DNA of 64,000 nucleotides from an uncultured bacterium. Lineage in GTDB: Bacteria; Planctomycetota; JAJSAM01; JAJVHW01. The notes beneath the pieces were generated by a model, which saw nothing but the letters and a program-made list of their open reading frames with translations, searched no databases and had not been told where the DNA came from. The DNA lies in assembly GCA_937996235.1 (NCBI GenBank), contig CALKVK010000032.1, positions 242,444 through 306,443 of the forward strand. The letters are read 5' to 3'. Below are positions 1-64,000 of the stretch, in pieces (position 1 is the stretch's first letter; each line of letters begins with the position of its first letter). The position numbers were made by a program, and so were the translations under genes.

Positions 1-205
1 CTTCGAGCTGTTCCAGATGGACTCCACGCTGCGCGAGATGTGCTTCCGCGGCGAGAGCTCCATGCGCCTGCGCGAGCAGGCGAAGGTCGCGGGCGGCCTC
101 GTGTCGCTCATGGAGGACGGCGTCCGGAAGTTCCTCGCCGGCACCACGACGATCGAGGAGGTCCTCACCGTCGCGGTCGCGGGCGAGTCGATCGGCGGCT
201 CCTGA
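1..205 (+). CDS. C-terminal end of a GspE/PilB-family secretion ATPase (5'-truncated by the window edge)
   Basis: Frame 2 reads ...FELFQMDSTLREMCFRGESSMRLREQAKVAGGLVSLMEDGVRKFLAGTTTIEEV, the typical C-terminus of type II/IV secretion ATPases. The stop codon is TGA at 203-205, 42 bp upstream of pilT. Confidence 0.6.
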   Translation, partial: FELFQMDSTLREMCFRGESSMRLREQAKVAGGLVSLMEDGVRKFLAGTTTIEEVLTVAVAGESIGGS

Positions 206-246
206 GCGGCGCCCGGCGCGCGCCGTCAACGGTGGACTGAGACACG

Positions 247-1353
247 ATGGCCTACGACATCTTCCAGCTCATGGACTTCATCCACGACAAGGGCGGGTCG
301 GACCTGCACCTGTCCGTGGGGCGGCCTCCGACGATCCGCCTGAACGGGCGCATGCGCTCGATCCAGGGCGCGGCGCTCACGCCGGACGACACGATCCACC
401 TCGCGAACCAGCTCATGCCGCCGCGCATGAAGCTCGAGTTCCGCGAGAAGGGCGGCGCCGACTTCAGCTACGCGCACGCCGACAAGTGCCGCTTCCGCTG
501 TGCGGTGTACCGTCAGAAGGGCTGCGTCGGCATCGTGCTGCGCCTGCTCCCGTCACGCATCCTCAGCTTCGAGCAGATCGGGCTCTCGCTGCAGGTGAAG
601 GAGCTGCTCAACCGCCCGCGCGGGCTGATCCTCGTCACGGGCCCCACGGGCTGCGGCAAGACGACGACGCTCGCGACGATGGTCGACCACATCAACCGCT
701 CCTTCGACCACCACATCGTGACGATCGAGGACCCGATCGAGTACTACCACGCGCACGGCCGCTCGATCGTCACGCAGCGCGAGCTCGGCACCGACGTGGG
801 CACGTTCGCCGAGGCGATGCGGCGCGTGCTGCGCATGGACCCGGACGTGATCCTGCTGGGCGAGATGCGCGACCTCGAGACGATCTCGACCGCGATCACG
901 GCGGCCGAGACGGGTCACCTGGTGCTCGGCACGCTGCACACCACGGGCTCGTCCCGCACGATCGACCGCATCATCGACTCGTTCCCGGCCGACCAGCAGG
1001 AGCAGTGCCGCGCGCAGCTCTCGGTGTCGCTCCTCGCGGTCATCTCGCAGGTGCTGATGCCGCGCTCCGACAAGGACGGCGTGGTGGCGGGCTTCGAGAT
1101 CATGATCATGACGCCCGCGATCGAGAACCACATCCGCAAGAACGAGACCTTCAAGATCCGCAGCACGCTGCAGACGTCCCGCAACCAGGGCATGACCCTG
1201 CTCGACGACCACCTGTGGGAGCTCTACAAGAAGGGCACGATCGCCCGCGACACGCTCCTGCAGAAGTGCCAGGACCCGAAGGAGATGCAGCAGAAGCTGG
1301 ACTTCGACGGCCTCGGCGGCGGCCAGGCGGCCGCCCCGAAGAAGGGAACGTAG
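247..1353 (+). CDS. pilT: Type IV pilus retraction ATPase PilT (twitching motility)
   Basis: 368 aa. The N-terminus MAYDIFQLMDFIHDKGGSDLHLSVGRPP is PilT-like. Walker A is GPTGCGKTTT; a Walker B/Asp box and the AIRNLIRE-like region are present. Confidence 0.9.
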   Translation: MAYDIFQLMDFIHDKGGSDLHLSVGRPPTIRLNGRMRSIQGAALTPDDTIHLANQLMPPRMKLEFREKGGADFSYAHADKCRFRCAVYRQKGCVGIVLRLLPSRILSFEQIGLSLQVKELLNRPRGLILVTGPTGCGKTTTLATMVDHINRSFDHHIVTIEDPIEYYHAHGRSIVTQRELGTDVGTFAEAMRRVLRMDPDVILLGEMRDLETISTAITAAETGHLVLGTLHTTGSSRTIDRIIDSFPADQQEQCRAQLSVSLLAVISQVLMPRSDKDGVVAGFEIMIMTPAIENHIRKNETFKIRSTLQTSRNQGMTLLDDHLWELYKKGTIARDTLLQKCQDPKEMQQKLDFDGLGGGQAAAPKKGT

Positions 1354-1356
1354 CGC

Positions 1357-3021
1357 GTGCCTCCCCGCAAGCAACTGCTCGGTCAGATCCTGAAGGGCCT
1401 GCGCATCGGCGTGCACGAGGGCATGATCCAGGAGGCCCTCCAGGTGCAGCGCACGGACGGCGGCCAGATCGGCCAGATCCTCGTGCGGCTCGGGCACGTG
1501 ACCGAACAGCAGCTCATGCTGGCCCTCGGCGTGCAGGCGGGACTCGAGGTCGTCGACCTCGAGCGCGACCCGCCGGATCCGGCGCTCGTCGCGCGCATCG
1601 ACCGGCAGATGGCCGAGATGTTCGTGGTGTGCCCCGTCCGGATGGACGGCGCGAAGATGGTCGTCGCCATCGCGAACCCGCAGAACGCGTCGGTCCTCGA
1701 CGACCTGCGCTTCGTGCTGAACTGCGAGCTCGTGCCCGCCATCGCCGACGAGGCGCAGATCCGGCGCGCGCTGAAGGGCGGCGGGTCCGACGCCGACGCC
1801 ACGGCGCGCGCCGCGGCGGCCGCCCTCGAGTCCGAGGACGAGGGCAACGTCAACGCCGCGCCCGTCGTGAAGCTGCTGAACTACATCATCCTGCAGGCGG
1901 TGAAGGACAAGGCGTCGGACATCCACCTCGAGCCGTTCGAGACCGACTTCAAGGTGCGCTACCGCGTGGACGGCGTGCTGTACGAGCTCGAGCCGCCGCC
2001 GCCGCACCTCGCGACGGCGCTGATCAGCCGCGTGAAGGTCAAGTCGGGTCTCGACATCGCGGAGACGCGTCTGCCGCAGGACGGGCGCATCGACATGGCG
2101 ATCGGCGGCCGCAGCGTGGACCTGCGCGTCTCCACCCTCCCGACGATGTTCGGCGAGAGCTGCGTGATGCGCGTGCTCGACCGCAGCGTGATCTCGCTCG
2201 ACCTGGACCAGGTCGGCATGCGACCCGACGAGCTGGCCCAGTTCCGCGCGTTCCTCGGCCACCCGCACGGGATCGTGCTCGTCACGGGTCCCACGGGCTC
2301 CGGCAAGACGACCACGCTGTACTCCGCGCTGAACGAGGCCAACAGCCCGGACGCCAAGATCATCACGACCGAGGACCCCGTCGAGTACGACCTCGACGGC
2401 ATCGTGCAGGTCGCCGTGAACGAGGAGGTCGGGCTCACGTACGGCCGCGCCCTGCGCTCGATCCTGCGCCAGGACCCCGACGTGATCCTGGTGGGCGAGA
2501 TCCGCGACAACGAGACGGCTTCGATCGCCATCGAGGCCGCGCTGACGGGCCACCTGGTGTTCTCGACGGTCCACACGAACGACGCGTCGCTCGCCGTGAC
2601 CCGCATGCTCGACCTCGGCGTGGAGCCGTTCCTGCTCACGGCCACCCTCGACGCGATCGTCGCGCAGCGCCTCGTGCGCCGCGTGTGCACGAAGTGCAAG
2701 CAGTACTACGACCCCGCCGAGGACGTGCTGATGGAGCTCGGTCTCCGTCCCGAGGCCGTCGTCGGGAAGCAGTTCGCGTACGGCAAGGGCTGCGACCACT
2801 GCCACTTCACGGGGTTCAAGGGCCGGACGGCGATCTTCGAGATCCTCACGCTGAGCGACCGCATCCGCGAGCGGATCATGGAGGGCGCGGCGACCGACGA
2901 GATCCGCAACATCGCGAAGGAGCAGGGGATGCGCACCCTGCGCGACTCCGGACTGCTCTCCATCTACGACGGCGTGACGACCGTCGAAGAGGTGCTCCGC
3001 GAGACCATCGACGTGATGTGA
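1357..3021 (+). CDS. pilB: Type IV pilus assembly ATPase (GspE/PilB family) with an N-terminal GspII/T2SE_Nter domain
   Basis: 554 aa, GTG start 4 nt after the pilT stop. The N-terminal domain is (EALQVQ..GQILV..G.VTEQQL) and Walker A is GPTGSGKTTT. A CxxC...CxxC tetracysteine (CTKCKQYY...CDHCHFTG) is typical of PilB/GspE. Confidence 0.85.
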   Translation: MPPRKQLLGQILKGLRIGVHEGMIQEALQVQRTDGGQIGQILVRLGHVTEQQLMLALGVQAGLEVVDLERDPPDPALVARIDRQMAEMFVVCPVRMDGAKMVVAIANPQNASVLDDLRFVLNCELVPAIADEAQIRRALKGGGSDADATARAAAAALESEDEGNVNAAPVVKLLNYIILQAVKDKASDIHLEPFETDFKVRYRVDGVLYELEPPPPHLATALISRVKVKSGLDIAETRLPQDGRIDMAIGGRSVDLRVSTLPTMFGESCVMRVLDRSVISLDLDQVGMRPDELAQFRAFLGHPHGIVLVTGPTGSGKTTTLYSALNEANSPDAKIITTEDPVEYDLDGIVQVAVNEEVGLTYGRALRSILRQDPDVILVGEIRDNETASIAIEAALTGHLVFSTVHTNDASLAVTRMLDLGVEPFLLTATLDAIVAQRLVRRVCTKCKQYYDPAEDVLMELGLRPEAVVGKQFAYGKGCDHCHFTGFKGRTAIFEILTLSDRIRERIMEGAATDEIRNIAKEQGMRTLRDSGLLSIYDGVTTVEEVLRETIDVM

Positions 3022-3181
3022 AGCGACGTCGCGCCGGGCACGCGGAGGGGGGCAACTTTCCGCGTGCCGAGCGGCAGGCCACGGATGTACAGTCAGGGCG
3101 ACGTGGGAAGGCGCTCCGCACGAGCGCCGGCGCTCCTCGTGGAGCCCGGCCGGGCGGTCGGCGTCTGCGTGCTACAGGGAG

Positions 3182-4318
3182 GTGACGATGCCGCCGAAGG
3201 CGTCGGCCGCGGCAGCGGGCGGAGCGAAGGCCTCGAGGACGCGGGTCAGCGAGAAGGTGCTGACCGAGTTCACGTCGAATCTGGCCGTCCTCCAGGACGC
3301 CGGCCTGCCGATCGTGCGCTCGCTGAAGATCCTCGAGGGGCAGACCCGCGTCGGTCCCTTCAAGAAGACCCTCGTGGGCGTCTACGAGGACGTCGAGTCG
3401 GGCAACTCGCTGTCCGAGGCGATGGCCAAGCACCCGGGCGTCTTCGACGCGCTCTACACCAACATGGTGAAGGCGGGTGAGGCCGGCGGCATCCTGGACA
3501 CCATCCTGCAGCGCCTGGCCGAGTTCAAGGAGAAGAGCCAGAAGCTGAGGCGCAAGGTGCAGGGCGCGATGTTCTACCCGGTGGTCGTCACCATCGTCGC
3601 GACCGGCCTGCTCGGCTTCATCATGGTGTTCGTGGTGCCCAAGTTCAAGCAGGTGTACTCCACGATCACCACGAAGGACGGCAAGCCGCTCGAGCTGCCC
3701 GCCATCACGACGTTCCTGCTCGACGCGGCGGACTGGCTGATCCACGGCACCGAGAACTTCAAGGTGCCCGGCGCCGTGATCCTGCCGGTGCTCCTGATCC
3801 TGATCTTCATCGCGCTCCAGGCGGCGGCCCGCACGAAGGGCGGACGCGCGTTCTTCGACGGCCTCTGGCTCAAGACGCCCGTGCTCGGCCCCGTGGTGCG
3901 CATGACCATCGTCGCGCGCTTCACGCGCACGCTCGGCACGCTGCTCAACTCCGGCGTGCCGATCCTCGAGGCGCTGAACATCGTCCGCGGCGCGATCGGC
4001 AACGTGCACCTGCAGGCCGCGATCCAGCGCGTGCACGACGCGATCAAGGAAGGCGAGACCATGGCCGAGCCGCTCGGCAAGAGCGGCATCTTCGACGACA
4101 TGGTCGTGAACATGATCGACGTCGGCGAGGAGACGGGCGAGCTCGACAAGATGCTCATCCGCATCGCCGACAACTACGACGACCAGGTCGACGTGCGCCT
4201 GAACGCGCTGATCTCGATCCTGGAGCCGGCCCTGATCGTGGTCATGGGCGGCGCCGTGGCCTGCATCGTGTTCGCGATCTTCCTGCCGATGCTGAAGATC
4301 GTCGAGTCGCTCGGCTAG
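3182..4318 (+). CDS. pilC: Type IV pilus inner-membrane platform protein PilC (GspF family)
   Basis: 378 aa. Duplicated GspF domains and three TM segments are visible. The RBS GGGAGG precedes it. An alternative ATG start lies at 3188. Confidence 0.85.
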   Translation: MTMPPKASAAAAGGAKASRTRVSEKVLTEFTSNLAVLQDAGLPIVRSLKILEGQTRVGPFKKTLVGVYEDVESGNSLSEAMAKHPGVFDALYTNMVKAGEAGGILDTILQRLAEFKEKSQKLRRKVQGAMFYPVVVTIVATGLLGFIMVFVVPKFKQVYSTITTKDGKPLELPAITTFLLDAADWLIHGTENFKVPGAVILPVLLILIFIALQAAARTKGGRAFFDGLWLKTPVLGPVVRMTIVARFTRTLGTLLNSGVPILEALNIVRGAIGNVHLQAAIQRVHDAIKEGETMAEPLGKSGIFDDMVVNMIDVGEETGELDKMLIRIADNYDDQVDVRLNALISILEPALIVVMGGAVACIVFAIFLPMLKIVESLG

Positions 4319-4442
4319 CCGAGCCCGCGCGCGCGACGGTGGGGCCGTCTCGGATCCCGCCGTCGCGCCGCGCGCGCGCACGTCCTCCCTCCGCCGGCGC
4401 TGCGTCGTGCCGGGCTGCGCCGCGCGGTAGTCTGCGCGCTGC

Positions 4443-5942
4443 ATGACGCTCCGCTCGCGGCTGTTCGGCGCGATCGGCATCACGCTCGCCGTGGTGCTGG
4501 CCGTGCTCGTGACCGTGACCGTCTCGCTCGAGTCGGCGCGCGAGGACCGGCGCCGGGAGCTGCAGCAGGCGGCGCTCGAGTTCGCGGCGAGCCTGGCCGC
4601 GAAGGTCCCGTACGAGCAGTACCTCGACACGCAGCTCCTGGTCGACGGGCGCCTGCACCCGAGCCTCTCGTCGCTGGCCGTCTACCAGGTGGACCGCGAG
4701 GGCGAGCTGCAGCCCCTCCAGCGCTACGGGCGCATCGCCGCCGACGCGGAGCTCGAGGCGCGGGTCCTGCCGCTCGTGCGTGAGGTGCGCGACGAGAACG
4801 TGGCGGTGCGGCGCTTCCACCGCGGGAGCTGGGTCGCAGCCGTCCCGGTCGCGCGCGGACGCGGCGAGGCGTCGGGCGGAGAGGGGCGCGACGCGTTCGC
4901 ATACCTGGAGTTCCGACCGCTCGCGCTCGACACGCTCGCCGTCGGCCGCGTGACCTTCTTCGTCATCGTCGCGTCCGGCGGCCTGCTCCTGCTGCTCGTC
5001 TGGCTGATCGTGGACCGCGTCGTCGCGCGGCCTCTGCGCGACGTGGTCGCTGCAGCGCAGCGCGTGGCGGAGGGCGACTACTCGCGCGCGGTGCCCGCGA
5101 CCGGCGCCGACGACGAGATCCAGACGGTCGTCGACGCGTTCAACGCGATGATGCTCGAGATCGGCATGCTGCACGAGCGCATGCAGGACCGGATCGGCGA
5201 GGCGCTGCGCACCGCGCATCGCACGCAGGAGTCGCTCGTGATCGCGCAGCGCCTCGCGGCGACCGGCACGCTCGCGGCCGGGATCGCCCACGAGGTCAAC
5301 AACCCGCTCGGCGGCATGGTCAACGCCGTCCACGCGCTGCGCACCAAGGAGATGACCCCCGAGCGGCGCGACGAGTACCTGGAGCTGGTGGAGGACGGGC
5401 TGCGCCGCATCCAGGAGACGGTCGCCAAGATCCTGCGCTTCACACCGCACCGCGTCGCACCGCAGGCGGTCGAGCTGTCCGACGTCGTGCGCCCGGCACT
5501 GGGGCTCGTGCGCCACCGCCTCGACCGCGAGGGAGTCGCCGTCGAGGTCCACGCGCCGCAGGAGCCCGTCCTCGTGTTCGGCGACTTCTACGAGCTGCAG
5601 CAGGCGCTCCTGAACGTGCTCATCAACGCCCTCGACGCGCTCGAGGAGGCGCACCGCGACGCGCCGCGGATCGAGATCCACGTGACGGGCGACGCGCAGG
5701 AGGCCCGCCTGCTCGTCCGGGACAACGGCGTCGGCATGGCCCCTGCCGACGTGCCGCGGGCGTTCGACCTGTTCTTCACCACCAAGGAGCAGGGGCGCGG
5801 ATCCGGGCTCGGGCTCGCGACCGTCCACAAGATCCTCGAAGACCACGGCGGGCGCGTGGTGCTCACCCCCCGGGCGGGGGAGGGGATGGACGTCACCTTC
5901 GTCCTGCCCCGGCTCCGTCCGCCCGGCGCGACCGTGGCGTGA
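4443..5942 (+). CDS. Sensor histidine kinase (PilS-like position; TM + HAMP + HisKA + HATPase_c)
   Basis: 499 aa. It has an N-terminal TM helix and a second TM (FFVIVASGGLLLLLVWLIV). The H-box is IAHEVNNPLGG; N, G1 (DNGVGM) and G2 (GSGLGL) boxes are present. Confidence 0.85.
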   Translation: MTLRSRLFGAIGITLAVVLAVLVTVTVSLESAREDRRRELQQAALEFAASLAAKVPYEQYLDTQLLVDGRLHPSLSSLAVYQVDREGELQPLQRYGRIAADAELEARVLPLVREVRDENVAVRRFHRGSWVAAVPVARGRGEASGGEGRDAFAYLEFRPLALDTLAVGRVTFFVIVASGGLLLLLVWLIVDRVVARPLRDVVAAAQRVAEGDYSRAVPATGADDEIQTVVDAFNAMMLEIGMLHERMQDRIGEALRTAHRTQESLVIAQRLAATGTLAAGIAHEVNNPLGGMVNAVHALRTKEMTPERRDEYLELVEDGLRRIQETVAKILRFTPHRVAPQAVELSDVVRPALGLVRHRLDREGVAVEVHAPQEPVLVFGDFYELQQALLNVLINALDALEEAHRDAPRIEIHVTGDAQEARLLVRDNGVGMAPADVPRAFDLFFTTKEQGRGSGLGLATVHKILEDHGGRVVLTPRAGEGMDVTFVLPRLRPPGATVA

Positions 5943-6041
5943 CACGGCGGGGCGAGGGTGCGCGCCCGCACGCTCGTGGGGCGGCGGACGTGTGCTGCTA
6001 CCCTGTGCAGGGTCCCGCCGGCAGGGACCGCGGAGGATTCC

Positions 6042-6503
6042 ATGCGCGACCTGAGGAACTGGGCGATCTACGGGCTGTCCGTCGCGTGCGCCTTCCTGCT
6101 CGGAACCGTGCTCAGCCACGGCATCGAGCCGGCGCTGGCGCAGCAGCAGGCCTCGTCGAACTACGGCGACGCGACCGTCTCCTCGAACGGGCGGTACATC
6201 GCCGCGACGGGGGCCGTCGGGAGCGGCATGAGCGTGCTCTGGCTGGTCGACACGCAGGAGCGCCGCGTGGTCGTCTACGGCACGAGCAACTTGGGGAAAA
6301 GTATTGAGTTGCGCGCCGCGCGAAACATAGAGTGGGACCTGCGGCTCGACGAGTACCACGACGAGTCGCAGTACAAGGCGGAGGATCTCGAGCGGCTCTC
6401 CCAGCGCCAGAAGGAACGGCAGTCCCAGAAGGAGCAGAAGCCGGGTTCCGGGCAGAACCCGGACGACGGCGCGAAGGCGCCGGGCTCCGGCAAGGGCGAC
6501 TGA
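6042..6503 (+). CDS. Hypothetical secreted/membrane-anchored protein with a low-complexity KE-rich C-terminus
   Basis: ATG at 6042 is preceded by GGAGG. The N-terminus MRDLRNWAIYGLSVACAFLLGTVLS is a signal or TM segment. The ORF in the track begins upstream at 5958. Confidence 0.45.
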   Translation: MRDLRNWAIYGLSVACAFLLGTVLSHGIEPALAQQQASSNYGDATVSSNGRYIAATGAVGSGMSVLWLVDTQERRVVVYGTSNLGKSIELRAARNIEWDLRLDEYHDESQYKAEDLERLSQRQKERQSQKEQKPGSGQNPDDGAKAPGSGKGD

Positions 6504-6611
6504 TCCCGGACGGCGCGGGCGGCTCCACGGGCGGAGCGCCCACGGGCGCGCTCGACGGACGACGACGTCGGTGGCAGACGGACCGGATCGCGGTCCGCCG
6601 GAGGTGATCGA

Positions 6612-7253
6612 GTGGGCAAGAGCGGTGAGTTCTTCACGTTCGACGAGGTCCTGCGGAAGCTCAAGATCGACGAGACGAAGCTGAAGCGGCTCGTCTCCGA
6701 GGGCGAGATCCGTGCCTTCCGCGAGGGTGAGGAGATGAAGTTCCGGCGCGCCGACGTCGAGAACCTCGACGTCGCCGGCGCACGCTCCGAGGAGGAGACG
6801 GGCGTCATCGACCTCTCCGCCGGTTCGGACTCGTCCGAGACCCTCACCGACGACCTGATCTTCGACGAGGGCGACGATCTCGACCTCAACGCCGACGCCG
6901 GTCTCGCGACCGCCGAGATCTCGAGCCAGGACACGCTGGTCGACGAGGAGATCGGCATGAGCACCGAGCCCCTCGGCGTCGCCTCCGGTGCGATGACCGA
7001 GGTGGTCGAGCCGGATGACGAGGACGACGAGCCCGTCGCCCGTCCGGCCGCCCGCCGCCCGGAGCGCGCCGCCGCGGCCGAGCAGCCGAGCGACCTGCCG
7101 TGGGCGCTCGTGATGACCGTCACGGCGGTGTTCATGATCCTCGGCGCGCTCGTGGTGCGCGGCGCGTCCGACGCGGTCCACGGCGACAAGCCGGTCTTCG
7201 ACACGGCGAAGAGCCTCGCGAACACCTTCGGGCAGAAGGTCGACGGGCGCTAG
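6612..7253 (+). CDS. Hypothetical protein: N-terminal HTH-like (Xis/MerR-type) motif, acidic linker, C-terminal TM helix
   Basis: GTG start at 6612 follows GGAGGTGAT. Residues 1-50 (FFTFDEVLRKLKIDETKLKRLVSEGEIRAF) resemble HTH_17/excisionase folds. A D/E-rich linker follows. The C-terminus ALVMTVTAVFMILGALVV is hydrophobic. Confidence 0.5.
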   Translation: MGKSGEFFTFDEVLRKLKIDETKLKRLVSEGEIRAFREGEEMKFRRADVENLDVAGARSEEETGVIDLSAGSDSSETLTDDLIFDEGDDLDLNADAGLATAEISSQDTLVDEEIGMSTEPLGVASGAMTEVVEPDDEDDEPVARPAARRPERAAAAEQPSDLPWALVMTVTAVFMILGALVVRGASDAVHGDKPVFDTAKSLANTFGQKVDGR

Positions 7254-7443
7254 CCGCGGGCGCGTCCCGTTCCGCCCGCGCGTGCGGAGCACGCCGCGAC
7301 ACGGAACGGGGGCGCACGTCACGACGTCCAAGCGAGGGCGCACCGGCCGAGCCGGTGCGCCCTCGGCGATTCACGGCGTCGACGGCGCCGTGCCGTCAGC
7401 AGAGGAAGCGATCCGGGTGCTGCGACTCCAGAGTCCGCGTGTG

Positions 7444-8667
7444 ATGGCGTGGGGCCTGCGGCTCGCGGTCCTCCTCGCCGCGGCATGCGTGTGCGCGACC
7501 GCACCCGTCCGAGCCGAGGAGGCGCGCGACGCCGTCGGCTGGAACGAGCGCGGCCTGAAGCTGACGGAGGACGGGCGCCACCTCGAGGCCGTCGAGGCGT
7601 TCGTCAAGGCGCTCGACCTGTCGCCCGACGACGCGGTGATCCGTCGCAACCTCGCGCTCGCGCGCTCGAACCTCGCGGTCGCGCTCCTAGCGAAGGGCGA
7701 CGTCGACCATGCGGCGCACCACGCGGAGGAGGCGCTCCGACTGCAGCCGGCCGATCCGGTCGTCGTCCTCAACCTGGCTGCGTGCCGCGACGAGCAGGGC
7801 TATCCCACGCGCGCGGCGGAGCTCGTGCGGCGCGCGCGGGAACTGGGGCCCAGGGACGCCGACGTCCGCGAGCGGATGGGGGCGGTGCTCTATCGCGAAG
7901 GCGATCTCGGCGGCGCGATCTCCGAGTGGACGGTGGCGCTCGCGCTCCGGCCCGACGCGTCCGCGCTGGCGGAGCGACTCGAGCGCGCGCGCCGCTCGAA
8001 GGCGGTCGAGGACGCGCTGACCTCGCAGCTCTCCGCGCACTTCGAGGTGCTGCACGACGCGCAGAGCGCCGTCCTCGCGTCCCTCGTGCTGCGCGAGCTC
8101 GAGGAGGCGCAGCGCGTCGTCACCGCCGAGATCCAGGCGACTCCGCCCTCGCCGGTGCGGGTCGTCCTGCTCTCCGCGGAGGAGTTCCGCGAGACGACCG
8201 GCGCGAGCGCGTGGGTGGCCGGGCTCTACGACGGTCGCATCCGGCTGCCCGTGCGCGGCGTGCGCGACCGCGCGGCACTGCTCGCGCGGGCCCGCCACGA
8301 GTACGTCCACGCCGCGCTCGCGGGACTCGGGCGGCGCGCGCCCTCGTGGCTCCACGAGGGACTGGCGCAGGTGGTGGAGCAGCGTGCGCGCGCGGATGCC
8401 GTGGCGCGTCTGCGGCGCTCCGGGGCGCCCGACTTCGCGACGCTCTCCCGGGCGTTCTCGACGACGTCCGGCGAGGCGGTCGCGCGGACGCTCTACGACA
8501 CCGCGCTGGCGTTCGTCGCGTGGCTGCGCGAGGGGGAGCGCGGGACCCGGTTCCGCTTCGCGCTCTCGCGCCTGTTCGCGGACGACTCCCTCGACGCCGC
8601 CTTCCGCGCGGGCTACGACGCGACGCCTGCCGAACTCTACGAGGCGTTTCGCGCCTCCTTGCGCTGA
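7444..8667 (+). CDS. Secreted TPR-repeat protein
   Basis: Signal peptide MAWGLRLAVLLAAACVCATAPVRA. Multiple TPR-like units are visible (AVEAFVKALDLSPDDAVIRRNLALA...). The track ORF starts upstream at 7282. Confidence 0.7.
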   Translation: MAWGLRLAVLLAAACVCATAPVRAEEARDAVGWNERGLKLTEDGRHLEAVEAFVKALDLSPDDAVIRRNLALARSNLAVALLAKGDVDHAAHHAEEALRLQPADPVVVLNLAACRDEQGYPTRAAELVRRARELGPRDADVRERMGAVLYREGDLGGAISEWTVALALRPDASALAERLERARRSKAVEDALTSQLSAHFEVLHDAQSAVLASLVLRELEEAQRVVTAEIQATPPSPVRVVLLSAEEFRETTGASAWVAGLYDGRIRLPVRGVRDRAALLARARHEYVHAALAGLGRRAPSWLHEGLAQVVEQRARADAVARLRRSGAPDFATLSRAFSTTSGEAVARTLYDTALAFVAWLREGERGTRFRFALSRLFADDSLDAAFRAGYDATPAELYEAFRASLR

Positions 8668-8766
8668 CGCGCACATGCGCTGCCGCGTGCCGCGATCGCG
8701 CGCACCGATGTAACCGCGCGCCTCCTCGCGTGTCCCTGGGCGTGGGCGCCGCACGGTGCGCCCAGC

Positions 8767-9543
8767 GTGCACGACCGAGGAGTGCCCATGCCGCCGCCCG
8801 ACGTCCGCGACATCGCCAGCGCAGGTGTTCCTGCCCGAAGCGCCACGCCCGGCGCCGAGGCCCAGCCGGCCACGGAGTCGGCGCCTGCGTGTGCGCCGCG
8901 TCCGCGCGAGCGGCTGTTCGGCGGCGGGCCCGCGCTGCTGCACGACTCCGAGGTCCTCGCGCTGCTCCTCGGTACCGGCGTTGCCGGAGCTCCTGCGCCG
9001 GCGCTCGCCGCGCGCCTCCTCGACGCGGCGGGCGGCCTGCGCGCGCTGCTCGCGCGGACGCCCGAGGAGCTCGCGGCCCTCCCGGGCCTCGGCGCGGCGC
9101 GCGCCGCGCGTCTCCTGGCCGCGGCGGAGCTCGGGCGTCGCGCGCTCGAGCAGCCGCTGCGCCGCGGGCTGCCGTTCCGCTCGAGCCGCGACGTCTTCCG
9201 CCACTTCGCCCCGCGCCTCGCCGACCTCGCGGTCGAGCAGTTCCACGCGCTGCTCCTCGACGGCAAGCACCGCGTGCTCCGCGACGTCCTCGTCTCGCAG
9301 GGCACGCTCACCTCCTCGCCCGTGCACCCGCGCGAGGTGTTCGGCTGCGCCATGCGGCACGGCGCGGCGGCGGTCGTGCTGTTGCACAACCACCCGTCCG
9401 GGGATCCGACGCCATCCTCCGACGACCTCGACGTCACGCGGCGGCTGTGCCAGGTGGGGGAGCTCGTGGGCATCCGCGTCCTCGACCACGTCGTCGTCGG
9501 CGACGGCAGCTATGCGTCGCTCGCCGATCGCGGCCTGATGTGA
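8767..9543 (+). CDS. radC: RadC-family JAB/MPN domain protein (DNA repair protein RadC homolog)
   Basis: HhH-like N-terminus and the JAMM motif HNHPSGDPTPSSDDLDVTRRL. The start is uncertain; alternative ATG at 8788. Confidence 0.8.
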   Translation: MHDRGVPMPPPDVRDIASAGVPARSATPGAEAQPATESAPACAPRPRERLFGGGPALLHDSEVLALLLGTGVAGAPAPALAARLLDAAGGLRALLARTPEELAALPGLGAARAARLLAAAELGRRALEQPLRRGLPFRSSRDVFRHFAPRLADLAVEQFHALLLDGKHRVLRDVLVSQGTLTSSPVHPREVFGCAMRHGAAAVVLLHNHPSGDPTPSSDDLDVTRRLCQVGELVGIRVLDHVVVGDGSYASLADRGLM

Positions 9544-9739
9544 GGGCGCCGGCCGGACGTCGCGCCGGTGCGCGGGCCACGCGCGCTCCGCGCGCGGTCG
9601 CGTGCGCGCGCGGTCGGGCCGCACGACCGCGCACGCACGAGAGTCCTGCACGTGACGCAGGTCTCCGTCGCTGCCGGCGCCGCGACCTACCCTGACCGTC
9701 GCGCCCGCCGTCGGCCGACGGCCCGCGCGGAGGTCTCCG

Positions 9740-10897
9740 ATGGAGCGAGCCCGCCGTCGCCGGATCGCGACGCTGCTGTTCGCGGCGGTCTGCGTCGCGG
9801 TGTTCCTCTACGCGTCCGGCGCGCTGCGCTCGGGACGCGTGGCGCCGGGCACCACGGCGATCGAGGCCGTGGTCCCGGAGCCGGCGGCGACCGTGACCGC
9901 CGAACGCGCCCGGGTGGCGGCCACCGAGACGGCGGTCGGCACGGTGCGCTCCCGGCGCCGGGTCGACGTCGCCGCGCAGGTGACGGGTCGTGTCGAGGCC
10001 GTCGCGGCGCGCGCCGGCGAGCGCGTGCGCGCGGGCACCGAGATCGTCGTGCTCGACGACCGCGAGGCACGCACCGCGTTGGCGCAGGCGCAGCAGACGC
10101 TCGAGGCGTCGGAGGCCGCGGTGCGGCGCGCGGACCAGGCGCTCGTGCAGGTCCGCGCGCGGCTCGACCAGGTCAGCGCACGCCGCGACCGCGTCCGGGC
10201 GCTCGCGGAGCGCGCCGCCGCCACGTCCGAGGAGGTGGAGGCCGCGGAGGCCGACTACCTCACGGCGCGTGCCGCCGTCGCGGATGCGGACGCGGCGATC
10301 GCCGCCGCCGCCGCCGCGCGCGAACGGGCGCGCGAGGGCGTCGGCGGGGCCGAGGTCGCGCTCGGCCACACGCGCGTGCTCGCGCCGATCGACGGCGTCG
10401 TCTCGGAGCGCCTCGTCGAGCCGGGCGACCTCGCGTGGCCGGGACGCACGCTGCTCGTGGTGCTCGATCCGTCCGCGCTGCGGCTCGAGGCGCAGGTGCG
10501 CGAGGGGCTGATCGCGCGCGTGCACGTCGGCGACCGGCTCGTGGTGTCGCTGCCCGCGGCGGCGCGCAGCGCGGACGGCGTCGTCGCCGAGATCCTGCCG
10601 ACGGCCGATCCGCTGTCGCGCACGTTCGAGGTGCGCGTGGATCTCGCCGACGCGCCGGGTGTGCTGCCCGGGATGTTCGGGCGGGTCGGCATCCCCGTCG
10701 GCGAGCGCGAGGTCGTGCGCCTGCCCGAGACCGCTGTCGCGCGCATCGGGCAGCTCAGCATGGTCGTGGTCCGGCAGGACGGCCGCTGGCGGCGGCGCCT
10801 GGTGACGCTCGGGGAGAGCTTCGACGACGGCGTCGTCGAGGTGCTCTCCGGACTTGCCGGCGGCGAGGTGGTGGGTACGCCCGGGACCGCGCGATGA
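9740..10897 (+). CDS. Efflux RND transporter periplasmic adaptor subunit (HlyD/MFP family)
   Basis: 385 aa. N-terminal TM anchor, coiled-coil hairpin region (A/E/R-rich), then beta-barrel/lipoyl-like segments. Its stop overlaps the start of the downstream RND pump (ATGA). Confidence 0.8.
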   Translation: MERARRRRIATLLFAAVCVAVFLYASGALRSGRVAPGTTAIEAVVPEPAATVTAERARVAATETAVGTVRSRRRVDVAAQVTGRVEAVAARAGERVRAGTEIVVLDDREARTALAQAQQTLEASEAAVRRADQALVQVRARLDQVSARRDRVRALAERAAATSEEVEAAEADYLTARAAVADADAAIAAAAAARERAREGVGGAEVALGHTRVLAPIDGVVSERLVEPGDLAWPGRTLLVVLDPSALRLEAQVREGLIARVHVGDRLVVSLPAAARSADGVVAEILPTADPLSRTFEVRVDLADAPGVLPGMFGRVGIPVGEREVVRLPETAVARIGQLSMVVVRQDGRWRRRLVTLGESFDDGVVEVLSGLAGGEVVGTPGTAR

Positions 10898-13800
10898 GCG
10901 GCGATCCCGGCCACGAGCCGCTCGTCCAGCGCATCGTCCGCGCGTTCGTCACCGGACCGCTCTCGCCGGTTCTCCTCCTGCTCGCCGTGACCGCCGGTGT
11001 GGTTGCGGTCCTCGGCACGCCGCGCGAGGAGGAGCCGCAGATCGAGGTGCCGTCGGCCGACGTGCTCGTCTCGTTCCCCGGGGCGTCCGCCGAGGAGGTC
11101 GAGCGCCTCGTCGCGACGCCGCTCGAGCGCCTGCTCTGGCAGGTCGACGGCGTCGAGCACGTCTACTCCGTCTCGCGCCGCGACGGCGCCGCCGTGACCG
11201 TCCGCTTCTTCGTCGGCGAGGACCGCGAGCGCGCCCTCGTCCGCCTGCAGTCGAGGATCGACGCGCACCGCGACGAGGTCCCGCCCGGAGTGACCGGCTG
11301 GGTCGTGCGCCCGGTGGAGATCGACGACGTCCCGATCGTGTGCCTGACGCTCTGGTCGGAGTCCTGCGGACCGGCCGAGCTGCGGCGCGTCGCGGAGGAA
11401 CTCGGCGCGCGGCTCGACGACGTGCCCAACCTCTCGCGCACCCAGGTGATCGGCGGGCAGCCGCGCGAGGTCCGCGTCGAGCTCGACGCCGAGGCTCTCG
11501 GCGCGCACGGACTCACGGCGCTCGACGTCTCGCGCGCCCTCGCCGGGGCGGATTCCGCGCGCACGGCCGGAGCGTTCGACGCACTCGACGCCCACACGGC
11601 CGTGGCCGCCGGGCCCTTCGTCGGCGGCAGCGCGGAGGCCGCGGAGCTGGTGGTGGGGGCGCATGCGGGGCGGCCCGTGCGCCTGCGCGACGTCGCGCGC
11701 GTGCTCGACGCACCGGCGGAGGCGCGCGACGTCGTCCGCCTGGCGTTCGGCGCGGCGGCGCGCGGTGCAGGGCCCGTCGGCGCGACGTTCCCGGCCGTCA
11801 CGCTCGCGCTCTCGAAGAAGCGCGGCACGAACGCCGTCGGCGTCGCCGACGACGTGCTCGCACGGGCGCGCGAGCTGGCGCGCGACGTCCTGCCCTCCGA
11901 CGTGCACGTGCTCGTCACGCGCGACCACGGCGCGACGGCCGACGCGAAGGTGGACGAGCTGCTCGAAGAGCTCGCGCTCGCGATCGTGACCGTGGTGGGG
12001 CTCGTCGCGCTGTCGCTCGGCTGGCGCGAGGGACTCGTCGTCGCGGCAGCGGTGCCCATCACGTTCGCGCTGACGCTGCTCGTGAACCTGCTGGCCGGAT
12101 ACTCCGTCAACCGCGTGACGTTGTTCGCGCTGGTGCTCGCGCTCGGGCTCGTCGTCGACGACCCGATCGTCGACGTCGAGAACATCCACCGCCACTTCGC
12201 GCGCAAGCTGCGGCCGCCGCTCGAGTCGGTGCTCGCCGCCGTCAACGAGGTGCGCCCGCCCGTGATCGTGGCGACGCTCGCGGTGATGGTCTCGTTCCTG
12301 CCGATGCTCTTCATCACCGGGATGATGGGCCCGTACATGCGCCCGATGGCGCTCAACGTGCCGATCGCGATGGCGATGAGCCTGCTCGTCGCGTTCACGC
12401 TGACGCCGTGGATGTCGTACCACATGCTGCGCTCGCGCTACGGCGTCGCCGACGCCCACGACGCGGAGCACCCGGGGTGGACGGGGCGCGCCTACCGGCG
12501 GCTGATGCGCGCGCTCCTCGGCAGCGCCGCCCTGCGCGGCGGGCTGCTCGTCGTCGTGCTGGCGCTCCTCGCCGGCGCGGGCGCGCTCGCGCTCACGGGC
12601 GCGGTCCCGCTGAAGATGCTGCCGTACGACAACAAGAGCGAGCTGCAGGTGCTCCTCGACATGCCGGAGGGCACGACGCTCGAGCGCACGGACTCCGTCG
12701 TCCAGGAGGTCGCGTCCGAGCTTCTCGGCGCGCCCGAGGTGACCGACCTCGCGAGCTACGTCGGCGTGCCGGGGCCGATCGACTTCAACGGTCTCGTGCG
12801 GCGCTACGCGACCCGCACGGCACCGCACCAGGCCGAGGTGCGCGTCAACCTGCTGCCCAAGCAGGACCGCGTCCAGCGCTCGCACGAGATCGGCCTGCGC
12901 CTGCGGAACGCGCTCACGGCGATCGCCGAGCGCCACGGCGCGCGTCTCAAGATCGTGGAGATGCCGCCCGGTCCGCCCGTGCTGTCGACGCTCGTGGCCG
13001 AGGTCCGCGGGCCGCCGGGCGTCGCGTACGAGGACCTCGTCTCCGGCGCGCGCGACGTCGAGCGCCGACTCGCCGCGGAGCGCGGCGTCGTGGACACGGA
13101 CGTGATGGCGGAGGACCCGCACGCGCGGCTCGACTACGCGCTCGACAAGGAGAAGGCCGCGCTGCACGGCGTCGCGACGGCCGACGTGACACGCACGCTC
13201 GCGCTGGCGCTCGGCGGCGAGGTCCCCGCCACCGTGCACGAGCCCGGCGAGCGCGCGCCGCTGGCGCTGCGGCTGCAGCTCCCGCGGGCGCGGCGCAGCA
13301 GTGCCGGCGACCTCGCGCGCGTACGCGTGCGCGGGGCCGGCGACGCGCTGGTGCCACTCGCCGAGCTCGGGAGCTTCGAGACGCGCACGGAGGACCAGCC
13401 CGTCTTCCACAAGGACCTCGCGCCGGTGGCGTTCGTGCTGGGCGACGTCGCGGGCCGGCCTCCGGCCGAGGTCGTGCTGGCGCTGCAGCGCGACCTGGGC
13501 GAGCGACCGCTCGCCGCCGGCGCCGTCGCCGCGTGGGACGGCGAGGGCGAGTGGAAGATCACGCTCGACGTGTTCCGCGACCTCGGCATCGCGTTCGCCG
13601 GGGCGCTCGTCGGCATCTACGTCCTGCTCGTCGTCGAGACGCGCTCGTTCGGCATGCCGCTGCTCGTGATGCTCGCGATCCCGCTCTCGGCGATCGGCAT
13701 CCTGCCGGGCTTCTGGCTGCTGAACGTCCTCGGCACGGCCCCCGTCGGCGGCCACGCCGCACCCGTGTTCTTCACGGCCACGGGCATGATCGGGATGATC

Positions 13801-14103
13801 GCGCTCGCCGGGATCGTCGTGCGGAACGCGATCATCCTCATCGACTTCGTGCGCCACCGCGTGGACGCGGGCGCGCCGCTCGACGACGCCGTCGTCGAGA
13901 GCGGCGCGGAGCGGCTGCGTCCCATCATCCTGACCGGCGGGACGGCGCTCCTCGGCGCGTGGCCCATCACGCTCGACCCGATCTTCTCGGGTCTGGCGTG
14001 GAGCCTGATCTTCGGCCTCGTCGCGTCCACCGCGTTCACGCTGGTCGTCGTCCCCGTCGCCTACCACACCCTGACGAAGGGCCGGAGCGCCGCCGCGCGC
14101 TGA
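10894..14103 (+). CDS. RND efflux transporter permease (AcrB/CusA superfamily)
   Basis: 1069 aa, in frame within the 9568..14103 ORF, with ATG at 10894. N-terminus MSGDPGHEPLVQRIVRAFVTGPLSPVLLLLAV. 12-TM topology with two large periplasmic loops. Confidence 0.85.
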   Translation: MSGDPGHEPLVQRIVRAFVTGPLSPVLLLLAVTAGVVAVLGTPREEEPQIEVPSADVLVSFPGASAEEVERLVATPLERLLWQVDGVEHVYSVSRRDGAAVTVRFFVGEDRERALVRLQSRIDAHRDEVPPGVTGWVVRPVEIDDVPIVCLTLWSESCGPAELRRVAEELGARLDDVPNLSRTQVIGGQPREVRVELDAEALGAHGLTALDVSRALAGADSARTAGAFDALDAHTAVAAGPFVGGSAEAAELVVGAHAGRPVRLRDVARVLDAPAEARDVVRLAFGAAARGAGPVGATFPAVTLALSKKRGTNAVGVADDVLARARELARDVLPSDVHVLVTRDHGATADAKVDELLEELALAIVTVVGLVALSLGWREGLVVAAAVPITFALTLLVNLLAGYSVNRVTLFALVLALGLVVDDPIVDVENIHRHFARKLRPPLESVLAAVNEVRPPVIVATLAVMVSFLPMLFITGMMGPYMRPMALNVPIAMAMSLLVAFTLTPWMSYHMLRSRYGVADAHDAEHPGWTGRAYRRLMRALLGSAALRGGLLVVVLALLAGAGALALTGAVPLKMLPYDNKSELQVLLDMPEGTTLERTDSVVQEVASELLGAPEVTDLASYVGVPGPIDFNGLVRRYATRTAPHQAEVRVNLLPKQDRVQRSHEIGLRLRNALTAIAERHGARLKIVEMPPGPPVLSTLVAEVRGPPGVAYEDLVSGARDVERRLAAERGVVDTDVMAEDPHARLDYALDKEKAALHGVATADVTRTLALALGGEVPATVHEPGERAPLALRLQLPRARRSSAGDLARVRVRGAGDALVPLAELGSFETRTEDQPVFHKDLAPVAFVLGDVAGRPPAEVVLALQRDLGERPLAAGAVAAWDGEGEWKITLDVFRDLGIAFAGALVGIYVLLVVETRSFGMPLLVMLAIPLSAIGILPGFWLLNVLGTAPVGGHAAPVFFTATGMIGMIALAGIVVRNAIILIDFVRHRVDAGAPLDDAVVESGAERLRPIILTGGTALLGAWPITLDPIFSGLAWSLIFGLVASTAFTLVVVPVAYHTLTKGRSAAAR

Positions 14104-14374
14104 CGAAAGTCGTTGCGGTGCGGCGCCCATGCGGTGAAATACGCCGTCTCCCGGACCGCGGCGCACGTCGCCGGGGCAGGGGCCGATGCAGGAAGACGAC
14201 GACTCCTCCGTTCGCGCGGGGCAGCGGATCGCCGCTCGCAGGGTGGGGATCGTGCTCGCGGTGCTCGTCGCGCTCCTGTTCGCGCTCCCGTTCCTGTACC
14301 GGACGCTGTAGCGGGGGAGGCGGGCGCCGCGCGGCGCCCCGCGCGGCCGGACGACAGGGAGCGGAGGTGACTCC

Positions 14375-15019
14375 TTGAGCAGCATCGCCCCCATCGATGC
14401 GATGGGACAGGAGCGCTACGGGCTGAAGACGTTCGGCTACACGCCGGGCAAGTTCGCCATGTGGCTGTTCCTCGCCTCGGACGCCATGGGCTTCGTCGGT
14501 CTGATCGGCGCGTACATCATCCTGCGCGCGAGCTACGTCGGCTCGACCTGGGTGCCGACCGTCGGCGACTGGACGGAGCACGGCGGTGGCGGCCTGCCGC
14601 ACCTCGACACGACCGTGACCGGCATCAACACGTTCATCCTGATCGTGTCGTCGTTCACGATGGTGCGCGCGCTCAGCGCGATCGGGAAGGGCAACCAGGC
14701 GGGCCTGAAGCTCTGGCTCGGTGCGACGATCCTCGGCGGCGCCACGTTCCTGGGCGTGCAGGTGTACGAGTACTCGCACCTGATGGCGCACGGGCTGCAC
14801 ATGCAGTCGCACCTGTACGGCGCGACCTTCTACATCTGCACCGCGTTCCACGGTGCGCACGTCCTCTCGGGCGTCATCTACCTCTCGTGCATCTGGATCG
14901 CCGCGGCGCGCGGTCGGTACACCGCCGAGAGCCACAGCCCGGTCGAGCTCGTGGGCCTCTTCTGGCACTTCGTGGACCTCGTCTGGATCATCCTGTTCAC
15001 GATCGTCTACCTGATCTGA
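14375..15019 (+). CDS. Heme-copper oxidase subunit III-family protein
   Basis: TTG start at 14375 (GGAGG 7 nt upstream); alternative ATG at 14402. Five-TM subunit III pattern (FAMWLFLASDAMGF...HGAHV...FWHFVDLVWI). Confidence 0.75.
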   Translation: MSSIAPIDAMGQERYGLKTFGYTPGKFAMWLFLASDAMGFVGLIGAYIILRASYVGSTWVPTVGDWTEHGGGGLPHLDTTVTGINTFILIVSSFTMVRALSAIGKGNQAGLKLWLGATILGGATFLGVQVYEYSHLMAHGLHMQSHLYGATFYICTAFHGAHVLSGVIYLSCIWIAAARGRYTAESHSPVELVGLFWHFVDLVWIILFTIVYLI

Positions 15020-15029
15020 GGGGAGCGCC

Positions 15030-15371
15030 ATGCACGCGGAACACCACGGTTCGGAAGTGCAGCACGACGCCGCCCACGGCGGGGACCACATGCGCCAGTA
15101 CTGGCGTGTGATCATCTCGCTCGCGGTGCTGACCGCCGTCGAGTTCGGCGTCGCGATCCCGCTCCACGGCCGCGAGGGCGCGATCCTCATGCTGGGCATC
15201 CTCGCCCTGCTCGGACTCGCCGCGTGGAAGGCCGCGCTCGTGGGCCGCTGCTTCATGCACCTGCAGTACGACCCGCGGCTCCTGTCGCTGATCGCGATCA
15301 CGCCCGTCGTGCTGGCCGGTCCGCTCCTCGCGGTGGGCGTGTTCGACGGTCGCCACGGCCCGAACTTCTGA
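15030..15371 (+). CDS. Cytochrome c oxidase subunit IV-like small membrane protein (prokaryotic CoxIV/DUF-type)
   Basis: 113 aa, His-rich N-terminus, then YWRVIISLAVLTAVEF and two TM helices. It lies 10 nt downstream of the subunit III gene. Confidence 0.6.
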   Translation: MHAEHHGSEVQHDAAHGGDHMRQYWRVIISLAVLTAVEFGVAIPLHGREGAILMLGILALLGLAAWKAALVGRCFMHLQYDPRLLSLIAITPVVLAGPLLAVGVFDGRHGPNF

Positions 15372-15434
15372 ACCGCCCGGCGCGCCGCCGCGTCCCGTCT
15401 CGCCACGACCCGGACGGGACCGTACGCTCTCGGG

Positions 15435-16781
15435 ATGATGCGTCCCGCCGCCGCGGCGATCGTCGCCGCGCTCGTCCTGAGCGCCGCCGTCGCTCCGCCG
15501 CGTGAGCCCGTCAGCGCCGCGCCGTCGGGCTCGGCGCGCAAGCTGGTCGACGCCTACCTGAAGGCACGCAAGGATGCGGACCGCGAGCGCGCGTGGGCGG
15601 AGATCGAGGCCTGCGCGCCGCTGACGCCGGCAGACGTGGCCGACCTCGCGCCGCGCCTGCTCGAGGGTGTCCGCAAGCAGCGCCGCAAGATCGAGTCGGG
15701 CCGCTCGGAGTGGTTCGACGAGAAGAAGGACGGCTGGCAGGGGCTCTACCTGACCAGCGGCAAGGGCAGGAAGGGTCTCGTGCTCGCACTCCACGGCGGC
15801 GGCGCGGGGGCGGGGGACGCCGGGCAGGCGGAGTCGTCGTTCGCGGGCGAGATCTCGGGGCTCGGGATGCGCGGCGTCTACCCGGAGGTCCTCCGCAAGA
15901 CCGAGTACGGCTGGACGGACCCGCCCGAGACGGAGCGGTGGATCATCGAGGAGTTGATCCCCGCGGCGATCCGCACGTGGGACGTGGACCCGAACCGCGT
16001 GTACGTGACCGGCCACTCGATGGGGGGCTACGGCACGTGGACCTACGGCGCCATCCACGCCGACCGCTTCGCGGCGGGGGCGGCGTTCGCGGGCGCCCCG
16101 ACGGTGTACTGGGCGCCGGGCCAGAAGGACCAGAAGGCCGACGGCGTCGTCGACGGCTACCTGCCGAACCTCTACCGCCTGCCGCTCTTCGTGTACCAGA
16201 GCCTCGACGACCGCAACGTCCCGGCCGCCGCGAACGTCTTCGCCTGTGCGCGCCTCGACGAGCTGCGCGCGTCGGACCCGGCCGGCTGGGAGCACGTCTA
16301 CGAGCAGGTGGACGGCCGCGGGCACGCGTTCCCCGAGAAGGGGCCGGGTCCCGGACTCGAGTGGATGGCGTCGCACGTGCGCGACCCGCGGCCGGTGCGC
16401 GTGCGCTGGCAGCCGTCCCGCGCGTGGAAGCACACGTTCTACTGGGTGCGCTGGGACGATCCGTGGCTCGGCGCCGAACTCGTCGCGTCCGTGGACCGCG
16501 AGGCCAACGCGATCGAGGTGACGATTGCGCGGCCGCGTTCGGCGACGCCACGCGAGACCGAAGCGGAGCGCGAGGCGCACGTCGCGACGCTCTCGTTCCA
16601 CGTCGACGGGCGGCTCGTGGACATGGCGCGCGAGGTCGTGGTCCGCGTGGACGGCGTCGAGCGCTTCCGCGGCGTTCCCGAGCTCGAGCTCGCGACGCTC
16701 GTGCGCAGCGTCGAGGAGCGTGAGGACCCGGAGTACGCGTTCGCCGCCCGGCTCCGTCTGCGGGCGGCGGGCGGGGACTAA
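15435..16781 (+). CDS. Secreted alpha/beta-hydrolase (esterase/peptidase S9-like; GHSMGG nucleophile elbow)
   Basis: Signal peptide MMRPAAAAIVAALVLSAAVA. GHSMGGYGTW serine motif. Catalytic D/H candidates lie downstream. Confidence 0.7.
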   Translation: MMRPAAAAIVAALVLSAAVAPPREPVSAAPSGSARKLVDAYLKARKDADRERAWAEIEACAPLTPADVADLAPRLLEGVRKQRRKIESGRSEWFDEKKDGWQGLYLTSGKGRKGLVLALHGGGAGAGDAGQAESSFAGEISGLGMRGVYPEVLRKTEYGWTDPPETERWIIEELIPAAIRTWDVDPNRVYVTGHSMGGYGTWTYGAIHADRFAAGAAFAGAPTVYWAPGQKDQKADGVVDGYLPNLYRLPLFVYQSLDDRNVPAAANVFACARLDELRASDPAGWEHVYEQVDGRGHAFPEKGPGPGLEWMASHVRDPRPVRVRWQPSRAWKHTFYWVRWDDPWLGAELVASVDREANAIEVTIARPRSATPRETEAEREAHVATLSFHVDGRLVDMAREVVVRVDGVERFRGVPELELATLVRSVEEREDPEYAFAARLRLRAAGGD

Positions 16782-16938
16782 TGGCTCCCCGCGCCGGTGC
16801 CGGTGCGTAAGATGAGGCGCCCGGCGACGTGATCCGGTAGGAAGCGCGATCGGGGGGGCGCGGGGCGGGGCGCAGCGTCCTCTGCCCGTTCGTGCCCGCC
16901 CGTCGCGGCGCTGCCGCAAGCCGATCGAGAGGACGTTC

Positions 16939-17688
16939 GTGCGGATCGCCATCATCTCGGACCTGCACGCCAACATCGAGGCGCTGGACGCCGTTCTCGC
17001 CCACATCGCGGGCCAGAACGTCACCGACATGGTCTGCCTCGGCGACGTCATCGGCTACGGGCCCAACCCGCGCGAGTGCATCCAGATCGTCAAGAACGTC
17101 CGCTTCTGCCTCATGGGCAACCACGAGGAGGCGGTGATGTTCTACGGCGAGGACTTCAACGAGAAGGCCCGGCAGGCGCTCGAGTGGACGAAGGAGCAGC
17201 TCAACTCGCCGGCGTTCGACCGCAGCGAGAACTACGAGATGTGGAACTTCCTCGGCGGCCTCGAGGAGAGCCACACCGAGGGCGACGTGCTGTACGTCCA
17301 CGGCTCGCCGCGCGTGCCGACCAAGGAGTACATGGTTCCGCAGGACATCCGGAACCGGGAGAAGATGACCGAGATCTTCTCCATGATCCCGTCGCTGTGC
17401 TTCGTCGGACACAGCCACATCCCCGGCGTCTACACCGACAACTTCCGCTTCCTCACGCCGGACCGGCTGGGCGGCAAGTACACGCACCAGGGCGGAAAGG
17501 CGCTGGTGAACGTCGGCTCCGTGGGTCAGCCGCGCGATGGTGACCCGCGCGCTTCGTACGTCATCTACGACGGCCGGAACGTCTTCTTCCACCGCGTCGA
17601 GTACGACGTGCGCACGACGATGGACAAGATCTACGCCACGCCCGGCCTTCCCAACTATCTCGCCGACCGGCTGATCGTCGGCCGCTGA
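16939..17688 (+). CDS. Metallophosphoesterase (calcineurin-like, YfcE/MJ0936-like)
   Basis: GTG start. Motifs ISDLHAN, GDVIGYGP, GNHE and GHSH. Confidence 0.8.
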   Translation: MRIAIISDLHANIEALDAVLAHIAGQNVTDMVCLGDVIGYGPNPRECIQIVKNVRFCLMGNHEEAVMFYGEDFNEKARQALEWTKEQLNSPAFDRSENYEMWNFLGGLEESHTEGDVLYVHGSPRVPTKEYMVPQDIRNREKMTEIFSMIPSLCFVGHSHIPGVYTDNFRFLTPDRLGGKYTHQGGKALVNVGSVGQPRDGDPRASYVIYDGRNVFFHRVEYDVRTTMDKIYATPGLPNYLADRLIVGR

Positions 17689-17812
17689 CCGGGCGGGGTG
17701 CGACGCGTGCGCGGCGAACGTGCGCGCGGCGACGCGGTTGTCGGAGGCGCGCCCCGCGCGCGCGTCCCGCAGCCGAGCACCCCGGGCCGCCGCCCCACGG
17801 AGACCCCGACGA

Positions 17813-19594
17813 ATGGAGAAGCGCGTCGTCCTGGCGATGGTCCTGAGCGTCGTCCTGCTCATGGGCTGGTCCGCTCTGGCCCGCAGGTACGCTCCGCCCC
17901 CGGCGCCGCCGCGGACGACCGTCGCCCCGGCGGACGGGCAGGGCGGACCGGACGCGCCGGCCGTACCGCCGCCGCCGCCGCCGCCGGACGGGCACGGCGA
18001 CGCGTCCGCGCCGGGCGCCGTCCCCGCCCCCGTGGCCGAGGACGCGCCGCCGACGACGCTCGACGTGGACCCGGGCCGCATCCGCTTCCGCGCGACCTCG
18101 GCGGGCGCCGGCCTCCAGCGCGCCGCGGTGTGGGCCTGCCCGGTGCACGCGGTCGACGATCCGGAGGCGCAGGACGACCCGGGTGTCGTCTCCGAGTCGC
18201 CCCCGGGCATGCCCGGCTTCCTCGCGACGAACCTGCTGGGCAGCGACCTCTACCGGCGCAACTGGACCCTCACGCGCGACGGCAACGGCTTCGTCGCGTC
18301 GATCGACGATCCCGAGCGGGGCGTGCGTCTCACGAAGACGGTGACGCCGGTCGCCACGGAGGCGGATCCGTACGGCATCGACGTGGAGATCCGGGTCGAG
18401 GGACTCGGAACGGGGACGGGGCGCGCGCTGACGCTCGAGGTGGTCGGTCCGGCCACCGTGCCGTCGTCGACGCCGTTCCCGGAGGACGGTGTCTGCGTCG
18501 CGCGTCCCGACCAGGACCTTTCGGTGCGCCACGCCGACGCGATCGTGAAGGAGCTCACGGCGAACCCCACGTTCGAGGAGTCGGCGGCCGGCGGGCTCAC
18601 GTGGGTCGGCACGCGCAACGGGTTCCACCTCGGCGCACTCGGATTCGTCGGGCCCGTCCCCGAGGGGGCGGCGGTCGGCTTCGTGCAGGGCGCGGCGACC
18701 CTCCACGGTGCGGCGCAGCCCGTGCTCGTTGCGGCGCCGACGCTGCGCATGCCCGTCGTGGTCCCCGCGGCGGGTCAGGTCGTGACGCTGCGCCTGCGCG
18801 CGTTCGCCGGTCCGAACAGCCGCCCGCTCCTCACGGCGGAGGATTCCCCGTACCGCGCGTACGCGGACGCGGTCGTCAACCGCGGCTTCTTCTTCCTGCG
18901 CTTCGGCTGGATCTCTCGCATCCTCGGCTGGTTCCTGCGCGTGCTGGCGTCGACCGGCATGGGCTACGGCGTCGCGATCGTGTGCCTCACGGTCATCGTG
19001 CGCGGACTGCTCTTCCCGATCTCGAAGAAGTCGCAGATCTCGATGCGCGTCCACGGCAAGAAGATGCAGCTCCTGAAGCCGCGCATGGACGCGATCAAGG
19101 AGAAGATCAAGGACCAGCGCAAGCAGCAGGAAGCGATCATGAAGCTGATGCGCGAGGAGAAGGTGTCGCCGGTGCCCGGCGGCTGCCTGCTCGCGTTCAT
19201 CCAGATGCCGATCTGGATCAGCCTCTACGGCGTGCTCCAGAGCACGTTCGAGCTGCGCCACGAGCGCTTCCTGTGGGCGGCCGACCTCACGCGCCCGGAC
19301 CACCTGCTGCGGCTGCCGTTCACCGACGGGCTGTGGATCGTCGACGGGTGGCTGAACCTCTTCCCGATCCTGATGATGATCACGTGGGGGATCTCGTCGT
19401 TCATGGCGCCCCTGCCCGACGACCCGCAGCAGCGGCAGACGGCGAAGATGATGCGCTGGATGCCCATGCTGTTCGGCGTGATGCTCTACAACTACGCCTC
19501 CGGCCTGTGCATCTACATGACGTGTTCGGCCATCTGGTCGATCGGCGAGATGCAGCTCATCAAGCGCGTGTGGCTCGCGAAGCTCGACCTCTGA
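17813..19594 (+). CDS. yidC: Membrane protein insertase YidC
   Basis: N-terminal TM MEKRVVLAMVLSVVLLMGW, a large periplasmic domain, and a C-terminal five-TM Oxa1 core (PISKKSQISMRVHGKKMQLLKPRMDAIKEKIKDQ...). The track ORF begins upstream at 17720. Confidence 0.85.
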   Translation: MEKRVVLAMVLSVVLLMGWSALARRYAPPPAPPRTTVAPADGQGGPDAPAVPPPPPPPDGHGDASAPGAVPAPVAEDAPPTTLDVDPGRIRFRATSAGAGLQRAAVWACPVHAVDDPEAQDDPGVVSESPPGMPGFLATNLLGSDLYRRNWTLTRDGNGFVASIDDPERGVRLTKTVTPVATEADPYGIDVEIRVEGLGTGTGRALTLEVVGPATVPSSTPFPEDGVCVARPDQDLSVRHADAIVKELTANPTFEESAAGGLTWVGTRNGFHLGALGFVGPVPEGAAVGFVQGAATLHGAAQPVLVAAPTLRMPVVVPAAGQVVTLRLRAFAGPNSRPLLTAEDSPYRAYADAVVNRGFFFLRFGWISRILGWFLRVLASTGMGYGVAIVCLTVIVRGLLFPISKKSQISMRVHGKKMQLLKPRMDAIKEKIKDQRKQQEAIMKLMREEKVSPVPGGCLLAFIQMPIWISLYGVLQSTFELRHERFLWAADLTRPDHLLRLPFTDGLWIVDGWLNLFPILMMITWGISSFMAPLPDDPQQRQTAKMMRWMPMLFGVMLYNYASGLCIYMTCSAIWSIGEMQLIKRVWLAKLDL

Positions 19595-19916
19595 GCCGCG
19601 CCCGGCCCGCCCTGCACTGTCCCCGCCCGCGCGTACCATCCTGACGTGCGCGCGGGCTCCGGCGGCCCGTCGGCACACCGGCGTCCGGAAGGGCCGCCGG
19701 CGTCCGGCCTCGAGTCGCCCGCGACCGTCCCGCGAGGCGCCGTCCGCACGCGGACGCGCGCCGCGTACGGCCCTCGCGTGGATGCGGAAACGGCTTGTGG
19801 CGCAACGGGTTGGGTCCTAGACTGCCTGCCATCGCAAGATCCTGGGGTGGCCGGGCGCGGGGACCGTCGTGTCCGCTCTGCCCGGGGCCGGCGCCCGGGC
19901 TCGTGGGGAGCCGCGC

Positions 19917-20420
19917 ATGCGTTGTCCGTTCTGCAAGGAGAACCGCGACAAGGTCATCGACTCCCGCGAGAGCTCCGACGGCTTCATCATCCGTCGGCGT
20001 CGGGAGTGCGAGGGCTGCGAGCGGCGCTTCACCACGCGGGAGCGCATCGAGGAGACGCCGCTGCGCGTCATCAAGCGCGACGGCAGCCGCGAGGACTTCG
20101 AGCGGCGCAAGATCCTGATGGGCCTGCTCACGGCGTGTCAGAAGCGGCCGATCGCGACCGACGACCTCGAGAAGATCGTCCAGCGCGTCGAGGAGCGCAT
20201 CCTCGACACCGCCGATCGCGAGATCGAGACCGAGGCGATCGGCGACATGGTCATGCGCGAGCTCGCCGGGATCGACAAGGTCGCGTACGTCCGCTTCGCG
20301 TCGGTGTACCGCAACTTCGAGTCGCCCGAGGACTTCGAGGCGATCGCGCAGCAGGTCGCGAAGCCCGCTCGGCGCGCGGCGCGCAAGTCGCAGAAGGCGA
20401 AGGAGCCCGAGGCCACGTGA
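19917..20420 (+). CDS. nrdR: Transcriptional repressor NrdR
   Basis: MRCPFCKENRDKVIDSRESSDGFIIRRRRECEGCERRFTT zinc ribbon plus ATP-cone (VIKRDGSREDFERRKI). Confidence 0.9.
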   Translation: MRCPFCKENRDKVIDSRESSDGFIIRRRRECEGCERRFTTRERIEETPLRVIKRDGSREDFERRKILMGLLTACQKRPIATDDLEKIVQRVEERILDTADREIETEAIGDMVMRELAGIDKVAYVRFASVYRNFESPEDFEAIAQQVAKPARRAARKSQKAKEPEAT

Positions 20421-22516
20421 GGCGCGTGGCCCTGGTCCGCCGGCGCGACGGCGAGACGGTCGCCTTCGAGCAGCAGCGCGTCCGCGACGCGGTCGAGCGT
20501 GCGCTGCTGGCGACCGGCGGACCGGACCGCGGTCTCTCCGAGCACGTCGCGGCGATGGTCGAGCTGTTCCTCGACAAGACCTACTTCGACGAGATCCCGA
20601 CCACCGACCAGGTCGAGGACATGGTCGAGAAGGTCCTCATGGACACCGGCCACGCCGAGGCGGCGAAGGCGTTCATCCTCCACCGCGAGCGGCGGCGCCG
20701 CATGCGCGAGGCGCGCGAGGCGCGCGACGCGCGCCTGCAGCCGACGCTGTTCGACAACCGCGTCGTCGTCGTCGACGACGCCGTCGAGGGCCGTGCGGCC
20801 GCCTTCTCGCGCGAGCGGCTCGCGCGCACGCTCTCGGCCGACGGCTCGGTCACGCGCGCCCTCGCCGACGACGTCGCGGCGGCGGTCGAGATGCGGCTCC
20901 GCGCGGGCGGCGTCGCGCGTGCCCCGGCCGCGCTCGTCCGCGCGCTCGCGGAGGCGGAGCTCCTCGAGCGGAGCGCGGCGCTCGACCTGCGACGGCGCGG
21001 CGGCGCCGTGCTCGCGCCGGAGCGCCTCGCCGCGGCCCTCTATCGCAAGGGCACCGGCGGACCCGCCGCGCCCGGCGGCGCGCCGTTCCCCGCCGTCGCC
21101 GCGACCGAGCTCGGGGGCGCCGCACTGCGCTGCCACGCGCTCGGCGAGCTGCTCCCGGCCGACGTGGCGCGCGCGCACCAGGACGGCGACGTGCACGTGC
21201 ACGGGCTCTCGCTCCCGGCGGCGCTCTTCTCGGCATCGCTCTCGCCGCGCGACGTCGCGGAGGGCAACGCGCCGGGCGCGGCCTCGCGCGTCCCCGCCGA
21301 CGCGGCGCGCAGCGCACGGCGCCTCACGGCGATGCTCGGGCGCAGCGCGCGCTTCCTCGGCGCGGCCGTCATCGACGGCGTCGCGGTCGTGGACGTACCC
21401 GACGCGTACGCGCCGCTCCTCGCGTCGGCCGACCGCGACGCGCTCGCCGAGGAGGCGTGGCACCTGCTCCTCGAGTGCTCGGCGGACGTCGGCGGCCGCC
21501 GCGTCGCGCTCGACCTCTCGCCCGTCGCCGACGCGGGCGAGGAGACGGCATCGGCGGCGTTCGCGACGGCACTGCTGCGCGCGCACGGGCGGCGCGAGGG
21601 GCTGCCCGGGGCCGACCTCCTGCCGCTGCCCGTCGTGACCGTCTCGGATCGCGCGTTCGAGAGCGACGCGGCGCGCGACGTGCTGCGCCTCGCCGCGGAC
21701 GCCGTGCTGCGCGGCTCCACGGTCGTGTTCCCTCTCGTGCGCGGCGCGGCGCCCGCCGCCTCGCCGCGCGACGTGCGCCGCGGAGCGAGCGCGCGGCCGG
21801 CGCGCGCGTGCGCGGGACGCATCACGCTGAACCTGCCCCGGCTCGCGCGCCGCGTCGGACGCGGCCGCATCGAGGGCTTCCTGCGCGCGTGCGACCGCCT
21901 CGTCGACCTGGCCGCTGCGGGGCATCAGGCGCGCCGCGAGCTCCTCGCGCAGGTGGCGGGCGCCTCGGGCGGCTGCCTGGCGCCGCTCCTGCGCGGACCG
22001 CGCGGGCGCACGCCGCTCTACGACCTCGCCGACGCGACGTGGTCCTTCGGCGTCACGGGTCTGAACGAGACGGCGCAGCTCCTCTGCGGCTTCGAGCTGC
22101 ACGACGACGACGAGGGCGCGGCGCGGCTCGCACGCCGCATCGCGTCGTACCTGGCGCTGCGCGTGCGCGAGGCGGGCGCAGCCGGCGACTTCCACGCGAC
22201 GCTCGACTCCGACGACGACGCGGACACGGCGCAGCGCCTCTTCGCCGCCGACCGGCTCGACGCGCCCGCGGCGATGTCCGACCACTTCCCCGATCGCAGC
22301 TCGTACTCGCCGGGCGTCGCCGTCCGCGAGGACGCGCCGGTCGACCTCCTCGCACGCATCGACCACGAGGAGGCGCTGCACGCGAACCTTGCGACGGCGA
22401 CGCTCCGGGTGCGGCTCGCGGCGGGGGACACGGGCGGCCCCGACGGGATCGTCGCGCTCCTGCGCAAGCTCCTCAGGGCGGGTGCCGCCGAGCGCGTGGA
22501 GGTGGCGACGTGGTGA
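20417..22516 (+). CDS. nrdD: Anaerobic (class III) ribonucleotide reductase NrdD-like protein with N-terminal ATP-cone; no canonical C-terminal glycyl-radical motif seen
   Basis: GTG start overlapping the nrdR stop. ATP-cone (VRRRDGETVAFEQQRVRDAVERAL). NrdD-like motifs AHQDGDVHVHGL, GRITLNLPRLA and FGVTGLNETAQLL. The C-terminus ...VALLRKLLRAGAAERVEVATW lacks an RVCGY-type glycine loop and a Cys-rich Zn ribbon. Confidence 0.6.
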   Translation: MRRVALVRRRDGETVAFEQQRVRDAVERALLATGGPDRGLSEHVAAMVELFLDKTYFDEIPTTDQVEDMVEKVLMDTGHAEAAKAFILHRERRRRMREAREARDARLQPTLFDNRVVVVDDAVEGRAAAFSRERLARTLSADGSVTRALADDVAAAVEMRLRAGGVARAPAALVRALAEAELLERSAALDLRRRGGAVLAPERLAAALYRKGTGGPAAPGGAPFPAVAATELGGAALRCHALGELLPADVARAHQDGDVHVHGLSLPAALFSASLSPRDVAEGNAPGAASRVPADAARSARRLTAMLGRSARFLGAAVIDGVAVVDVPDAYAPLLASADRDALAEEAWHLLLECSADVGGRRVALDLSPVADAGEETASAAFATALLRAHGRREGLPGADLLPLPVVTVSDRAFESDAARDVLRLAADAVLRGSTVVFPLVRGAAPAASPRDVRRGASARPARACAGRITLNLPRLARRVGRGRIEGFLRACDRLVDLAAAGHQARRELLAQVAGASGGCLAPLLRGPRGRTPLYDLADATWSFGVTGLNETAQLLCGFELHDDDEGAARLARRIASYLALRVREAGAAGDFHATLDSDDDADTAQRLFAADRLDAPAAMSDHFPDRSSYSPGVAVREDAPVDLLARIDHEEALHANLATATLRVRLAAGDTGGPDGIVALLRKLLRAGAAERVEVATW

Positions 22517-22557
22517 GGCGTGCGCCGCCGCTGCCCCCCGTGCGCGGACTCCAGCCG

Positions 22558-23247
22558 ATGTCGCTGACGGCGTGGGAGGGGCGCGTCACCGCGGTGCTGC
22601 AGATCCAGGGCTGCAACTTCCACTGCCCGGACTGCCCCGTGCCGCACCTGATCGCCACGTCCGTCGAAGGGGGCTCGATCCCGATCGAGAGCGCGCTCGA
22701 GGCGCTGTACCGCCGCCGGCGCTGGCTCGACGCGGTCGTCATCGCCGGCGGCGAGCCCACGCTGCACGAGGGCACGCGCGAGCTCGTCCGGCTGGTCCGC
22801 GAGTTCGGCCTGCGCGTGCGGCTGCACACGAACGGCTCGAACCCGCTCGCGCTGCGCGAACTGCTCGACACCGGCGAGCTCGCCAGCGTCTCGATGACCG
22901 TGCGCGGTCCGCTCGACCCGACCTACGCCGTCGCCGTCGGCGCGCGCGTGCGCCTCGCGAACGTCTACGAGTGCGTCGAGCTGCTCCTGCGCGCGCCGGG
23001 GGAGCACGAGTTCCGCGTGCCGTGGCTCCCGCAGGTCGTCGAACACGACCAGATGGTGGCCGTGCTGCGCATGCTCGCGGGTGCGCGCCGTGTCGTGCTC
23101 GAGCCGGCGCGCGACGGTTCGCCCGGAGTCCGGACGCTCCAGCAGGTGGGGCGTGCGGCCGGCACCTACGTCGAGAGCTGCGTCGTGGCGGCGCGGCCCG
23201 GACAGGACTTCGGCGCGCGGGGCCGCTCCCGCAGTGTGTCGCCGTGA
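22558..23247 (+). CDS. nrdG: Radical-SAM activating enzyme (NrdG/PflA family)
   Basis: CNFHCPDC CxxxCxxC cluster and GGEP glycine-rich SAM motif. A GTG at 22513 overlapping the nrdD stop is an alternative start. Confidence 0.7.
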   Translation: MSLTAWEGRVTAVLQIQGCNFHCPDCPVPHLIATSVEGGSIPIESALEALYRRRRWLDAVVIAGGEPTLHEGTRELVRLVREFGLRVRLHTNGSNPLALRELLDTGELASVSMTVRGPLDPTYAVAVGARVRLANVYECVELLLRAPGEHEFRVPWLPQVVEHDQMVAVLRMLAGARRVVLEPARDGSPGVRTLQQVGRAAGTYVESCVVAARPGQDFGARGRSRSVSP

Positions 23248-23287
23248 CCGCACACCGGGGCGGTCGACCCGCAGGGAGTACCCACGC

Positions 23288-26200
23288 ATGCGCCTGAAGT
23301 CGCTCCGGCTGCACGGCTTCAAGTCGTTCGCGCTGCGTACCGAGTTCACGTTCCCCGAAGGGCTGACGTGCATCGTCGGCCCGAACGGCTGCGGGAAGTC
23401 GAACGTCGTCGACGCGATCAAGTGGGTGCTCGGGGAGCAGCGACCGACCGCGCTGCGCGGCTCCGAGATGCAGGACGTGATCTTCGGCGGCACCGCCGCG
23501 CGCAAGCCCGTCGGCATGGCCGAGGTCACGCTCGTCTTCGACAACGCGAACCGCACGATCGACGTCGACTGGACCGAGGTCGAGGTGACGCGCCGCGTCT
23601 ACCGCGACGGCAGCAGCGAGTACCTGCTGAACCGCAGTCGCTGCCGCCTGCGCGACCTGCGCGAGCTGCTCATGGACACGGGCAGCGGGCAGGGCGCGAT
23701 GACGATCATGGAGCAGGGCAAGATCGACCAGATCCTGCGCGAGGGGCACCAGGAGCGGCGCGCGGTGTTCGAGGAGGCGGCCGGCGTCGCGAAGTACAAG
23801 GCGCGGCGCAAGGAGTCGCTGCGGCGCCTCGAGCAGGTCGAGGCCGACCTCCTGCGCGTCAGCGACGTCGTCGCGGAGAAGCAGCGCCTCGTGCGCTCGC
23901 TGAAGATCCAGGCGGGTCGCGCGGAGCGCTACCAGGCGCTCGTCGACGAGATGCGCGCCAAGCGCCTGCAGCTCGCGGTGCACCGCTACGGACTGCTCGT
24001 CACCGAGTCCGACGAGGCCACGCGCCGTGTCGAGGAGCTGACGACCGCCGAGGCCGCCGCGCGCGCCGAGGTCGAGCGCTCCGCCGCCGAGTGCCGCCGC
24101 GTCGAGGACGAGGTCGAGGAGGCGCGCGTCTCGGCCTCGCGTCTCGAGCAGGAGATCACGTCGCTCGAGGGCCAGGCCGAGACCGCGCGCGAGAAGTCCG
24201 CGTTCGCGGCGCGCCTGATGGCCGAGCTCGACGGGAAGATCCGCTGGTACCGCGACGAGATCGAGAGCGGCGGCGAGCGGCTCGAACAGATCGCGGTCGC
24301 CGGGCAGGAGGTCGCCGAATCGCTCGCGCGCGCCGCGGTCGAGCGCGACGAGCGCGCCGCCGCCGTGCGCGCCGCGGAGGAGGGCATCCGAGCGCTCGCC
24401 GCCGACCACGCCGAGCGCCGCCGTGTCACCGACGGTCTCGCGCGGCTGGCGTACGAGGTCGTCGAGCGCCGCGCCGTGCTCGGGAGCCGCCGCTCGCGGC
24501 TCGACGCGCGCCACCAGGCGCTCGAGGCGCAGCGTGCCCGTCTGCTCGAGCGCCTCGCGGGTCTCGAGTCCGACGCGCTCGCCGCGCGCGAGCGGGCCGC
24601 GCGGACGGCCGAGGCGCTCTCCGCCGCGCAGGCGCGCGTGGACGCCGCGCAGAGCGCGCTCGCCGAGGCCGAGGCGCGCACGGCCGCGGCGGAGGAGCGC
24701 GTCCGCGCCGACCGCGAGACGGCGACGAGCCTCGACCGCGAGGTGTCCGGACTGCGCAGCCGCGTGGACGTGCTGCAGCACCTCTGTCGCCAGATGGAGG
24801 GCGTGGCCGAGGGTGCGAAGAAGCTCGTCGCCGCCGCGCGCGCCGGCGAGACCGAACTCGCAGGCGTGCGCGGTCTCCTCGCCGAGTTCGTCGAGACCGA
24901 CGCCGCGGACGCGCCGCTGGTCGAGAGCGCCCTCGGCGCGTACGCCTCGGCCGTGGTGGTCGCGACGTTCGCAGACGCGGAACGCGCCGCCGCGTACCTC
25001 GCGCGGAAGCGCCTCGGGCGCTGCCTACTCGTGCCGCTCGACGACATCCGCGCGGCCGCGGTCGGCGCGGGGGCCGAGTCGCTGGCCGCGCGCGTGCGCT
25101 GCGCCGACGACATCCGGCCCGTCGTCGCGGCGCTCCTGGGCGAGACGGTCGCCGTCGCCACGCTCGCCGAGGCGCGTGCGCGTCGCGCGGACGCACCGCA
25201 CGCACTGCGCGTGGTCACGGTGGGCGGCGAAGTGCTCGAGAGCACGGGGGCGCTCGCCGCGGGCGGCGAGGCCGGCGGGACGGGCGTCCTGCGTCGGCGC
25301 ATCGAGCTCCGCGACCTGTCGGCGCGACTCGACGAGCAGCGCGCGCGGCTCGAGGCGGCGCGCGCATCGCAGCGCGCGGCCGAGCTCGAGCAGACCGAGG
25401 CGCGGCGCGCGCTCGGCGCGGCGCGCGATGCGCTGCGGCGCGACGAGAGCGATGCGCACCGCGCCCGCTCCGAGTCCGAGCGCACGGCGTCCGACGTGAC
25501 GCGCCTCGCCGGCGACTCCACGCGGCTCGACGGCGAGGTCGAGGAGATCGCGCGCGAGCTGACGCGGATCGACGACGAGCGCGAGGTGGCGACGGCCGAC
25601 GCCGCACGCCTCGACGCCGAGCGCGTCGACGTCGAGGCGCGCCGCGCCGACGCCGCCCGCGCCGCGGCCGACGCCGAGGCACGGCTGCGCGAGGCGGAGG
25701 GGCTGCGCGCCGACCTGCGCGTTCAGGCCGCCGCGGTGCAGGAGCGCTGCGCGGCGCTCGAGGCGCGGGCGAAGTCGCTGCAGACCGAGATCCGCGATGT
25801 CGAGGACGGTGTGCGCGAGGCGCGCGAGGAGCTCGCGGCATGCGAGCAGCGGCGCGAGGAGGCGGACCAGCGCGGGAAGCAGGCGCGCACCGACCACACG
25901 AGGGCGCTCGCGCGCCGCGACGACTGCATCGTCGCGCTGACCGAGGTGCGCCACCGCCTGGGCGACGCGCGAGCGCGGCTCGAGGAGCGGCGCGTGCTGC
26001 TCGACGGCTTCGAGAAGGAGGCAGGTGGGCTCGGCAAGGAGCTCACGCGCTTCCGCCTGCGCCAGAACGAGGCGCGGCTGCGTGTCGAGAACCTCGTCGA
26101 GCGGCTGCGCGACGAGCTCGAGATCGATCTGCACGCGGCGTGGATGGCGTCGCGCTCCGAGGGCGCACAGGCGCCCGCCGCGCCCGTCTACGCGGAGAGC

Positions 26201-26896
26201 GCGTCGGCGCCGTTCGACGCCGTCGCCGTCGAGGCCGAGGTGCAGGACCTGCGCGACCGCATCGCGCGCATGGGCAACGTCAACCTCGAGGCCCTCGACC
26301 AGCTCCAGACGGTCGAGCGCGAGGCCGACGAACTGCAGCGGCAGCACGACGACCTGACGCGCTCGCGCGAGTCGCTGCTCGAGGCGATCCGGCGCATCGA
26401 CGCGGAGAGCCGCGAGCTGTTCGTCTCGACGTTCGAGAAGATCCGCGAGAACTTCCGCGAGACGTTCCGTCGGCTGTTCGAGGGCGGCAAGGCCGACATC
26501 TTCCTCGACGAGGGCCAGGACGTGCTCGAGGCGGGCATCGACATCGTCGCGCGTCCGCCGGGCAAGGAGCCGCGCTCGATCTCGCTGCTCTCCGGCGGCG
26601 AGCGCACGATGACCGCCGTTGCGCTGCTCTTCGCCATCTACAAGGCGAAGCCGTCGCCGTTCTGCCTGCTCGACGAGGTGGACGCCGCGCTGGACGAGGC
26701 GAACGTGGAGCGTTTCGCGACGCTCGTGCACGAGTACTCGACCGAGAGCCAGTTCATCATCATCACGCACAACAAGCGCACGATGAGTGCCGCCGACACG
26801 ATCTTCGGCGTGTCGATGCCGGAGCGCGGCGTCAGCCGCCGTCTGGCCGTCCGCCTCGAGGACGTCGGCGACAACGGCGAGATCCGCGCGGCGTAG
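23288..26896 (+). CDS. smc: Chromosome segregation protein SMC
   Basis: 1202 aa. N-terminal Walker A (GPNGCGKSN), long coiled coils with a hinge, C-terminal signature LSGGERTMTAVALLFAI and Walker B (CLLDEVDAALDE). Confidence 0.9.
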   Translation: MRLKSLRLHGFKSFALRTEFTFPEGLTCIVGPNGCGKSNVVDAIKWVLGEQRPTALRGSEMQDVIFGGTAARKPVGMAEVTLVFDNANRTIDVDWTEVEVTRRVYRDGSSEYLLNRSRCRLRDLRELLMDTGSGQGAMTIMEQGKIDQILREGHQERRAVFEEAAGVAKYKARRKESLRRLEQVEADLLRVSDVVAEKQRLVRSLKIQAGRAERYQALVDEMRAKRLQLAVHRYGLLVTESDEATRRVEELTTAEAAARAEVERSAAECRRVEDEVEEARVSASRLEQEITSLEGQAETAREKSAFAARLMAELDGKIRWYRDEIESGGERLEQIAVAGQEVAESLARAAVERDERAAAVRAAEEGIRALAADHAERRRVTDGLARLAYEVVERRAVLGSRRSRLDARHQALEAQRARLLERLAGLESDALAARERAARTAEALSAAQARVDAAQSALAEAEARTAAAEERVRADRETATSLDREVSGLRSRVDVLQHLCRQMEGVAEGAKKLVAAARAGETELAGVRGLLAEFVETDAADAPLVESALGAYASAVVVATFADAERAAAYLARKRLGRCLLVPLDDIRAAAVGAGAESLAARVRCADDIRPVVAALLGETVAVATLAEARARRADAPHALRVVTVGGEVLESTGALAAGGEAGGTGVLRRRIELRDLSARLDEQRARLEAARASQRAAELEQTEARRALGAARDALRRDESDAHRARSESERTASDVTRLAGDSTRLDGEVEEIARELTRIDDEREVATADAARLDAERVDVEARRADAARAAADAEARLREAEGLRADLRVQAAAVQERCAALEARAKSLQTEIRDVEDGVREAREELAACEQRREEADQRGKQARTDHTRALARRDDCIVALTEVRHRLGDARARLEERRVLLDGFEKEAGGLGKELTRFRLRQNEARLRVENLVERLRDELEIDLHAAWMASRSEGAQAPAAPVYAESASAPFDAVAVEAEVQDLRDRIARMGNVNLEALDQLQTVEREADELQRQHDDLTRSRESLLEAIRRIDAESRELFVSTFEKIRENFRETFRRLFEGGKADIFLDEGQDVLEAGIDIVARPPGKEPRSISLLSGGERTMTAVALLFAIYKAKPSPFCLLDEVDAALDEANVERFATLVHEYSTESQFIIITHNKRTMSAADTIFGVSMPERGVSRRLAVRLEDVGDNGEIRAA

Positions 26897-26920
26897 ACCG
26901 CGCGCACCCGCACGCCGCGG

Positions 26921-27598
26921 TCAGAAGCCGAGGAGTGCGGGCAGTTCCGCGACGTGCGCGATCTCGCGCCACGGCACGTCGTGCGGCTCGACGACGCGCT
27001 GCGCTGCGTACTCGCCGTGCGGTGCGCGCACGAGCACCGTGCGGCAACCCAGTGCGTTTCCCGCGCGGACGTCGGTCGACGGCCGGTCGCCCACGACGAC
27101 CACGCGCGACGGCTCCCAGCCGCGCCGCGCGAGCAGCGCACGCAGCGCGGGGGTCTTCCCGTCACGCGCGTCCGTCGCGACGAACACGAGCTCCGTGAAC
27201 CACGGCCGCAGCGCGAGCCGCTCGACCTTCGCCTGCTGCGTCGCGACGTCGCCGGCGGTGAGGAGTGCCAGCGGACACGCGGCGTGCAGGCGGTCGAGCG
27301 CGCGCCCGACGCGCTCGTCGAGGCGGATGGCCGGGACCTCGAAGCGCTGGAACGCGTCCTCGCCGACGGTTTCGTCGCGCGTGGGGACGCCGTGGGTGCG
27401 CGCGAGCTCGACGAAGGGGCGCGCGGCGCCCGAGGCGCGCAGCGCGCGCAGCGCGGCGCGCGCCGCGTCCTCGTCGAGTGCGAGTCCCGCCGCGCGCAGC
27501 GCCGCGAGCGCGCGCGCGTCGGCCTGCGGCACGAGGAGGCGCGCGGTGTCGAACAGCGTGTCGTCGAGGTCGAGGACGATCGCGTCCGGCACGCGCAT
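26921..27598 (-). CDS. HAD-superfamily hydrolase/phosphatase
   Basis: N-terminal DxD motif (AIVLDLDDTLFDT). A conserved S/T and a K...D(x)D (VVVGDRPSTDV) are present. The start overlaps the stop of the upstream GHMP kinase (ATGA on minus). Confidence 0.75.
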   Translation of the reverse strand: MRVPDAIVLDLDDTLFDTARLLVPQADARALAALRAAGLALDEDAARAALRALRASGAARPFVELARTHGVPTRDETVGEDAFQRFEVPAIRLDERVGRALDRLHAACPLALLTAGDVATQQAKVERLALRPWFTELVFVATDARDGKTPALRALLARRGWEPSRVVVVGDRPSTDVRAGNALGCRTVLVRAPHGEYAAQRVVEPHDVPWREIAHVAELPALLGF

Positions 27599-28599
27599 CA
27601 GCGGACGCCGCGACGCTCCGCTCGGAACGGGAGCACGCGCCCGCCTGCGGCGCGCGCCGCGGCGGCGACCGCGCGGCGCGTCCCGTCGCGGCACCACACG
27701 ACGACGCAGCCGCCGCCGCCCGCGCCGCACGCCTTGGTCGCGAGTGCGCCCGCCTCGCCGACGGCGTCCGCGAGCGCCTCGATCCCGGGCGTCGTCACGC
27801 CCGGCGCGAGACGCTTGCGCGCCTCCCACTCCGCCGCCATCGCACGGCCCGCGGCGTCGAGATCTCCGGCGCGCAGCGCCGCGAGCAGCGCGCGCGCTGC
27901 GTCGGCGACCGCGGCGATGCGCGCGCGCACGCGGCGGTCGCCGTCCACGTAGCGCTTCGTGATCTCCCAGTTGTTCGTCGCGGAGTCGTGCGGCACGCCC
28001 GTGTAGACGAGCACGAGCCGCGCAGCGAGCGCGTCGACGTCGAGCGGCAGAGCGCGGCGCTGCGGCCCGCCCGGCGGGAACGTCACGACGCTGAGTCCGC
28101 CGTAGAGCGCGCCGACGTGGTCCTGCGAGCCCGTCGGCACGCCGATGACGCGCGCCTCGAGCTCACCGGCCGTGCGCAGCAACGCCGCGCGGCCGAGGCG
28201 CGGTCCGCCCGCACCGGCGAGCGCGTGCAGCATCGCGACGACGAGCGTGGAGGACCCGCCGAGCCCGGAACCTGCCGGCACGCCGCTGCGCGTCTCGATC
28301 TCGACGCCGCCCGCCGGCCCGAGATGGAGCGCGACCTGGCGGTGGAGCGCGAGCGGGCCCGCCGCCCGCAGCTCCGCGCGCTCGCGGCAGACGACGCGCA
28401 GGCGCCGATCGCGCGCGGCGAGCACGAAGCGGCCGTCGTCCCGGACCCGTACACGTGCCGTCGCGAGCCGGTCGATCGCGAGGTTGACGGTCACCGCTTC
28501 GGGTTCGAGCTGGCAGATCGGGTAGATGTCGAGCGTGCCCCCGGCGAGGTCGATCCGGGCGGGGGCGCGGGCCGTGGAGACGGGGAGGGGCGCGGGCAT
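27598..28599 (-). CDS. GHMP-family sugar kinase (HddA/fucokinase-like)
   Basis: 334 aa from ATG at 28599. GHMP motifs PAGSGLGGSSTL, and the GHMP C-terminal domain (GAGGGG) near the end. Confidence 0.75.
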   Translation of the reverse strand: MPAPLPVSTARAPARIDLAGGTLDIYPICQLEPEAVTVNLAIDRLATARVRVRDDGRFVLAARDRRLRVVCRERAELRAAGPLALHRQVALHLGPAGGVEIETRSGVPAGSGLGGSSTLVVAMLHALAGAGGPRLGRAALLRTAGELEARVIGVPTGSQDHVGALYGGLSVVTFPPGGPQRRALPLDVDALAARLVLVYTGVPHDSATNNWEITKRYVDGDRRVRARIAAVADAARALLAALRAGDLDAAGRAMAAEWEARKRLAPGVTTPGIEALADAVGEAGALATKACGAGGGGCVVVWCRDGTRRAVAAAARAAGGRVLPFRAERRGVR

Positions 28600-28716
28600 G
28601 CGCCGAGGGTACGCCGACGCGGCCTCGACCCCCACATGTTGGGTGCATACGACGCGGAGGGCACCGGATCGCGCGCATTTGGCGGAGGCCGCAGCGCGGC
28701 GCGCTAACTTCCCGCG

Positions 28717-29409
28717 ATGTCCCTCACCGGCAACGGGCACGTGATCGTCGGGGTCGTCGACCAGGGCACCGAGAAGGTGCAGCACTACGTCGCCTGCATC
28801 GAGGCGGCCGGCGGACGCGCGGAGGTGCTCGGCTGGCGCGGCGGGCGCGATCCCTTCCGCGACGCCGAGGCGTTCGACGCGTACGTGCTGTGCGGCGGCG
28901 ACGACATCGACGCTGCGCACTTCCGCGAGCCGAACCACCCGCGAGTCACCCTCGACGACCCGCGCCGCGACGCGTACGAGATCGCGTTCTGCCGCCGTGC
29001 CGCCGTGCTGGGGGTGCCGCTGCTCGCCGTCTGCCGCGGCGCGCAGGTGCTGAACGTCGCGCTCGGCGGGACGCTCGTGCAGCACATCCCCGACCTCCCC
29101 GGCGCGGGGCGGCACGACGGGGGTGTCCGCCACACGCTGCGGCTGGCGGCGGACTCGCACCTGGTGCGCCTGCGAGGCGCGTCGCAGGAGAGCCTCGCGG
29201 TGAACTCGTACCACCACCAGGCGGTCGGGCGCGTCGCCCCGGCGCTGCGCAGCACGGCCTGGTCCGAGGACGGCTGCATCGAGGCCGTCGAGGGACCGGG
29301 ACCGTTCCTCGTCGGCGTGCAGTGGCACCCCGAGCGCGACGGCAACGACGGCGCGCTCGGGGCCGACCTGTTCGGCGCACTCCTCGACGCCGTGCGGATT
29401 TCGGCGTAG
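28717..29409 (+). CDS. Class I glutamine amidotransferase-like hydrolase (peptidase C26 / gamma-glutamyl-GABA hydrolase family)
   Basis: Catalytic Cys in LLAVCRGAQVLN and His in YHHQAV...WHPE. Confidence 0.75.
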   Translation: MSLTGNGHVIVGVVDQGTEKVQHYVACIEAAGGRAEVLGWRGGRDPFRDAEAFDAYVLCGGDDIDAAHFREPNHPRVTLDDPRRDAYEIAFCRRAAVLGVPLLAVCRGAQVLNVALGGTLVQHIPDLPGAGRHDGGVRHTLRLAADSHLVRLRGASQESLAVNSYHHQAVGRVAPALRSTAWSEDGCIEAVEGPGPFLVGVQWHPERDGNDGALGADLFGALLDAVRISA

Positions 29410-29531
29410 TCGGCGCACCCCGCGTTCGTCCAAGACTGCGGTCGAGGGCGGCGGGGGCGCCGCCGGGGTGTCCGGGTCGTACTCCTGCACGCGGCCGCGC
29501 CCGGCGCCCGCGTGCTACCCTGCGAGCGTCC

Positions 29532-31055
29532 ATGCACAGCGCCACCGGTTCGACCCGTCCGCTCGTCGTGGCAGCCCTCGTCGCGGCCGCCGTGCTGCTC
29601 GCGGCGACCGTTCTCGTGATCGTGGGCGGCGACGCGCCGACGCCGGCGCGCTCCGACGCGACCGACGCGCGCGACGCCGTCGAGGAGGTGCTCGGTGCGG
29701 GCGGCCCGGGTCGCGCCCGCAGGACCGAAGATCCCGACGACGCCGACGACGACCCGTACGCGGAGGACGACGACGGGATCGTCGAGTTCGAGGGCGGCGA
29801 CCGCGAGGCGTGGGGCGAGGAGTTCCGCGTCACGCCCGACTCGCTGCTCGCCGTCTTCGCCGCACGCCACTGGGAGGAGCTGCGCCGCCAGATCGACGTG
29901 CTGCAGCGCGAAGGCGGGACCGTCCCGCAGGAGGTGGTCGACGGACTGCTCGCCCTGCTCGACGGAAGCGACACGCGCCTCGACGCGGTGCTCGCGCTGG
30001 GGCAGATCACGAGCGACGCCGCGGGCCGCGCACTCGCGCAGCGCGCCCTCGGTGCGGCGTATCCGCTCGACGTCCGCACGGCGGCGCTCGACGCGCTCGC
30101 ACACAGCGGCAACCGCGCGGCGTTCGACGAGCTCCGTACGCTGGTCGGCGACGCCGCGACAGACCCGGCGCTGCTCCGCCACGCGTATCCCGCGCTCGCC
30201 GCCATGGGCACCGAGGAGTCCGCGCGCCTGCTCGTCGACGCGCTGCGCGCGAACGCCGGGGGCGACCTCGAGTCGAGCATCGTCAGCGCGCTCGGGAAGG
30301 CGGCGGGTGCGGGCGACGTGCTCGCGCAGTCGCTGCGTGCGGCGCGCGACGCAGGCGACCGCGACCTCGCGGCGCGCATCGTCACGATCGCGCACCTCGG
30401 CTCGGCGCTCGTGTCCGACGACCTGCGCGGCGAGGTGCGGCGACTGATCGAGGACCGCACCGCCGTGGAGTTCGCGGGCGACGCGGACGCACAGCTCGGA
30501 CTCCGCGCCGGCGCCATCGCCGCGGCCGCGGCGATCGGCGGCGACCTGCTCGACCCCGTCCTGCGCATCGCGGAGACGAATCCCGACAACCTGCGCGCGG
30601 TGGCCCTGCACGGACTGCGGCAGGCGCGAGGCGACGACGCGGCCGCCGCCATCCTGCGGCTCGTGGAGCCCGCGGCGAAGGGCGGCTACGAGCGCGAGGT
30701 GCTGGAGGCGCTCGGCGAGACGCGCTCGTGGAAGGCGACGCGCACGCTGGTCGAGCGGCTCGACGCAGACGACGTCAACGTGCGCCACGCCGCGGCGCGC
30801 GGCCTCGTGACCGTGCGCGACCCGGACTCGGTCAAGCCGATCCTCGCGCGCCTCGAGCGCAGCCTCTCGGACTACGTCATGGCGCGCTCCCTCCTCGACG
30901 CGCTCGGCACGATCGGCGCGAACGAGGCGCTCCCGCGTCTCGAGCAGCTCGTGGACGACAAGGCCGTAGCGGACGCGAGTCTCAAGGTCTTCGTGCAGCG
31001 CGCGATCCAGCGCATCCGCACGGGCGACCCGGAGACCAACGTGCTCGCGCGCTGA
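29532..31055 (+). CDS. HEAT/PBS-lyase-repeat protein with N-terminal TM anchor
   Basis: In frame within the 28890..31055 ORF. MHSATGSTRPLVVAALVAAAVLLAATVLVIV anchor, an acidic linker, then many ~30-aa units (RxAAxxALGxxG...). Confidence 0.6.
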   Translation: MHSATGSTRPLVVAALVAAAVLLAATVLVIVGGDAPTPARSDATDARDAVEEVLGAGGPGRARRTEDPDDADDDPYAEDDDGIVEFEGGDREAWGEEFRVTPDSLLAVFAARHWEELRRQIDVLQREGGTVPQEVVDGLLALLDGSDTRLDAVLALGQITSDAAGRALAQRALGAAYPLDVRTAALDALAHSGNRAAFDELRTLVGDAATDPALLRHAYPALAAMGTEESARLLVDALRANAGGDLESSIVSALGKAAGAGDVLAQSLRAARDAGDRDLAARIVTIAHLGSALVSDDLRGEVRRLIEDRTAVEFAGDADAQLGLRAGAIAAAAAIGGDLLDPVLRIAETNPDNLRAVALHGLRQARGDDAAAAILRLVEPAAKGGYEREVLEALGETRSWKATRTLVERLDADDVNVRHAAARGLVTVRDPDSVKPILARLERSLSDYVMARSLLDALGTIGANEALPRLEQLVDDKAVADASLKVFVQRAIQRIRTGDPETNVLAR

Positions 31056-31068
31056 GCGGCGCCCCGGC

Positions 31069-31560
31069 GTGGAACTGCTCGCCGCGCGCGGCGCCCGTGA
31101 CGACACTCCGCGGATCACGGAGGCGCTGCGACCCGAGGACGACGCCGTGCGCGACCGCCCGACCGCGGGCGGCCACCTCGCACGATTCGCACTTCTCGCG
31201 CTCTGGTGCGCCGCGATCTGGTTCCTGTCGGCGCAGTCGGATCCGGCCGACACGGTGGGCTTCCGCGTACCGCTTCCCGACTGGGCGGAGCACGGCATCG
31301 CCTACGCGGTCGGCGGGGTGCTCGCGCTCCGCGCCGCGCGGCCGCTCGTGCCGCGCTTCGGCGTCGCGTGTGCGCTCGCGTTCTGCCTCGCGTGGGGCGC
31401 GCTGGACGAGTGGCACCAGAGCCTCGTGCCCGGGCGGAATTCGGACCGCGCGGACGTCGCGGCCGATCTACTAGGAGCGGGCCTCGGCTGCGCACTGCAC
31501 GAGCTCTTGCGACGTGCGGGACCGCGCCGCTCGGACGCGCGCCGCGCCGGCGCCCGCTGA
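31069..31560 (+). CDS. VanZ-family membrane protein
   Basis: 163 aa with four TM helices. [15 protein letters not shown]... and the WHQS motif are typical of VanZ-like proteins. Confidence 0.55.
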
Positions 31561-31655
31561 GCGGCGACGGCCGGCGCGGCGCGCACCGCCGCCGCGGTCC
31601 GCTGACGACGCAGTCCACGGGTGGCCGGAGCGGAGCCCGGCGCGGGAGCGACCGA

Positions 31656-33710
<2,055 letters not shown>

Positions 33711-33718
33711 GGCCGGGC

Positions 33719-34798
33719 GTGCGCCGGATCGACACCGACGAGAGCCGCTTCCGCCGGATCGTGCGCGGGCAGATCCGCAAGAACCTGCGCCGCTACGTGA
33801 GTCAGGGCGAACTGCTCACGCGGCAGGGCGGACGCGTCGTGTCGGTCCCCATGCCCGAGATCCACCTGCCGCGCTTCACGTTCGGCGACCGCGGCGGCTC
33901 CGGCGTCGGCCAGGGCGACGGGCAGCCGGGCGAGGGTGTCGGCGCCGAACCGGGAGAGGAGGCGGGGGAGCACGAGCTCGAGGCCGAGGTCACGATGGAG
34001 GAGCTCGCGCAGATCCTCGGCGAGGAGCTCGAGCTGCCGCGCATCCAGCCGCGCGGGCGGCAGAACGTCGTCACCGACGTGCGCCGCTATCGCGACATCC
34101 GGCGCGTCGGGCCGCACAGCCTGCGGCACTTCAAGCGCACCTTCCGCAACGCGCTCCGCCGGCAGATCGGCGAGGGCACGTACGATCCGCGCCACCCCGT
34201 GATCCTGCCGCGCGCGGAGGACGAGCGCTTCCGCAGCTTCGACGTGACGCCGGTGCCGGAGTCGTCCGCTGCGATCCTCTACATGATGGACGTCTCCGGC
34301 TCCATGGGAGCGGAGCAGAAGGAGATCGTGCGGAACACGGCGTTCTGGCTCGACGCCTGGATCCGCTCGCAGTATCGCAACGTCTCCACGCGCTACGTCG
34401 TGCACGACGCCGCGGCGCGCGAGGTCGACCGCCACAACTTCTTCCACCTGAAGGAGTCCGGCGGGACCAAGATCTCGAGCGCGTACCGCCTCGTGAACGA
34501 CATCATCGATCACGACTACCCGCCCGATCAGTGGAACGTCTACTGCTTCCAGTTCAGCGACGGCGACAACTGGAGCGGCGGCGACACGACGGAGTGTCTG
34601 CGCCTGCTCGACGAGCAGCTGCTGCCGAAGAGCAACCAGTTCGCGTACGGGCAGGTGAAGAGCGCATACGGCTCGGGGCAGTTCAAGCACGACCTCGACC
34701 AGCGCTTCGGCGGCGACGAACGGCTCGTGACGTCCGACATCCAGGACCGCAACGGGATCCTCGACTGCATCCGCGACTTCCTGAGGCGCGGGCGATGA
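33719..34798 (+). CDS. YeaH/YhbH-family (DUF444, vWA-like) protein
   Basis: GTG start 9 nt after the prkA stop. vWA MIDAS-like DVSGSMG. Conserved C-terminus (YCFQFSDGDNWSGGD). Confidence 0.8.
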   Translation: MRRIDTDESRFRRIVRGQIRKNLRRYVSQGELLTRQGGRVVSVPMPEIHLPRFTFGDRGGSGVGQGDGQPGEGVGAEPGEEAGEHELEAEVTMEELAQILGEELELPRIQPRGRQNVVTDVRRYRDIRRVGPHSLRHFKRTFRNALRRQIGEGTYDPRHPVILPRAEDERFRSFDVTPVPESSAAILYMMDVSGSMGAEQKEIVRNTAFWLDAWIRSQYRNVSTRYVVHDAAAREVDRHNFFHLKESGGTKISSAYRLVNDIIDHDYPPDQWNVYCFQFSDGDNWSGGDTTECLRLLDEQLLPKSNQFAYGQVKSAYGSGQFKHDLDQRFGGDERLVTSDIQDRNGILDCIRDFLRRGR

Positions 34799-36309
34799 CG
34801 CTGACGCCGGAGCTGGTCCGCTGCGCGCAGGAGGCCCACGACGCCGCCCTCGCGTTCGGCCTCGACTTCCCCGAGGTCGTGTTCGAACTCGTCGATCCCG
34901 ACGAGATGAACATGATCGCGGCGTACGGCGGCTTCCCCGTGCGCTACCCGCACTGGCGCTTCGGCATGGAGTACCGGCGCCTGCAGAAGAGCTACGAGTA
35001 CGGACTCGGGAAGATCTACGAGCTCGTCATCAACAACGACCCGTGCTACGCGTACCTGATGCGCACGAACACCGTGATGGAGCAGAAGCTCGTCATGGCG
35101 CACGTGTACGGCCACGCCGACTTCTTCCGCAACAACGCGTGGTTCGCGCCGACCGACCGCAAGATGATCGACGTGATGGCGAACCACGGCACGCGCGTAC
35201 GGCGCCACGTGGACCGCCAGGGCGCGGATCGGGTCGAGACCTTCCTCGACGCGTGCCTCTCGCTCGAGAACCTGATCGACCCCCTCGGCATGTACGTGCG
35301 CCGCGGCGACGGCGAGGAGCCGGCTCCGGAGCTCGACGAGGAGCGCCTCGCGGCGGGGCGCGTGCGACGCTTCCCTGTCGCCCACCCGTACATGGAGCCG
35401 TTCATCAACCCCAAGGCGGAGCTCGAGCGCGAGCAGAAGGAGATCGCGGAGCGGCTGCGCGAGCGGCGCCGCGTCCCGCCCGAGCCGACGCGCGACGTCC
35501 TCGCGTTCCTCCTGCGCCACGCGCCGCTCGCGGACTGGCAGGCCGACTGCCTCGACATCGTCCGCGAGGAGGCCTACTACTTCGCGCCGCAGGCGATGAC
35601 GAAGATCGTCAACGAGGGCTGGGCGTCGTTCGTCCACAGCCGCCTGATGACGACGAAGCTCGTCACCGGCGCGGAGATCGTGGACTACGCGGACAAGCAC
35701 GCCGCGACTCTGGCGACGCAGCCGGGCCGCATCAACCCGTACCGACTCGGCTTCGAGCTGCTCCGCGACATCGAGGAGCGCTGGAACTGCGGGCGCCACG
35801 GACGCGCGTGGGAGGAGTGCGGCGACGCGGAGGAGCGACGGCGCTGGGACACGGGCGCCGCCGACGGGCTGCGCAAGGTCTTCGAGGTGCGTCGCGTCCA
35901 CAACGACCAGACCTTCCTCGACGCGTTCCTGACCCCGGACTTCATCGACCGCCAGCGCCTCTACATCTACGGCCGCGATCCTCGGACCGGCGAGACCGTG
36001 ATCCTCGACCGCGACCCGGCGACCGTGAAGCCCAAGCTCCTGCAGCAGTTCACGAACATGGGGCAGCCGGTCATCGAGCTCGTCGACGCCAACCACCGCA
36101 ACCGCGGCGAGCTCTACCTCGTGCACCGCAGCGACGGCACCGACCTGCGCGAGGACTTCGCGCGGCAGACGCTGCGCGCGCTGCACACACTGTGGACGCG
36201 CCCCGTGCACATCGAGGTCGCCATCGAGGGCAAGGCCGTGCTCTGGAGCTTCGACGGCAAGGACGAGGGCACGCGCGATCTCGGCCGCGCCGCGGAGCTG
36301 GTGCACTGA
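34795..36309 (+). CDS. spoVR: SpoVR-family protein (YcgB homolog)
   Basis: 504 aa. ATG overlaps the yeaH-like stop (ATGA). The conserved triad prkA-yeaH-spoVR is known to occur as an operon. Confidence 0.85.
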   Translation: MTLTPELVRCAQEAHDAALAFGLDFPEVVFELVDPDEMNMIAAYGGFPVRYPHWRFGMEYRRLQKSYEYGLGKIYELVINNDPCYAYLMRTNTVMEQKLVMAHVYGHADFFRNNAWFAPTDRKMIDVMANHGTRVRRHVDRQGADRVETFLDACLSLENLIDPLGMYVRRGDGEEPAPELDEERLAAGRVRRFPVAHPYMEPFINPKAELEREQKEIAERLRERRRVPPEPTRDVLAFLLRHAPLADWQADCLDIVREEAYYFAPQAMTKIVNEGWASFVHSRLMTTKLVTGAEIVDYADKHAATLATQPGRINPYRLGFELLRDIEERWNCGRHGRAWEECGDAEERRRWDTGAADGLRKVFEVRRVHNDQTFLDAFLTPDFIDRQRLYIYGRDPRTGETVILDRDPATVKPKLLQQFTNMGQPVIELVDANHRNRGELYLVHRSDGTDLREDFARQTLRALHTLWTRPVHIEVAIEGKAVLWSFDGKDEGTRDLGRAAELVH

Positions 36310-36310
36310 G

Positions 36311-37471
36311 ATGGGCGCGCTGCGGCTGTCCACCGCGGGCGAGTCGCACGGCGCGGCGCTGGTCGCGTTGCTCGAGGGAGTGCCCTCCGGACTCCCGCTC
36401 GACGCCGCGTGGATCGACGCGCGCCTCGCGCTGCGGCAGCGCGGCTACGGGCGCGGCGGGCGCATGCGGATCGAGCAGGACCACGTCGAGATCGTCGCCG
36501 GCGTGCGCGCGGGGCGGACGACCGGTGCGCCGCTCGCCCTCGTCGTGCGCAACCGCGACGCGACTCTGGAGAAGCTGCCTCCGGTGACGCGCCCGCGCCC
36601 CGGGCACGCCGACCTGCCCGGCATGCTCAAGCACGGGATCGACGATGCGCGCGACGTGCTCGAACGCGCCAGCGCGCGCGAGACGGCCGCACGTGTCGCC
36701 GCGGGCGCCGTGGCCGAGCGGCTGCTCGACGAGTTCGGGGTGCAGGTCGTCGGGTTCGTGCGTGAGCTCGGGCCCGTGAGCGCGGGCGACGTTCCGGACG
36801 ACATGGGCGAGCTCCTGCGCCGCCGCGATGCGTCGGACTTCCTGTGCCCCGACCCCGCCGTCGCTGCGGCCATGCGCGGCGAGGTGGACGCCGCGCACGA
36901 CGCCGGCGACACGGTGGGGGGGATCGTCGAGGTCCGCGCGCGCGGGCTCGTCGCGGGTCTCGGCGGCTACGCGTCCGCCGGGGACCGCCTCGACGGTCGG
37001 CTCGCGGCCGCGCTGTGCCGCGTGCAGGCCGTGAAGGGCGTCGAGATCGGACTCGGCTTCGAGGCCGCACGCCGCCGCGGCTCCGCCGTCCACGACGAGA
37101 TCGTCGCCGCGCCGGGCGGCGGCACGCGGCGCACACGCAACAACGCAGGCGGCATCGAAGGCGGGATGACGACCGGTGAGGACGTCGTCGTCCGCGCGGC
37201 GATGAAGCCCATCTCGACGCTGCGCCGCGCGCTGCGCAGCGTGGACGTGCGCACCGGCGAGAGCGTGGAGGCGGCCTGGGAACGCAGCGATACGTGCGCG
37301 GTGCCCGCGCTCGCCGTCATCGCGCAGGCGGTCGTCGCGCTGGAACTCGCGTCCGCGCTGCTCGAGAAGACCGGCGGCGATGCGCTGCCGGAGGTGTGCC
37401 GGAACCTCGACGGCTACCGGCGTGCCGCGTCCGAACTGCTCGCCCGCGTCCGACACCCCGACGAGCCGTGA
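36311..37471 (+). CDS. aroC: Chorismate synthase
   Basis: MGALRLSTAGESHGAALVALLEGVPSGL, RQRGYGRGGRMRIE, and ...NNAGGIEGGMTTGE motifs. Confidence 0.9.
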   Translation: MGALRLSTAGESHGAALVALLEGVPSGLPLDAAWIDARLALRQRGYGRGGRMRIEQDHVEIVAGVRAGRTTGAPLALVVRNRDATLEKLPPVTRPRPGHADLPGMLKHGIDDARDVLERASARETAARVAAGAVAERLLDEFGVQVVGFVRELGPVSAGDVPDDMGELLRRRDASDFLCPDPAVAAAMRGEVDAAHDAGDTVGGIVEVRARGLVAGLGGYASAGDRLDGRLAAALCRVQAVKGVEIGLGFEAARRRGSAVHDEIVAAPGGGTRRTRNNAGGIEGGMTTGEDVVVRAAMKPISTLRRALRSVDVRTGESVEAAWERSDTCAVPALAVIAQAVVALELASALLEKTGGDALPEVCRNLDGYRRAASELLARVRHPDEP

Positions 37472-37547
37472 TCCGCGGCGCCGCGGCCGGTTCGGATTCC
37501 TTCCCGCCGCTCCGGCCGCTGACCACAATGCGCGGCTCGGGCCGTTG

Positions 37548-37619
37548 GCCGGCGTAGCTCAATGGCAGAGCTCCTGTTTTGTAAACAGGAGGTTGGGGGT
37601 TCGAGTCCCCCCGCTGGCT
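37548..37619 (+). tRNA. tRNA-Thr (anticodon UGU)
   Basis: Hand-folded cloverleaf: acceptor GCCGGCG/CGCTGGC (one G-U), D-arm GCTC-AATGGCA-GAGC, anticodon arm CCTGT-TTTGTAA-ACAGG (UGU), T-arm GGGGG-TTCGAGT-CCCCC. CCA is not encoded. Confidence 0.8.
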
Positions 37620-37695
37620 CCGCCGGCTGCGGCCCGCCGCGCCGTTTCCCCTCGCGGGACCGGCGCGTCCGCTCTCTCGACGCACGCGATCCCGT

Positions 37696-37781
37696 GGGTG
37701 GTTGCCCGAGCGGCCAATGGGACCAGACTGTAAATCTGGCGGCTTATGCCTGCGGTGGTTCGAATCCACCACCACCCACCA
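37696..37781 (+). tRNA. tRNA-Tyr (anticodon GUA), type II with long variable arm, CCA encoded
   Basis: Acceptor GGGTGGT/ACCACCC, anticodon arm CCAGA-CTGTAAA-TCTGG, long variable arm, T-arm GGTGG-TTCGAAT-CCACC. The 5' part is very similar to E. coli tRNA-Tyr. Confidence 0.85.
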
Positions 37782-38019
37782 TCGCGCGTAAAGCGTTGAG
37801 ATAGAGCCTGTTACGCAGGTGCGCCTGCTGCGATTGGCCTCGAGATCGGACCCGAAACAGTCTCCCTGTGCGTTGCACTGAGCGGAACGGCATAGCCTCA
37901 AGCGGAACGCCGTAAGCTGACAGATAAGCTGACAGCGTGCAGGCGGCCGGGGGCGATCTGGGGGCGGCTGTCCGCCTGCGACACTGACAAGCGACGTGCC
38001 ACGCGCGCGCTGGCCGCAG

Positions 38020-38105
38020 TCCTCGCTCGCGAGTCGGCGTGCCGCGGCCTCCGTTGCCCCGAACTCGTCGGTGTCGTGGCCTGCTGCGCGCAGCGCGGAG
38101 GGGCG
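38020..38105 (-). pseudogene. Remnant homologous to the 3' end/last repeat of the STAND-repeat gene at 46754..50545
   Basis: 38030-38099 (gcgagtcggcgtgccgcggcctccgttgccccgaactcgtcggtgtcgtggcctgctgcgcgcagcgcgg) aligns with 46748-46817 (gcgagtcagcgtgcctctgcctccagcgccgtgatctcgtcggcgtcgtgacctgctgcgcgcagcgcgg). Confidence 0.55.
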
Positions 38106-38253
38106 CAGACGGGCGAGAGCCTCTTCGCGACATTCGAGTACGAGCTGATCGATCGCTTCGCGCTCGATCGACGCGCCGCGGAGCCCAGGGGCTTCGACGC
38201 CATCGCGGGCTTCTGCAACACGTGTCCGCGAACACCCCAGACTCCCCCTTGGT
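38039..38253 (+). pseudogene. 5' part of an interrupted IS66-family transposase fragment
   Basis: The frame ending ...GLLQHVSANTPDSPL joins, across the IS21 insertion, to LTDHAENAIR... at 40535. This reconstitutes the IS66 motif (DDPRVPLDNNAAERAIR-like). Only the C-terminal ~110 aa of the transposase survive. Confidence 0.5.
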
Positions 38254-38344
38254 GGACACCTACTCTCCCGCACCTGCCTGACGCGGAGAGCGGGAGCCAG
38301 GATCATGTCCCCCGACCGGGCACGGTGTCCGGAGGAAGGGACAG

Positions 38345-39622
38345 GTGCCGATGGCTCGCCGACTCCGCCCGGAGGACGTGGTGACGATGGGAGTCTTGGC
38401 AGACCGAGGGCAGAGCGCGCGGTCGATCGCGCGGCAGTTGGACGTGGACGAGTCGATGGTGCGGTACCCGCTGAGGCGGCGTGCCGAGGGCGCTGCGGAC
38501 GCGCGCCGCGGGCGGCAGGTGCACCGGGCGTCGGTGCATGCGGAGCTGATCGCGCGCTCGTGGCAGGAGCATGAGAGCGGCGCGCGCCCCCCGATCGTCC
38601 ACGAGCTCCACGACCTCTTGGTCGAGGGGCACGGCTACGGCGGGAGCTACCAGTCGGTGCGGCGCTACGTGCGGGCGCAATTCCCGGCTCCGCGGCGGCG
38701 GGCGTACCGGCGCGTGGAGACGGTGCCGGGGGCGCAGGCGCAGAGCGACTGGGGCGAGTACCCGCGGATCCGCATCCGGCGCCGGGAGGTGCCGCGCAGC
38801 CTCTTCGTGATGGTGCTGAGCCACAGCCGCTGGACGGCGGGCGTGTGGTCGCCGCGGAAGGACCTGGTCGCGTGGCTGACGGTGCACAACGAGGCGTTTC
38901 GTCGTCTGGACGGCATCCCGGCGGTGAACCGGATCGACAACGTGAAGACGGCGATCGTGCGCGGGGCGGGGGCGTGGGGTGTGATCCACCCGACGTTTCG
39001 CACGTACGCGCGCACGGTGGGCTTCCACGTGGACGCGTGCGCGCCGCGGGCGGCGAACGCCAAGGGCAAGACCGAGGCGAAGGTGCGCCTGTCGCGGCTC
39101 TTCGGCGAGCTGCGCACGATGGACTTCGAGTGCGACGAGCACCTGCAGCAGGTGACCGACGCGCGTCTGCGGCGCTGGTCGGAGCGGGCGATCTGCCCGG
39201 CGACGGGGCGGAGCGTGGCGGCGAGCTGGGAGGAGGAGAAGCGGCTCCTGCGGCCCTTGCCGCTGCTGCCCGAGCCGTTTGACATCGCGGTCACGCGGCC
39301 GGTGCGCCGCGACTGCACGGTGGCGTTTGAGGGCCGCAGCTACACGGTGCCGTTTGCGCACGTGGGTCGCGAGGTGGAGGTGCGCGGCTGCGCGGGCACG
39401 GTGCAGGTCGTCGCCGGCGGCGTGGTCGTCGTGCAGTACCCGCGCGCGACGGCCGCGCGGATCTTGATCGACACCCGCTGCTGCGAGGGGCAGGCGACCG
39501 ACCGGGTGCTGCCTCCGCTGCCGCTCGGCAGGATGGGCCGGCGGCTCGAGGAGATCCGGCAGCTGCCCGTCGAGGAGCGTCCGCTGGACCTCTACGGCGC
39601 TCTGGCGGAGGTGGCGCGATGA
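38345..39622 (+). CDS. istA: IS21-family transposase IstA
   Basis: 425 aa. N-terminal HTH, DDE catalytic core, typical IstA length. GTG start with an ATG at 38351. Confidence 0.85.
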   Translation: MPMARRLRPEDVVTMGVLADRGQSARSIARQLDVDESMVRYPLRRRAEGAADARRGRQVHRASVHAELIARSWQEHESGARPPIVHELHDLLVEGHGYGGSYQSVRRYVRAQFPAPRRRAYRRVETVPGAQAQSDWGEYPRIRIRRREVPRSLFVMVLSHSRWTAGVWSPRKDLVAWLTVHNEAFRRLDGIPAVNRIDNVKTAIVRGAGAWGVIHPTFRTYARTVGFHVDACAPRAANAKGKTEAKVRLSRLFGELRTMDFECDEHLQQVTDARLRRWSERAICPATGRSVAASWEEEKRLLRPLPLLPEPFDIAVTRPVRRDCTVAFEGRSYTVPFAHVGREVEVRGCAGTVQVVAGGVVVVQYPRATAARILIDTRCCEGQATDRVLPPLPLGRMGRRLEEIRQLPVEERPLDLYGALAEVAR

Positions 39623-40392
39623 GCGCCGCGAAGAAGGGCCGCGTGGACCCGGACGCGACACGTGCGCAGCTCGAGCAGCTGGGGCTCGGCTACGCCTCGG
39701 AATCGCTCTCCTCGCTGCTGCAGGTGGCGGTGAAGGACGAGCTGCCTGCGCACGGCTTCCTCGACCGGCTGCTGGAGGCCGAGATCGGCCAGCGCGAGGA
39801 GCGGCGGGTGAAGACGTCCTTGGGTCTCTCGGGTCTTCCGACCGGGCAGACGCTGGCCGACTTCGACTGGAACTCCCAGCCCGGGATCCAGAAGAGCCAG
39901 GTGGAGACGCTCGCGACGTGCGAGTGGATCCGAGAGCACGCGACGATGCTGATCCAGGGCCCGCCGGGGGTTAGCAAGACGCACCTGGCCGTGGGTCTGG
40001 GCGCCAAGGCGGTCGAGAACGGCTTCAGCGTGCTCTTCGTGCGGCTCGACGACCTGCTGCACCAGCTCAAGCGCGACGCCGACGTGCCGCCGCAGCGGCT
40101 GCGCCGCAAGAAGTACATGAACGTCGCGCTCCTGATCGTCGACGAGGTCGGCTTCCAGCCGATGGACCGCCACGAGGCGAGCCTCTTCTTCCGGATGGTC
40201 AGACACCGCTACGGGCGTGGCTCGATGCTGATCACGACGAACAAGGCGGTGAAGGACTGGGCCGAGATCCTGGCGGGCGAGGAGGTGATGACCGCGGCGC
40301 TGCTCGACCGGCTGCCGCATCGCTGTCACGTCATGAACATCAAGGGCCGCAGCTACCGGCTGCGGGACCTGGAGAGGCTGCTCAAGCAGTGA
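39619..40392 (+). CDS. istB: IS21-family helper ATPase IstB
   Basis: 257 aa. Walker A GPPGVSKTHLA, Walker B LLIVDEVG. Its start overlaps the istA stop (ATGA). Confidence 0.9.
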   Translation: MSAAKKGRVDPDATRAQLEQLGLGYASESLSSLLQVAVKDELPAHGFLDRLLEAEIGQREERRVKTSLGLSGLPTGQTLADFDWNSQPGIQKSQVETLATCEWIREHATMLIQGPPGVSKTHLAVGLGAKAVENGFSVLFVRLDDLLHQLKRDADVPPQRLRRKKYMNVALLIVDEVGFQPMDRHEASLFFRMVRHRYGRGSMLITTNKAVKDWAEILAGEEVMTAALLDRLPHRCHVMNIKGRSYRLRDLERLLKQ

Positions 40393-40534
40393 GTGTGGCC
40401 GCCGAGAAGCGGCTCCGGTCGGCCCTCCGGGCCTCCCTCCACCGCTTCCCGGCGGCCTCGAGGAGTCGGAACGAAGTCGAAGGCCGCAGGTGCGGGGAAG
40501 TAGGTGTACGCCTAGTGCGGGAATCTAGGTGTCC

Positions 40535-40778
40535 CTTGACAGATCACGCCGAGAACGCGATTCGCGCGGCCGCACTCGGCCGCAGGGACCGGCGGTTCGC
40601 GGGCGGCGACGAGGGCGGACGCCGCGCGGCGCTCTTCTACTCGATCATCGCCAGCTGCACGGCCGCCGGCGTCGAACCCTTCGCCTACATCGAAGGCGTG
40701 CTGGCACGCATCCAGCGGACGCCGCAGTCGCAGGTCCGCGAACTCACGCCGCGCCGCTGGCTCGCCGCGCGCGGCTGA
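40535..40778 (+). pseudogene. 3' part of the interrupted IS66-family transposase (C-terminal fragment)
   Basis: LTDHAENAIRAAALGRRDRRFAGGDEGGRRAALFYSIIASCTAAGVEPFAYIEGVLARIQRTPQSQVRELTPRRWL matches the conserved IS66 TnpC C-terminus (NNxAEN..R..ALGRKNWLFAGS..GG..AA..YSLI.T.K.N.V.P..YL..VL..I...P......ELLP..W). Confidence 0.7.
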
Positions 40779-40982
40779 ACCCGGCGATCGGGATCACCTC
40801 AGAGCTCCCGTGGCTCGCGCTGCCCGCGCGGAGGTGTGCTCGGCCGGCCGGATACGGCTCTCACACCGGGTGGAACGAATCACGGTGGGCGGAGCACGAC
40901 GCACCAGTTCGGCGAGTCGCTCCGCTGTTGTGGGTGTCGGTTTCGGTACGAGATCCCGACGGGTTCGCGGGGCGTGCCGTCA

Positions 40983-43298
40983 CTACGACTCGCCACCCAG
41001 CGCGTCAAATCGCACGAAGAACTCCTTGGCGCCCGACGTCACCCGGAAGTTCTCGGTCAGCGCGTCGGGAACGGGAACGAAGATGCGCCGCCTCGTAATG
41101 AGCGTCGTCGTCGGGACCGGACCGCCGCCGGCTCCGCTACCCGCTATCGGCTCTCGAAGTTGGATGTCGTAGTACACGCTCAGCCGACCGGACGTGTCCG
41201 TGAAGATGTAGATGACCCGGTGACCGCCCCAGACGATGCGAGTCGTGTGCGGGATTCTGAAGAAGTCGGAGTACTCCTTCATCGCCCTGTCGGACAGGCC
41301 GAGTAGCATCGAGAAATTGTTCAATTGGGGATAGCTCGCCGCTGTCGTGAGCAGCTTCATGTCCGACGACAGGTCGTCGCGGACGATCGGTGGAGCCGGG
41401 CCGAACTCTCCGCCCGGAGGGGCCTCCTGCTTCACTGGGGACGCCACCACATCGGGGATGACGTTCTCGACCGTTCCTACCTGTCGGCTGGAGACGCTCT
41501 GGCTCTGTCTTCGGACGCTGGTCCGTGCCGCCAGCATGAGTTCCTTGAGCGGCACAGCGCCAGCCAAGTAGTCGCCCAGGACTCCCTCCAGGTCGCCGCG
41601 CTCGTCCGCCTCGTACCGGTAGAGCTCGCGATTCCGTTGGAGGATCTTACGGAGCGCATCGACGCCTTGCCGCGTCGAGGAAGGCACGTGTTGCTGCACC
41701 GATGGGTAGATGTGAACCCGAACAAAGTCCTTGACGACGGGATGAAACACATCATACGCGGTATCGTAGCACTCCAGCAGGGGGCGGATCTGCGGACCTC
41801 CGCGCGAAAGGTAGATGCGAAGCCCGTCCGAGGTCCTCTCGGGGAGCACGGAGACGCCGTGCGAGATGTCTGCCAGCGCGAACTCCGCCTCGGGGATCAG
41901 GTAGTCCTCCCGCAGAACGGACGTGGCGCGGATGAGCACAGCCACCTCCGGGATCGATAGATCCGCGCCGTCGTAGCGACGCACCACCCTCGCGGAGTCC
42001 GGCACCTGTTCAAGCTTGAGCTGTGTTCGCAGGTATTCCAACTGAACGGTTCTGCGGGGGTTCGATTGAGCTGGAAGCACGAGGCAGAGTTCCTCGTTCG
42101 CAAACGTATTCAGGATGGTCGTATCTAGACCCAAGTAGTAGTGCGCCTTCCGAGAACCGATGTGCGAGAGGAGTTCGCTCAGCGGGACGTCAGTGTCCTC
42201 GGGCAGCACGCGCACGGTGATCCGTCCGACCAGATCCGGTCGGCGGTTGGCGTGCAGCCATTGCACGAACGCGGTGTTGCGGTCTGCAAGCTTGTGCGTT
42301 GCCAAGACCTCCGAGGCGGCTCGTTCGGCCAACCGGATGAAGCGCGCGACTTGGTCGATGCTCTCGCGGCTGAGTGCCTCGCGCCCCGCTGTCGGCTGCA
42401 GGAACGAGAGGTTAGCGATGCCGCCGAATTGAAAGGGACCCGATGCCGGGACCGGGGCAAGGCCGAAATTCGACCGGAGACCGTTGACTTGTCCACCGGA
42501 TTGAAGCAGCACAATCTCGCCATCGACCGGCGCGCCGGCAAGTAAGAGGCTGCGACCGTAGACGAGCACCTGTCCGTTGGCATCCACACGGACTTCGAAA
42601 GATCCTGCGCAACTACCATCCGACTCGTCGCGTGTCCCCGCGTCCGCGAACGTGCGATGGCCGATCGGAAGCACCGCCTCTGCGGTGCGCTGACTGATGA
42701 GCACACCGTTCACGGTCACCGGGACGCGCAGCAGATTCACGAACGGTCCGAGGTAGCCAATCGCCTGCTCAGTGGTCAGCAGGTTCTCGGCGTCAAGCGT
42801 TGCAGTCACTGTCGTCCCGGTATCACGGGACCGCGGCAGCCGGTCTAGGACTATGCACCGCTCGCCGATCTTCAAGGTGGCCCGGTCCGCCGCGCTCCGC
42901 AGCATCTCCGCCGCGCCCTCGGTGCGGGTCTCCACCACGAGTCGCGTGCAGACTCCGAAGTTGGCCATCGCGCCGATCCCGAACGTACCGACGACCCCCG
43001 CCTGCCGGGCTGCCTCGGAGTGCTTGCCACTGGAGCCGGCCTTCCAGAAGTGCGTCGACAGCACGTCCTCGGTCATGCCGATGCCGTTGTCCGTGATGGA
43101 GACCGTCCCATCTCGAATCTCGATCTCGATGTGCCCGCCCTCGGCCAGAACGCCATCGCGAGCGAACCGCATCCGGACGGCGTCGTAGGCATTCTGGAGA
43201 TTCTCCCGGAGCATCGCCAGAGGGGAGTCGTAGATCTCACGGGCGAGCACCCTCAACACGCGGGTCGTATCGACCTCGAAGATGAGACCGTCGGTCAT
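40983..43298 (-). CDS. HSP90-like GHKL ATPase-domain protein (HATPase_c_3 / HtpG-like N-domain; the remaining ~550 aa have no obvious domain)
   Basis: 771 aa. The N-terminus EVDTTRVLRVLAREIYDSPLAMLRENLQNAYDA parallels the HtpG N-terminus (..LYSNKEIFLRELISNASDA). Bergerat-fold motifs ITDNGIGMT and GTFGIGAMANFG (HSP90 GxFGxGFYS). Lower GC (~58-60%) than the core. Its start overlaps the stop of the upstream phosphoesterase gene by 4 nt. Confidence 0.7.
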   Translation of the reverse strand: MTDGLIFEVDTTRVLRVLAREIYDSPLAMLRENLQNAYDAVRMRFARDGVLAEGGHIEIEIRDGTVSITDNGIGMTEDVLSTHFWKAGSSGKHSEAARQAGVVGTFGIGAMANFGVCTRLVVETRTEGAAEMLRSAADRATLKIGERCIVLDRLPRSRDTGTTVTATLDAENLLTTEQAIGYLGPFVNLLRVPVTVNGVLISQRTAEAVLPIGHRTFADAGTRDESDGSCAGSFEVRVDANGQVLVYGRSLLLAGAPVDGEIVLLQSGGQVNGLRSNFGLAPVPASGPFQFGGIANLSFLQPTAGREALSRESIDQVARFIRLAERAASEVLATHKLADRNTAFVQWLHANRRPDLVGRITVRVLPEDTDVPLSELLSHIGSRKAHYYLGLDTTILNTFANEELCLVLPAQSNPRRTVQLEYLRTQLKLEQVPDSARVVRRYDGADLSIPEVAVLIRATSVLREDYLIPEAEFALADISHGVSVLPERTSDGLRIYLSRGGPQIRPLLECYDTAYDVFHPVVKDFVRVHIYPSVQQHVPSSTRQGVDALRKILQRNRELYRYEADERGDLEGVLGDYLAGAVPLKELMLAARTSVRRQSQSVSSRQVGTVENVIPDVVASPVKQEAPPGGEFGPAPPIVRDDLSSDMKLLTTAASYPQLNNFSMLLGLSDRAMKEYSDFFRIPHTTRIVWGGHRVIYIFTDTSGRLSVYYDIQLREPIAGSGAGGGPVPTTTLITRRRIFVPVPDALTENFRVTSGAKEFFVRFDALGGES

Positions 43299-44749
43299 CG
43301 CAGGAACCTCTCTCGCACCCGCCGCATCACCTCCCGCACGCTCGCGTCGTTGCTATCGCGAACCTCTGGCGTGTTGAGAAACGACGTCGCGAACTCCCGA
43401 GCGCCACCTTGAAGTATCACGTCTGCAACCACGACAGCCTCGCCAGCATTCTTCGGCGGCCAGAGCTTGGAGAATATCGCTGGACTATCGCCTAGTTCGC
43501 CGAGGGCCTTGAAGAGAAGTGGTCGGGCGAGGGGGTGCTTGCTGATGGCGTCTAGGCATCGTACGGCGTCCTCCCACTGTCCTGCTCCAATCAGTGCCTC
43601 TGCGCGCTCCAGCGCGAGTGCTGCGTCGAGCCGCTCGGGTCGGTGAGCGAGGGGCTCGCAGACGGGGAACTCAACGTGATCGGTGCCAGTGGCCACGATG
43701 TAGCCCGGTCCCCAGAGGGGCATCGCGGGCGGGAGATTCAACATCTGCCGCAGGTGGACGGTTGCGGTCAGAGCGTCCGGATCGATGGTTACAATGTTGT
43801 AGCTGCGAGGCGTACCGGGAGCGAGGTGACGCACGCCAGAGCAGAGTGTGCCAGAACTGACGACGCTGATCTTGCGGCCGCTTGGGCCGAGTCGGAACCG
43901 CTCGTCCACGCATTCCTGGCGGTGTTGGTGGCCATGGAACGCCAGCGACACACCGGAGTCGATCAGGAGTTGGAGGACGCTGGCGTCCATGTAGTCGTTG
44001 CTCGCAGGCGGGCCGAAGAGATTGTGATGCCATGCTGCTGCGGTCATCCACCCCGTTCGATGGGGGCGCCGCAACTCGCGGGTTCCTTGGGCGAGGCAGT
44101 CTGGGTGGATGGCCCCCGCGCGCCTGAGAAGATCGTTCTCGTGGCAGCTGTTGAGAACGAGAATGCAGAAGCGGAGGTCGGGGAAGTCGAAAACGTGGTA
44201 CTGGAGTGATGGGTCAAGTGGATACATCCGCTGCCCCAAGTAGAACCGTTGGTAGAACTCCGCGAACGCCTCGAAGCGCCTCTCATATGCCGCTTCGTTG
44301 GTGACCCTGAGGAAGGACATCTCGGTCCACGACCAGCGGAGTGACGTGTGCGGATACTGGTACTCGGCCGCGAGCCGACGTTTCTCGGCCGCCGTAGCGG
44401 GTGCATCGACCCTCGACATGCTCGCGAACGCAACGGCCGCGTCGACATCGTGGTTCCCTGGGAGGAGTACGATGCGCTCGCGATCTCCCGCGAAGAACGT
44501 GTCTGCGAGCCTCGCGAGGAACTCCTCCGCCTGCCCATACTGTCGGGCGACTTCCTGTGCCGGAGTCGCGGCCGTTGGGTCGGCTCCGAAGATCAGGTCC
44601 CCCGTGACCAAGCACAGGGAGGGTGCAGGAACGCCTTGATTCACATACTTGTTGCGGTCGCGCTCGAGAGACTCGATGAGCCACGTGTTGGGAAGCTCAT
44701 CGTCGTGGTCCCTGTGGAGATCGGATAGGTGGAGGATCGAGAAACTCAT
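43295..44749 (-). CDS. Calcineurin-like metallophosphoesterase with a C-terminal helical extension
   Basis: 485 aa from ATG at 44749. MPE motifs ILHLSDLH (motif I), GDLIF (II), GNHD (III) and GHQH (V). The ~130-aa C-terminus has TPR-like helices. The track ORF begins upstream at 44836. Confidence 0.7.
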   Translation of the reverse strand: MSFSILHLSDLHRDHDDELPNTWLIESLERDRNKYVNQGVPAPSLCLVTGDLIFGADPTAATPAQEVARQYGQAEEFLARLADTFFAGDRERIVLLPGNHDVDAAVAFASMSRVDAPATAAEKRRLAAEYQYPHTSLRWSWTEMSFLRVTNEAAYERRFEAFAEFYQRFYLGQRMYPLDPSLQYHVFDFPDLRFCILVLNSCHENDLLRRAGAIHPDCLAQGTRELRRPHRTGWMTAAAWHHNLFGPPASNDYMDASVLQLLIDSGVSLAFHGHQHRQECVDERFRLGPSGRKISVVSSGTLCSGVRHLAPGTPRSYNIVTIDPDALTATVHLRQMLNLPPAMPLWGPGYIVATGTDHVEFPVCEPLAHRPERLDAALALERAEALIGAGQWEDAVRCLDAISKHPLARPLLFKALGELGDSPAIFSKLWPPKNAGEAVVVADVILQGGAREFATSFLNTPEVRDSNDASVREVMRRVRERFLR

Positions 44750-45261
44750 GGCCGTCCTGTGTCGCGTCGGGCAGCAAGAATACCCGCTTGGGCAGCCGAC
44801 GCGCATCGGGATCTGCGCTCGAATTTCACATCGCATCCGGCGCCCTGCGCCCTTCGCGTCCCGACTCCTGGGAAGTCGCCGCCGGGGTGGCTTGCGCCTG
44901 CGCGTGCATCACCTCCGCTGACGCGGGCCGAGCTCCGGCCACACGGTCTTCCGTTCGGTCCTCCGGACTCTTTGCCGTTGCGCGACGGGGAGACTGGGGC
45001 GGTCGCCGTCAGTCCACGCCGAGGTGATGCGCATGCCGTGTGCGCGAGACTGGGACCCGCTGCGGCTCATCGAGGTTCGACGCCAGTGGGCGCGGACGCG
45101 CTTCGACGTGCCCGGCAGGCGTCCGGCTCCTGCGTCCGGTGCGCGTCGTCTCCTGCGGCGGTTCAGGGGCGCGAGCCAGAAGGAGAAGCCCACGGAAGCT
45201 AGCAGTGGCCAGAACCGCACGGCCGTCGTGCCTGCGGGGACGGTCCACGCCTCGGTGTGCG

Positions 45262-45269
45262 CCAACGAG
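45262..45269. repeat. Left target-site duplication CCAACGAG of the IS1595 element
   Basis: An identical 8-mer is found at 46313..46320 immediately outside the right IR. Confidence 0.75.
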
Positions 45270-46312
45270 CATGCTTCTCCGGTTGACGACCGTAGCCCCC
45301 ATCGGTAGCGTTCCGGCCGCATGCCGAAGCCGGGCTACCCTCGCAACATCGTGGAGTTCACGCGCGACTTCGCCACCGACGAGCAGTGCCTGGCCTACCT
45401 CGTCCGGTGCCGGTGGCCCGACGGGTTCCGCTGCCGGCGGTGCGGCGGCGAGAGGGCGTGGCCCCGACCCGATCGCAAGGCAATGCGGTGCGCGGGCTGC
45501 GATCTGATCACCACCGTCACGGCAGGCACGGCGATGCACCGCAGCCGCCTGCCGCTCAAGTCGTGGCTCTGGGCCGCGTACATGTTGGCGACGGACAAGC
45601 GGGGGCTCTCGGCGCTCGCACTGCAGCGGCAGCTCGGTCTCGGCCGCTACGAGACCGCGTACCAGATGCTCCAGAAGCTGCGCTCGGCGATGGTCGCGCC
45701 GAATCGCACGCGGCTCGCGGGCGTCGTCGAGGTCGACGAGACGCTGATCGGCGCTCCCTTTCGAGGCCGAAAGGAGCGCACGGCGGCCGACAAGGCCGTC
45801 GTCGTGGGCGCGGTCGAGGTGCTCCCGACCAAGAAGGGCACGCAGCCCGGCCGCATCCGGCTGCGCCACGTGCCGACGGCGGCGAAGCCGCGTCTGATGG
45901 CGTTCGTCAAGGAGTGCGTCGAGCCCAAGGCCCTCGTGATCACCGACGGCCACGAGACCTACGACGAACTCGAGAAGCTCGGCTACGAGCACGGGATCGA
46001 ATCCACCGCGACGGGCGAAGCGCAGGAGAACGTCCTGAGGCACCTGCACCTGGTCTTCTCCAACCTCAAGACGTGGCTCGACGGCACGCACCACGGCCGA
46101 GTCTCGAAGAAGCACCTGCAGCAGTACCTCGACGAGTTCACGTTTCGCTTCAACCGGCGGCACACGCCGCAGGCCGCGTTCCAGACGATCCTCGGCATCG
46201 CCGCGAAGACGCCGCCGCGCACGTACGAGCAGGTGTACGCAGGCGAGCCTGCCGAGCCGCTGCCCTTCTAGCACAAGGGGTTGGGGGTGCGGTCGTCAAC
46301 CGGAGAAGCATG
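45270..46312 (+). mobile_element. IS1595-family (ISXO2-like) insertion sequence, intact
   Basis: Perfect 24-bp terminal inverted repeats (left catgcttctccggttgacgaccg; right cggtcgtcaaccggagaagcatg), an 8-bp TSD typical of IS1595, and a single transposase gene. Total 1043 bp. Confidence 0.85.
45321..46271 (+). CDS. IS1595-family transposase (N-terminal zinc ribbon + DDE_Tnp_IS1595)
   Basis: 316 aa. CRRCGGERAW...CAGC zinc ribbon. The DDE domain with the C-terminal HxxxxxH/FRFNRR motif is characteristic of ISXO2-like transposases. Confidence 0.85.
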   Translation: MPKPGYPRNIVEFTRDFATDEQCLAYLVRCRWPDGFRCRRCGGERAWPRPDRKAMRCAGCDLITTVTAGTAMHRSRLPLKSWLWAAYMLATDKRGLSALALQRQLGLGRYETAYQMLQKLRSAMVAPNRTRLAGVVEVDETLIGAPFRGRKERTAADKAVVVGAVEVLPTKKGTQPGRIRLRHVPTAAKPRLMAFVKECVEPKALVITDGHETYDELEKLGYEHGIESTATGEAQENVLRHLHLVFSNLKTWLDGTHHGRVSKKHLQQYLDEFTFRFNRRHTPQAAFQTILGIAAKTPPRTYEQVYAGEPAEPLPF

Positions 46313-46320
46313 CCAACGAG
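46313..46320. repeat. Right target-site duplication CCAACGAG of the IS1595 element
   Basis: Matches 45262..45269. Confidence 0.75.
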
Positions 46321-46753
46321 CGCGTCGTGAACGGCGCTTCGTTCACGTCGTACGCCGTGCGCCTCAAGCGGTGGTATAGGGGCTACGACGGGACGTCGAA
46401 GTCCGCGAACTCATTCGGCGTGGGCGATGAAGCCGACGCGCTCCCGTGGACAGTGTGCGGCTCTCGTTCCGTCGACACGGATGCGGTCTGCAGCGATCCT
46501 CACGCCGCCTGGCTCGCCGCTCGCTCCGAGAGGGCGCCCCGGGTCTGGCTCCACCTCCGAGGTGCGGGAACCCGTGGCGCAGGGGATAGGTCGACGTGAA
46601 GGGAGCGAGCATACGGCTCGGATAACGGGACGTTGACAAGATGCGACGCGGTTGCGTCTCAGCGCAGGGGTAACGCGGGACGCCGGGCCATGAGCCGCGC
46701 AGGTGCGTGAGCCGTCCGAGTGCGCTAGTCACGGTGCAGTCGTTGCTTGCGAG

Positions 46754-49700
46754 TCAGCGTGCCTCTGCCTCCAGCGCCGTGATCTCGTCGGCGTCGTGAC
46801 CTGCTGCGCGCAGCGCGGCGATGCGGTCGGCGAGGCGAAGGCGGGCGGCTGGGTCGGGCTCGACGACGGTGGCGTTGAACAGCGCCTTGGCCTCGTTCAG
46901 CGCGACCTCGTCGGTGTCGTGGTCCGCTGCTCGCAACGCGGCGACGCGGTCGGCCAAGCGCAGGCACGCGGCGGGATCGGGCTCGACGACGGTGGCGTTG
47001 AACAGCGCCTTCGCCTCCTCGAGCGCGATCTCGTCGGTGTCGTGGCCTGCCGCTCGCAGCGCGGCGACGCGGTCGGCGAGGCGCAGGCGGGCGGCTGGGT
47101 CGGGCTCGTTGGCGGTGACGTTGATGAGCGCCTTCGCCTCCTGGAGCGCGATCTCGTCAGTGTCGTGACCTGCTGCGCGCAGCGCGGCGATGCGGTCGGC
47201 GAGGCGCAGACACGCGGCTCGGTCGGGCTCGACTACGGTGGCGTTGAACAGCGCCGTCGCTTCCTCGAGCGCGAGCTCGTCGGTGTCGTGGCCTGCTGCT
47301 CGCAGCACGGCGATGCGGTCGGCGAGGCGCAGGCACGCGGCGGGGTCGGGCTCGTTGGCGGTGGCGTTGAACAGCGCCTTGGCCTCGTTCAGCGCGACCT
47401 CGTCGGTGTCGTGGTCCGCTGCCCGCAGTGCGGCGATGCGGTCGGCGAGGCGAAGGCGGGCGGCTGGGTCGGGCTCGACGACGGTGGCGTTGAACAGCGC
47501 CTTGGCCTCGTTCAGCGCGACCTCGTCGGTGTCGTGGTCCGCTGCCCGCAGTGCGGCGATGCGGTCGGCGAGGCGAAGGCGGGCGGCTGGGTCGGGCTCG
47601 CCGACGGTGGCGTTGAACAACGCCTTCGCCTCGCGGAGCGCGATCTCGTCAGTGTCGCGACCTGCTGCCCGCAGCGCGGCGATGCGGTCGGTGAGGCGCA
47701 GACACGCGGCAGGGTCGGGCTCGACTACGGTGGCGTTGAACAGCGCCTTGGCCTCGTTTAGCGCGACCTCGTCGGTGTCGTGGCCTGCTGCGCGCAGCGC
47801 GGCGATGCGGTCCGCGAGGCGCACGCGGACGGCCGGGTCGGGCTCGACGACGGTGGCGTTGTTCAGGGCGTTCGCCTCCTGGAGCGCGACCTCGTCGGTG
47901 TCGTGGTCCGCTGCCCGCAGTGCGGCGATGCGGTCGGCGAGGCGAAGGCGGGCGGCTGGGTCGGGCTCGCCGACGGTGGCGTTGAACAACGCCTTCGCCT
48001 CCTCGAGCGCGATCTCTTCCGTGTCGTGGCCTGCTGCCCGCAGCGCGGCGATGCGGTCCGCGAGGCGCACGCGGACGGCCGGGTCGGGCTCGACGACGGT
48101 GGCGTTGTTCAGGGCGTTCGCCTCCTGGAGCGCGACCTCGTCGGTGTCGTGGTCCGCTGCCCGCAGTGCGGCGATGCGGTCGGCGAGGCGAAGGCGGGCG
48201 GCTGGGTCGGGCTCGCCGACGGTGGCGTTGAACAACGCCTTCGCCTCCTCGAGCGCGATCTCTTCCGTGTCGTGGCCTGCTGCCCGCAGCGCGGCGATGC
48301 GGTCGGCGAGGCGCATGCGGGCGGCCGGGTCGGGCTCGACGATCGTGGTGAAGCGTAGAGCCGCAGCGTGCCGGAGCGCACCGACCTGAGCATCGACATG
48401 CCGCCCGCAGTCCCGGACATGGTCGGCGAGTTCCTCGCGCAGGCTCTCCGCGCGAGAGCGGAGGGGCTCCTCGGTGACGAGGTGCGTGATCGACCAGATG
48501 AGCGGCAGCGCCGACAGCGCGAACGGCGCAAGGGCCCTGATCGGATCGTCGTGGAAGCGACCCTGCCACGAGAGCCGCGTGCTGGCGACGCCCGGCGGAT
48601 GGAGGGACTCGCGGACGATGTGGACGCGTAGGCCGTCCGGCCGCATCACGAAGAGCCCAGGCTCACCTTCGTTCGCACGTTCGTGGGCGAGGAAGCGCAC
48701 TTCACTCAGTTGCCACGCTACGTCGCGCAGATCCGGAGGAAGTGCCTCCGGCTCCGCGTGTCCCACATACGCCAGGATGCGGAGCACGCGGAGGCGTTGG
48801 CCGTCGAGGTCGGCGCCCGCTGCCGACCTCGCAACCCGCTCGATCGCTCTCGAGTACGAATTCGCCAGGAGCTCAGCAGAAGTCTGTGGGATCGGCACGC
48901 CGGGCTGTAGGGCCAGCGCAAGACCGCGCAACGCAGCCTCGAAGTGTCCCTCGGAGGCCAGGGCCACGGCAGCCAACGCGTCGTTGCGCCGCAGCGCAGC
49001 GGCGGCGCGAGGACTGGCGGCGGCGATGCGTCGCAGATACTCCGCAACGGAGCCGGGATCATGTACCGGCTCGAACGCGAACTCGGAGTACCGCTCGCGC
49101 TGATGCCGACGCTCTCCGAGCACGTCGTGTGTCGGCCAGGTGGTCACCAGGCATCGCAGCGCGAAGTCGCCTTCCCAAGTCCACGGCAGGTCGAGAAACG
49201 CGCCCATGCGCTCAGGCTGCGAGCCCTTGTAGTCGTCCCACACGACGAGGCAGCGGAAAGACGCGCCGGAGTGCCCGCGTGGCCCGCTCGCTCGGAGCCG
49301 GTGGAGAGACGCCATCGCGGCGTCGGTGAACGAGTTGTCGCCTGCCGTGACGAACAGGACGTGCCACCCCTCGCCGCGTGCCAGGTCCGCGGCGGCGAGC
49401 GCGAACCGCGTCTTGCCGGTGCCGGGCGGGCCGCGCCACACGTGCACGCGGATCTTGTCCTCCGCGAGCAGCCCTCGGACCTTCTCGAGTTCTCCGTGGC
49501 GCCCGAGGAACGTCTCCTGCAGCGCGCTCGCTGTCGATGCCTCGGCCCACAGATCGTCGAGTCCGTAGTCGTACGTGCGAGCGATGCTCCAGTAGCGACT
49601 GGCGAACGTGGCGAGCGGCTCCAGGCGCGAACCGTAGAGCCCCCGCAGCGTCTCGGCGATCTCCAGGAGGCGCTCGTCGATGCGCGCGAGCCGGCCCACC

Positions 49701-50545
49701 AGTTCCGCATGGTGCTCCGAGAGCTGATCGCGGAGTTGGGCAACCGACTCCTCGATCGACAACTGCAGCTGGTGCTCTGCTGCCCAGATCTGACGGATCT
49801 GCGAGTCGTTCAACTCTCCCAGCAGCGCCTTGACCCGATCGGTATCCGCCTCGTGACCTGCGCGAAGAGCCTGGAGCGTGGCGAGAACGGCCCCCTGGAA
49901 GCGCAGGGTGAGCGCCGCATAAGCACGGCCTTCTGCGGGGCCCTCGCCGTTCACGTCGCGCTTCAGCAACTCGACGACCGCGCTCTGGAACGGCTCGGTC
50001 AACCGGTGCGCGGCCGCCGTGATGGACGCGTCGTCGTGCGGCGTGCCGCACGCTTGCAGCAGGGTGGCGACGGTCTCCCCCAACTCGGGTGCTGCGCTGC
50101 GGGCGTTGGGCCCGTGCAGCCCCGTCAGCATCCCGAGGATCTCGCCGTCAGCGACGACCGGAAGCTCCGTCGGCTGCTCCGATCTCAGTTCCCTCTCGAC
50201 CGCGGCACGGAGGTCCTCGAGCAGCTTCCGTCGCGCCGTGCTTCCTGAGCGGGTGCGCCCCAGATCTCGTTCGGCCGCCGTGTCGAGTGCGTGCAGCGCG
50301 AGCACCTCGAGGTCGTGGTTGCGGAGGAGAGCCCCAGCTGTCGGCCGCGCGCGCTGCTTGCGCCCCTCGATCAGCTTCGTGAACTGGTCGACGCCGATCT
50401 CGATGCCGGCCGCACCGAGGGCCGCGAGGAGGATCTGCGGCATCGGCCCCGCGAGCGTCGCGAGGGCAGGCGCGACGAACGAGAGGCTGGAAACGGCCGC
50501 GAGCACAGCCACCTTCGACACTGCGGCGGGGGTGTTGCCGGGCAC
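46754..50545 (-). CDS. Large STAND/NLR-like P-loop NTPase: N-terminal hydrophobic segment, helical region, AAA+/NACHT-like NTPase, C-terminal array of ~13 near-identical 41-aa repeats
   Basis: 1263 aa. The N-terminus MPGNTPAAVSKVAVLAAVSSLSFVAPALATLAGPMPQILLAALGAAGIEIGV is a predicted TM segment. Walker A is VWRGPPGTGKTRFAL (~aa 395) and Walker B is FRCLVVWDDYKG. The repeats EPDPAARLRLADRIAALRAA(G/D)HDTDEVAL(N/Q)EAKALFNATVV are encoded by 123-bp DNA units. Confidence 0.7.
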   Translation of the reverse strand: MPGNTPAAVSKVAVLAAVSSLSFVAPALATLAGPMPQILLAALGAAGIEIGVDQFTKLIEGRKQRARPTAGALLRNHDLEVLALHALDTAAERDLGRTRSGSTARRKLLEDLRAAVERELRSEQPTELPVVADGEILGMLTGLHGPNARSAAPELGETVATLLQACGTPHDDASITAAAHRLTEPFQSAVVELLKRDVNGEGPAEGRAYAALTLRFQGAVLATLQALRAGHEADTDRVKALLGELNDSQIRQIWAAEHQLQLSIEESVAQLRDQLSEHHAELVGRLARIDERLLEIAETLRGLYGSRLEPLATFASRYWSIARTYDYGLDDLWAEASTASALQETFLGRHGELEKVRGLLAEDKIRVHVWRGPPGTGKTRFALAAADLARGEGWHVLFVTAGDNSFTDAAMASLHRLRASGPRGHSGASFRCLVVWDDYKGSQPERMGAFLDLPWTWEGDFALRCLVTTWPTHDVLGERRHQRERYSEFAFEPVHDPGSVAEYLRRIAAASPRAAAALRRNDALAAVALASEGHFEAALRGLALALQPGVPIPQTSAELLANSYSRAIERVARSAAGADLDGQRLRVLRILAYVGHAEPEALPPDLRDVAWQLSEVRFLAHERANEGEPGLFVMRPDGLRVHIVRESLHPPGVASTRLSWQGRFHDDPIRALAPFALSALPLIWSITHLVTEEPLRSRAESLREELADHVRDCGRHVDAQVGALRHAAALRFTTIVEPDPAARMRLADRIAALRAAGHDTEEIALEEAKALFNATVGEPDPAARLRLADRIAALRAADHDTDEVALQEANALNNATVVEPDPAVRVRLADRIAALRAAGHDTEEIALEEAKALFNATVGEPDPAARLRLADRIAALRAADHDTDEVALQEANALNNATVVEPDPAVRVRLADRIAALRAAGHDTDEVALNEAKALFNATVVEPDPAACLRLTDRIAALRAAGRDTDEIALREAKALFNATVGEPDPAARLRLADRIAALRAADHDTDEVALNEAKALFNATVVEPDPAARLRLADRIAALRAADHDTDEVALNEAKALFNATANEPDPAACLRLADRIAVLRAAGHDTDELALEEATALFNATVVEPDRAACLRLADRIAALRAAGHDTDEIALQEAKALINVTANEPDPAARLRLADRVAALRAAGHDTDEIALEEAKALFNATVVEPDPAACLRLADRVAALRAADHDTDEVALNEAKALFNATVVEPDPAARLRLADRIAALRAAGHDADEITALEAEAR
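46757..48340 (-). repeat. Tandem array of ~13 x 123-bp near-identical coding repeats (41-aa units), including a perfect 246-bp two-unit tandem duplication (~47785-48030 and ~48031-48276)
   Basis: The period was measured between recurring ctcgtcggtgtcgtg motifs (46786, 46909, 47032...). The +strand ORFs across this region (46703..47761, 47190..48389) are artefacts of the repeat. Confidence 0.85.
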
Positions 50546-51196
50546 GGCGGGCGACGAGCGTAGGCGCCTGCCGTGAGCGGGTCAATCGCGCTCCACACGG
50601 GCGCCTCGCGCTCGCACTAGGGCAACGGCCTACCGCAACTCGGGCAAGCGAGCGCCGCACGCTGTCGAGCGCGGGAGCAACTCGGTTCGACCACCGGACG
50701 CGTGAGTTCCTCCGTGTGCGGAGGCCGTGACCGCCGTGCCCGGAGACGCCCCCACCTGCGTGCACAGGTGTGCACGGAGGTGGGGGAACTCCATCCACGC
50801 GGCTGTGCGCCGCAGGCCCGAGGGGCGCACGAGCTGCCGCTGGAGCCGCGCACGCGGCCCGCGGTGCTCGAGAATCGTCATCACGATCGACGAGCAGAGT
50901 CGCACAGCAGAATCGTCCTCGCGACGCGACGCGTTGGACCGCGCCCAGCGCAGTTCGAATCTCGATGGCACGAGTGCGGTCAGGCGGAAGGCTACTTTGT
51001 GCCGTCCGCCGAGTGCGAGGCCGGCGCACAATCCGACTGACAGCCGCTCGCAGTGGCCGGTGCGGCAAACCGCGCACCGTCGCGCGAGAGCCAGCTGGCG
51101 CCGCCGAGGACGGCCAACTCCACGTCGGTGACTCGGGCTGCGTCCACCGGCAGGGCCGGTCCGGGCTTGCCGGTGGGGGAGGGACGCGACGGGCGT

Positions 51197-54169
51197 CTAC
51201 CCGGCGTCTCGGAGCCTCCGGTAGATCTCCTCCAGCATCCGCTTCCGGAACCACTCCAGCTTCGCCGGGTCGCTGAACATCGCGTCGATGAAGCGGCCGT
51301 GCTCGGCGTGGCGGTCGACGAGGGCGTCGTCGAGGGCCGGGTCGAGCACGTAGCGGAAGTTCTCCTTCGTGTTCGCCGCGGCGGCCTGCTGGATCCTCTC
51401 GTCGGCGACGAGTTGCTCGCGGACGCCGTCGATCAGGTCCTGGGCATCGAAGTCCGTGCCGAACGCCTGGTTCAGGAGGTCGATCAGGCGCGACAGGCGC
51501 TCCTTCGTCGGCTCCTTCGCGGCGGTGCCCGTCTCCGTGGGCCCAGGGAGCTCCTGCATGCCCTCCGCGACGAGGCCGATGGTTCCCTCCGCGATCTTCT
51601 CCAAGCGGTAGTAGCGGAGGCCCACGTCCTCGCCGAGGTCGATCGGCGGCGCGCTCTCGCCCTTCGCCGGCAGCTTCCGGAGCAGGTTGCGGCCGAAGGC
51701 GTACCGCTTCTCGAGGTCGATGTCGCTGAACGGGACGATCTGGCTCAGGAACCCGTAGAGGTTCACGAACGCCTGCAGCTTGCCGCGGAAGTCGTCCTGG
51801 TCCTCCGGCTCGCGGTCGCGGAAGCGATCGACCGCCGTGTCGAGCGCCGCGTTCATCAGGCCGTTGTCCTGCGGCGTCGGGTTCGCGCGGAAGAACGCCC
51901 TCGCGAACGACTCCACCTCGCTCGCGTAGTAGACCTGCGCGGCGTCCAGCTCCGCCTCGAGCTCGTGCAGGCGCTGCGGGTCGACCGGCCCCTCCGTGGT
52001 CGTGCCCTCGTAGTACGGCTGGAAGCTCTGGAGGATCTCCTCGCGCTCGTTCACGAAGTCGAGCACGAAGGTCTGCGTCTTGCCGGGGAAGGTCCGGTTG
52101 AGGCGCGAGAGCGTCTGCACCGCCTGGATGCCCGAGAGGCGCTTGTCCACGTACATGGCGGTCAGCAACGGCTGGTCGAAGCCGGTCTGGTACTTGTCCG
52201 CGACGATCAAGAGGTTCCACTCCGGGCCGGCGAAGGCCTGCGGGAGCTCCTTCTCGCGGATACCCCGGTTCATGCCCGGCTCGGTGTAGGTCGTCATGGG
52301 GGCGTCCGGGTCGCGGACCTCCCCGGAGAACGCCACGAGCGCTCCGATGTCCCCGTAGCCCTTCTCGGCGATGTAGCGGTCGAACGCCTGCTTGTAGCGA
52401 ACGGCGTGGAGGCGTGAGCCGGTCACGACCATCGCCTTCGCCCGCCCGTCGAGCTTCCCCCGCACGCAGGCCCGGAAGTGCTCGACGATGACCTCGGTCT
52501 TCTGCGCCACCTCGACCGGGTGGAACGACACGAACCGCGCCAGCGCGACAGCCGCCTTCCGCTTGTCGAGCTCGGGGTCGTCGGCGACCTCCTTGACGAG
52601 GCGGAAGTACCGCTTGTAGGTCGTGTAGCCGACGAGCACGTCGAGGATGAAGCCCTCGTCAATCGCCTGACGCATGGAGTAGAGGTGGAAGGGGATCGGC
52701 CGGCCGCCGGCATCGCGGTGGCCGAAGAGCTCGAGCGTCTTGAACTTCGGCGTCGCTGTGAACGCGAAGAACGAGAGGTTCCGCTGCGGGCCCTTCGCGA
52801 GCGCGGCCCGGACCACGGCTTGGTCGGCGGGCTCGAGATCCCCGCCGCCTTCCTCCTCGAGCCGCTCTTCGACGCTCGACGCACCCAGCACGGTCTTCAG
52901 GCTGGCCGCCATCTCGCCGCTCTGGCTCGAGTGCGCCTCGTCCACGATCACCGCGTACCGGCGCGACGGCATCTCGCCGAGCTTCTCGGCCACGAACCCG
53001 AACTTGTGGATGGTCGTCACGATGATCGGGACGCCGTCCGAGAGCGCCCGCGCGAGCTGCGCGGAGTCGTGCTCGATCTTCTCGACCACCCCCGTCCGGT
53101 GGTCGAACTGGAAGATCGTGTCCTGCAGCTGGCGATCGAGGACGACCCGGTCGGTCACGACGACCACGCCCTCGTACACGCGCTGATCGTCGGCGTCGTG
53201 GAGCGACGAGAGGCGGTGCGCTAGCCACGCGATGGAGTTCGACTTCCCGGACCCGGCGGAGTGCTGGACCAGGTAGTTGGTCCCGGCGCCGTTCACGCGT
53301 GCGTCCGCGACGAGCCGCCGGACGCAGTCGAGCTGGTGGTGGCGGGGGAAGATCACGGCCTCGCGGGTGTGCGTGCGGCCGTCCGCCGTCGTCTCGCCGA
53401 CGCGTTCGAGATGGATGAACGACGCCAGGATGTCGAGCAGGCTCTCCCGCTCGAGCACCTGCTCCCAGAGGTACGACGTGCGGTGCTTCCCCTCGACGGG
53501 CGGGTTCCCCGCGGCGGTGCCGTGCCCCCGGTTGAACGGCAGGAAGCGCGTGCGCTCGCGCTGGAGGCGGGTCGTCATCTCGACCTCGTCCGAGCCGACC
53601 GCGAAGTGGACGAGCGCGCGCTCTTTGAAGCGGAAGAGCGGGGCGTCGGGGTCCCGCCGCCGGTACTGCGCGACGGCGTCCTTCGCCGTCTGGCACGTCA
53701 GCGCGTTCTTCAGCTCCATCGTGACGACGGGGATGCCGTTCACGCAGAGGACGATGTCGATCGAGTTCTCCGGCGCCTTCGGGTCGAAGTGGATCTGCCG
53801 CACGACGGCGACGCGGTTCTTCGCGTAGTCCTCAAGGGTCTCCGGGTTCAGCCCGAACGCGGGCTTGAAGGTCGCGACGCGCAGGTGCTGCCCGTGGACC
53901 TTGAAGCCCTGACGGAGGACGTGGAGGACGCCGTGCGCCTCGGCCGTCTTTCCAAACGCATCGAGGACGGTGCTGCCGAGGCGTCCACCGAGGATCGCGC
54001 CGAGCTTCTCCCACCGCTCGGGCTGGATCTCCGCGATGTACCCGAGGAGGTCGTCGGCGATGAGCCCGCGGGCCCTGTCGTAGGCCGCGGGATCGCGCCG
54101 GACGTAGCCATGGGCGAGGAGGTGCTCCTCGATCAGGGTCTCGAACGCGGCTTCGCTGGTCGCCTTCAC
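51197..54169 (-). CDS. hsdR: Type I restriction enzyme R subunit HsdR
   Basis: 990 aa. N-terminal PD-(D/E)xK region, SF2 helicase motifs (QHSAGSGKSNSIAW, DEAHSSQ), HsdR C-terminal domain. GTG start overlapping the upstream gene. Confidence 0.9.
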   Translation of the reverse strand: MKATSEAAFETLIEEHLLAHGYVRRDPAAYDRARGLIADDLLGYIAEIQPERWEKLGAILGGRLGSTVLDAFGKTAEAHGVLHVLRQGFKVHGQHLRVATFKPAFGLNPETLEDYAKNRVAVVRQIHFDPKAPENSIDIVLCVNGIPVVTMELKNALTCQTAKDAVAQYRRRDPDAPLFRFKERALVHFAVGSDEVEMTTRLQRERTRFLPFNRGHGTAAGNPPVEGKHRTSYLWEQVLERESLLDILASFIHLERVGETTADGRTHTREAVIFPRHHQLDCVRRLVADARVNGAGTNYLVQHSAGSGKSNSIAWLAHRLSSLHDADDQRVYEGVVVVTDRVVLDRQLQDTIFQFDHRTGVVEKIEHDSAQLARALSDGVPIIVTTIHKFGFVAEKLGEMPSRRYAVIVDEAHSSQSGEMAASLKTVLGASSVEERLEEEGGGDLEPADQAVVRAALAKGPQRNLSFFAFTATPKFKTLELFGHRDAGGRPIPFHLYSMRQAIDEGFILDVLVGYTTYKRYFRLVKEVADDPELDKRKAAVALARFVSFHPVEVAQKTEVIVEHFRACVRGKLDGRAKAMVVTGSRLHAVRYKQAFDRYIAEKGYGDIGALVAFSGEVRDPDAPMTTYTEPGMNRGIREKELPQAFAGPEWNLLIVADKYQTGFDQPLLTAMYVDKRLSGIQAVQTLSRLNRTFPGKTQTFVLDFVNEREEILQSFQPYYEGTTTEGPVDPQRLHELEAELDAAQVYYASEVESFARAFFRANPTPQDNGLMNAALDTAVDRFRDREPEDQDDFRGKLQAFVNLYGFLSQIVPFSDIDLEKRYAFGRNLLRKLPAKGESAPPIDLGEDVGLRYYRLEKIAEGTIGLVAEGMQELPGPTETGTAAKEPTKERLSRLIDLLNQAFGTDFDAQDLIDGVREQLVADERIQQAAAANTKENFRYVLDPALDDALVDRHAEHGRFIDAMFSDPAKLEWFRKRMLEEIYRRLRDAG

Positions 54170-55104
54170 GCGGTCTCCTCCGCGAGTGCATGCAGATGCG
54201 GACCGATCGCGGCAACGAGCCGCTCCATCGCGTCCACCATGCCCTCAATCACCGCCGGCCATCGCGCCTCCTCCTCGAGTCCGCCCTTCCCAATCCAGTA
54301 GCGGATCTGGCAGGCCTGACCGCCTTGCGTCCACTCGAGCTCGCCACCGAACGCGCGCTCGATTGCGCCGGACTCGCTGCGGAGAGCGTTCAGGATGCGA
54401 CGGTTGCGCTCGGCGTCCATGGTCTCGATGTAGAGCTCGACGCGAGCGTCGTTCTTCCTAGCTGCGTACACGTAGTGCAGGCCCTTCAGCCCGGCCGGAG
54501 CGCCAACCCAGTACCCGTGCCCGGTCGAAGCCGATGCGTGCAGATCCGAGCGACGGTTCGCCAGTTCGAGAAGTTGCGACCAGAAGGACGACCGCGTCCG
54601 ATCGAGTTGCGTGATCTCCTTCTTCGTCGCGCCAGCCGCACGGATCTCTGGGCTCGGTCCGACGATGAGCGTGAACAGCGCGGCCGGTGCAGAGTCGTCG
54701 ATGCGCACGGCCTCGACCTGCACGAGGTAGAAGGAGCAGGAGGTCTCCTGGTTCAGCCACGAGACCGCGTTGACGTGCTCCGGTCGCGCCTTCGAGACGA
54801 CCCAGACGGCGACCTCAACGTCCAGCGTCGCGAGGTAGGTCAGAACCTGCCCGAGATGTCTGTGATCCGACGGTTCGAGCTGGTTCTCGATGACGACGTT
54901 GCGGCCGCGGTCGTCCTGCGCGACCAGGTCGACGGAGAAGTCGCCGACCGGCTGCTCGCGCTCCGCCGACACGAGGTCGATGTCAAGAGCCTCGCTCAGC
55001 ACGTCAACGTGATTCTGCAGCCACGCCGTGAAGTCTGCGGCCTCGTGCTTCCACACGTCTCGAAGCGGGACCCGCGTCAGCCGACCGATGCTCATGCTGG
55101 ACAC
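54166..55104 (-). CDS. Hypothetical PD-(D/E)xK-like nuclease-fold protein (DUF4268-like) inserted between hsdS and hsdR
   Basis: 312 aa. Candidate nuclease motif VGDFSVDLVAQDDRGRNVVIENQLE. It overlaps hsdS by 13 nt and hsdR by 4 nt, so it is translationally coupled within the R-M operon. Confidence 0.55.
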   Translation of the reverse strand: MSSMSIGRLTRVPLRDVWKHEAADFTAWLQNHVDVLSEALDIDLVSAEREQPVGDFSVDLVAQDDRGRNVVIENQLEPSDHRHLGQVLTYLATLDVEVAVWVVSKARPEHVNAVSWLNQETSCSFYLVQVEAVRIDDSAPAALFTLIVGPSPEIRAAGATKKEITQLDRTRSSFWSQLLELANRRSDLHASASTGHGYWVGAPAGLKGLHYVYAARKNDARVELYIETMDAERNRRILNALRSESGAIERAFGGELEWTQGGQACQIRYWIGKGGLEEEARWPAVIEGMVDAMERLVAAIGPHLHALAEETA

Positions 55105-56438
55105 TCTCCTGACACGTCGACTTGGCCGGTGACGGCCGCGGTAATGAGGGCTTGGCGGTACTCGTGAAGGCGCCGTACCTGCGATCCCAAGCGACTCCGG
55201 ACCTCGTCCACCTTGCCGCGGAGAGTCCGGATCGCGTCACGGATGGACTCTTGCTCCGGCGTCGGAGGAGCCGGGACGCACCAGTCACGGATGTGCGACT
55301 GAGAGATCTTCACCATTGACGCGCTCGATCCGCGAGCGTCCGCCTCAACCTGGGCGCGCCCCGACGGAGAGCGAAGGAAGCTGGAGACGTACTCCGGATC
55401 GGCGCGATCCGAACGCAATCGAACACGGTAGATCAAGTCCGGGAGGAGGCGGCGAGGGTGGTTGCGTGCAACGACGCAGGTGTCCCCGACGAGTAGGGGA
55501 GTGTTGGCGCGGGTGATAAGTAGATCGCCAGCCTGCGCTGCCAAGAGCCGCCTCGCAACGCTCGTGTCGGGGAGTGCCTTGTGTTCACTTGGCACGAATC
55601 GGCCGTCCGACACGCAACTGAGCTTCAGCACCGCGAACTCGTCCGGGTCCGCGGATCGATCGGATGCAACCGGGCTTGATCCCTGCTCGAGTGAAGTGAT
55701 CAGTCTCCGGAACGGTAGGACCTCCCAGTGCGCCGGGATCTCCCCGATCCACGGCACGCCGGAGTCCTTCATGGGCACGTCGGGATCGAGGCCCTTCGTC
55801 ACCGCGTGGTGGATGAGCGCGGCCCGCTTCTCGGCCAGCAGTTCCAGCAGCCGCTCCTTCTTCTCGATCAGCGCGTCGATGGCGGCCGTCTTCCGGTCGA
55901 GGAAGTCGGCGATGGCGGCCTGCGCCTGGAGCGGCGGTACTGGAACCGTGAGAGACCGAACCACGCCGGAGTTCAGCCCTGCCATGATTGTGCCGCGGCT
56001 CTGCAACTCGGCTTCTGCCCTCGCGACGGTGGACTCACCGAGGAACCACCGCAAGAACTGGCCGTTCAGGATCTCTGGGTCCGTCCGGAGTCTCAGGAGA
56101 TGGGAATCAATGATCCCAGGCGCCGCGCCAACGGGCACGACTCCAACGGCGCCGCTAGAGCCCATCATCGTGACCAGCACATCACCAGGTCGGACGGAGT
56201 ATTGCGAGAGCGATCGAAACTTCGGGTCCGAGATCCGCCGCGAGCCCACGGAAAAGTCCGCCGCCAGGACGTTCTCTTGGCCATAGACGCGACAGCCGAA
56301 CTCGACCATGTCCTCAAGGCGCAACGCGCTCCCGAACGGCCCAATTCGACTGCCGTCTCGTCCAGGGCGCAGACAGTAGGCGAGCCGAAGTGCTCGCCAG
56401 TCGGCCGGGATCTGCGGTTGCCAGGCGGCGTGCGTCAA
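55092..56438 (-). CDS. hsdS: Type I restriction-modification specificity subunit HsdS
   Basis: 448 aa. Two target-recognition domains separated by the central conserved coiled-coil region (LQAQAAIADFLDRKTAAIDALIEKKERLLELLAEKRAALIHHAVTKG). Confidence 0.85.
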   Translation of the reverse strand: MTHAAWQPQIPADWRALRLAYCLRPGRDGSRIGPFGSALRLEDMVEFGCRVYGQENVLAADFSVGSRRISDPKFRSLSQYSVRPGDVLVTMMGSSGAVGVVPVGAAPGIIDSHLLRLRTDPEILNGQFLRWFLGESTVARAEAELQSRGTIMAGLNSGVVRSLTVPVPPLQAQAAIADFLDRKTAAIDALIEKKERLLELLAEKRAALIHHAVTKGLDPDVPMKDSGVPWIGEIPAHWEVLPFRRLITSLEQGSSPVASDRSADPDEFAVLKLSCVSDGRFVPSEHKALPDTSVARRLLAAQAGDLLITRANTPLLVGDTCVVARNHPRRLLPDLIYRVRLRSDRADPEYVSSFLRSPSGRAQVEADARGSSASMVKISQSHIRDWCVPAPPTPEQESIRDAIRTLRGKVDEVRSRLGSQVRRLHEYRQALITAAVTGQVDVSGECPA

Positions 56439-58510
56439 CCCAGCACCTCGTCCAACATCCCGCGGATCTCGTCCTCCAGCGCCCGAATCTCCTTCTCGAT
56501 CTCGGCCAGCGGCCGGGGCGGTGTGTACTCGTAGAAGTGCCGCGTGAACGGGATCTCGTAGCCGATCTTCGTCTTGGTCTCGTCCACCCAGGCATCGGGG
56601 ACGTGCGGCAGGACCTCGCGCTCCATGTAGGCAGCGATGTCCTCGCCGAGCGGGACGTTCTCGTTGTCGCCGAGGTCGGGATCGGGCTCGACGGCACCCT
56701 TCGCGTCGCGGCAGACCTCAGCCGCCTCGTCGCGCTCGCCTAGTGCCGTGAGGATCGCCTTCTGGATGGGGGCGGAGAGCCTCAGGTCGAGACCCTTCGC
56801 CGCGGCGTTCAGGTCCTTCAGGAACGCCTTGCGGCTCGTGTAGACCCGCTCGGCGTCAAAGCAGGCCAGCACATCGCGGATGGCCGCCTGCGCCTGCCGA
56901 CCCCCCTCGATCTCGGAGTGCCGCGCTCCAGCGTCCTTCTTGGTGCTCTTGACGAGGCCCTGCCACGTGCGGTCGTCCTCGAGCCGTGCGATCCGCTCGC
57001 TGCTCGCCTGGAAGTTGAGGCGGAGGGGGCGCTCGACGGTGATCCGACGGAACCCGAAGTCGTCGTTCGCGAAGACCTTCACCTCCGTGCCGGGAACGCC
57101 GTCGGCGTAGAGGCGGACGAGCGCGGCGATGTCGTCCTCCCCGAGTTCCTTGCGCTTGTCGCCGAGCGACTTCCGCATCTTCCGGAAGTACTTCACGCCG
57201 TTGACGAGCAGCACCTTCCCGCGGCGCTCCGGCGTCTTGCGGTTTGTGACCACCCAGACGTACGTGTTGATGCCGGTGTTGTAGAAGAGCTGGTCGGGCA
57301 TCGCGACGATGGCCTCGAGCAGGTCGTTCTCGAGCAGGTAGCGGCGGATCTCGCTCTCGCCCGAGCCGGCGGCGCCGGTGAAGAGAGGGGAGCCGTTGAA
57401 GACGATCGCGAGGCGCGAGCCCCCCTCCTCGGGCGGCTTCATCTTGCTCATCATGTGGAGCAGGAAGAGCAGGGAGCCGTCGTTCTTCCGGGGTAGGCCC
57501 GGGCCGAACCTGCCGGAGAAGCCGCGCTTCTCGTGCTCGTCGCGGACGACCTTCTCGGCCTTCGTCCAGTCCACGCCGAAGGGCGGGTTCGAGATCAGGT
57601 AGTCGGTGTGGAGGGCGGCGTGGCCGTCCTCGCTGAAGGAGTTCCCGCGCTTGATCGCGTCGGCGTCCTGCCCCTTGATCAGCATGTCGGCCTTGCAAAT
57701 GGCGTAGGACTCGGGGTTCAGCTCCTGCCCGAAGACCTGCAGCCGGGCATCGGGGTTCAGCTCGGCCAGGTACTCCTCGGCGACCGAGAGCATGCCGCCC
57801 GTCCCGCAGGCCGGGTCGTAGATGGTCCGGACCGTGCCGGGGCGGCGCAGGGCGTCCGCGTCGCCGACCATGAGCAGGTTGACCATGAGCCGGATGACCT
57901 CGCGCGGCGTGAAGTGCTCGCCGGCGGTCTCGTTGCTCTGCTCCGCGAACTTCCGGATGAGCTCTTCGAAGATCGACCCCATGTGGTGGTTGTCCACCCG
58001 GCCGGGGTGGAGGTCGATCCCGGCGTACTTCTGCAGGACCAGGTAGAGGAGGTCCGCCTTGTCGAGGCGCTCGATCTGCGCCTCGAAGCGGAAGTTCTCG
58101 ACGATGTCCTGGGCGTTCCGGCTGAAGCCGTGGATGTACGCGGTCAGGTTCTGGGCGACGTGGCCCGGAGCGGCGAGGAGCCGCTCGAAGTCGAGCTTCG
58201 AGGTGTTGTAGAAGCTCTGCCCGGCCGCCTTGAGGAGCATCCGCTCCTTCACGGCCTCCGGCGAGCCTTTGTACTTCTCGGCCGCCGCCCAGACCGCCGC
58301 GCGCGTCGGGGCGAGCACCTGGTCGAGGCGGCGCAGGACCGTGAGCGGCAGGATGACCGAGCCGTACTCGTGGGCCTTGTAGTCCCCCCGCAGGAGGTCG
58401 GCCACCGACCAGATGAAGCTGACCTTGTCGCCGAAGCCGTTGGTGCCCGCCACGTCCCTCACCTCCCGCGCCGCAGCGTGACCGCGGCTCCCGTCACGAG
58501 GCAGGATCAT
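56435..58510 (-). CDS. hsdM: Type I restriction-modification DNA methyltransferase HsdM (N6-adenine)
   Basis: HsdM_N motif (IWSVADLLRGDYKAHEYGSVILPLTVLRRLD), AdoMet motif I (DPACGTGGML), catalytic NPPF. ATG at 58510; the track ORF extends to 58633. Confidence 0.9.
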   Translation of the reverse strand: MILPRDGSRGHAAAREVRDVAGTNGFGDKVSFIWSVADLLRGDYKAHEYGSVILPLTVLRRLDQVLAPTRAAVWAAAEKYKGSPEAVKERMLLKAAGQSFYNTSKLDFERLLAAPGHVAQNLTAYIHGFSRNAQDIVENFRFEAQIERLDKADLLYLVLQKYAGIDLHPGRVDNHHMGSIFEELIRKFAEQSNETAGEHFTPREVIRLMVNLLMVGDADALRRPGTVRTIYDPACGTGGMLSVAEEYLAELNPDARLQVFGQELNPESYAICKADMLIKGQDADAIKRGNSFSEDGHAALHTDYLISNPPFGVDWTKAEKVVRDEHEKRGFSGRFGPGLPRKNDGSLLFLLHMMSKMKPPEEGGSRLAIVFNGSPLFTGAAGSGESEIRRYLLENDLLEAIVAMPDQLFYNTGINTYVWVVTNRKTPERRGKVLLVNGVKYFRKMRKSLGDKRKELGEDDIAALVRLYADGVPGTEVKVFANDDFGFRRITVERPLRLNFQASSERIARLEDDRTWQGLVKSTKKDAGARHSEIEGGRQAQAAIRDVLACFDAERVYTSRKAFLKDLNAAAKGLDLRLSAPIQKAILTALGERDEAAEVCRDAKGAVEPDPDLGDNENVPLGEDIAAYMEREVLPHVPDAWVDETKTKIGYEIPFTRHFYEYTPPRPLAEIEKEIRALEDEIRGMLDEVLG

Positions 58511-58833
58511 GGCACGGCGAGGGGCGGGACGGCGACCACGAAGCGCGCCCGTCGGATCCGCCAGTCGTCGGGTGGCGCAGCCCGCCCGAGCCGCGGATGG
58601 CGGCGACGCGCGATCCACGCACACAGCCAGCAACGCGCCCTTCAGCGCCGGCTGTGTGGGGCCGTCGATGCGGCCCGATGTTCGGCGCCGCTCGCCGGCT
58701 CCGAGGTGCTACCTCGCCAGGCCACCCACAAGGTCCGATACGCCGTGCCTCGATGTGCTCGCCGCTCCGAACGCTGCGCTCCCCCGAACTCCGGTACCCA
58801 GGAGGCAGGGCCGTCAGATAGCCTCGAGCGGCG

Positions 58834-59409
58834 TTGCCCGAGGACGAAGCGATGCGACTCCTGCGCGTGCTCGATCTCAAGAAGCTTGATCTCAGCAGGA
58901 TCGCCGAGCTCCCGTGGAGCTGGATCGTGCTGACCGCGATCGGCGTAGCGATCATCGGCTCGCTTGCTCAGTTCGTGGTGGACACGCGACGCAAGCTCCG
59001 GCTTCGAGCGGCGCACGAACAGCTCGACCTCATGCTCGACGCGCGGGGAGAGTTCGATCCCGGCGCGCGGCGCGCGGCGCACGCGAGCTTGGACCACAGG
59101 ACGCAAGCCGCACGAGAACTCGAGCTCGCGAGGCAGCGCGCTCGCGACTCTGGACCGATGCCGGAGCGCGACTTCTTCAAGGGCTCTCCAACGTCCGCCG
59201 TCCTCGCCGTCGGCGTCTGTCTTCCCGTGGGCGTCATCGCTGCTGCGTTCCGCTACACGCTGGGCGTCGCTCTCCTCGGCGTGGGAGCGTCCGAGAACGT
59301 TGCGTGGGGCATCGGAGGCGCGGTCGGTGTCGGCGTCGTGCTGCGCTGGCTCTTCATGGCCGAGCCGCCGCTCTTCGACCTTCGGGAGTCCATCCGACGC
59401 CGGCTGTGA
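58834..59409 (+). CDS. Hypothetical membrane protein (2-3 TM helices)
   Basis: 191 aa. TM helices SWIVLTAIGVAIIGSLAQFVV and VLAVGVCLPVGVIAAAF...GIGGAVGVGVVL. No recognisable catalytic motif. Confidence 0.4.
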   Translation: MPEDEAMRLLRVLDLKKLDLSRIAELPWSWIVLTAIGVAIIGSLAQFVVDTRRKLRLRAAHEQLDLMLDARGEFDPGARRAAHASLDHRTQAARELELARQRARDSGPMPERDFFKGSPTSAVLAVGVCLPVGVIAAAFRYTLGVALLGVGASENVAWGIGGAVGVGVVLRWLFMAEPPLFDLRESIRRRL

Positions 59410-59606
59410 TGGGACATGCAGCATCGCTGCAGCATGCGTTCCGCAGCGTACTTGGCGCGCGCCGTACCGACCCTGTGGGCGGTGATGGATCTGCGAGCGT
59501 CCGCGCTGGATGCCTCCTCCCAACGCGACCGCGGCTGCCGGTGGACTCGTCCGGCAACCAGCGGGCGGCTGCTGGCGATGCGCGGCCTGACACTCCGAGG
59601 TGACGG

Positions 59607-60515
59607 ATGACGCGAAACGCGGACGCTCCCGACTCTCCGGCACACGTCAGGATCGCCGCGATCGCTGCGATCGAGGATCTCGCAGCTCGCATGCAAAGCG
59701 ACTGCCACCGCGTCGCGCGAACGGAGCCCGGTCCCGCTGGCGTGACGCACGCGGAACTCGCTTCCCTGAGACACGGCGAGACCGTTGAGTACCGCTCGCA
59801 GTGCCGCGAGCCCGGAGAACGGGCATGGAGCGCGATCCACGCTGCGGTGTGTGGGACGTCCCACCTGGCAGAGCTCGTGTCGCGACTGGACGCGGTCGCC
59901 GAGACCGACGTGATGGAGTTGGCCCGGTTGCAGTCGGGCCGGCCCCTCGACGTGCCGTTCGGTCTCGAGTACGTCGTCCTAGTCGCGCTTGCCGCACTGC
60001 GGCGATCAGACCGAGATCAAGCGCGCCGAATGCTCCGCTCCATCCCACAGGGGCACTTCGAGCTCCCGCACGAAGGCCTGTTTCATGCGTCCCTCACCAT
60101 CCCGTCGCAGCCTATATACTGCGAGGACCGACCAGGGCTCTTCCAACTGGTGGCGATGGCGCTTGTCGCGGATGCGTTCCGTGAGCGCACGGCGGCGCAG
60201 GAGTTGGCGCGACTAGCGGTGCAGCGCCTGGCCGTCGCGGCCGCAACAACTCCGGCGTGGCTTACCGAGTACGTGGAGGCGCGACTCGAGGAGCAGCGAC
60301 CGAGTGGCGAGTTCGTGCGCGGCGTACCCGCTGCGGTGAATTGGATGGATACGCAGTTCGGGCGCGCGCCATCTGAGTCGACACTCCGACGCGAACTCCA
60401 GGTCGTGGTTGGAACGCGCACGGCGACGCAACGGAACACGACTCTGAAGATCCTGATCCGAGATCTGCACGTCATCGCGCGGAGGCTCGGCTACCAGGCG
60501 CGAGCGGCGCCGTGA
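59607..60515 (+). CDS. Hypothetical protein, no recognisable domain
   Basis: 302 aa ORF, co-directional with the preceding membrane protein. Composition is consistent with coding. Function unknown. Confidence 0.4.
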   Translation: MTRNADAPDSPAHVRIAAIAAIEDLAARMQSDCHRVARTEPGPAGVTHAELASLRHGETVEYRSQCREPGERAWSAIHAAVCGTSHLAELVSRLDAVAETDVMELARLQSGRPLDVPFGLEYVVLVALAALRRSDRDQARRMLRSIPQGHFELPHEGLFHASLTIPSQPIYCEDRPGLFQLVAMALVADAFRERTAAQELARLAVQRLAVAAATTPAWLTEYVEARLEEQRPSGEFVRGVPAAVNWMDTQFGRAPSESTLRRELQVVVGTRTATQRNTTLKILIRDLHVIARRLGYQARAAP

Positions 60516-60680
60516 CGGCGACCCTCGACGGCGTCCCGCAGCGCGGATCCGCCACGCGCGAGGGCGGAGCAGGATCGCGATTCGCCAAGATCCACCAAAG
60601 CGCCAGAGTCGCCTGAAGCGCAGTTCCCAGCCGTCACGGTGTGCGCCACGATGCGGCCCTCTTCAACACAGGGGGTTCCC

Positions 60681-60896
60681 ATGAGCCGCATCGAGCTTCT
60701 TTCCTCGCAAGACGTCGCCGACGAACTCGACGTCAGCGCGAGCACGGTCCGTCGCGCCGCAGCCGCGCTCGGAGTCGGCCGCACCGTCGCCGGGCGGCTG
60801 GTCTTCGACCCGGACGACGTGGCGGCGATCGCTGACGAGATCGAGGGCGATGACGACGGTCACGACGGCGACGACGCCGGCGACGAACTCGACTAG
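60681..60896 (+). CDS. AlpA/Xis-like HTH DNA-binding protein (excisionase/transcriptional regulator of mobile elements) with acidic tail
   Basis: MSRIELLSSQDVADELDVSASTVRRAAAALGVG is HTH_17/AlpA-like. GGGGGT RBS upstream. The track ORF begins at 60639. Confidence 0.6.
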   Translation: MSRIELLSSQDVADELDVSASTVRRAAAALGVGRTVAGRLVFDPDDVAAIADEIEGDDDGHDGDDAGDELD

Positions 60897-60953
60897 CCGA
60901 GGTCGCGGTGGCGCGCGCGGCCTGGACGCCGCGCGCGCTGCTGCGGACGCGCG

Positions 60954-63176
60954 ATGGAACCGCACGCCCACAACTCAAGTGTACACGCCGCGGCGACGCC
61001 ACGCGGCGCTGCGCCGCCCACCCCTCAGCCGAAGTATCCGGGGCCACGCGGCGTGGGCAGCCTCACCGCGGAGATCGTCGCCAACGGGCGCTCCCGTGAT
61101 GCGCTCGAGGAACTCCTCGGGCGGGAGCTGAAGCAGCCCGGAGAGAACACCGTCAGGTGTTGGCAACCGTCGCGTCACGCACACGGAGACCGAAGCCCGA
61201 GTGCGTCGGCCAACGTTGCGAAGGGCGTGCTCCACTGCCACAAGTGCCACGATACGACGGACATCGCGACGTTGATCATCGCGAACGGCCACGCCCGCGA
61301 CTTCCCCGGGGCGCGCGCCTTCGCGCTGCAGCGTGGGTGGCTGCCTAGTCGACCGAGCGGCGCCGCCCTTCTTCCTGCGCCGCACCACGGTGGAGCGAGC
61401 ATCGTCACGGGCGGCACGTCGGAGTTCCCCTACTACCCCGAGGCCGCGAAGCGCCTCGGTTGGGAGTGGAAGACGGACAAGAACGGTACGCGCTGCCTCT
61501 CGGTGCCCACCGTTCTGCCAGACGGCACGCCCGGCCGGCGCAAGCTCCGCGGCCCGCGCATCGAGGGGAAGGTGACAGCCTGGTTCGACGGCGAGCACGC
61601 CACGGGAATCGGTCTGATCGTCAACAGAGAGTTCACCGACGGCCAGAGCAGGGAGCACCGGCGCATCTACGTCGTCGCCGGAGAGACCGACCTCCTCGCG
61701 CTCGAACACTACGCATGCGCCTGGGGCCTCTCTGTGGCGATCGCATCGGGCGCGAAGGGCGAACGGTCCAGCCTCGAGGGCCTGGTCGAGTTGTTCCGCG
61801 GGGCTGAGGTCGTCGTCATCTACGACGCCGATGTCGATGGCCGAGCGGGCGCCGCAACGCTGCTCGCCGAACTGCGGGCCGCCGGCATCGTTGCCGCGTC
61901 ACTGGCACTGGAGTTCGCGGAGGACGAGATAGAGGACGGGAGGAAGGACCTCCGCGACTGGCTCGAGCTTCACTCGGGCGACGTGCGCAAGCTGGTGGCG
62001 CTGGCGGACGCTGCCACGGAGAGAGCCGCGCCGGGTCCGCGCGCCATCTCGGCCGAGGACCTGCTCGACGCCATTGACGCCGGGCGCTTCCCGCTGCCCG
62101 AGCCGCTCTTCACTCCGTACATCCTGCGCGGCGAGATCGTCGGGCTCGGAGGTCCGCCCGGCGCCGGCAAGAGCTTCCTTGCGCTCCGGATGGCCATCGT
62201 CGCTGCGCTCGGCCTTGGCGACGTGTTGATCAACTCCGACGACGATCGCCTCGCGTTCGCGCCGTCGAAGCCCCTGAGGGTGCTGTACATCGACGCCGAG
62301 GTCGGCCACGCCCTGTTCGGGAAGCGCCTACGGAACATCCTCGCGGACATCGGTGTGCAGCGCGGCGCTCTCGAGTCGCGGCTCCACACGCAGTTCCTCC
62401 TCGTCCACGCCTTCGACCTCGTCGAGCTCGGGCACCGCGAGTACGTGCTCGGCGAGATCGAACGGCTCGGACCGGACGTCGTCGTCTGGGACTCTGTCTC
62501 GTCGCTGTTGCCGACGCTGGACCACTCCTCTGGTCCCGCGGTAAGGGCAAGTGTCCGCGATCTCTTCTACGAGGCGCGGAAGCGCGTCGGTGGAGAGCTG
62601 ACGCAGCTTCTTCTCTTCCACGCCACGAAACGGGGCGACGCGCGCTCGCCGAAGTCCGCACAAGATCGCTTCTTCGGCACGCTGATCGGCTGGATGGCGT
62701 GCCTCGACGGTGCGCTGTTGCTCGACACGGGCATCGACCAGAGCGACGGCCGCGTCCACCTCCACCACGCGAAGGCGCGCAACTGCGCGATCCAGACCAC
62801 GGTAACCATGAGGGGGCCGGACGAGTACGGCCGGTTCGAGGTTCTCGATGAGCACGAGCGCGTCTCGAAGCGTCCAGTCAGGCAGGCGACGAGCGCGAGC
62901 GCGGTGACGGCGACGAAGGCGCACGAGGCGATCACGGCTGCGCTGGAGCATCGCAGTAGCGAGTGGGTCACGCTGGCCGAGGTTGTGCACGAGAGCAGCG
63001 TGTCCAGATCCTCGTGGGACCGCGCGCTCAGGGACGGCCTGCTCAGTGAACTGTCGGACCTCTTCGAGTCCGACACGCACGGAGCCCGCGGAGCGCGGCG
63101 GTTCCGGCTCAAGGCGGCACCCGCGCTTCACCAGCGTCAGCAACGTCATGACGCACGTCAGACGAGGCACAAGTGA
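60954..63176 (+). CDS. Primase-helicase fusion: CHC2 zinc-finger/Toprim primase N-terminus + RepA-like AAA_25 ATPase
   Basis: CHC2 finger (CWQPSRHAHGD...HCHKCHD). Toprim (YVVAGETDLLALEH...VVIYDADVDGRAG). Walker A GLGGPPGAGKSFLAL and Walker B VVVWDSVS. The true start is probably downstream of 60954 because the N-terminus is low-complexity. Confidence 0.7.
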   Translation: MEPHAHNSSVHAAATPRGAAPPTPQPKYPGPRGVGSLTAEIVANGRSRDALEELLGRELKQPGENTVRCWQPSRHAHGDRSPSASANVAKGVLHCHKCHDTTDIATLIIANGHARDFPGARAFALQRGWLPSRPSGAALLPAPHHGGASIVTGGTSEFPYYPEAAKRLGWEWKTDKNGTRCLSVPTVLPDGTPGRRKLRGPRIEGKVTAWFDGEHATGIGLIVNREFTDGQSREHRRIYVVAGETDLLALEHYACAWGLSVAIASGAKGERSSLEGLVELFRGAEVVVIYDADVDGRAGAATLLAELRAAGIVAASLALEFAEDEIEDGRKDLRDWLELHSGDVRKLVALADAATERAAPGPRAISAEDLLDAIDAGRFPLPEPLFTPYILRGEIVGLGGPPGAGKSFLALRMAIVAALGLGDVLINSDDDRLAFAPSKPLRVLYIDAEVGHALFGKRLRNILADIGVQRGALESRLHTQFLLVHAFDLVELGHREYVLGEIERLGPDVVVWDSVSSLLPTLDHSSGPAVRASVRDLFYEARKRVGGELTQLLLFHATKRGDARSPKSAQDRFFGTLIGWMACLDGALLLDTGIDQSDGRVHLHHAKARNCAIQTTVTMRGPDEYGRFEVLDEHERVSKRPVRQATSASAVTATKAHEAITAALEHRSSEWVTLAEVVHESSVSRSSWDRALRDGLLSELSDLFESDTHGARGARRFRLKAAPALHQRQQRHDARQTRHK

Positions 63177-63390
63177 TGGCGAGGCAGGTGCTTACGGCTG
63201 CAGTGTCAGCCGCGTCAGCGAGCGGTCGTGACGACGCTGCCGTAACTCCCTCTCTGGGCAACAGCTTGAGTTCCATCACCATCACTACCCCTACGGGGGA
63301 ACAGCGGTGACGCAGCTGTCCCCCTCGGGTAGCTCGCGCCGAACCGAGACGGACGCCGCGACGAGGCGTCGCCGGCAGGGGGCGCGGCCA

Positions 63391-64000
63391 TGACGCCGGG
63401 CCGGGTCCAGCTCGATGCGGAGATCATCGACCGGCTGCGCGCGCGCGGGTGGGGTGCCCGGCGCATCGCGAAGTACGTCGGCACCTCGCGCTCCACGATC
63501 CGGCGGTACCTCATCGGTCGGCGGACTCCGGAGGGGATTCCCAGCACCTCGACGGCGCCTCTTGGCCCGGTAGGTGGGCCACGTCCCCCGGCGGTGGCCC
63601 GGACCGGTCGGGAGCAGGCGAGGTTGGGCGCGGACCCCCGCGCCCGGCATGCGCAGAGCCTGACCAGGGCCTTCCAGGCCGGTCCGCCGGACCGGGATCG
63701 TCACGCGGCCGAATGCATGCGGTCCGCGTTCCTGGATGGCCGCCCCCACGCCACGGCGTGGGTCGCCGTCGACGACGCGCTCCGACAGCTCCGACGGGAG
63801 CGAGAGGACCGCCGTCGCGCGGCGGAGGTCGCCGCCTTCGACCTCCGCCGCCACTGGCGGGACGAGGTTGCGCTGCTCTCGGTACGCGCGGCGCAGCTGA
63901 GCGTTCGCGGCCGTGCGGATCTCCGGCGGGCGGCAGACGGGGAGGAGCGGCGCCTCGCCGAACTCCTCGCCCGCCGGCTGGCGGATGGGACCAGCTACGT
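63391..64000 (+). CDS. Hypothetical HTH-domain protein (3'-truncated by the window edge)
   Basis: ATG at 63391. Resolvase/transposase-type HTH (RARGWGARRIAKYVGTSRSTIRRYL). The ORF runs off the window; the antisense ORF 63291..63854 is judged spurious. Confidence 0.35.

Follow-up and report, generated by a model that had tools for sequence, protein, structure and literature searches.

A putative class III ribonucleotide reductase pseudoenzyme encoded between nrdR and a radical-SAM activase gene in an uncultured bacterium

Gene content and organisation of the locus

In the 64-kb stretch of DNA that we analysed (the whole of which we call the window), three plus-strand genes lie between two conserved neighbours, yidC upstream (17720..19594, +; assigned by tblastn synteny, with Pfam 60KD_IMP matched at locus L081) and smc downstream (23289..26896, +; assigned by synteny), and the order yidC-nrdR-nrdD*-nrdG-smc is conserved. 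The first of the three, nrdR (19917..20420, +), encodes a Zn-ribbon and ATP-cone repressor (TIGR00244, 182.8 bits; Pfam Zn_ribbon_NrdR and ATP-cone) and likely starts at ATG 19917 (MRCPFC...) rather than at GTG 19869. In most of the related loci that were examined, a nrdR gene directly precedes the gene for NrdD or an NrdD-like protein.

A first-pass annotation of this DNA had described the nrdR, nrdD-like and nrdG-like genes as tightly packed, with start/stop overlaps, and we find such overlaps at both junctions. It had also placed an ORF of about 699 aa after nrdR. This ORF (20417..22516, +) is 699 aa long and encodes the protein that we refer to as NrdD*, a catalytically dead homolog of the class III ribonucleotide reductase (RNR) NrdD by ORF, Pfam, alignment and AlphaFold evidence. 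Its GTG start overlaps the nrdR stop as GTGA, and the called frame, with a GC3 of 0.96, is thereby confirmed as coding. The third gene (22510..23247, +) starts at GTG 22510 or 22513, overlapping the NrdD* stop, and encodes an intact NrdG2-type radical-SAM “activase”, assigned from its motifs, with a TIGR02495 score just short of the cutoff (130.1 bits against 131.15). The CNFHCPDC motif by which the gene had been recognised is present, forming the [4Fe-4S] CxxxCxxC signature from position 22612, together with a GGEP-containing SAM motif (IAGGEPTL); a search of solved structures with this protein returned only a distant radical-SAM lipid synthase.

Upstream of nrdR, a sigma-70-like element, TTGTGG-N17-TAGACT (19794..19822, +), aligns with L001 and partly with L081, and is a candidate for the operon promoter. 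With a score of 8/12 it falls under the threshold of the consensus scan, and the promoter and terminator scan of 19500-23400 returned nothing at threshold. Across the 64-kb window there are no matches to the NrdR box ACACWANATNTWGTGT with up to 3 mismatches, and neither CCRL nor a class I/II RNR finger-loop motif (N[PLS]C[GSTAL]E) occurs there; Rfam at gathering threshold reports only two tRNAs in the window, both far from the locus.

Domains and fold retained by NrdD*

An ATP-cone had been claimed at the N terminus of NrdD*, and Pfam places one at aa 7-94 (20435..20698, +; E 1.3e-18). By per-domain identity this is the most conserved domain of the protein (41-60% even with distant and canonical relatives). 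Residue mapping shows no loss of the basic residues for nucleotide binding, R9, R10, R90, R93 and R97 of NrdD* corresponding to K7, R8, R84, R87 and R91 of P. copri NrdD, while Y83 of the latter is replaced by H89. Judged by its domain and residues, the NrdD* cone is a putative nucleotide sensor. Canonical Planctomycetota NrdDs have two ATP-cone stretches by Pfam, and a degenerate cone-like segment of NrdD* (aa ~118-184; 20768..20968, +) aligns with the second of these, in agreement with the alpha/beta pattern of this segment in the AlphaFold model.

The remainder of the protein is an alpha/beta-barrel core (aa ~241-699; 21137..22513, +), delimited by AlphaFold, PDB matches and alignment, which finishes at the last barrel strand without a Zn ribbon or glycyl-radical loop. 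The AlphaFold model of NrdD* (pLDDT 84.7) is predicted to adopt the fold of RNRs and glycyl-radical enzymes, an alpha/beta barrel of 10 strands, and every one of its 36 best PDB matches is a class III RNR NrdD (E 1e-19 to 4e-11). The NrdD-like core motifs reported earlier (GDVHVHGL, GRITLNLPRLA and FGVTGLNETAQLL) are all located in the ORF. Pfam NRDD (PF13597) matches NrdD* with 57.8 bits, above its gathering score of 26.2, on a partial profile only (positions 276-467 of 562), and the C-terminal part of the profile is unmatched. Against the NCBIfam NrdD equivalogs NrdD* reaches 62-76 bits where the cutoffs are 326-764 (e.g. 75.8 against 548), and among related proteins the NRDD score falls from 423 bits in a canonical NrdD through 394 in a Gly-less form and 58 in NrdD* to 25 at L053. 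The Pfam, profile and structure evidence together overturns the earlier caution that the motif reading itself might be unreliable.

Loss of the radical and catalytic apparatus

We compared catalytic motifs in a MAFFT alignment of NrdD* with canonical Planctomycetota, Brocadiia and WOR-3 NrdDs taken from genome loci. The alignment agrees with the first-pass observation that the C terminus has neither an RVCGY-like loop nor a Cys-rich Zn ribbon: NrdD* stops at ...VEVATW, just where the glycyl-radical/Zn-ribbon domain would begin (before CxxC..CxxC..RIVGY). Nor is the module displaced into another frame, as a frameshift near the NrdD* end might have left it, since translation of the three frames of 22100-22700 gave no RVxGY, no CxxC...CxxC ribbon and no G[YFW] loop. 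A six-frame motif scan of the 64-kb window found no RVxGY-like motif in any real ORF.

The losses extend well into the barrel. The finger-loop thiyl-radical cysteine is gone (canonical SACCRLRT reads ASPRDVRRG in NrdD*), as is the second cysteine of the active site, on the first barrel strand (VYCSSHS to LFSASLS), the NxN flap (ENSNI to GTGGPAAPGG) and the phosphate-binding ESPAES motif, which has become acidic (ESPAESA to DSDDDADTA); YYTNS reads SYSPG. In a solved NrdD, roles have been described for Cys416, Cys171, Gly711 and the NxN flap (PMC11226230). What remains of the Cys finger loop (aa 442-463; 21740..21805, +) is, by alignment, pLDDT and identity, a shortened remnant without Cys, predicted to be disordered (pLDDT <50 for aa 444-460), and is the least conserved segment of NrdD* (mean identity 0.28, 9-30% across relatives). 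No cysteine is conserved across the clade of dead NrdDs that have an activase.

Two candidates for a new glycyl-radical site were rejected: G633, invariant within YxPG, lies in a segment homologous to the canonical YYTNS..R.DAPVDL, and at G518/G519 the second glycine is not retained in other dead clades.

With the radical domain, both cysteines, the flap, ESPAES, YYTNS and the operon's redoxin gene (see below) all lost, NrdD* is to be read as a dead enzyme rather than as an RNR with an unusual radical site. On the evidence of its sequence, it can neither carry a glycyl radical nor perform thiyl-radical chemistry. One of the first-pass readings, that of a glycyl-radical-less NrdD variant, is therefore correct as far as it goes and understates the change, since the cysteines, the NxN flap, ESPAES, YYTNS and the redoxin gene have gone as well.

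Conservation of NrdD* and its relatives

Full-length homologs of NrdD* (n = 34, with identity down to ~30%) share the C-terminal end ...VEVxxW, and full length is kept in many more representative clusters; the homologs of L001 and L081 (74% and 53% identity) have the identical end and the same synteny. Values of dN/dS are 0.23-0.46 for NrdD*, like those of nrdR (0.26-0.43), and 0.17-0.29 for the activase, all of them rough, with dS close to saturation and a GC3 of 96%. The 34 homologs with the same end, the lack of a displaced module and the dN/dS values refute the suggestion that the C terminus was frameshifted or has decayed. NrdD* is conserved and looks expressed, and it shows what is expected of a pseudoenzyme: catalytic residues lost, purifying selection and a conserved fold. 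We are confident that it is a selected, catalytically dead derivative of NrdD.

The canonical order nrdR-nrdD-glutaredoxin-like-nrdG occurs in at least 16 loci, and the redoxin gene is missing from all dead loci, including the nrdD* operon. Relatives with E below 1e-10 number roughly 700. Among 161 long proteins of the best representatives, 141 have no Gly motif, Zn ribbon, CCRL or YTNS, a sorting made by regular-expression motifs in which proteins matching through the ATP-cone alone may be misfiled; the Gly-less or motif-less proteins are named “ATP cone domain-containing protein” or “hypothetical” at source. NrdD* is a member of a large and apparently uncurated family of dead NrdD-like proteins encoded beside nrdR, mostly in Planctomycetota. 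The literature searched held no relevant description, and no published class, of Gly-less, dead or truncated NrdDs.

Within the dead family, the NrdG-like radical-SAM gene is kept only by the subclade of the window, and 10 dead loci have nrdR and no activase. A second Gly-less group on a separate branch (L008, L016 and L024) has kept an adjacent activase and has no redoxin gene. Split forms also occur: the NrdDs of L027, L029 and L032 end one residue before the radical Gly, and L027 has, as a protein of its own, a 99-aa product with the ending ...ITRVTGYF..., whose gene precedes the redoxin gene and nrdG. Such a trans-encoded glycyl-radical ORF was found in L027 only, and neither in the window nor in the dead loci. 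Cytochrome oxidase genes lie near the L081 locus, which suggests that this organism lives aerobically; glycyl-radical enzymes are uncommon in such a lifestyle.

The activase itself is well preserved. CxxxCxxC is present in 86/86 members of its clade and GGEP in 84/86, and between the window and L081 it is better conserved than NrdD* (73% against 53% identity). Its 4-7 nt start/stop overlap with NrdD* is retained in the window, L001 and L081, genomes that are 53-74% identical, and the activases of dead loci share a deletion of ~10 aa relative to canonical ones. No glycyl-radical substrate for it is found in NrdD*, which has no Gly loop, or encoded elsewhere within the 64-kb window.

Proposed function and alternatives

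NrdD* is probably a pseudoenzyme retained for a regulatory or scaffold role that involves nucleotide sensing. Its gene, the positional ortholog of the class III RNR gene of Planctomycetota, has been stripped of everything needed for radical ribonucleotide reduction, while the ATP-cone, the second degenerate cone and the barrel scaffold remain under purifying selection; the protein would be expressed from a single, tightly coupled nrdR-nrdD*-nrdG transcription unit. Most likely, such a protein would sense ATP/dATP and play a regulatory or scaffold role in dNTP homeostasis; it could do so by associating, through its ATP-cone, with NrdR or the organism's real RNR, and within the window's subclade it could also bind the NrdG-type radical-SAM protein, whose substrate has left NrdD*. 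Put forward as a specific mechanism, this combination of ATP/dATP sensing with NrdR, RNR or NrdG association is tentative, and our confidence in it is low.

A purely regulatory role of NrdD* does not account for the intact, translationally coupled activase of the window's subclade, and two alternatives start from that gene. The NrdD* barrel and the NrdG-type protein may work as a complex that has gained a new activity independent of a glycyl radical, for example 5'-deoxyadenosyl chemistry carried out directly on a new substrate, or sensing by an Fe-S/O2 sensor. The activase, whose cofactor motifs are all intact, is better conserved than NrdD*, the start/stop overlap is kept in all three genomes, the redoxin gene that stands between canonical nrdD and nrdG is gone, the separate Gly-less group likewise has an adjacent activase and no redoxin gene, and the dead-locus activases have their ~10-aa deletion in common. 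However, the activase is gone from the majority of dead NrdD lineages, as the 10 loci with nrdR but no activase illustrate, which implies that the core function of NrdD* is independent of it; conserved new residues of catalytic appearance were not identified, and there is no experimental precedent. We regard a new joint activity, whether chemical or sensory, as improbable. The same low weight attaches to one particular form of it, in which the two proteins would be a glycyl-radical-free module, such as an Fe-S/SAM oxygen or redox sensor joined to an ATP/dATP cone, that jointly with NrdR would govern which RNR is expressed.

Alternatively, the activase may act on a different glycyl-radical enzyme whose gene lies elsewhere, such as a second NrdD or PFL, with the activase's position at the locus being historical and NrdD* functionally unrelated to it. 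An intact activase whose target is absent from NrdD*, in a gene order nrdR-nrdD-nrdG that is ancestral, is consistent with this reading, but the maintenance of a 4-7 nt overlap among genomes that have diverged this far, and the aerobic lifestyle suggested for L081, argue against it, and we consider it unlikely to much the same degree.

Far less probable is that NrdD* is still an RNR, receiving its glycyl radical in trans from a small protein encoded elsewhere that would be the target of the adjacent activase. The split arrangement among relatives (L027, L029 and L032, with the 99-aa module in L027) is real and the activase of the window is intact; NrdD*, unlike the split forms, lacks both cysteines, the NxN flap, ESPAES, YYTNS and the redoxin gene, no cysteine is conserved across its clade, and the 64-kb window holds no glycyl-radical ORF. 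That NrdD* is a recent pseudogene, a non-functional ORF whose C terminus was lost by frameshift or decay, can practically be dismissed: the very low NRDD score and the lost catalytic motifs would fit, but the full-length ORF with an identical end down to ~30% identity and in further representative clusters, the other frames empty of a displaced module, the dN/dS range, the in-frame GC3 and the confident fold prediction do not.

Significance

A glycyl radical is the defining feature of class III RNRs. The family to which NrdD* belongs, large, apparently uncurated and mostly from Planctomycetota, would represent an enzyme turned in place into a non-catalytic protein and selected beside nrdR. If the preferred reading of NrdD* as a sensing or scaffold pseudoenzyme is true, it would be a bacterial case of a pseudoenzyme derived from an RNR, and could be a new component in the regulation of the dNTP pool; were the radical-free module true, a glycyl-radical-enzyme activase would have found a new use in which no glycyl radical takes part. 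The window's subclade poses the question of what role a conserved activase has once the substrate glycine and the radical pathway are deleted, and the related forms (Gly-less NrdDs with intact sites, and NrdDs split from a 99-aa module) provide a natural series for the loss and splitting of the radical domain. Genes of this kind should not be annotated as “anaerobic ribonucleoside-triphosphate reductase”, nor taken as an indication of anaerobic dNTP synthesis.

Comparison with known systems

Set against class III RNR NrdDs of known structure (T4, T. maritima, P. copri and S. thermophilus), NrdD* is missing their catalytic and radical elements. The canonical Planctomycetota and Brocadiia operon (L004, L006, L011, L049 and others) shares the locus and gene order of the window, and several of its loci also have the yidC and smc neighbours. 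Canonical NrdDs are 24-28% identical to NrdD* over the whole length and are ~800 aa long, with all catalytic motifs and a redoxin gene, whereas the window has a 699-aa protein from which the motifs have gone and an operon without the redoxin gene; in the window nrdG is joined to nrdD* by a start/stop overlap, while canonical loci have the redoxin gene in between.

Stand-alone glycyl-radical modules of the GrcA/YfiD type act as a “spare part”, and with the 99-aa module of L027 they illustrate that the glycyl-radical loop is separable from the barrel. In such systems the barrel keeps its catalytic cysteines, whereas the NrdD* barrel is dead and the window encodes no module. NrdR shares the ATP-cone with NrdD*, and the two genes are predicted to be co-transcribed and translationally coupled; NrdR differs in having a Zn-ribbon DNA-binding domain and no barrel, and NrdD* has no recognisable DNA-binding domain.

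A parallel is offered by the betaherpesvirus proteins M45/UL45, catalytically inactive homologs of the RNR large subunit that stem from class I R1 and intervene in the host's cell-death signalling. As we propose for NrdD*, they have kept the fold of an RNR catalytic subunit under selection after catalytic loss and put it to non-enzymatic use; they are viral and class I-derived, whereas NrdD* is bacterial, class III-derived and linked to nrdR and nrdG.

An NrdD homologue that lacks the catalytic motifs

In the window (GC ~75%), yidC (17720-19594), a clear nrdR (ATG, 19917-20420), the 699-aa NrdD-like ORF (GTG, 20417-22516), a radical-SAM gene of 244 or 245 aa (GTG 22513 or 22510 to 23247) and, downstream, smc all lie on the + strand. 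The nrdR, nrdD-like and nrdG-like genes are as tightly packed as the first-pass annotation described: nrdR stop and NrdD-like start overlap in GTGA, and the NrdD-like stop and radical-SAM start by 4-7 nt. At 19794-19822, 5' of nrdR, lies an element TTGTGG-N17-TAGACT, kept in L001 and partly in L081 (both related genome loci); in L001, three tandem CCCCTTGTAACGCTGAC copies stand just 5' of it. Allowing ≤3 mismatches, no NrdR box ACACWANATNTWGTGT was found in window 1-64000, the region upstream of the nrdR operon included, and the sole Rfam matches in the window are tRNA genes at 37548-37619 and 37696-37778.

All the NrdD-like motifs quoted in the annotation were found in the ORF. Pfam assigns aa 7-94 to an ATP-cone (E 1e-18) and matches NRDD only weakly (57.8 bits), within profile positions 276-467 of 562; scores against the NCBIfam NrdD equivalogs are 62-76 bits (cutoffs 326-764). 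The observation that the glycyl-radical C-terminus is missing is correct, since no real ORF of the window carries an RVxGY-type motif and the other frames around the 3' end hide neither a Zn ribbon nor a Gly loop.

A genome scan identified canonical NrdDs of ~800 aa, with all catalytic motifs, in Planctomycetota, Brocadiia, Omnitrophota and WOR-3 (24-28% identity across the whole query length), and the losses were read from alignment with these. The first-strand cysteine (VYCSSHS) is replaced by LFSASLS, the finger-loop thiyl-radical cysteine (SACCRLRT) by ASPRDVRRG, the NxN flap (ENSNI) by a Gly/Pro/Ala stretch, the phosphate site (ESPAESA) by DSDDDADTA and YYTNS by SYSPG; where canonical proteins continue into ISPEFTxCxxC...CxxC...RIVGY, this one stops at the last barrel strand. 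Its finger-loop remnant (aa 444-460) is ~10 residues shorter than the canonical loop and is predicted to be disordered. The roles of Cys416, Cys171, Gly711 and the NxN flap have been described for a solved NrdD (PMC11226230), and the clade of the 699-aa protein has no conserved cysteine. Under the known mechanism, such a protein is unable to carry a glycyl radical, generate a thiyl radical or bind substrate.

The best-conserved region is the ATP-cone, with 41-60% identity even to canonical NrdDs and to distant "dead" relatives (homologues without the catalytic motifs), whereas the former finger loop reaches 9-30% in the same comparison. In P. copri NrdD, the phosphates of bound nucleotide are contacted by the basic residues K7, R8, R87 and R91 (PMC11226230); these align with R9, R10, R93 and R97, and Y83 is replaced by H89. 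The protein further keeps a second, degenerate cone as well as the barrel stretches AHxxGxxHVHGL, TLNLPR and GLNE.

Conservation of the protein and its locus

Frameshift or decay of the C-terminus, one of the options raised in the annotation, would make the ORF a plain pseudogene, and is contradicted by its conservation in relatives. Among 5.8 billion proteins searched, 34 relatives were found (655-761 aa, most of them spanning the full length), the closest genomes being Planctomycetota MAGs; the 32 closest (40-100% identity) share the C-terminal end, and two are more remote (29-34%). The order yidC-nrdR-ORF-radical-SAM-smc recurs in L001 (74% identity) and L081 (2-Mb contig, 53% identity). 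In pairwise comparisons, the ORF has a dN/dS of 0.23-0.46, compared with 0.26-0.43 in nrdR and 0.17-0.29 in the radical-SAM gene; with GC3 at 0.96 and dS close to saturation, these values are rough. From the 34-sequence alignment, AlphaFold gives a model with a mean pLDDT of 84.7, whose best PDB matches (E 1e-19 to 1e-12) are class III RNRs without exception, from S. thermophilus, P. copri, T. maritima and T4. We consider the protein very probably a pseudoenzyme.

Operon types and the wider family

In canonical Planctomycetota operons, nrdR and nrdD are followed by a CxxC gene of glutaredoxin-like type (~90 aa; Pfam Glrx-like, 22 bits) and then by nrdG. The nrdD-redoxin-nrdG arrangement is that of canonical Planctomycetota/Brocadiia operons; the glutaredoxin-like gene is conserved, was found in 19 loci, and presumably encodes the protein that reduces these NrdDs. 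With a CAKC motif, it stands between nrdD and nrdG in L004 (10438-10710), L011 (10634-10903), L013, L017, L020, L034 and others. No dead locus examined has a redoxin gene, and nrdG, where present in dead loci, abuts or overlaps the nrdD-like gene. The complete, non-archaeal loci examined fall into four types: canonical, with nrdR, redoxin and activase (16 loci); dead, with both nrdR and activase (five, the window among them); dead, with nrdR and no activase (~10); and dead and lacking nrdR (one or two, e.g. a Hydrogenedentota MAG).

Dead NrdD-like proteins are a large, uncurated family. HMMER, run exhaustively over 1.84 billion cluster representatives, yielded 2266 matches, 704 of them at E <1e-10; by motif test, 141/161 long proteins among the best matches lack the Gly motif, Zn ribbon, CCRL and YTNS. 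Their source names are "ATP cone domain-containing protein" or "hypothetical protein", and no NCBIfam model fits them. A rough neighbour-joining tree unites the Planctomycetota dead forms, which have long branches, and separates them from the Hydrogenedentota form. A second dead clade, without activase (L052, L053, L064; P0033, P0081, P0108, P0117, P0146, P0150, P0165), has a conserved C-terminal tail, ...PWP[RD]Rx[VL]R; the window clade ends at the equivalent Trp.

Split and Gly-less NrdD relatives

In WOR-3-like/UBP2 MAGs, NrdD is split (L027 7884-10313, L029 565-2880, L032 8001-10301): CCRL, YYTNS and the Zn ribbon are retained, and a stop (TAG/TAA) falls one residue short of the radical Gly (...GIERIK). 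At the L027 locus (further coordinates 12760-13059, 13165-13476 and 13637-14335), a separate 99-aa ORF ending ...VNHITRVTGYFTIVEGWNKGKLGELKDRYHSQIA encodes a stand-alone glycyl-radical module, and a redoxin gene and nrdG come after it; in L029 the start of the same small ORF directly follows nrdD.

In a Gly-less Planctomycetota group (L008 8001-10403, L016 5672-8038, L024 5062-7455, L050; P0043, P0051, P0159), the Zn ribbon and all of the active site (VYCSSHS, SACCRLRT, ESPAESA, YYTNS) are intact, with unrelated residues (RISRGDRDS, GIFREDKSS, DIIRVAAED) in place of RIVGY. The group has no redoxin gene, is directly adjoined by an intact NrdG-like gene, and falls within canonical NrdDs on short branches of the neighbour-joining tree. 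In L030, a Candidatus Anammoxibacter MAG with redoxin and activase genes, the NrdD C-terminus reads YGVSSNSCCSKK versus YGITRIVGYFSR in relatives, which could be a true variant or an assembly error.

The activase and possible roles

The radical-SAM gene scores 130.1 bits against TIGR02495 NrdG2 (cutoff 131.15) and is intact, with CxxxCxxC in 86/86 relatives and GGEP in 84/86. Between the window and L081 the activase is 73% identical and the NrdD-like protein 53%, and dead-locus activases share a ~10-residue deletion relative to canonical ones. The substrate of the window's activase cannot be a glycyl loop in the NrdD-like protein, which has none.

The likeliest role, which we put forward tentatively, would be that of a nucleotide-sensing regulator or scaffold tied to NrdR and/or NrdG, because the ATP-cone is under the strongest constraint and the coupling to nrdR is invariant. 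Alternatively, the radical-SAM enzyme and the NrdD-like protein may together perform a new activity without a glycyl radical, or the activase may act on a different glycyl-radical enzyme encoded elsewhere in the genome. The missing cysteines contradict the idea of a glycyl radical provided in trans. The essential RNR is presumably encoded at another locus. In L081, cytochrome c oxidase genes (COX3, COX4_pro; 2908-3941) lie ~6 kb upstream of the homologous locus, which suggests aerobic respiration in the lineage and would fit one no longer needing an oxygen-sensitive RNR.

Neither Gly-less nor dead NrdD homologues are described in the literature searched, whose coverage stops short of subscription-only papers. 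Compared with class III RNRs, the protein lacks five defining features of NrdD, and what it shares with them is limited to fold, ATP-cone and genomic context; its mode of working is neither that of a class III RNR nor that of any described regulator. Its nearest conceptual precedent we take to be the inactive class I R1 homologues of betaherpesviruses.

Follow-up and report, generated by a model that had tools for sequence, protein, structure and literature searches.

Genomic islands associated with tRNA genes, such as P4-like and CP4-57-type elements and pathogenicity or symbiosis islands, consist of atypical, foreign DNA that starts at the 3' side of the tRNA gene and is absent from relatives, and they contain an excisionase/AlpA-like HTH gene, a primase-helicase, IS elements and accessory cargo. 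A survey of tRNA-targeting elements by Williams in 2002 is said to have found that the integrase gene normally adjoins the tRNA. Defence islands were reportedly described by Makarova et al. in 2011, and the hot-spot concept is said to stem from Oliveira et al. in 2017 and Hochhauser et al. in 2023. The DNA studied here, which extends from position 37782 to beyond the end of a window of 64,000 nucleotides (the whole stretch analysed), shows features of both. Like tRNA-associated islands, it has foreign composition, lies at the 3' side of a tRNA, has no counterpart in relatives and carries the genes listed above. Unlike them, it yielded no integrase or flanking direct repeat in the 26 kb within the window, IS debris fills its tRNA-proximal end, which is the usual place of the integrase, and its primase-helicase is of the Toprim plus RecA-like type and not of the P4 alpha type. 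Like defence islands and hot spots, it combines a restriction-modification (R-M) operon with a PDC-S11 gene, a STAND-like NTPase and a metallophosphoesterase (MPE)/Hsp90-like pair with mobile-element genes, and it has conserved flanks and a content that differs between genomes. In contrast to defence islands, only the R-M system belongs to a validated kind of defence, the NTPase and the pair being assigned by architecture and neighbourhood.

As a genomic island it is ordinary. We think it reasonably probable that the DNA was acquired horizontally and forms a composite, reshaped by insertion sequences, in a locus that is variable throughout the lineage. Since the DNA to the right of 64000 is unseen, its size is a lower bound of 26.2 kb, and what is said of its unity and target site covers this portion only.

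The tRNA-Tyr locus and its composition

Core genes (SMC, GATase, PrkA, DUF444, SpoVR and AroC) precede tRNA-Thr(TGT) (37548..37621, plus strand; ARAGORN; Rfam tRNA, 71 bits), the first gene of a conserved tRNA cluster, and tRNA-Tyr(GTA) (37696..37781, plus strand; ARAGORN and Rfam), which bounds the variable DNA on the left. Four relatives (L003, L004, L011 and L012), which are probably Planctomycetota and whose chorismate synthases are 68-73% identical to that of the window, align with it by blastn at 74-85% nucleotide identity over PrkA, SpoVR, AroC and both tRNAs. All these alignments end at 37781-37784, and tblastx against the same four relatives revealed no shared sequence downstream of tRNA-Tyr. 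The earlier note placed the start of the foreign DNA 3' of tRNA-Tyr and named the presence of the same genes at this locus in related genomes as a finding that would speak against an island; the alignments agree with this start, and the four relatives lack these genes, so the island is not refuted in this way. With AroC no more than 73% identical, the relatives are distant, and their intergenic DNA is unalignable; the breakpoint can therefore be placed only within 37782-38015, about 230 nt.

The conserved cluster of the lineage reads AroC, tRNA-Thr, tRNA-Tyr, a gap, tRNA-Gly, tRNA-Thr, tuf, secE, nusG and rpl. The gap between tRNA-Tyr(GTA) and tRNA-Gly(TCC), upstream of tuf, differs in gene content and measures 1.5 kb in L012, 7.6 kb in L011, 8.6 kb in L003 and at least 26.2 kb in the studied genome. 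In L012 it contains two DedA genes, followed by tuf-secE-nusG-rpl-rpoB; the gaps of L003 and L011 have only their tRNA-Gly-proximal genes in common, including DinB and MscS; and in a fifth relative this position is occupied by consecutive unannotated genes on the minus strand. The gap genes of the relatives are ordinary (DedA, DinB, MscS, globin, MiaE) and the part of the gap seen contains no integrase, so the locus may simply be variable. Such variability is possible without tRNA-targeted integration, which tells against the composite reading.

The GC content falls from 73.0% upstream of the tRNA to 68.6% downstream. In 1-kb windows, values of 62-64% are confined to the 41-45 kb block, whose lowest 500 nt have 60.4%, and the second-lowest block, 54-57 kb, has 65.5-67%. 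The earlier note, which described a fall from about 72% to about 58-64% in several blocks, overstated this drop, as it did the collapse in coding density after tRNA-Tyr: coding sequence makes up about 86% of 37782-64000, and gene scars are limited to 37782-38344 and 40516-40982. The clear signal of foreign DNA, seen in codon usage, which the same note recommended analysing, is the GC content at third codon positions (GC3). This is 0.948±0.021 in 19 core genes and lies 4-10 sd lower in ten island genes and a remnant of an IS66 element; most island genes have values of 0.75-0.86. The IS21 and IS1595 elements, hsdR and hsdM have host-like values of 0.93-0.96. The host-like codon usage of hsdR and hsdM is an observation against the composite reading, as it leaves room for some of the DNA here to be old or native. 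At the right edge, the open reading frame cut off at 64000 still shows a GC3 of 0.85, so atypical DNA continues past the window, as had been claimed.

Mobile-element and defence genes

Directly after tRNA-Tyr lies a non-coding stretch (37782..38015) in which a repeat search identified two pairs of short tandem direct repeats: AGCGGAACGSCRTA is present at 37881 and 37901, and TAAGCTGACAG, which is absent from the rest of the window, at 37913 and 37925. These repeats may be leftover arm sites of a recombinase or excisionase; no Pfam domain was found in six frames of this stretch. Nucleotide identity (81-83% to 46736-46825 and 89% to the internal repeat 47750-47802) shows that 38016..38105 (minus strand) is what remains of the 3' end of another repeat-protein gene, paralogous to the STAND-like gene. 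This fragment, followed by unidentified sequence, is the left flank of an intact IS21-family element (38248..40515, plus strand; istA 38345-39622, istB 39619-40392). IstA scores 181.8 bits against NCBIfam transpos_IS21 (cut-off 160), IstB has a Pfam match of 1e-68, the 30-nt inverted repeats (38248-38277 and 40486-40515) are 83% complementary, and the GC3 of 0.94 is host-like. Its right flank is the C-terminal remnant of an IS66-family transposase (40516..40778, plus strand; Pfam DDE_Tnp_IS66_C, 5e-9 and 7e-8; 36.6 bits against a cut-off of 30), which is cut by IS21. The two flanks are unrelated, and no target-site duplication was found in them. An intact IS1595-family element (45269..46313, plus strand; tnp 45321-46271; Pfam and NCBIfam; 190 bits against a cut-off of 75; GC3 0.93) is a simple insertion, with inverted repeats of 31 nt, 94% complementary, at 45269 and 46313 and a 6-bp target duplication, CAACGA, at 45263-45268 and 46314-46319. 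All three IS assignments made earlier thus exceed their family cut-offs, with inverted repeats on IS21 and IS1595.

A module for regulation and replication occupies 58.8-64 kb, all on the plus strand. Its first two open reading frames, a predicted membrane protein of 191 aa (58834..59409, GC3 0.82) and a protein of 302 aa (59607..60515, GC3 0.77), have no match in Pfam, PADLOC, PHROGs or NCBIfam. They are followed by an 85-aa HTH protein resembling an excisionase or AlpA (60639..60896). The AlpA/Xis-like identity proposed before is less firm than it was put: it is backed by a match to phrog_66, 'excisionase and transcriptional regulator' (2e-6), and by an HTH_17 match that, at 19.6 bits, stays below its cut-off of 27. 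The assignment of a primase-helicase holds for the 740-aa protein at 60954..63176, which has a zinc finger, a weak Toprim_4 match, a RecA-like AAA_25 domain (Pfam, 5e-15) and a match to phrog_239, DNA primase/helicase (2.6e-14). It is 26% identical to Arthrobacter phage primase/helicases, and a search of 5.8 billion proteins gave no close homologue. The last open reading frame (63390..64000), which runs off the window, has an N-terminal HTH with weak HTH_38, HTH_23 and HTH_7 matches.

The type I R-M operon, recognised as such in the earlier note, is complete by Pfam and PADLOC matches. It comprises, on the minus strand, hsdR (51197..54169; Pfam HSDR_N, SWI2_SNF2, ResIII and T1R_D3; PADLOC REase_I, 1e-40; GC3 0.96), an embedded DUF4268/PDC-S11 gene (54166..55104; Pfam DUF4268, 4e-23; PADLOC PDC-S11, 6e-113; GC3 0.84), the specificity gene hsdS (55092..56438; PADLOC Specificity_I, 4e-98; GC3 0.77) and the methyltransferase gene hsdM (56435..58633; PADLOC MTase_I, 1e-286, aligned from residue 68). 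The true start of hsdM probably lies near 58430-58480; the GC3 of its first 50 codons is 0.70 and that of the remainder 0.90-0.98. GC3 changes in sharp steps at the hsdM/hsdS and DUF4268/hsdR boundaries.

The STAND-like P-loop NTPase (46754..50545, minus strand; 1263 aa) has a hydrophobic N-terminus, a Walker A motif near residue 375 and a C-terminal array of about 13 near-identical 41-aa helical repeats encoded by 46784-48342 (TRF: 12.7 copies of 123 nt, 86% matches). The earlier assignment to the STAND class was put too firmly and draws its support from the family: among 20 aligned sequences (this protein and 19 relatives), nine match AAA_16, five ATPase_2 and two nSTAND models. The window protein itself has only weak AAA_30, ATPase_2 and RFC matches, with no domain match at curated threshold. 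The family is rare: a search of 1.84 billion proteins yielded 20 at E<=1e-30.

Origin of the island

No recombinase domain above noise was found in any open reading frame of the window, the only trace being a faint Resolvase match (E 0.0078) that coincides with the Toprim domain of the primase-helicase. When six of the seven gaps were translated in all six frames, no recombinase domain appeared; the seventh, 58630-60640, was read in the frames of its two open reading frames only. The tRNA-Tyr 3' end has no repeat in the window (<=3 mismatches in 25 nt; blastn-short), nor is the tRNA 3' end repeated in L003 and L004. This agrees with the earlier observation that no integrase or attR is visible, and it makes tRNA-targeted integration a step that we infer.

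The description of foreign, mosaic DNA rich in defence and mobile-element genes is borne out by GC3 and gene content. The island would have been assembled, and then eroded, over several steps, and would not be one intact element. Firstly, one or more integrative elements may have entered beside the tRNA by site-specific recombination, leaving as a recognisable remainder the two orphan open reading frames, the excisionase-like HTH gene, the primase-helicase gene and the further HTH open reading frame at 58.8-64 kb. Secondly, defence cargo of different origins would have accumulated between that module and the tRNA: the R-M operon, whose hsdS and DUF4268/PDC-S11 genes differ in composition from hsdM and hsdR, the rare STAND-like NTPase with its putative repeat-array sensor, and the MPE/Hsp90-like pair. 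Thirdly, host-resident insertion sequences would have remodelled the island, IS1595 by clean insertion with target duplication. The missing target duplication of IS21 and its unrelated flanks point to IS-mediated deletion or rearrangement at the tRNA-proximal end, which could have removed an integrase gene once located beside the tRNA.

A rival reading, which corresponds to that of the earlier note, is a single, essentially intact element (a genomic island, integrative mobilisable or satellite-like) recombined into the tRNA-Tyr 3' end, with its integrase and attR beyond 64000. We regard this as rather unlikely, even though the boundary abuts the tRNA, the excisionase-like and primase-helicase genes point right, to the unseen end, composition is atypical up to base 64000, and the tandem repeats 100-155 nt from the tRNA end could be arm-type sites. 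Against integration as one element, there is no attR within 26 kb, the place next to the tRNA where an integrase is usual holds unrelated fragments and IS21, and at least four compositional classes and three IS families point to several separate events.

Less probable still is a hot spot of gene flux in which the tRNA is not a target, homologous recombination in the conserved flanks (AroC/tRNAs and tRNA-Gly/tuf) and transposition account for the variation, and the primase-helicase module is more cargo. The content differs in every relative, ordinary genes fill the interval, no integrase occurs in the part seen, the window, L003 and L004 lack att repeats, and a cassette-like replacement of hsdS and DUF4268 in the R-M operon shows that recombination is active here. 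However, the variable part lies against tRNA-Tyr while DinB-MscS near tRNA-Gly is kept in L003 and L011, a polarity predicted by insertion on the tRNA-Tyr side, and an excisionase-like gene is present. Finally, native, vertically inherited DNA with a GC content lowered by gene function or relaxed selection is effectively refuted: although hsdR, hsdM and the insertion sequences are host-like in GC3, ten genes and the IS66 remnant lie far below the core, four relatives lack homologues at the locus, the content consists of IS elements, defence genes and a mobile-element replication gene, and the MPE/Hsp90-like pair is 59-70% identical to proteins of unrelated phyla.

The metallophosphoesterase and Hsp90-like ATPase pair

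Within the island, the claim of an MPE and GHKL gene pair is confirmed by Pfam matches to both domains and by a 4-nt overlap of the genes. The first gene (43295..44755, minus strand; Pfam Metallophos, 2.7e-10; GC3 0.75) encodes a calcineurin-like MPE with a helical-repeat C-terminus, the catalytic motifs of which are all invariant in five homologues; the open reading frame extends to 44836, but homologues begin near 44755. The second gene of this conserved two-gene module (40983..43298, minus strand; Pfam HATPase_c_3; GC3 0.79) encodes a 771-aa paralogue of the Hsp90 (GHKL ATPase) family. Its AF2 model (pLDDT 78) matches full-length TRAP1/HtpG/Hsp90 (E 2e-21, about 620-680 columns) at a sequence identity of only 13-15%, and identity within its own family is 56-70% across phyla.

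Judged from these sequences, the pair appears to be a widely travelling module. It is kept together in L005-L010 and L093; in L005 the overlapping genes have OLD/TOPRIM, TIR and nSTAND3 proteins and a type I R-M system as neighbours; in L006 a tyrosine integrase lies 5.5 kb away from the pair, and RelE and AIPR are located farther on; and in L008 transposases adjoin it. Conjugative Pseudomonas megaplasmids carry it as well, next to an ABC-three-component system. This context suggests a role in conflict, not in chaperoning.

The calcineurin-like catalytic domain is shared with DS-9 of DefensePredictor, which consists of the metallophosphatase DS-9A and a HAD phosphatase (PMC13092281), and with the Metis / PUA-calcineurin-HAD systems. 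The window MPE differs from these in having a C-terminal helical-repeat domain and an Hsp90-family ATPase, instead of a HAD phosphatase, as its partner, and its match to NCBIfam DS9_1_antiphage (E 2.4e-18, 66 bits) is far under the family cut-off of 420. In fold, an Hsp90-type ATPase together with an MPE-fold enzyme with helical (TPR-like) repeats would be analogous to the eukaryotic Hsp90-PP5 pair, and PDB 8gae is among the fold matches; the repeats are C-terminal in the window MPE and N-terminal in PP5.

The tRNA-Tyr boundary and the variable interval upstream of tuf

The DNA that follows tRNA-Tyr in the window, from position 37782 to beyond 64000, was acquired horizontally. It is a mosaic of genes for defence and mobile elements that abuts the tRNA gene and fills a gap in the tRNA-tuf cluster that is variable throughout the lineage. 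The genes upstream belong to the core genome, namely those for SMC, a class-I glutamine amidotransferase, PrkA, DUF444, SpoVR and chorismate synthase (AroC), and they are followed by tRNA-Thr(TGT) (37548-37621) and tRNA-Tyr(GTA) (37696-37781), both identified by ARAGORN and Rfam. We compared this locus with the DNA of four related genomes (L003, L004, L011 and L012), one of them from a bin labelled Planctomycetota; their AroC proteins are 68-73% identical to that of the window, the closest reaching only 73%, and no conspecific genome is among them. Firstly, PrkA, DUF444, SpoVR, AroC and the two tRNA genes share 74-85% nucleotide identity between the window and these relatives, and all four alignments end at 37781-37784, that is, at the end of tRNA-Tyr. 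Secondly, tblastx comparison of the window with the four relatives revealed no common sequence downstream of tRNA-Tyr. The left boundary of the island is real, as the earlier note had proposed in placing it at the tRNA 3' end; because the relatives are distant, the breakpoint is located within 37782-38015, a resolution of about 230 nt.

In the relatives, a stretch of 1.5-8.6 kb whose genes differ from genome to genome separates Tyr from Gly in the canonical tRNA cluster Thr-Tyr-Gly-Thr, which lies upstream of tuf. In the case of L012, tRNA-Tyr and tRNA-Gly(TCC) are separated by only 1.5 kb (11400-12937) containing two DedA genes, and tRNA-Gly(TCC) is followed by tRNA-Thr(GGT), tuf, rpmG, tRNA-Trp, secE, nusG, rplKAJL and rpoB. 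The interval measures 7.6 kb in L011 (5431-12993) and 8.6 kb in L003 (9525-18170). The part next to tRNA-Tyr is the variable one and differs between these two genomes, and the tRNA-Gly-proximal genes, including DinB and MscS, are present in both. A fifth relative has yet another gene set at the same position after tRNA-Tyr. The window carries at least 26.2 kb of insertion sequences, defence genes and mobile-element genes here, the right end of the interval lying outside it. The interval genes of L011 and L003 are unrelated to those of the island, so that this empty-site comparison confirms its absence from the same locus in relatives; occupation of the locus by the same genes in all lineages, which the earlier note had considered, is not what the relatives compared display. 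An AroC alignment used to scan metagenomes retrieved AroC genes that were all distant (47-59% identical) and useless as an empty-site test.

Composition and rearrangement of the island

As the genome has a GC content of about 73%, raw ORF lists are full of spurious frames, and genes were therefore selected by their third-position GC (GC3), and the selection was compared with Pfam, PADLOC, PHROGs and NCBIfam. The overall GC content falls from 73.0% before tRNA-Tyr to 68.6% after it. The earlier note had described a drop from about 72% to about 58-64% in several blocks; the drop itself is real and its size was overestimated, since values of 62-64% in 1-kb windows are confined to the 41-45 kb block, where the lowest 500-nt value is 60.4%. 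The collapse of coding density that it had also reported did not hold up: about 86% of the island region is coding, and gene scars are local only. Analysis of codon usage gave a clearer picture. The core genes have a GC3 of 0.948±0.021 (n=19), and the low-GC3 island genes lie 4-10 standard deviations under this mean: the metallophosphoesterase (MPE) gene (0.75), the GHKL ATPase gene (0.79), hsdS (0.77), orf302 (0.77), orf191 (0.82), the HTH gene (0.83), the DUF4268 gene (0.84), the primase-helicase gene (0.85) and the STAND-like gene (0.86). Host-like values (0.93-0.96) were found for IS21, IS1595, hsdR and hsdM, and this spread shows that the region is truly mosaic. The last ORF, which runs off the window, has a GC3 of 0.85; atypical DNA thus goes on past 64000, as had been anticipated. 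With this composition and the absence of the island in relatives, the view that the region is native DNA is effectively excluded.

The gene inventory likewise bears out the description of a foreign defence region, and its content is that of a defence island: a complete type I restriction-modification (R-M) system, a PDC-S11 gene, two candidates recognized by their architecture and three IS elements. The latter are IS21 and IS1595, both verified by Pfam, NCBIfam and inverted repeats, and an IS66 remnant recognized in Pfam by its C-terminal domain. The codon usage of IS21 and IS1595 resembles that of the host and differs from that of the DNA around them.

Inspection of the tRNA-proximal end reveals several disturbances. 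The first 234 nt after tRNA-Tyr are non-coding and contain, at 37881-37935 (100-155 nt past the end of the tRNA gene), two pairs of short tandem direct repeats: two copies of AGCGGAACGSCRTA, 20 nt apart, and two copies of TAAGCTGACAG, 12 nt apart. These repeats are essentially limited to this spot, TAAGCTGACAG being absent elsewhere in the 64 kb. They may be putative protein-binding sites and, more speculatively, relics of the arm sites of a recombinase. The next 90 nt (38016-38105) are 81-83% identical to the 3' end of the STAND-like gene, around its stop codon and at a distance of 8.7 kb, and are the remnant of a second copy that was once convergent to tRNA-Tyr. An intact IS21 follows (38248-40515), with istA, istB and inverted repeats at 38248-38277 and 40486-40515, and on its right flank lies a remnant of the C-terminus of an IS66 transposase (40516-40778). 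Of the characteristics of the IS21 family, this copy has IstA, IstB and the inverted repeats; it lacks a target-site duplication and its two flanks are unrelated, which implies an IS-mediated deletion or rearrangement, after which loss of the duplication is expected. A by-eye reading of its left flank (38106-38247) as the C-terminus of an IS3-type transposase was supported neither by a six-frame Pfam search nor by tblastn against plasmids. IS1595 (45269-46313) is a clean insertion flanked by CAACGA. Taken together, the 90-nt fragment, the IS21 without duplication and the IS66 remnant show that the tRNA-proximal end has been rearranged repeatedly.

Integration machinery and history of the island

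Three features characteristic of tRNA-associated islands are present, namely a boundary at a tRNA 3' end, foreign composition and absence in relatives, and we infer that entry took place by site-specific recombination at the tRNA. In agreement with the earlier note, neither an integrase nor an attR site is visible in the window, beyond which the element continues. No tyrosine or serine recombinase domain rose above noise in any ORF of the window, and the only trace, a faint Resolvase match (E 0.0078) that overlies the primase-helicase Toprim domain, was not taken for a recombinase. Of the seven intergenic gaps, six were translated in all six frames, again without a recombinase domain; for the seventh, 58630-60640, reading was limited to the frames of its two orphan ORFs, orf191 and orf302. 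The 3'-end sequence of tRNA-Tyr, GGTTCGAATCCACCACCACCCACCA, is not repeated elsewhere in the window, and searches with its last 25 nt (allowing up to 3 mismatches) and with blastn-short found no second copy, the right end being outside the window. L003 and L004 have no copy of the tRNA-Tyr 3' end either.

The genes near 64000 correspond to those noted before: a small HTH protein of 85 aa lies upstream of a primase-helicase of 740 aa with Toprim and AAA_25 domains (60954-63176, plus strand), and a further HTH ORF runs off the window. Apart from itself, no close homologue of the primase-helicase, and none sharing 5-mers, was found among 5.8 billion proteins, and plasmids yielded no close homologue either; its best outside matches are Arthrobacter phage primase/helicases (26% identity). 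The sole result of a search of genome contigs, a match in Oscillospiraceae, was irrelevant. Metagenome contigs had no exact match to a 43-mer taken from the end of the window.

Two types of known element were rejected. The window has no structural or packaging matches to PHROGs that would indicate a prophage, and no relaxase or type IV secretion domains in Pfam that would indicate an ICE. A P4-like satellite or PICI has an integrase, an AlpA-type regulator, a primase/replicase and capsid-hijacking genes, whereas the window has only an HTH protein and a primase-helicase of another type, without an integrase or a match to a phage morphogenesis family.

We lean towards a history of stepwise accretion followed by erosion by insertion sequences: foreign pieces would have accreted one after another beside tRNA-Tyr, and insertion sequences would then have eroded the island. 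Repeated rearrangement beside tRNA-Tyr, where the integrase of tRNA-targeting elements normally lies, would be the simplest route to its loss. It is possible, though unlikely, that the region is one intact element with its integrase beyond 64000, past which atypical DNA does extend. Gene flux at a hot spot, independent of the tRNA, seems quite improbable, even though the Tyr-Gly interval of the relatives holds differing genes of a housekeeping type and no integrase.

The defence cargo

Taken by itself, the island is an ordinary outcome of annotation: at least about 26 kb of a MAG of high GC content, probably from a planctomycete, are accessory DNA, and the stretch that separates tRNA-Tyr from tRNA-Gly, upstream of tuf, is variable in the lineage. 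This is of use for the quality control of binning and for defence-gene mining in a phylum that has been little studied. The island is valuable mainly for its cargo: a pair of MPE and Hsp90-like ATPase genes that is in no defence catalogue, and further a very rare STAND-like protein with near-identical repeats and an R-M operon with an apparently swapped specificity cassette.

The pair (40983-44836, minus strand, or 40983-44755 with the MPE start at which homologues begin) was present as described from the sequence alone and is the only part of the island with real discovery potential. The genes encode an MPE of about 485 aa and an Hsp90-fold GHKL ATPase of about 772 aa, and they overlap, as they overlap or abut at every locus seen. 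The ATPase is 59-70% identical in homologous pairs across unrelated phyla; members of its family from Methylophilaceae, Nitrotoga, Polyangiaceae, Binataceae and Clostridiaceae share 56-70% identity. Its ATP-binding residues N36, D70 and G74 are invariant in the alignment. An AlphaFold model based on 45 homologues (pLDDT 78) matches full-length TRAP1, HtpG and Hsp90 (E 2e-21, about 650 columns). The MPE has kept all calcineurin-type catalytic motifs and has a helical-repeat tail. The pair recurs in four independent settings, mostly defence-rich or mobile. Among the loci of other genomes, its neighbours in L005 (8550-12322) are an OLD/TOPRIM protein, a type I R-M system, a TIR protein and an nSTAND3 protein. 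In L006 (8544-12319), a tyrosine integrase lies 5.5 kb away, umuDC is the immediate downstream neighbour and RelE and AIPR lie farther on; in L008 (8544-12331), the pair stands beside transposases. It is also present in L093 (5535-9304), and on conjugative Pseudomonas megaplasmids it adjoins an ABC-three-component system. The pair and the R-M system do not travel as one block, since the type I R-M system of L005 is only 27-37% identical to that of the window. A conserved small gene upstream of the pair was rejected because this position differs between the loci in other genomes, and IS1595 does not split such a gene in the window.

The RefSeq labels of both genes are generic only, neither PADLOC 2.0 nor NCBIfam 20.0 has a model of the pair, and a full-text search of the literature found no description of it. 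The MPE scores 66.2 bits against NCBIfam NF053862 (DS-9A), whose cut-off is 420; it is a distant relative of the validated DS-9A phosphatase. The anti-phage system DS-9 combines the DS-9A metallophosphatase with a HAD phosphatase partner (PMC13092281), whereas the partner in the window is an Hsp90-fold GHKL ATPase; for this reason, and because the MPE lies under the family cut-off, the pair is not a DS-9 member. The conservation across phyla, the defence and mobile contexts, the kinship with DS-9A and the missing models and papers allow the tentative reading that the pair might be a widely transferred two-gene anti-phage system not yet characterized, in which the ATPase would act as sensor or switch and the MPE as effector. 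Eukaryotic Hsp90-PP5 may offer a loose parallel.

The STAND-like P-loop protein (1263 aa; 46754-50545, minus strand) has the layout of a STAND NTPase, a putative N-terminal effector or adaptor region being joined to a putative C-terminal repeat sensor. Its N-terminal 300 aa are distinct from about 13 C-terminal helical repeats, encoded by an array at 46784-48342 in which a 123-nt unit (41 aa, predicted helical) recurs 12.7 times with 86% nucleotide identity. The variation between repeats is low and is not clustered at obvious hypervariable positions. The family is rare (20 proteins at E<=1e-30 among 1.84 billion). The layout agrees with the earlier classification as a STAND NTPase, and the Pfam matches of the window protein itself (AAA_30 and ATPase_2) are all sub-threshold; among 20 aligned sequences (window and 19 relatives), AAA_16 was matched by 9/20, ATPase_2 by 5/20, and nSTAND_NTPase5 and nSTAND3 by 1/20 each. 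We infer a sensor role for the C-terminal region and an effector or adaptor role for the N-terminal one.

The type I R-M operon (51197-58633) comprises hsdR, a DUF4268 gene, hsdS and hsdM, and Pfam and PADLOC agree with its previous recognition. The predicted system is complete, HsdR, HsdM and HsdS being encoded together (PADLOC: REase_I 1e-40, MTase_I 1e-286, Specificity_I 4e-98), and PADLOC assigns the embedded DUF4268 gene to PDC-S11. Along the operon, GC3 changes from about 0.96 in hsdM to 0.70-0.90 in hsdS, 0.74-0.92 in the DUF4268 gene and 0.88-1.0 in hsdR. The operon is compositionally chimeric: these steps are sharp and coincide with gene borders (0.88-1.0 for hsdM and hsdR versus 0.70-0.92 for hsdS and DUF4268), which suggests that the specificity cassette was swapped. 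The TTG annotated as the start of hsdM probably lies 50-70 codons upstream of the true one.

Follow-up and report, generated by a model that had tools for sequence, protein, structure and literature searches.

We propose, with a probability of roughly 0.65, that a pair of adjacent genes encoding a metallophosphoesterase (MPE) and an HSP90-like ATPase forms an immune module of two genes that is self-contained, moves horizontally and targets phages or other mobile elements. The pair was found in a 64,000-nucleotide stretch of DNA from an uncultured member of the Planctomycetota, referred to here as the window.

Locus anatomy and genomic context

Both open reading frames are intact on the minus strand, where a preliminary description of the locus had placed them (Table 1). 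The ATGA overlap between them supports a translationally coupled two-gene operon, as had been suggested, with the minor correction that the MPE comprises 484 rather than 485 residues, a length found both by translation and in the exact protein called in public data (P0121). A Shine-Dalgarno-like AGGA lies 7–10 nt ahead of the MPE start codon, and no sigma-70-like site was detected in the noncoding stretch upstream of it using a simple scan that may not suit a high-GC host. The composition of the pair is foreign, with a GC content of 0.63–0.64 compared to 0.69–0.78 in the surroundings, in line with the lower GC noted before, and a GC3 of 0.75–0.79 compared to 0.92–0.96 for core and IS genes.

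The expected position between insertion sequences was borne out by inverted repeats and transposase domains of IS21 and IS1595, with IS66 represented by a C-terminal scrap, and the tRNA-Tyr gene and type I restriction-modification (R-M) system anticipated nearby were both located. A 1263-aa neighbour is present as described, but its designation as a STAND NTPase comes down to weak P-loop matches.

Table 1 Features of the MPE–ATPase locus and its surroundings (window coordinates)
Feature	Position	Strand	Remarks
MPE gene (proposed effector)	43295..44749	-	484 aa; start ATG at 44749, stop TGA 43295-43297; helical C-terminal tail
Catalytic MPE domain, aa 1-365	43655..44749	-	~100-aa family-specific insert at aa 102-200 with conserved RWSW
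TPR-like all-helical tail, aa 366-484	43298..43654	-	proposed ATPase docking module
ATGA start/stop overlap	43295..43298	-	ATPase ATG 43298-43296 and MPE TGA 43297-43295; consistent with translational coupling
ATPase gene (proposed sensor/switch)	40983..43298	-	771 aa; predicted full-length HSP90 paralog
HSP90-type Bergerat ATPase N-domain, aa 1-205	42684..43298	-	Pfam HATPase_c_3; NCBIfam HSP90 family 1.5e-23
ATPase middle region, aa 206-540	41679..42683	-	beta-rich, then alpha/beta segment; invariant PTAGREAL (R306 at 42381-42383)
ATPase C-terminal region, aa 541-771	40986..41678	-	low-confidence linker, then beta-rich domain
Noncoding stretch 5' of MPE start	44750..45268	-	up to IS1595 inverted repeat; presumed promoter region
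IS1595 element	45269..46313	+	bounds pair on one side; 31-nt inverted repeats, 94% complementary; DDE_Tnp_IS1595 and Zn_ribbon_IS1595 domains
IS21 element (istA/istB)	38248..40515	+	bounds pair on other side; 30-nt inverted repeats; Pfam rve/Mu-transpos_C_2, IstB_IS21
IS66 C-terminal scrap	beside IS21		Pfam DDE_Tnp_IS66_C
tRNA-Thr	37548-37621
tRNA-Tyr	37696-37781
Type I R-M	51197-58633

Pairing, distribution and mobility

Conservation of the two genes as neighbours, which had been put forward as a check, was examined in 80 genome loci that span over 15 phyla. In 78 of these, the MPE gene is the immediate upstream neighbour of the ATPase gene and has the same orientation, which covers all loci with intact upstream DNA (78/78); of the two exceptions, one lies at a contig end (L048) and the other carries an inserted ISKra4 transposase (L058). 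Among the 78 loci, 53 share the ATGA overlap and 75 have a spacing of at most 9 nt, and the genes co-evolve, their identities to the window copies being correlated (r = 0.95). No third gene is conserved near the pair across the 80 loci, the flanks being entirely variable, and the neighbourhood survey found no conserved methyltransferase, helicase, SMC, SbcC/Rad50 or nuclease partner.

The pair is a real, horizontally mobile module. It occurs sporadically, with 238 confirmed relatives in 185,579 species genomes, homologues from unrelated phyla share 56–70% identity, and copies are present on conjugative P. aeruginosa megaplasmids beside an ABC-three-component system. Immediate neighbours in other genomes include integrases (7), relaxases, resolvases, type I and II R-M, TIR, Schlafen-AlbA2, AAA_15/21, PglW and mad2/3, which agrees with the defence-island setting first recognised in the window; because this census had no background control, any enrichment in defence or mobility genes is qualitative.

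Such a setting would also suit a selfish module that mainly stabilises or favours its carrier element, through toxin-antitoxin-like addiction or exclusion of competitors. The pair is always found in the mobilome (IS elements, integrases, relaxases, conjugative megaplasmids), and it combines tight gene coupling with one enzymatic activity that is potentially toxic, judging by its motifs. We nevertheless regard this reading as improbable, given that R-M and defence genes are as frequent among the neighbours as mobility genes and that the nearest characterised relatives of the MPE are anti-phage. Addiction and abortive-infection defence are not separated at the sequence level, and the two readings are not exclusive.

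The metallophosphoesterase

All of the metallophosphoesterase motifs previously reported are present (D10-L-H12, G50-D51-L-I-F, G98-N-H-D101 and G273-H-Q-H276) and vary little or not at all across 46 homologues, in which D10, H12, G50, D51, G98, N99, H100, D101, H241, H242, H272, G273 and H274 are strictly conserved. The protein matches Pfam Metallophos (2.2e-10) and, over aa 4–303, the NCBIfam model DS9_1_antiphage (5.9e-18), the latter with a score of 65 bits, far under the 420-bit equivalog cut-off. DS9_1 is the only NCBIfam family common to the whole MPE family (46/46 members), with DS8 matched in part (16/46, best 1.3e-5). On sequence grounds, the domain belongs to the group of DS-9A and DS-8, phosphoesterases of the Calcineurin-CE type whose anti-phage activity has been validated. 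JGI annotations label some members 'SbcCD nuclease subunit' and others 'CpdA'.

A Foldseek search with the AlphaFold2 (AF2) model of the MPE (pLDDT 88) retrieved, in order, YydB (9a6c_B, 1.5e-16), Lmo2642, Rv0805, SMPDL3A and purple acid phosphatases. Mre11 ranked 15th (E 7e-5, TMq 0.24), below the nucleotide phosphodiesterases, and PPP-type phosphatases came no higher than rank 19 (E 5e-4 or worse), with PP2A and calcineurin among the weak matches; no PPP-specific motifs occur in the 46-homologue alignment. As modelled, the MPE resembles nucleotide phosphodiesterases, not Mre11. Its closeness to these enzymes and to DS-9A and DS-8 makes a nucleotide target likelier than a nuclease role, although cyclic nucleotides or oligonucleotides, nucleic acid ends and phosphoproteins are equally conceivable as substrates.

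The C-terminal tail contains eight helices within aa 374–483 of the model and gives weak TPR_19 and TPR_14 matches below Pfam thresholds. A homologous tail fragment at L048, a 130-aa upstream stub, also matches TPR_19.

The HSP90-like ATPase

The downstream product carries, as first described, an HSP90/HtpG-type Bergerat N-domain (Table 1). The motifs E32-NLQNAYDA, ITD70NGIGMT and G104TFGIGAMANFG are invariant or nearly so in 65 homologues, with E32, N36, D70, G74, G104, G107, G109, G161 and T162, including the ATP-binding residues, fully invariant. The family profile matches the N-domains of GRP94, TRAP1 and HtpG among PDB sequences over aa 7–207 (2.6e-16 to 4e-13). The following ~550 aa, where the preliminary description recognised no domain, likewise have no sequence-level domain match, but the predicted structure is HSP90-like over the full length, with separate matches to the middle and the C-terminal domain of HtpG and 8gae among the fold matches. 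On this AF2 model (pTM 0.56, disordered at aa 540–569), the ATPase is predicted to be a full-length HSP90 paralog. Identity as a housekeeping HtpG in core synteny was considered and rejected, since the distribution is sporadic and mobile with variable flanks, the operon partner is obligate, and scores of 83 and 46 bits are far below the HtpG/HSP90 family cut-offs of 455 and 371.

More distant ATPases have exchanged their upstream partners. A full-length homologue with 25% identity end to end (P0327) is preceded by a PRTase-CE protein (PF24390, 1.3e-21), while upstream of other sister ATPases there are MPEs of 585–592 aa, an EAD11 protein or proteins ending in a TPR, and one of these ATPases has a weak HetE-N match downstream. 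A C-terminal TPR is present in the partners of four sister ATPases, and hhalign gave no link between these TPRs and the tail of the window MPE. In this small sample (10 look-ups, mostly contigs of 4–6 kb), the swapping suggests that the ATPase is a constant switch and the upstream protein a variable effector, usually with a C-terminal TPR, a pattern that fits the earlier assignment of sensor and effector roles. In conflict systems, phosphoesterases of the calcineurin superfamily recur as variable effectors (PMC7159879).

These data bear on three further readings. A restriction-like system, in which a MORC/MutL-like GHKL clamp directs an Mre11/SbcD-like nuclease against invading DNA, is unlikely. 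It would account for weak matches of the ATPase N-terminus to MzaB and to type II restriction enzymes with a GHKL domain (PADLOC REase_II 2.2e-6, NCBIfam BbrUII 1e-8), for the 'SbcCD' labels and for the presence of Mre11 among the fold matches. However, HSP90 is the best match of the ATPase both by sequence (1.5e-23 vs 1e-8) and by structure and the only one beyond the transducer, Mre11 ranks low, the MPE family as a whole matches only DS9_1 and DS8, methyltransferase, helicase and SMC partners are not conserved, and homologous ATPases are paired with PRTase-CE, a nucleotide-directed effector, and not with nucleases. The comparison originally drawn with MORC, paraMORC, MutL and SbcD/Mre11 thus pointed to the wrong neighbourhood: the calcineurin-like and GHKL superfamilies are common to both, but HSP90 and the DS-9/DS-8 families are nearer, and a conserved SbcC/Rad50 partner is absent.

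Somewhat less probable still is a CpdA-like phosphodiesterase acting on nucleotide signals under a dedicated HSP90-like chaperone, possibly as counter-defence against CBASS or Pycsar on mobile elements. In its favour, the MPE model is close to Rv0805, Lmo2642 and SMPDL3A, all phosphodiesterases of nucleotides or cyclic nucleotides, SMPDL3A degrades cGAMP (PMC13092281), and the 'CpdA' labels would agree. On the other hand, PRTase-CE, EAD11 and HetE-N partners are immune effector or adaptor domains rather than signal quenchers, and the pair is almost absent from viral data (0 matches in 50,697 phage records, five loci in 2.9 million viral contigs), a scarcity that speaks against counter-defence and says nothing either way about the targets of the pair. 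A proteostasis pair for stress response, consisting of an HtpG paralog and a PP5-like TPR phosphatase co-chaperone, is formally suggested by the HSP90 fold, the TPR-like tail and the weak PP2A and calcineurin matches, but is very improbable given the sporadic occurrence, variable flanks, foreign composition, position between IS elements, low HtpG/HSP90 scores and lack of PPP character.

Relation to known systems

The preliminary description considered the pair a candidate undescribed defence system. It is neither named nor tested in any paper of the searchable literature, it has no name in Pfam, and the PADLOC screening recommended then, extended to NCBIfam, gave no defence model at threshold (PADLOC 2023, NCBIfam 2026). 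'Undescribed' is nonetheless too strong, because Nicastro, Burroughs, Iyer and Aravind reportedly predicted computationally (NAR 2023;51:11479) immune systems with HSP90-related modules coupled to Calcineurin-CE, HD-CE and PRTase-CE effectors. With these systems, as reported, the window pair shares an HSP90 paralog beside a calcineurin-like conflict effector and a mobile, defence-island-like setting, and the PRTase-CE and EAD11 partners of homologous ATPases fit the prediction; the specific combination of a 484-aa MPE-TPR and a 771-aa ATPase has no name and no model in PADLOC 2023 or NCBIfam 2026.

Compared to housekeeping HtpG, TRAP1, GRP94 and Hsp82, the ATPase has the same predicted three-domain fold and all ATP-binding motifs, and its GRE motif may correspond to the catalytic-loop SRE, whereas sequence similarity is confined to the N-domain and the protein is ~150 aa longer. 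In eukaryotes, PP5 combines an N-terminal TPR with a calcineurin-like phosphatase and is activated on HSP90. Formally, the window pair is built alike, with an HSP90-type ATPase and a partner that has a metallophosphoesterase fold and a TPR-like domain, but the TPR of the window MPE is C-terminal, the enzyme is not of the PPP family and the ATPase lacks an MEEVD tail; the likeness is an analogy only, and the interaction putative. The best whole-protein structural match of the MPE, B. subtilis YydB (481 aa), is likewise part of a modelled complex, with YydD as its partner (PDB 9a6c), although identity is 13% with no sequence-level match, and no function is given for YydB in the searchable literature.

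The closest characterised relatives of the MPE come from DS-9 and DS-8, whose defence requires the metallophosphatase residues (DefensePredictor, PMC13092281). DS-9 (PUA-Cal-HAD) is also a two-gene operon with an MPE of the same clade, and its output is nucleotide depletion, with Calcineurin-CE of the DS-9 type turning dNDP into dNMP and also cleaving NAD+ (Zhang et al. preprint, PMC12871103). In contrast, the window pair has neither a PUA sensor domain nor a HAD partner; its candidate sensor is a separate HSP90-like ATPase, and its MPE bears the TPR-like tail. DS-8, a metallophosphatase fused to a NACHT NTPase (PMC13092281), would follow the same logic of an MPE effector under an NTP-driven switch, but that switch is a fused P-loop STAND rather than a GHKL/HSP90-type ATPase on a separate polypeptide.

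Proposed mode of action

We propose that the HSP90-like ATPase is both the sensor and a conformational switch driven by ATP, a role taken by STAND NTPases in other systems, and that the upstream MPE, catalytically intact by its motifs, is the effector. The ATGA coupling would supply both proteins in a fixed ratio, allowing a complex in which the TPR-like tail is docked on the ATPase, probably on its C-terminal part, and the MPE is kept latent in uninfected cells. The HSP90-like clamp would sense an infection cue that alters its ATPase cycle; by analogy with chaperones and their clients, a phage protein is the likeliest cue. The MPE, released or activated, may then hydrolyse free nucleotides, whether dNTP/dNDP, NAD+ or a nucleotide signal, so that phage replication would be stopped by abortive infection. 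The pair is thus most likely anti-phage, a putative abortive-infection module that degrades nucleotides.

Genomic context of the gene pair

The metallophosphoesterase (MPE) gene and the HSP90-like ATPase gene downstream of it form a conserved, self-contained, mobile module, and we propose, with a probability of roughly 65%, that the pair taken as a whole is an immune module. The ATPase start and the MPE stop overlap by 4 nt within ...ctgcgATGAccgac..., and exactly these two products (771 and 484 aa) are present in the public protein collection under the same contig. The sequence motifs cited for both proteins in the preliminary description were all found in the translations, and its account of the genomic surroundings was likewise borne out, with the tRNA-Tyr gene, IS21/IS66, IS1595 and the type I restriction-modification (R-M) system all identified. 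The GC content of the pair is 0.63-0.64 and its GC3 0.75-0.79, compared with 0.68-0.76 and 0.92-0.96 for the flanking core and IS genes and an overall GC content of 0.71 for the window. Scanning positions 40300-45400 for promoters and terminators gave no sigma-70-like promoter, and terminators at chance level only.

Features of the window around the pair
Feature	Position	Strand	Description
PrkA / SpoVR / chorismate synthase genes			on tRNA side of the pair
888-aa ORF	33643-36309	+	SpoVR match at aa 390-858
tRNA-Thr	37548-37621
tRNA-Tyr	37696-37781
90-nt copy	38016-38105		81% identical to 46736-46825
IS21	38248-40515		30-nt inverted repeats; IS66 C-terminal scrap adjoining
ATPase gene	40983-43298	-	771 aa, intact ORF
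MPE gene	43295-44749	-	484 aa from ATG at 44749; ORF open as far as 44836
IS1595	45269-46313		31-nt inverted repeats
P-loop NTPase gene	46754-50545	-	1263 aa; after IS1595
Tandem repeat array	46784-48342		within NTPase gene
Type I R-M operon	51197-58633
DUF4268 gene	54166-55104	-	between hsdR and hsdS
Toprim/AAA_25 gene	60954-63176	+	740 aa, primase/helicase-like; beyond R-M operon
HTH protein gene	63333-63998	+

Several further observations concern the neighbourhood. The 1263-aa NTPase has weak AAA_30/ATPase_2 matches, a match to the RFC small subunit (5e-5, aa 331-434) and no PADLOC match; its C-terminal ~520 aa consist of a 123-nt (41-aa) unit, EPDPAARLRLADRIAALRAAGHDTDEIALEEAKALFNATVV, repeated in tandem 12.7 times with 86% nucleotide identity, and the protein resembles an NLR/STAND-type sensor whose repeats are nearly identical. 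Between tRNA-Tyr and IS21, the end of this gene (its last repeat with the stop region) recurs as a 90-nt copy, so that related sequence brackets an 8.6-kb block containing IS21, the IS66 scrap, the pair and IS1595; the copy may have been left by the rearrangement that delivered the pair. The DUF4268 gene matches the PADLOC candidate family PDC-S11 (5.9e-113). By its Toprim/AAA_25 and HTH genes, the island downstream of tRNA-Thr/Tyr would seem to be an integrative mobile element; the tRNA-Tyr 3' end, searched for to delimit the island, is not repeated anywhere in the window, and the far boundary therefore lies outside it. As the SpoVR match of the 888-aa ORF is confined to its C-terminal half, the true SpoVR start is probably further downstream, and the upstream part is likely a separate gene of the PrkA/SpoVR cluster.

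Conservation, distribution and mobility

Homologues of the ATPase number in the thousands (~772 aa, 56-70% identity) and include sequences from such unrelated organisms as Methylophilaceae, Nitrotoga, Polyangiaceae, Clostridiaceae and Binataceae; among 1.84 billion cluster representatives, 243 clusters were recovered at E <=1e-30 and 1221 at <=1e-10. A scan of one genome per species (185,579 species) yielded 238 confirmed relatives, corresponding to ~0.13% of species genomes. The 80 loci retrieved cover Alpha-, Beta- and Gammaproteobacteria, Desulfobacterota/Myxococcota, Acidobacteriota, Planctomycetota, Chloroflexota, Patescibacteria, Nitrospirota, Nitrospinota, NC10, Bacteroidota, Spirochaetota, Verrucomicrobiota and others.

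Neighbourhood conservation, named at the outset as a check on the pairing, was found to be high: searches with the window MPE (tblastn) placed an MPE directly upstream of the ATPase on the same strand in 78 of the 80 loci, and in 78 of 78 informative ones. At one exception (L048) the available upstream DNA is 465 nt only, where a 130-aa stub still matches TPR_19; at the other (L058) the upstream gene is an ISKra4 transposase, so the missing MPE reflects IS disruption and this locus was dropped as a carrier of an alternative effector. The ATGA overlap is present in 53 of the 78 loci, spacing is <=9 nt in 75, and the identities of MPE and ATPase to the window copies are correlated (r = 0.95, 66 loci). 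All-against-all clustering of flanking ORFs revealed no third conserved gene, the next families occurring in <=7 of the 80 loci, and the flanking genes differ at every locus compared.

The 135 immediate neighbour genes, a census that is qualitative because it was counted without a background control, include phage-type integrases (7), relaxases (3) and resolvases/recombinases, type I methylase and specificity subunits, XhoI, Eco57I, TIR_2, Schlafen-AlbA2, AAA_15/AAA_21, PglW and mad2/mad3. The pair is carried on ~450-kb conjugative Pseudomonas aeruginosa megaplasmids, where an ABC-three-component system and an IS21 lie next to it, and also on a plasmid of Rhizobium sp. 007 (NZ_CP064189.1); RefSeq names the plasmid copies 'metallophosphoesterase' and 'ATP-binding protein' only. 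No homologue of the pair was found in 50,697 phage genomes, and IMG/VR contained five loci only. That the pair is an addiction module is a reading we regard as improbable.

Two plasmid loci call for comment. On P. aeruginosa plasmid pPUV-9 (NZ_MT732187.1, 708-4359) the pair is ~3 kb from the three-gene 'ABC-three component system', and an MvaT/MvaU xenogeneic silencer gene lies near the pair on the P. aeruginosa megaplasmids. On the Rhizobium plasmid, tblastn reads a full-length MPE (44% identity, aa 3-484) at 7541-8995, upstream of the ATPase, where the PLSDB gene table has small hypothetical ORFs only; the discrepancy points either to a gap in the annotation or to a pseudogene.

The phosphoesterase

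All five metal-binding motifs are complete in the MPE, with D10, H12 / G50, D51 / G98, N99, H100, D101 / H241, H242 / H272, G273, H274 invariant among 46 homologues. The sole NCBIfam family matched by all 46 members is DS9_1_antiphage (best E 5.9e-18), with no generic MPE family competing; 16 of the 46 also match DS8_antiphage. The DS9_1 alignment, a domain-level similarity, runs from MPE aa 4-303 to profile positions 195-474, spanning the whole MPE domain and the C-terminal 280 positions of the model. Pfam scanning returned PF00149 only and no Calcineurin-CE model.

The MPE profile matched no PDB chain sequence at E values as high as 10, and information came from the comparison of folds only. 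The AlphaFold2 (AF2) model (pLDDT 88) is closest to Bacillus subtilis YydB (Foldseek E 1.5e-16), followed by Lmo2642, the cNMP phosphodiesterase Rv0805, SMPDL3A and purple acid phosphatases; PP2A/calcineurin appear at rank 19 or lower. Residues 366-484 are modelled as an eight-helix tail with weak TPR matches. Mre11 is distant in fold (ranks 15 and 28, TMq <=0.29) and no SMC-like gene is conserved nearby at the 80 loci, and an Mre11/SbcD-type nuclease identity was rejected; a DNA-targeting nuclease system is accordingly an unlikely account of the pair. A phosphodiesterase that quenches signals, of which Rv0805 is a reminder among the fold neighbours, ranks a little lower still. Under the immune reading, the phosphoesterase is probably a defence-type effector aimed at nucleotides.

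The ATPase as an HSP90 paralog

The Bergerat-fold motifs of the ATPase are all present, namely ExxxN (catalytic Glu, Mg-binding Asn), DxGxG, the GxxGxG lid and GT, and E32, N36, D70, G72, G74, G104, G107, G109, G161 and T162 are invariant across 65 sequences. Pfam HATPase_c_3 and HATPase_c exceed their cut-offs. Within NCBIfam, the HSP90 family (1.5e-23) and HtpG (3.6e-12) outscore BbrUII (1e-8) and MutL (1.7e-4), and MzaB and Topo VI-B are also far weaker than the HSP90 family. The best 60 PDB sequence matches listed for the family profile are all HSP90-family N-domains (GRP94, TRAP1 and HtpG, about 1e-16 to 1e-13). The assignment of an HSP90/HtpG-type N-domain in the preliminary description thus holds against other GHKL clades, by NCBIfam, PDB sequences and Foldseek alike.

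The following ~550 aa had been described as lacking a recognisable domain. This stands by sequence, where aa 1-207 only are recognisable and specifically HSP90-like, but not by predicted structure, which appears HSP90-like over the full length. The best 50 Foldseek matches of the AF2 model (65-sequence alignment, pLDDT 81, pTM 0.56) are full-length HSP90s only. TRAP1 leads (E 3e-21), HtpG, Hsp82/Hsp90 and GRP94 come next, and the alignments span 620-680 columns at TM <=0.56. As modelled, the ATPase is probably a whole HSP90 paralog. In sequence, its invariant PTAGREAL motif (R306, E307) resembles NLSRExLQ of the HSP90 catalytic loop and may be its counterpart.

A housekeeping HtpG/HSP90 orthologue in core synteny, which would have refuted the original proposal, was checked and rejected: the scores of 83 and 45.6 bits fall far short of the respective cut-offs of 455 and 371, and the flanks are variable rather than syntenic; a proteostasis pair is correspondingly the least probable reading, and very improbable. 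A MORC/paraMORC/MutL-type GHKL defence ATPase was likewise rejected, HSP90 matches being stronger. The likening of the two proteins to SbcD/Mre11 and MORC/MutL has to be given up, since the MPE is nearer to DS-9/DS-8 and the ATPase to HSP90.

Effector exchange among sister ATPases

More distant ATPase members were sampled by ten look-ups, mostly on short contigs.

Gene partners of sister-clade ATPases
ATPase	Length (aa)	Partner
P0335, P0340, P0363, P0377	750-773	each after a 585-592-aa Metallophos protein
P0327	813	after a 534-aa PRTase-CE protein (PF24390, 1.3e-21)
P0388	723	288-aa EAD11 protein ~800 nt upstream
P0387	726	after a 281-aa TPR protein; then weak HetE-N match downstream
P0370	726	after a 267-aa protein with C-terminal TPR
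P0386	703	after a 495-aa protein with C-terminal TPR

The Metallophos genes overlap the ATPase gene by 4 nt (P0335, P0363) or 8 nt (P0377), or are separated from it by 7 nt (P0340); the one such partner tested (L088, partner of P0335) has an MPE domain homologous to the window family (hhalign 1.6e-7). P0327, which adjoins PRTase-CE, aligns end to end with the window ATPase (25% identity, E 6e-55) and retains TAGREAL as well as the beta-rich domain at the C-terminus. As partners differ between homologous ATPases, the ATPase is the constant component and the upstream protein the variable one, a pattern typical of systems that combine a sensor or switch with an effector. Phosphoesterases of the calcineurin superfamily are already known to recur as the variable effectors of such systems (PMC7159879). 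In this sample and in the pair, upstream partners usually end in a TPR or TPR-like module; when the TPR partners of the sister clade were compared by hhalign with the profile of the MPE family, none could be linked significantly to the MPE tail, so that the idea of a common TPR adaptor rests on domain position, not homology.

Comparison with known systems

DS-8 and DS-9 are validated Escherichia coli systems in which metallophosphatase catalytic residues are needed for defence (PMC13092281). DS-9 comprises PUA-Calcineurin-CE and HAD proteins, and Calcineurin-CE turns dNDP into dNMP and can cleave NAD+, depleting dNTPs (PMC12871103); the family name 'Calcineurin-CE' goes back to Nicastro et al. 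2023, to which that preprint refers. The window MPE has the same effector domain, by its DS9_1 match, but it begins directly with motif I, with no extra N-terminal domain in the model and no PUA, has no HAD partner conserved at the 80 loci, and scores 65 bits against an equivalog cut-off of 420. It therefore carries the DS-9 effector domain outside the DS-9 system.

No model in PADLOC-DB 2.0.0 or NCBIfam 20.0 spans either protein full length. PADLOC matches were partial only (the ATPase N-terminus to REase_II, MzaB and TmtA; the MPE to PDC-S60 and an 'Effector' model), in agreement with the earlier view that the pair is no named system. Within the searchable literature, no paper was found on a defence pair that joins an HSP90-like protein to a phosphoesterase, and no experiment on anti-phage or anti-element activity of the pair. 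The 2023 work of Nicastro et al. is reported to describe systems in which modules related to HSP90 and HSP70 take the place of STAND and GTPase domains and are coupled to such effectors. The present loci resemble these HSP90-centred systems in that an HSP90 paralog shares an operon with a conflict effector and that effectors are exchanged between homologous ATPases, and the independently found PRTase-CE and EAD11 partners fit that description. We therefore file the locus as an instance of a computationally predicted kind; the label 'undescribed' first given to it was too strong, and 'uncharacterised' is accurate.

Proposed mechanism and significance

In the proposed immune mechanism, each single step of which we hold with clearly less confidence than the immune reading as a whole, the two proteins would be co-translated and then assemble, the phosphoesterase being latent and held on the HSP90-like dimer by its TPR-like tail. 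The ATPase clamp cycle would change in response to an infection cue, and the phosphoesterase, freed or activated, would destroy nucleotides and abort the infection. More tentatively, the pair might represent the HSP90-TPR co-chaperone principle in a bacterial immune form, with TPR-tethered effectors (MPE, PRTase-CE, EAD-/HetE-type) as latent 'clients' that a phage protein engaging the chaperone clamp would release or activate. Were this doubtful version true, pattern recognition would fall to a GHKL chaperone as the switch instead of a P-loop STAND NTPase, and the eukaryotic HSP90-TPR (PP5/Hop) and HSP90-NLR links would gain a prokaryotic immune counterpart.

For genes of this family, the annotation labels 'molecular chaperone HtpG', 'CpdA' and 'SbcD' are misleading. 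The family is compact (two genes, ~3.8 kb), highly conserved across >15 phyla, and offers as mutational targets ATPase E32, D70 and R306, MPE D10/H12, N99/H100 and H274, and the TPR tail. Tractable hosts carrying the pair include P. aeruginosa (megaplasmids), P. fluorescens, Agrobacterium and Rhizobium, which makes the question of what an immune HSP90 recognises directly testable. To our knowledge, no characterised defence system uses chaperone-type ATPase sensing. If the prediction holds, the pair would be an anti-phage system with a chaperone-type (HSP90/GHKL) ATPase as its sensor, and its output would extend a class of effectors, those depleting nucleotides, that is already growing.
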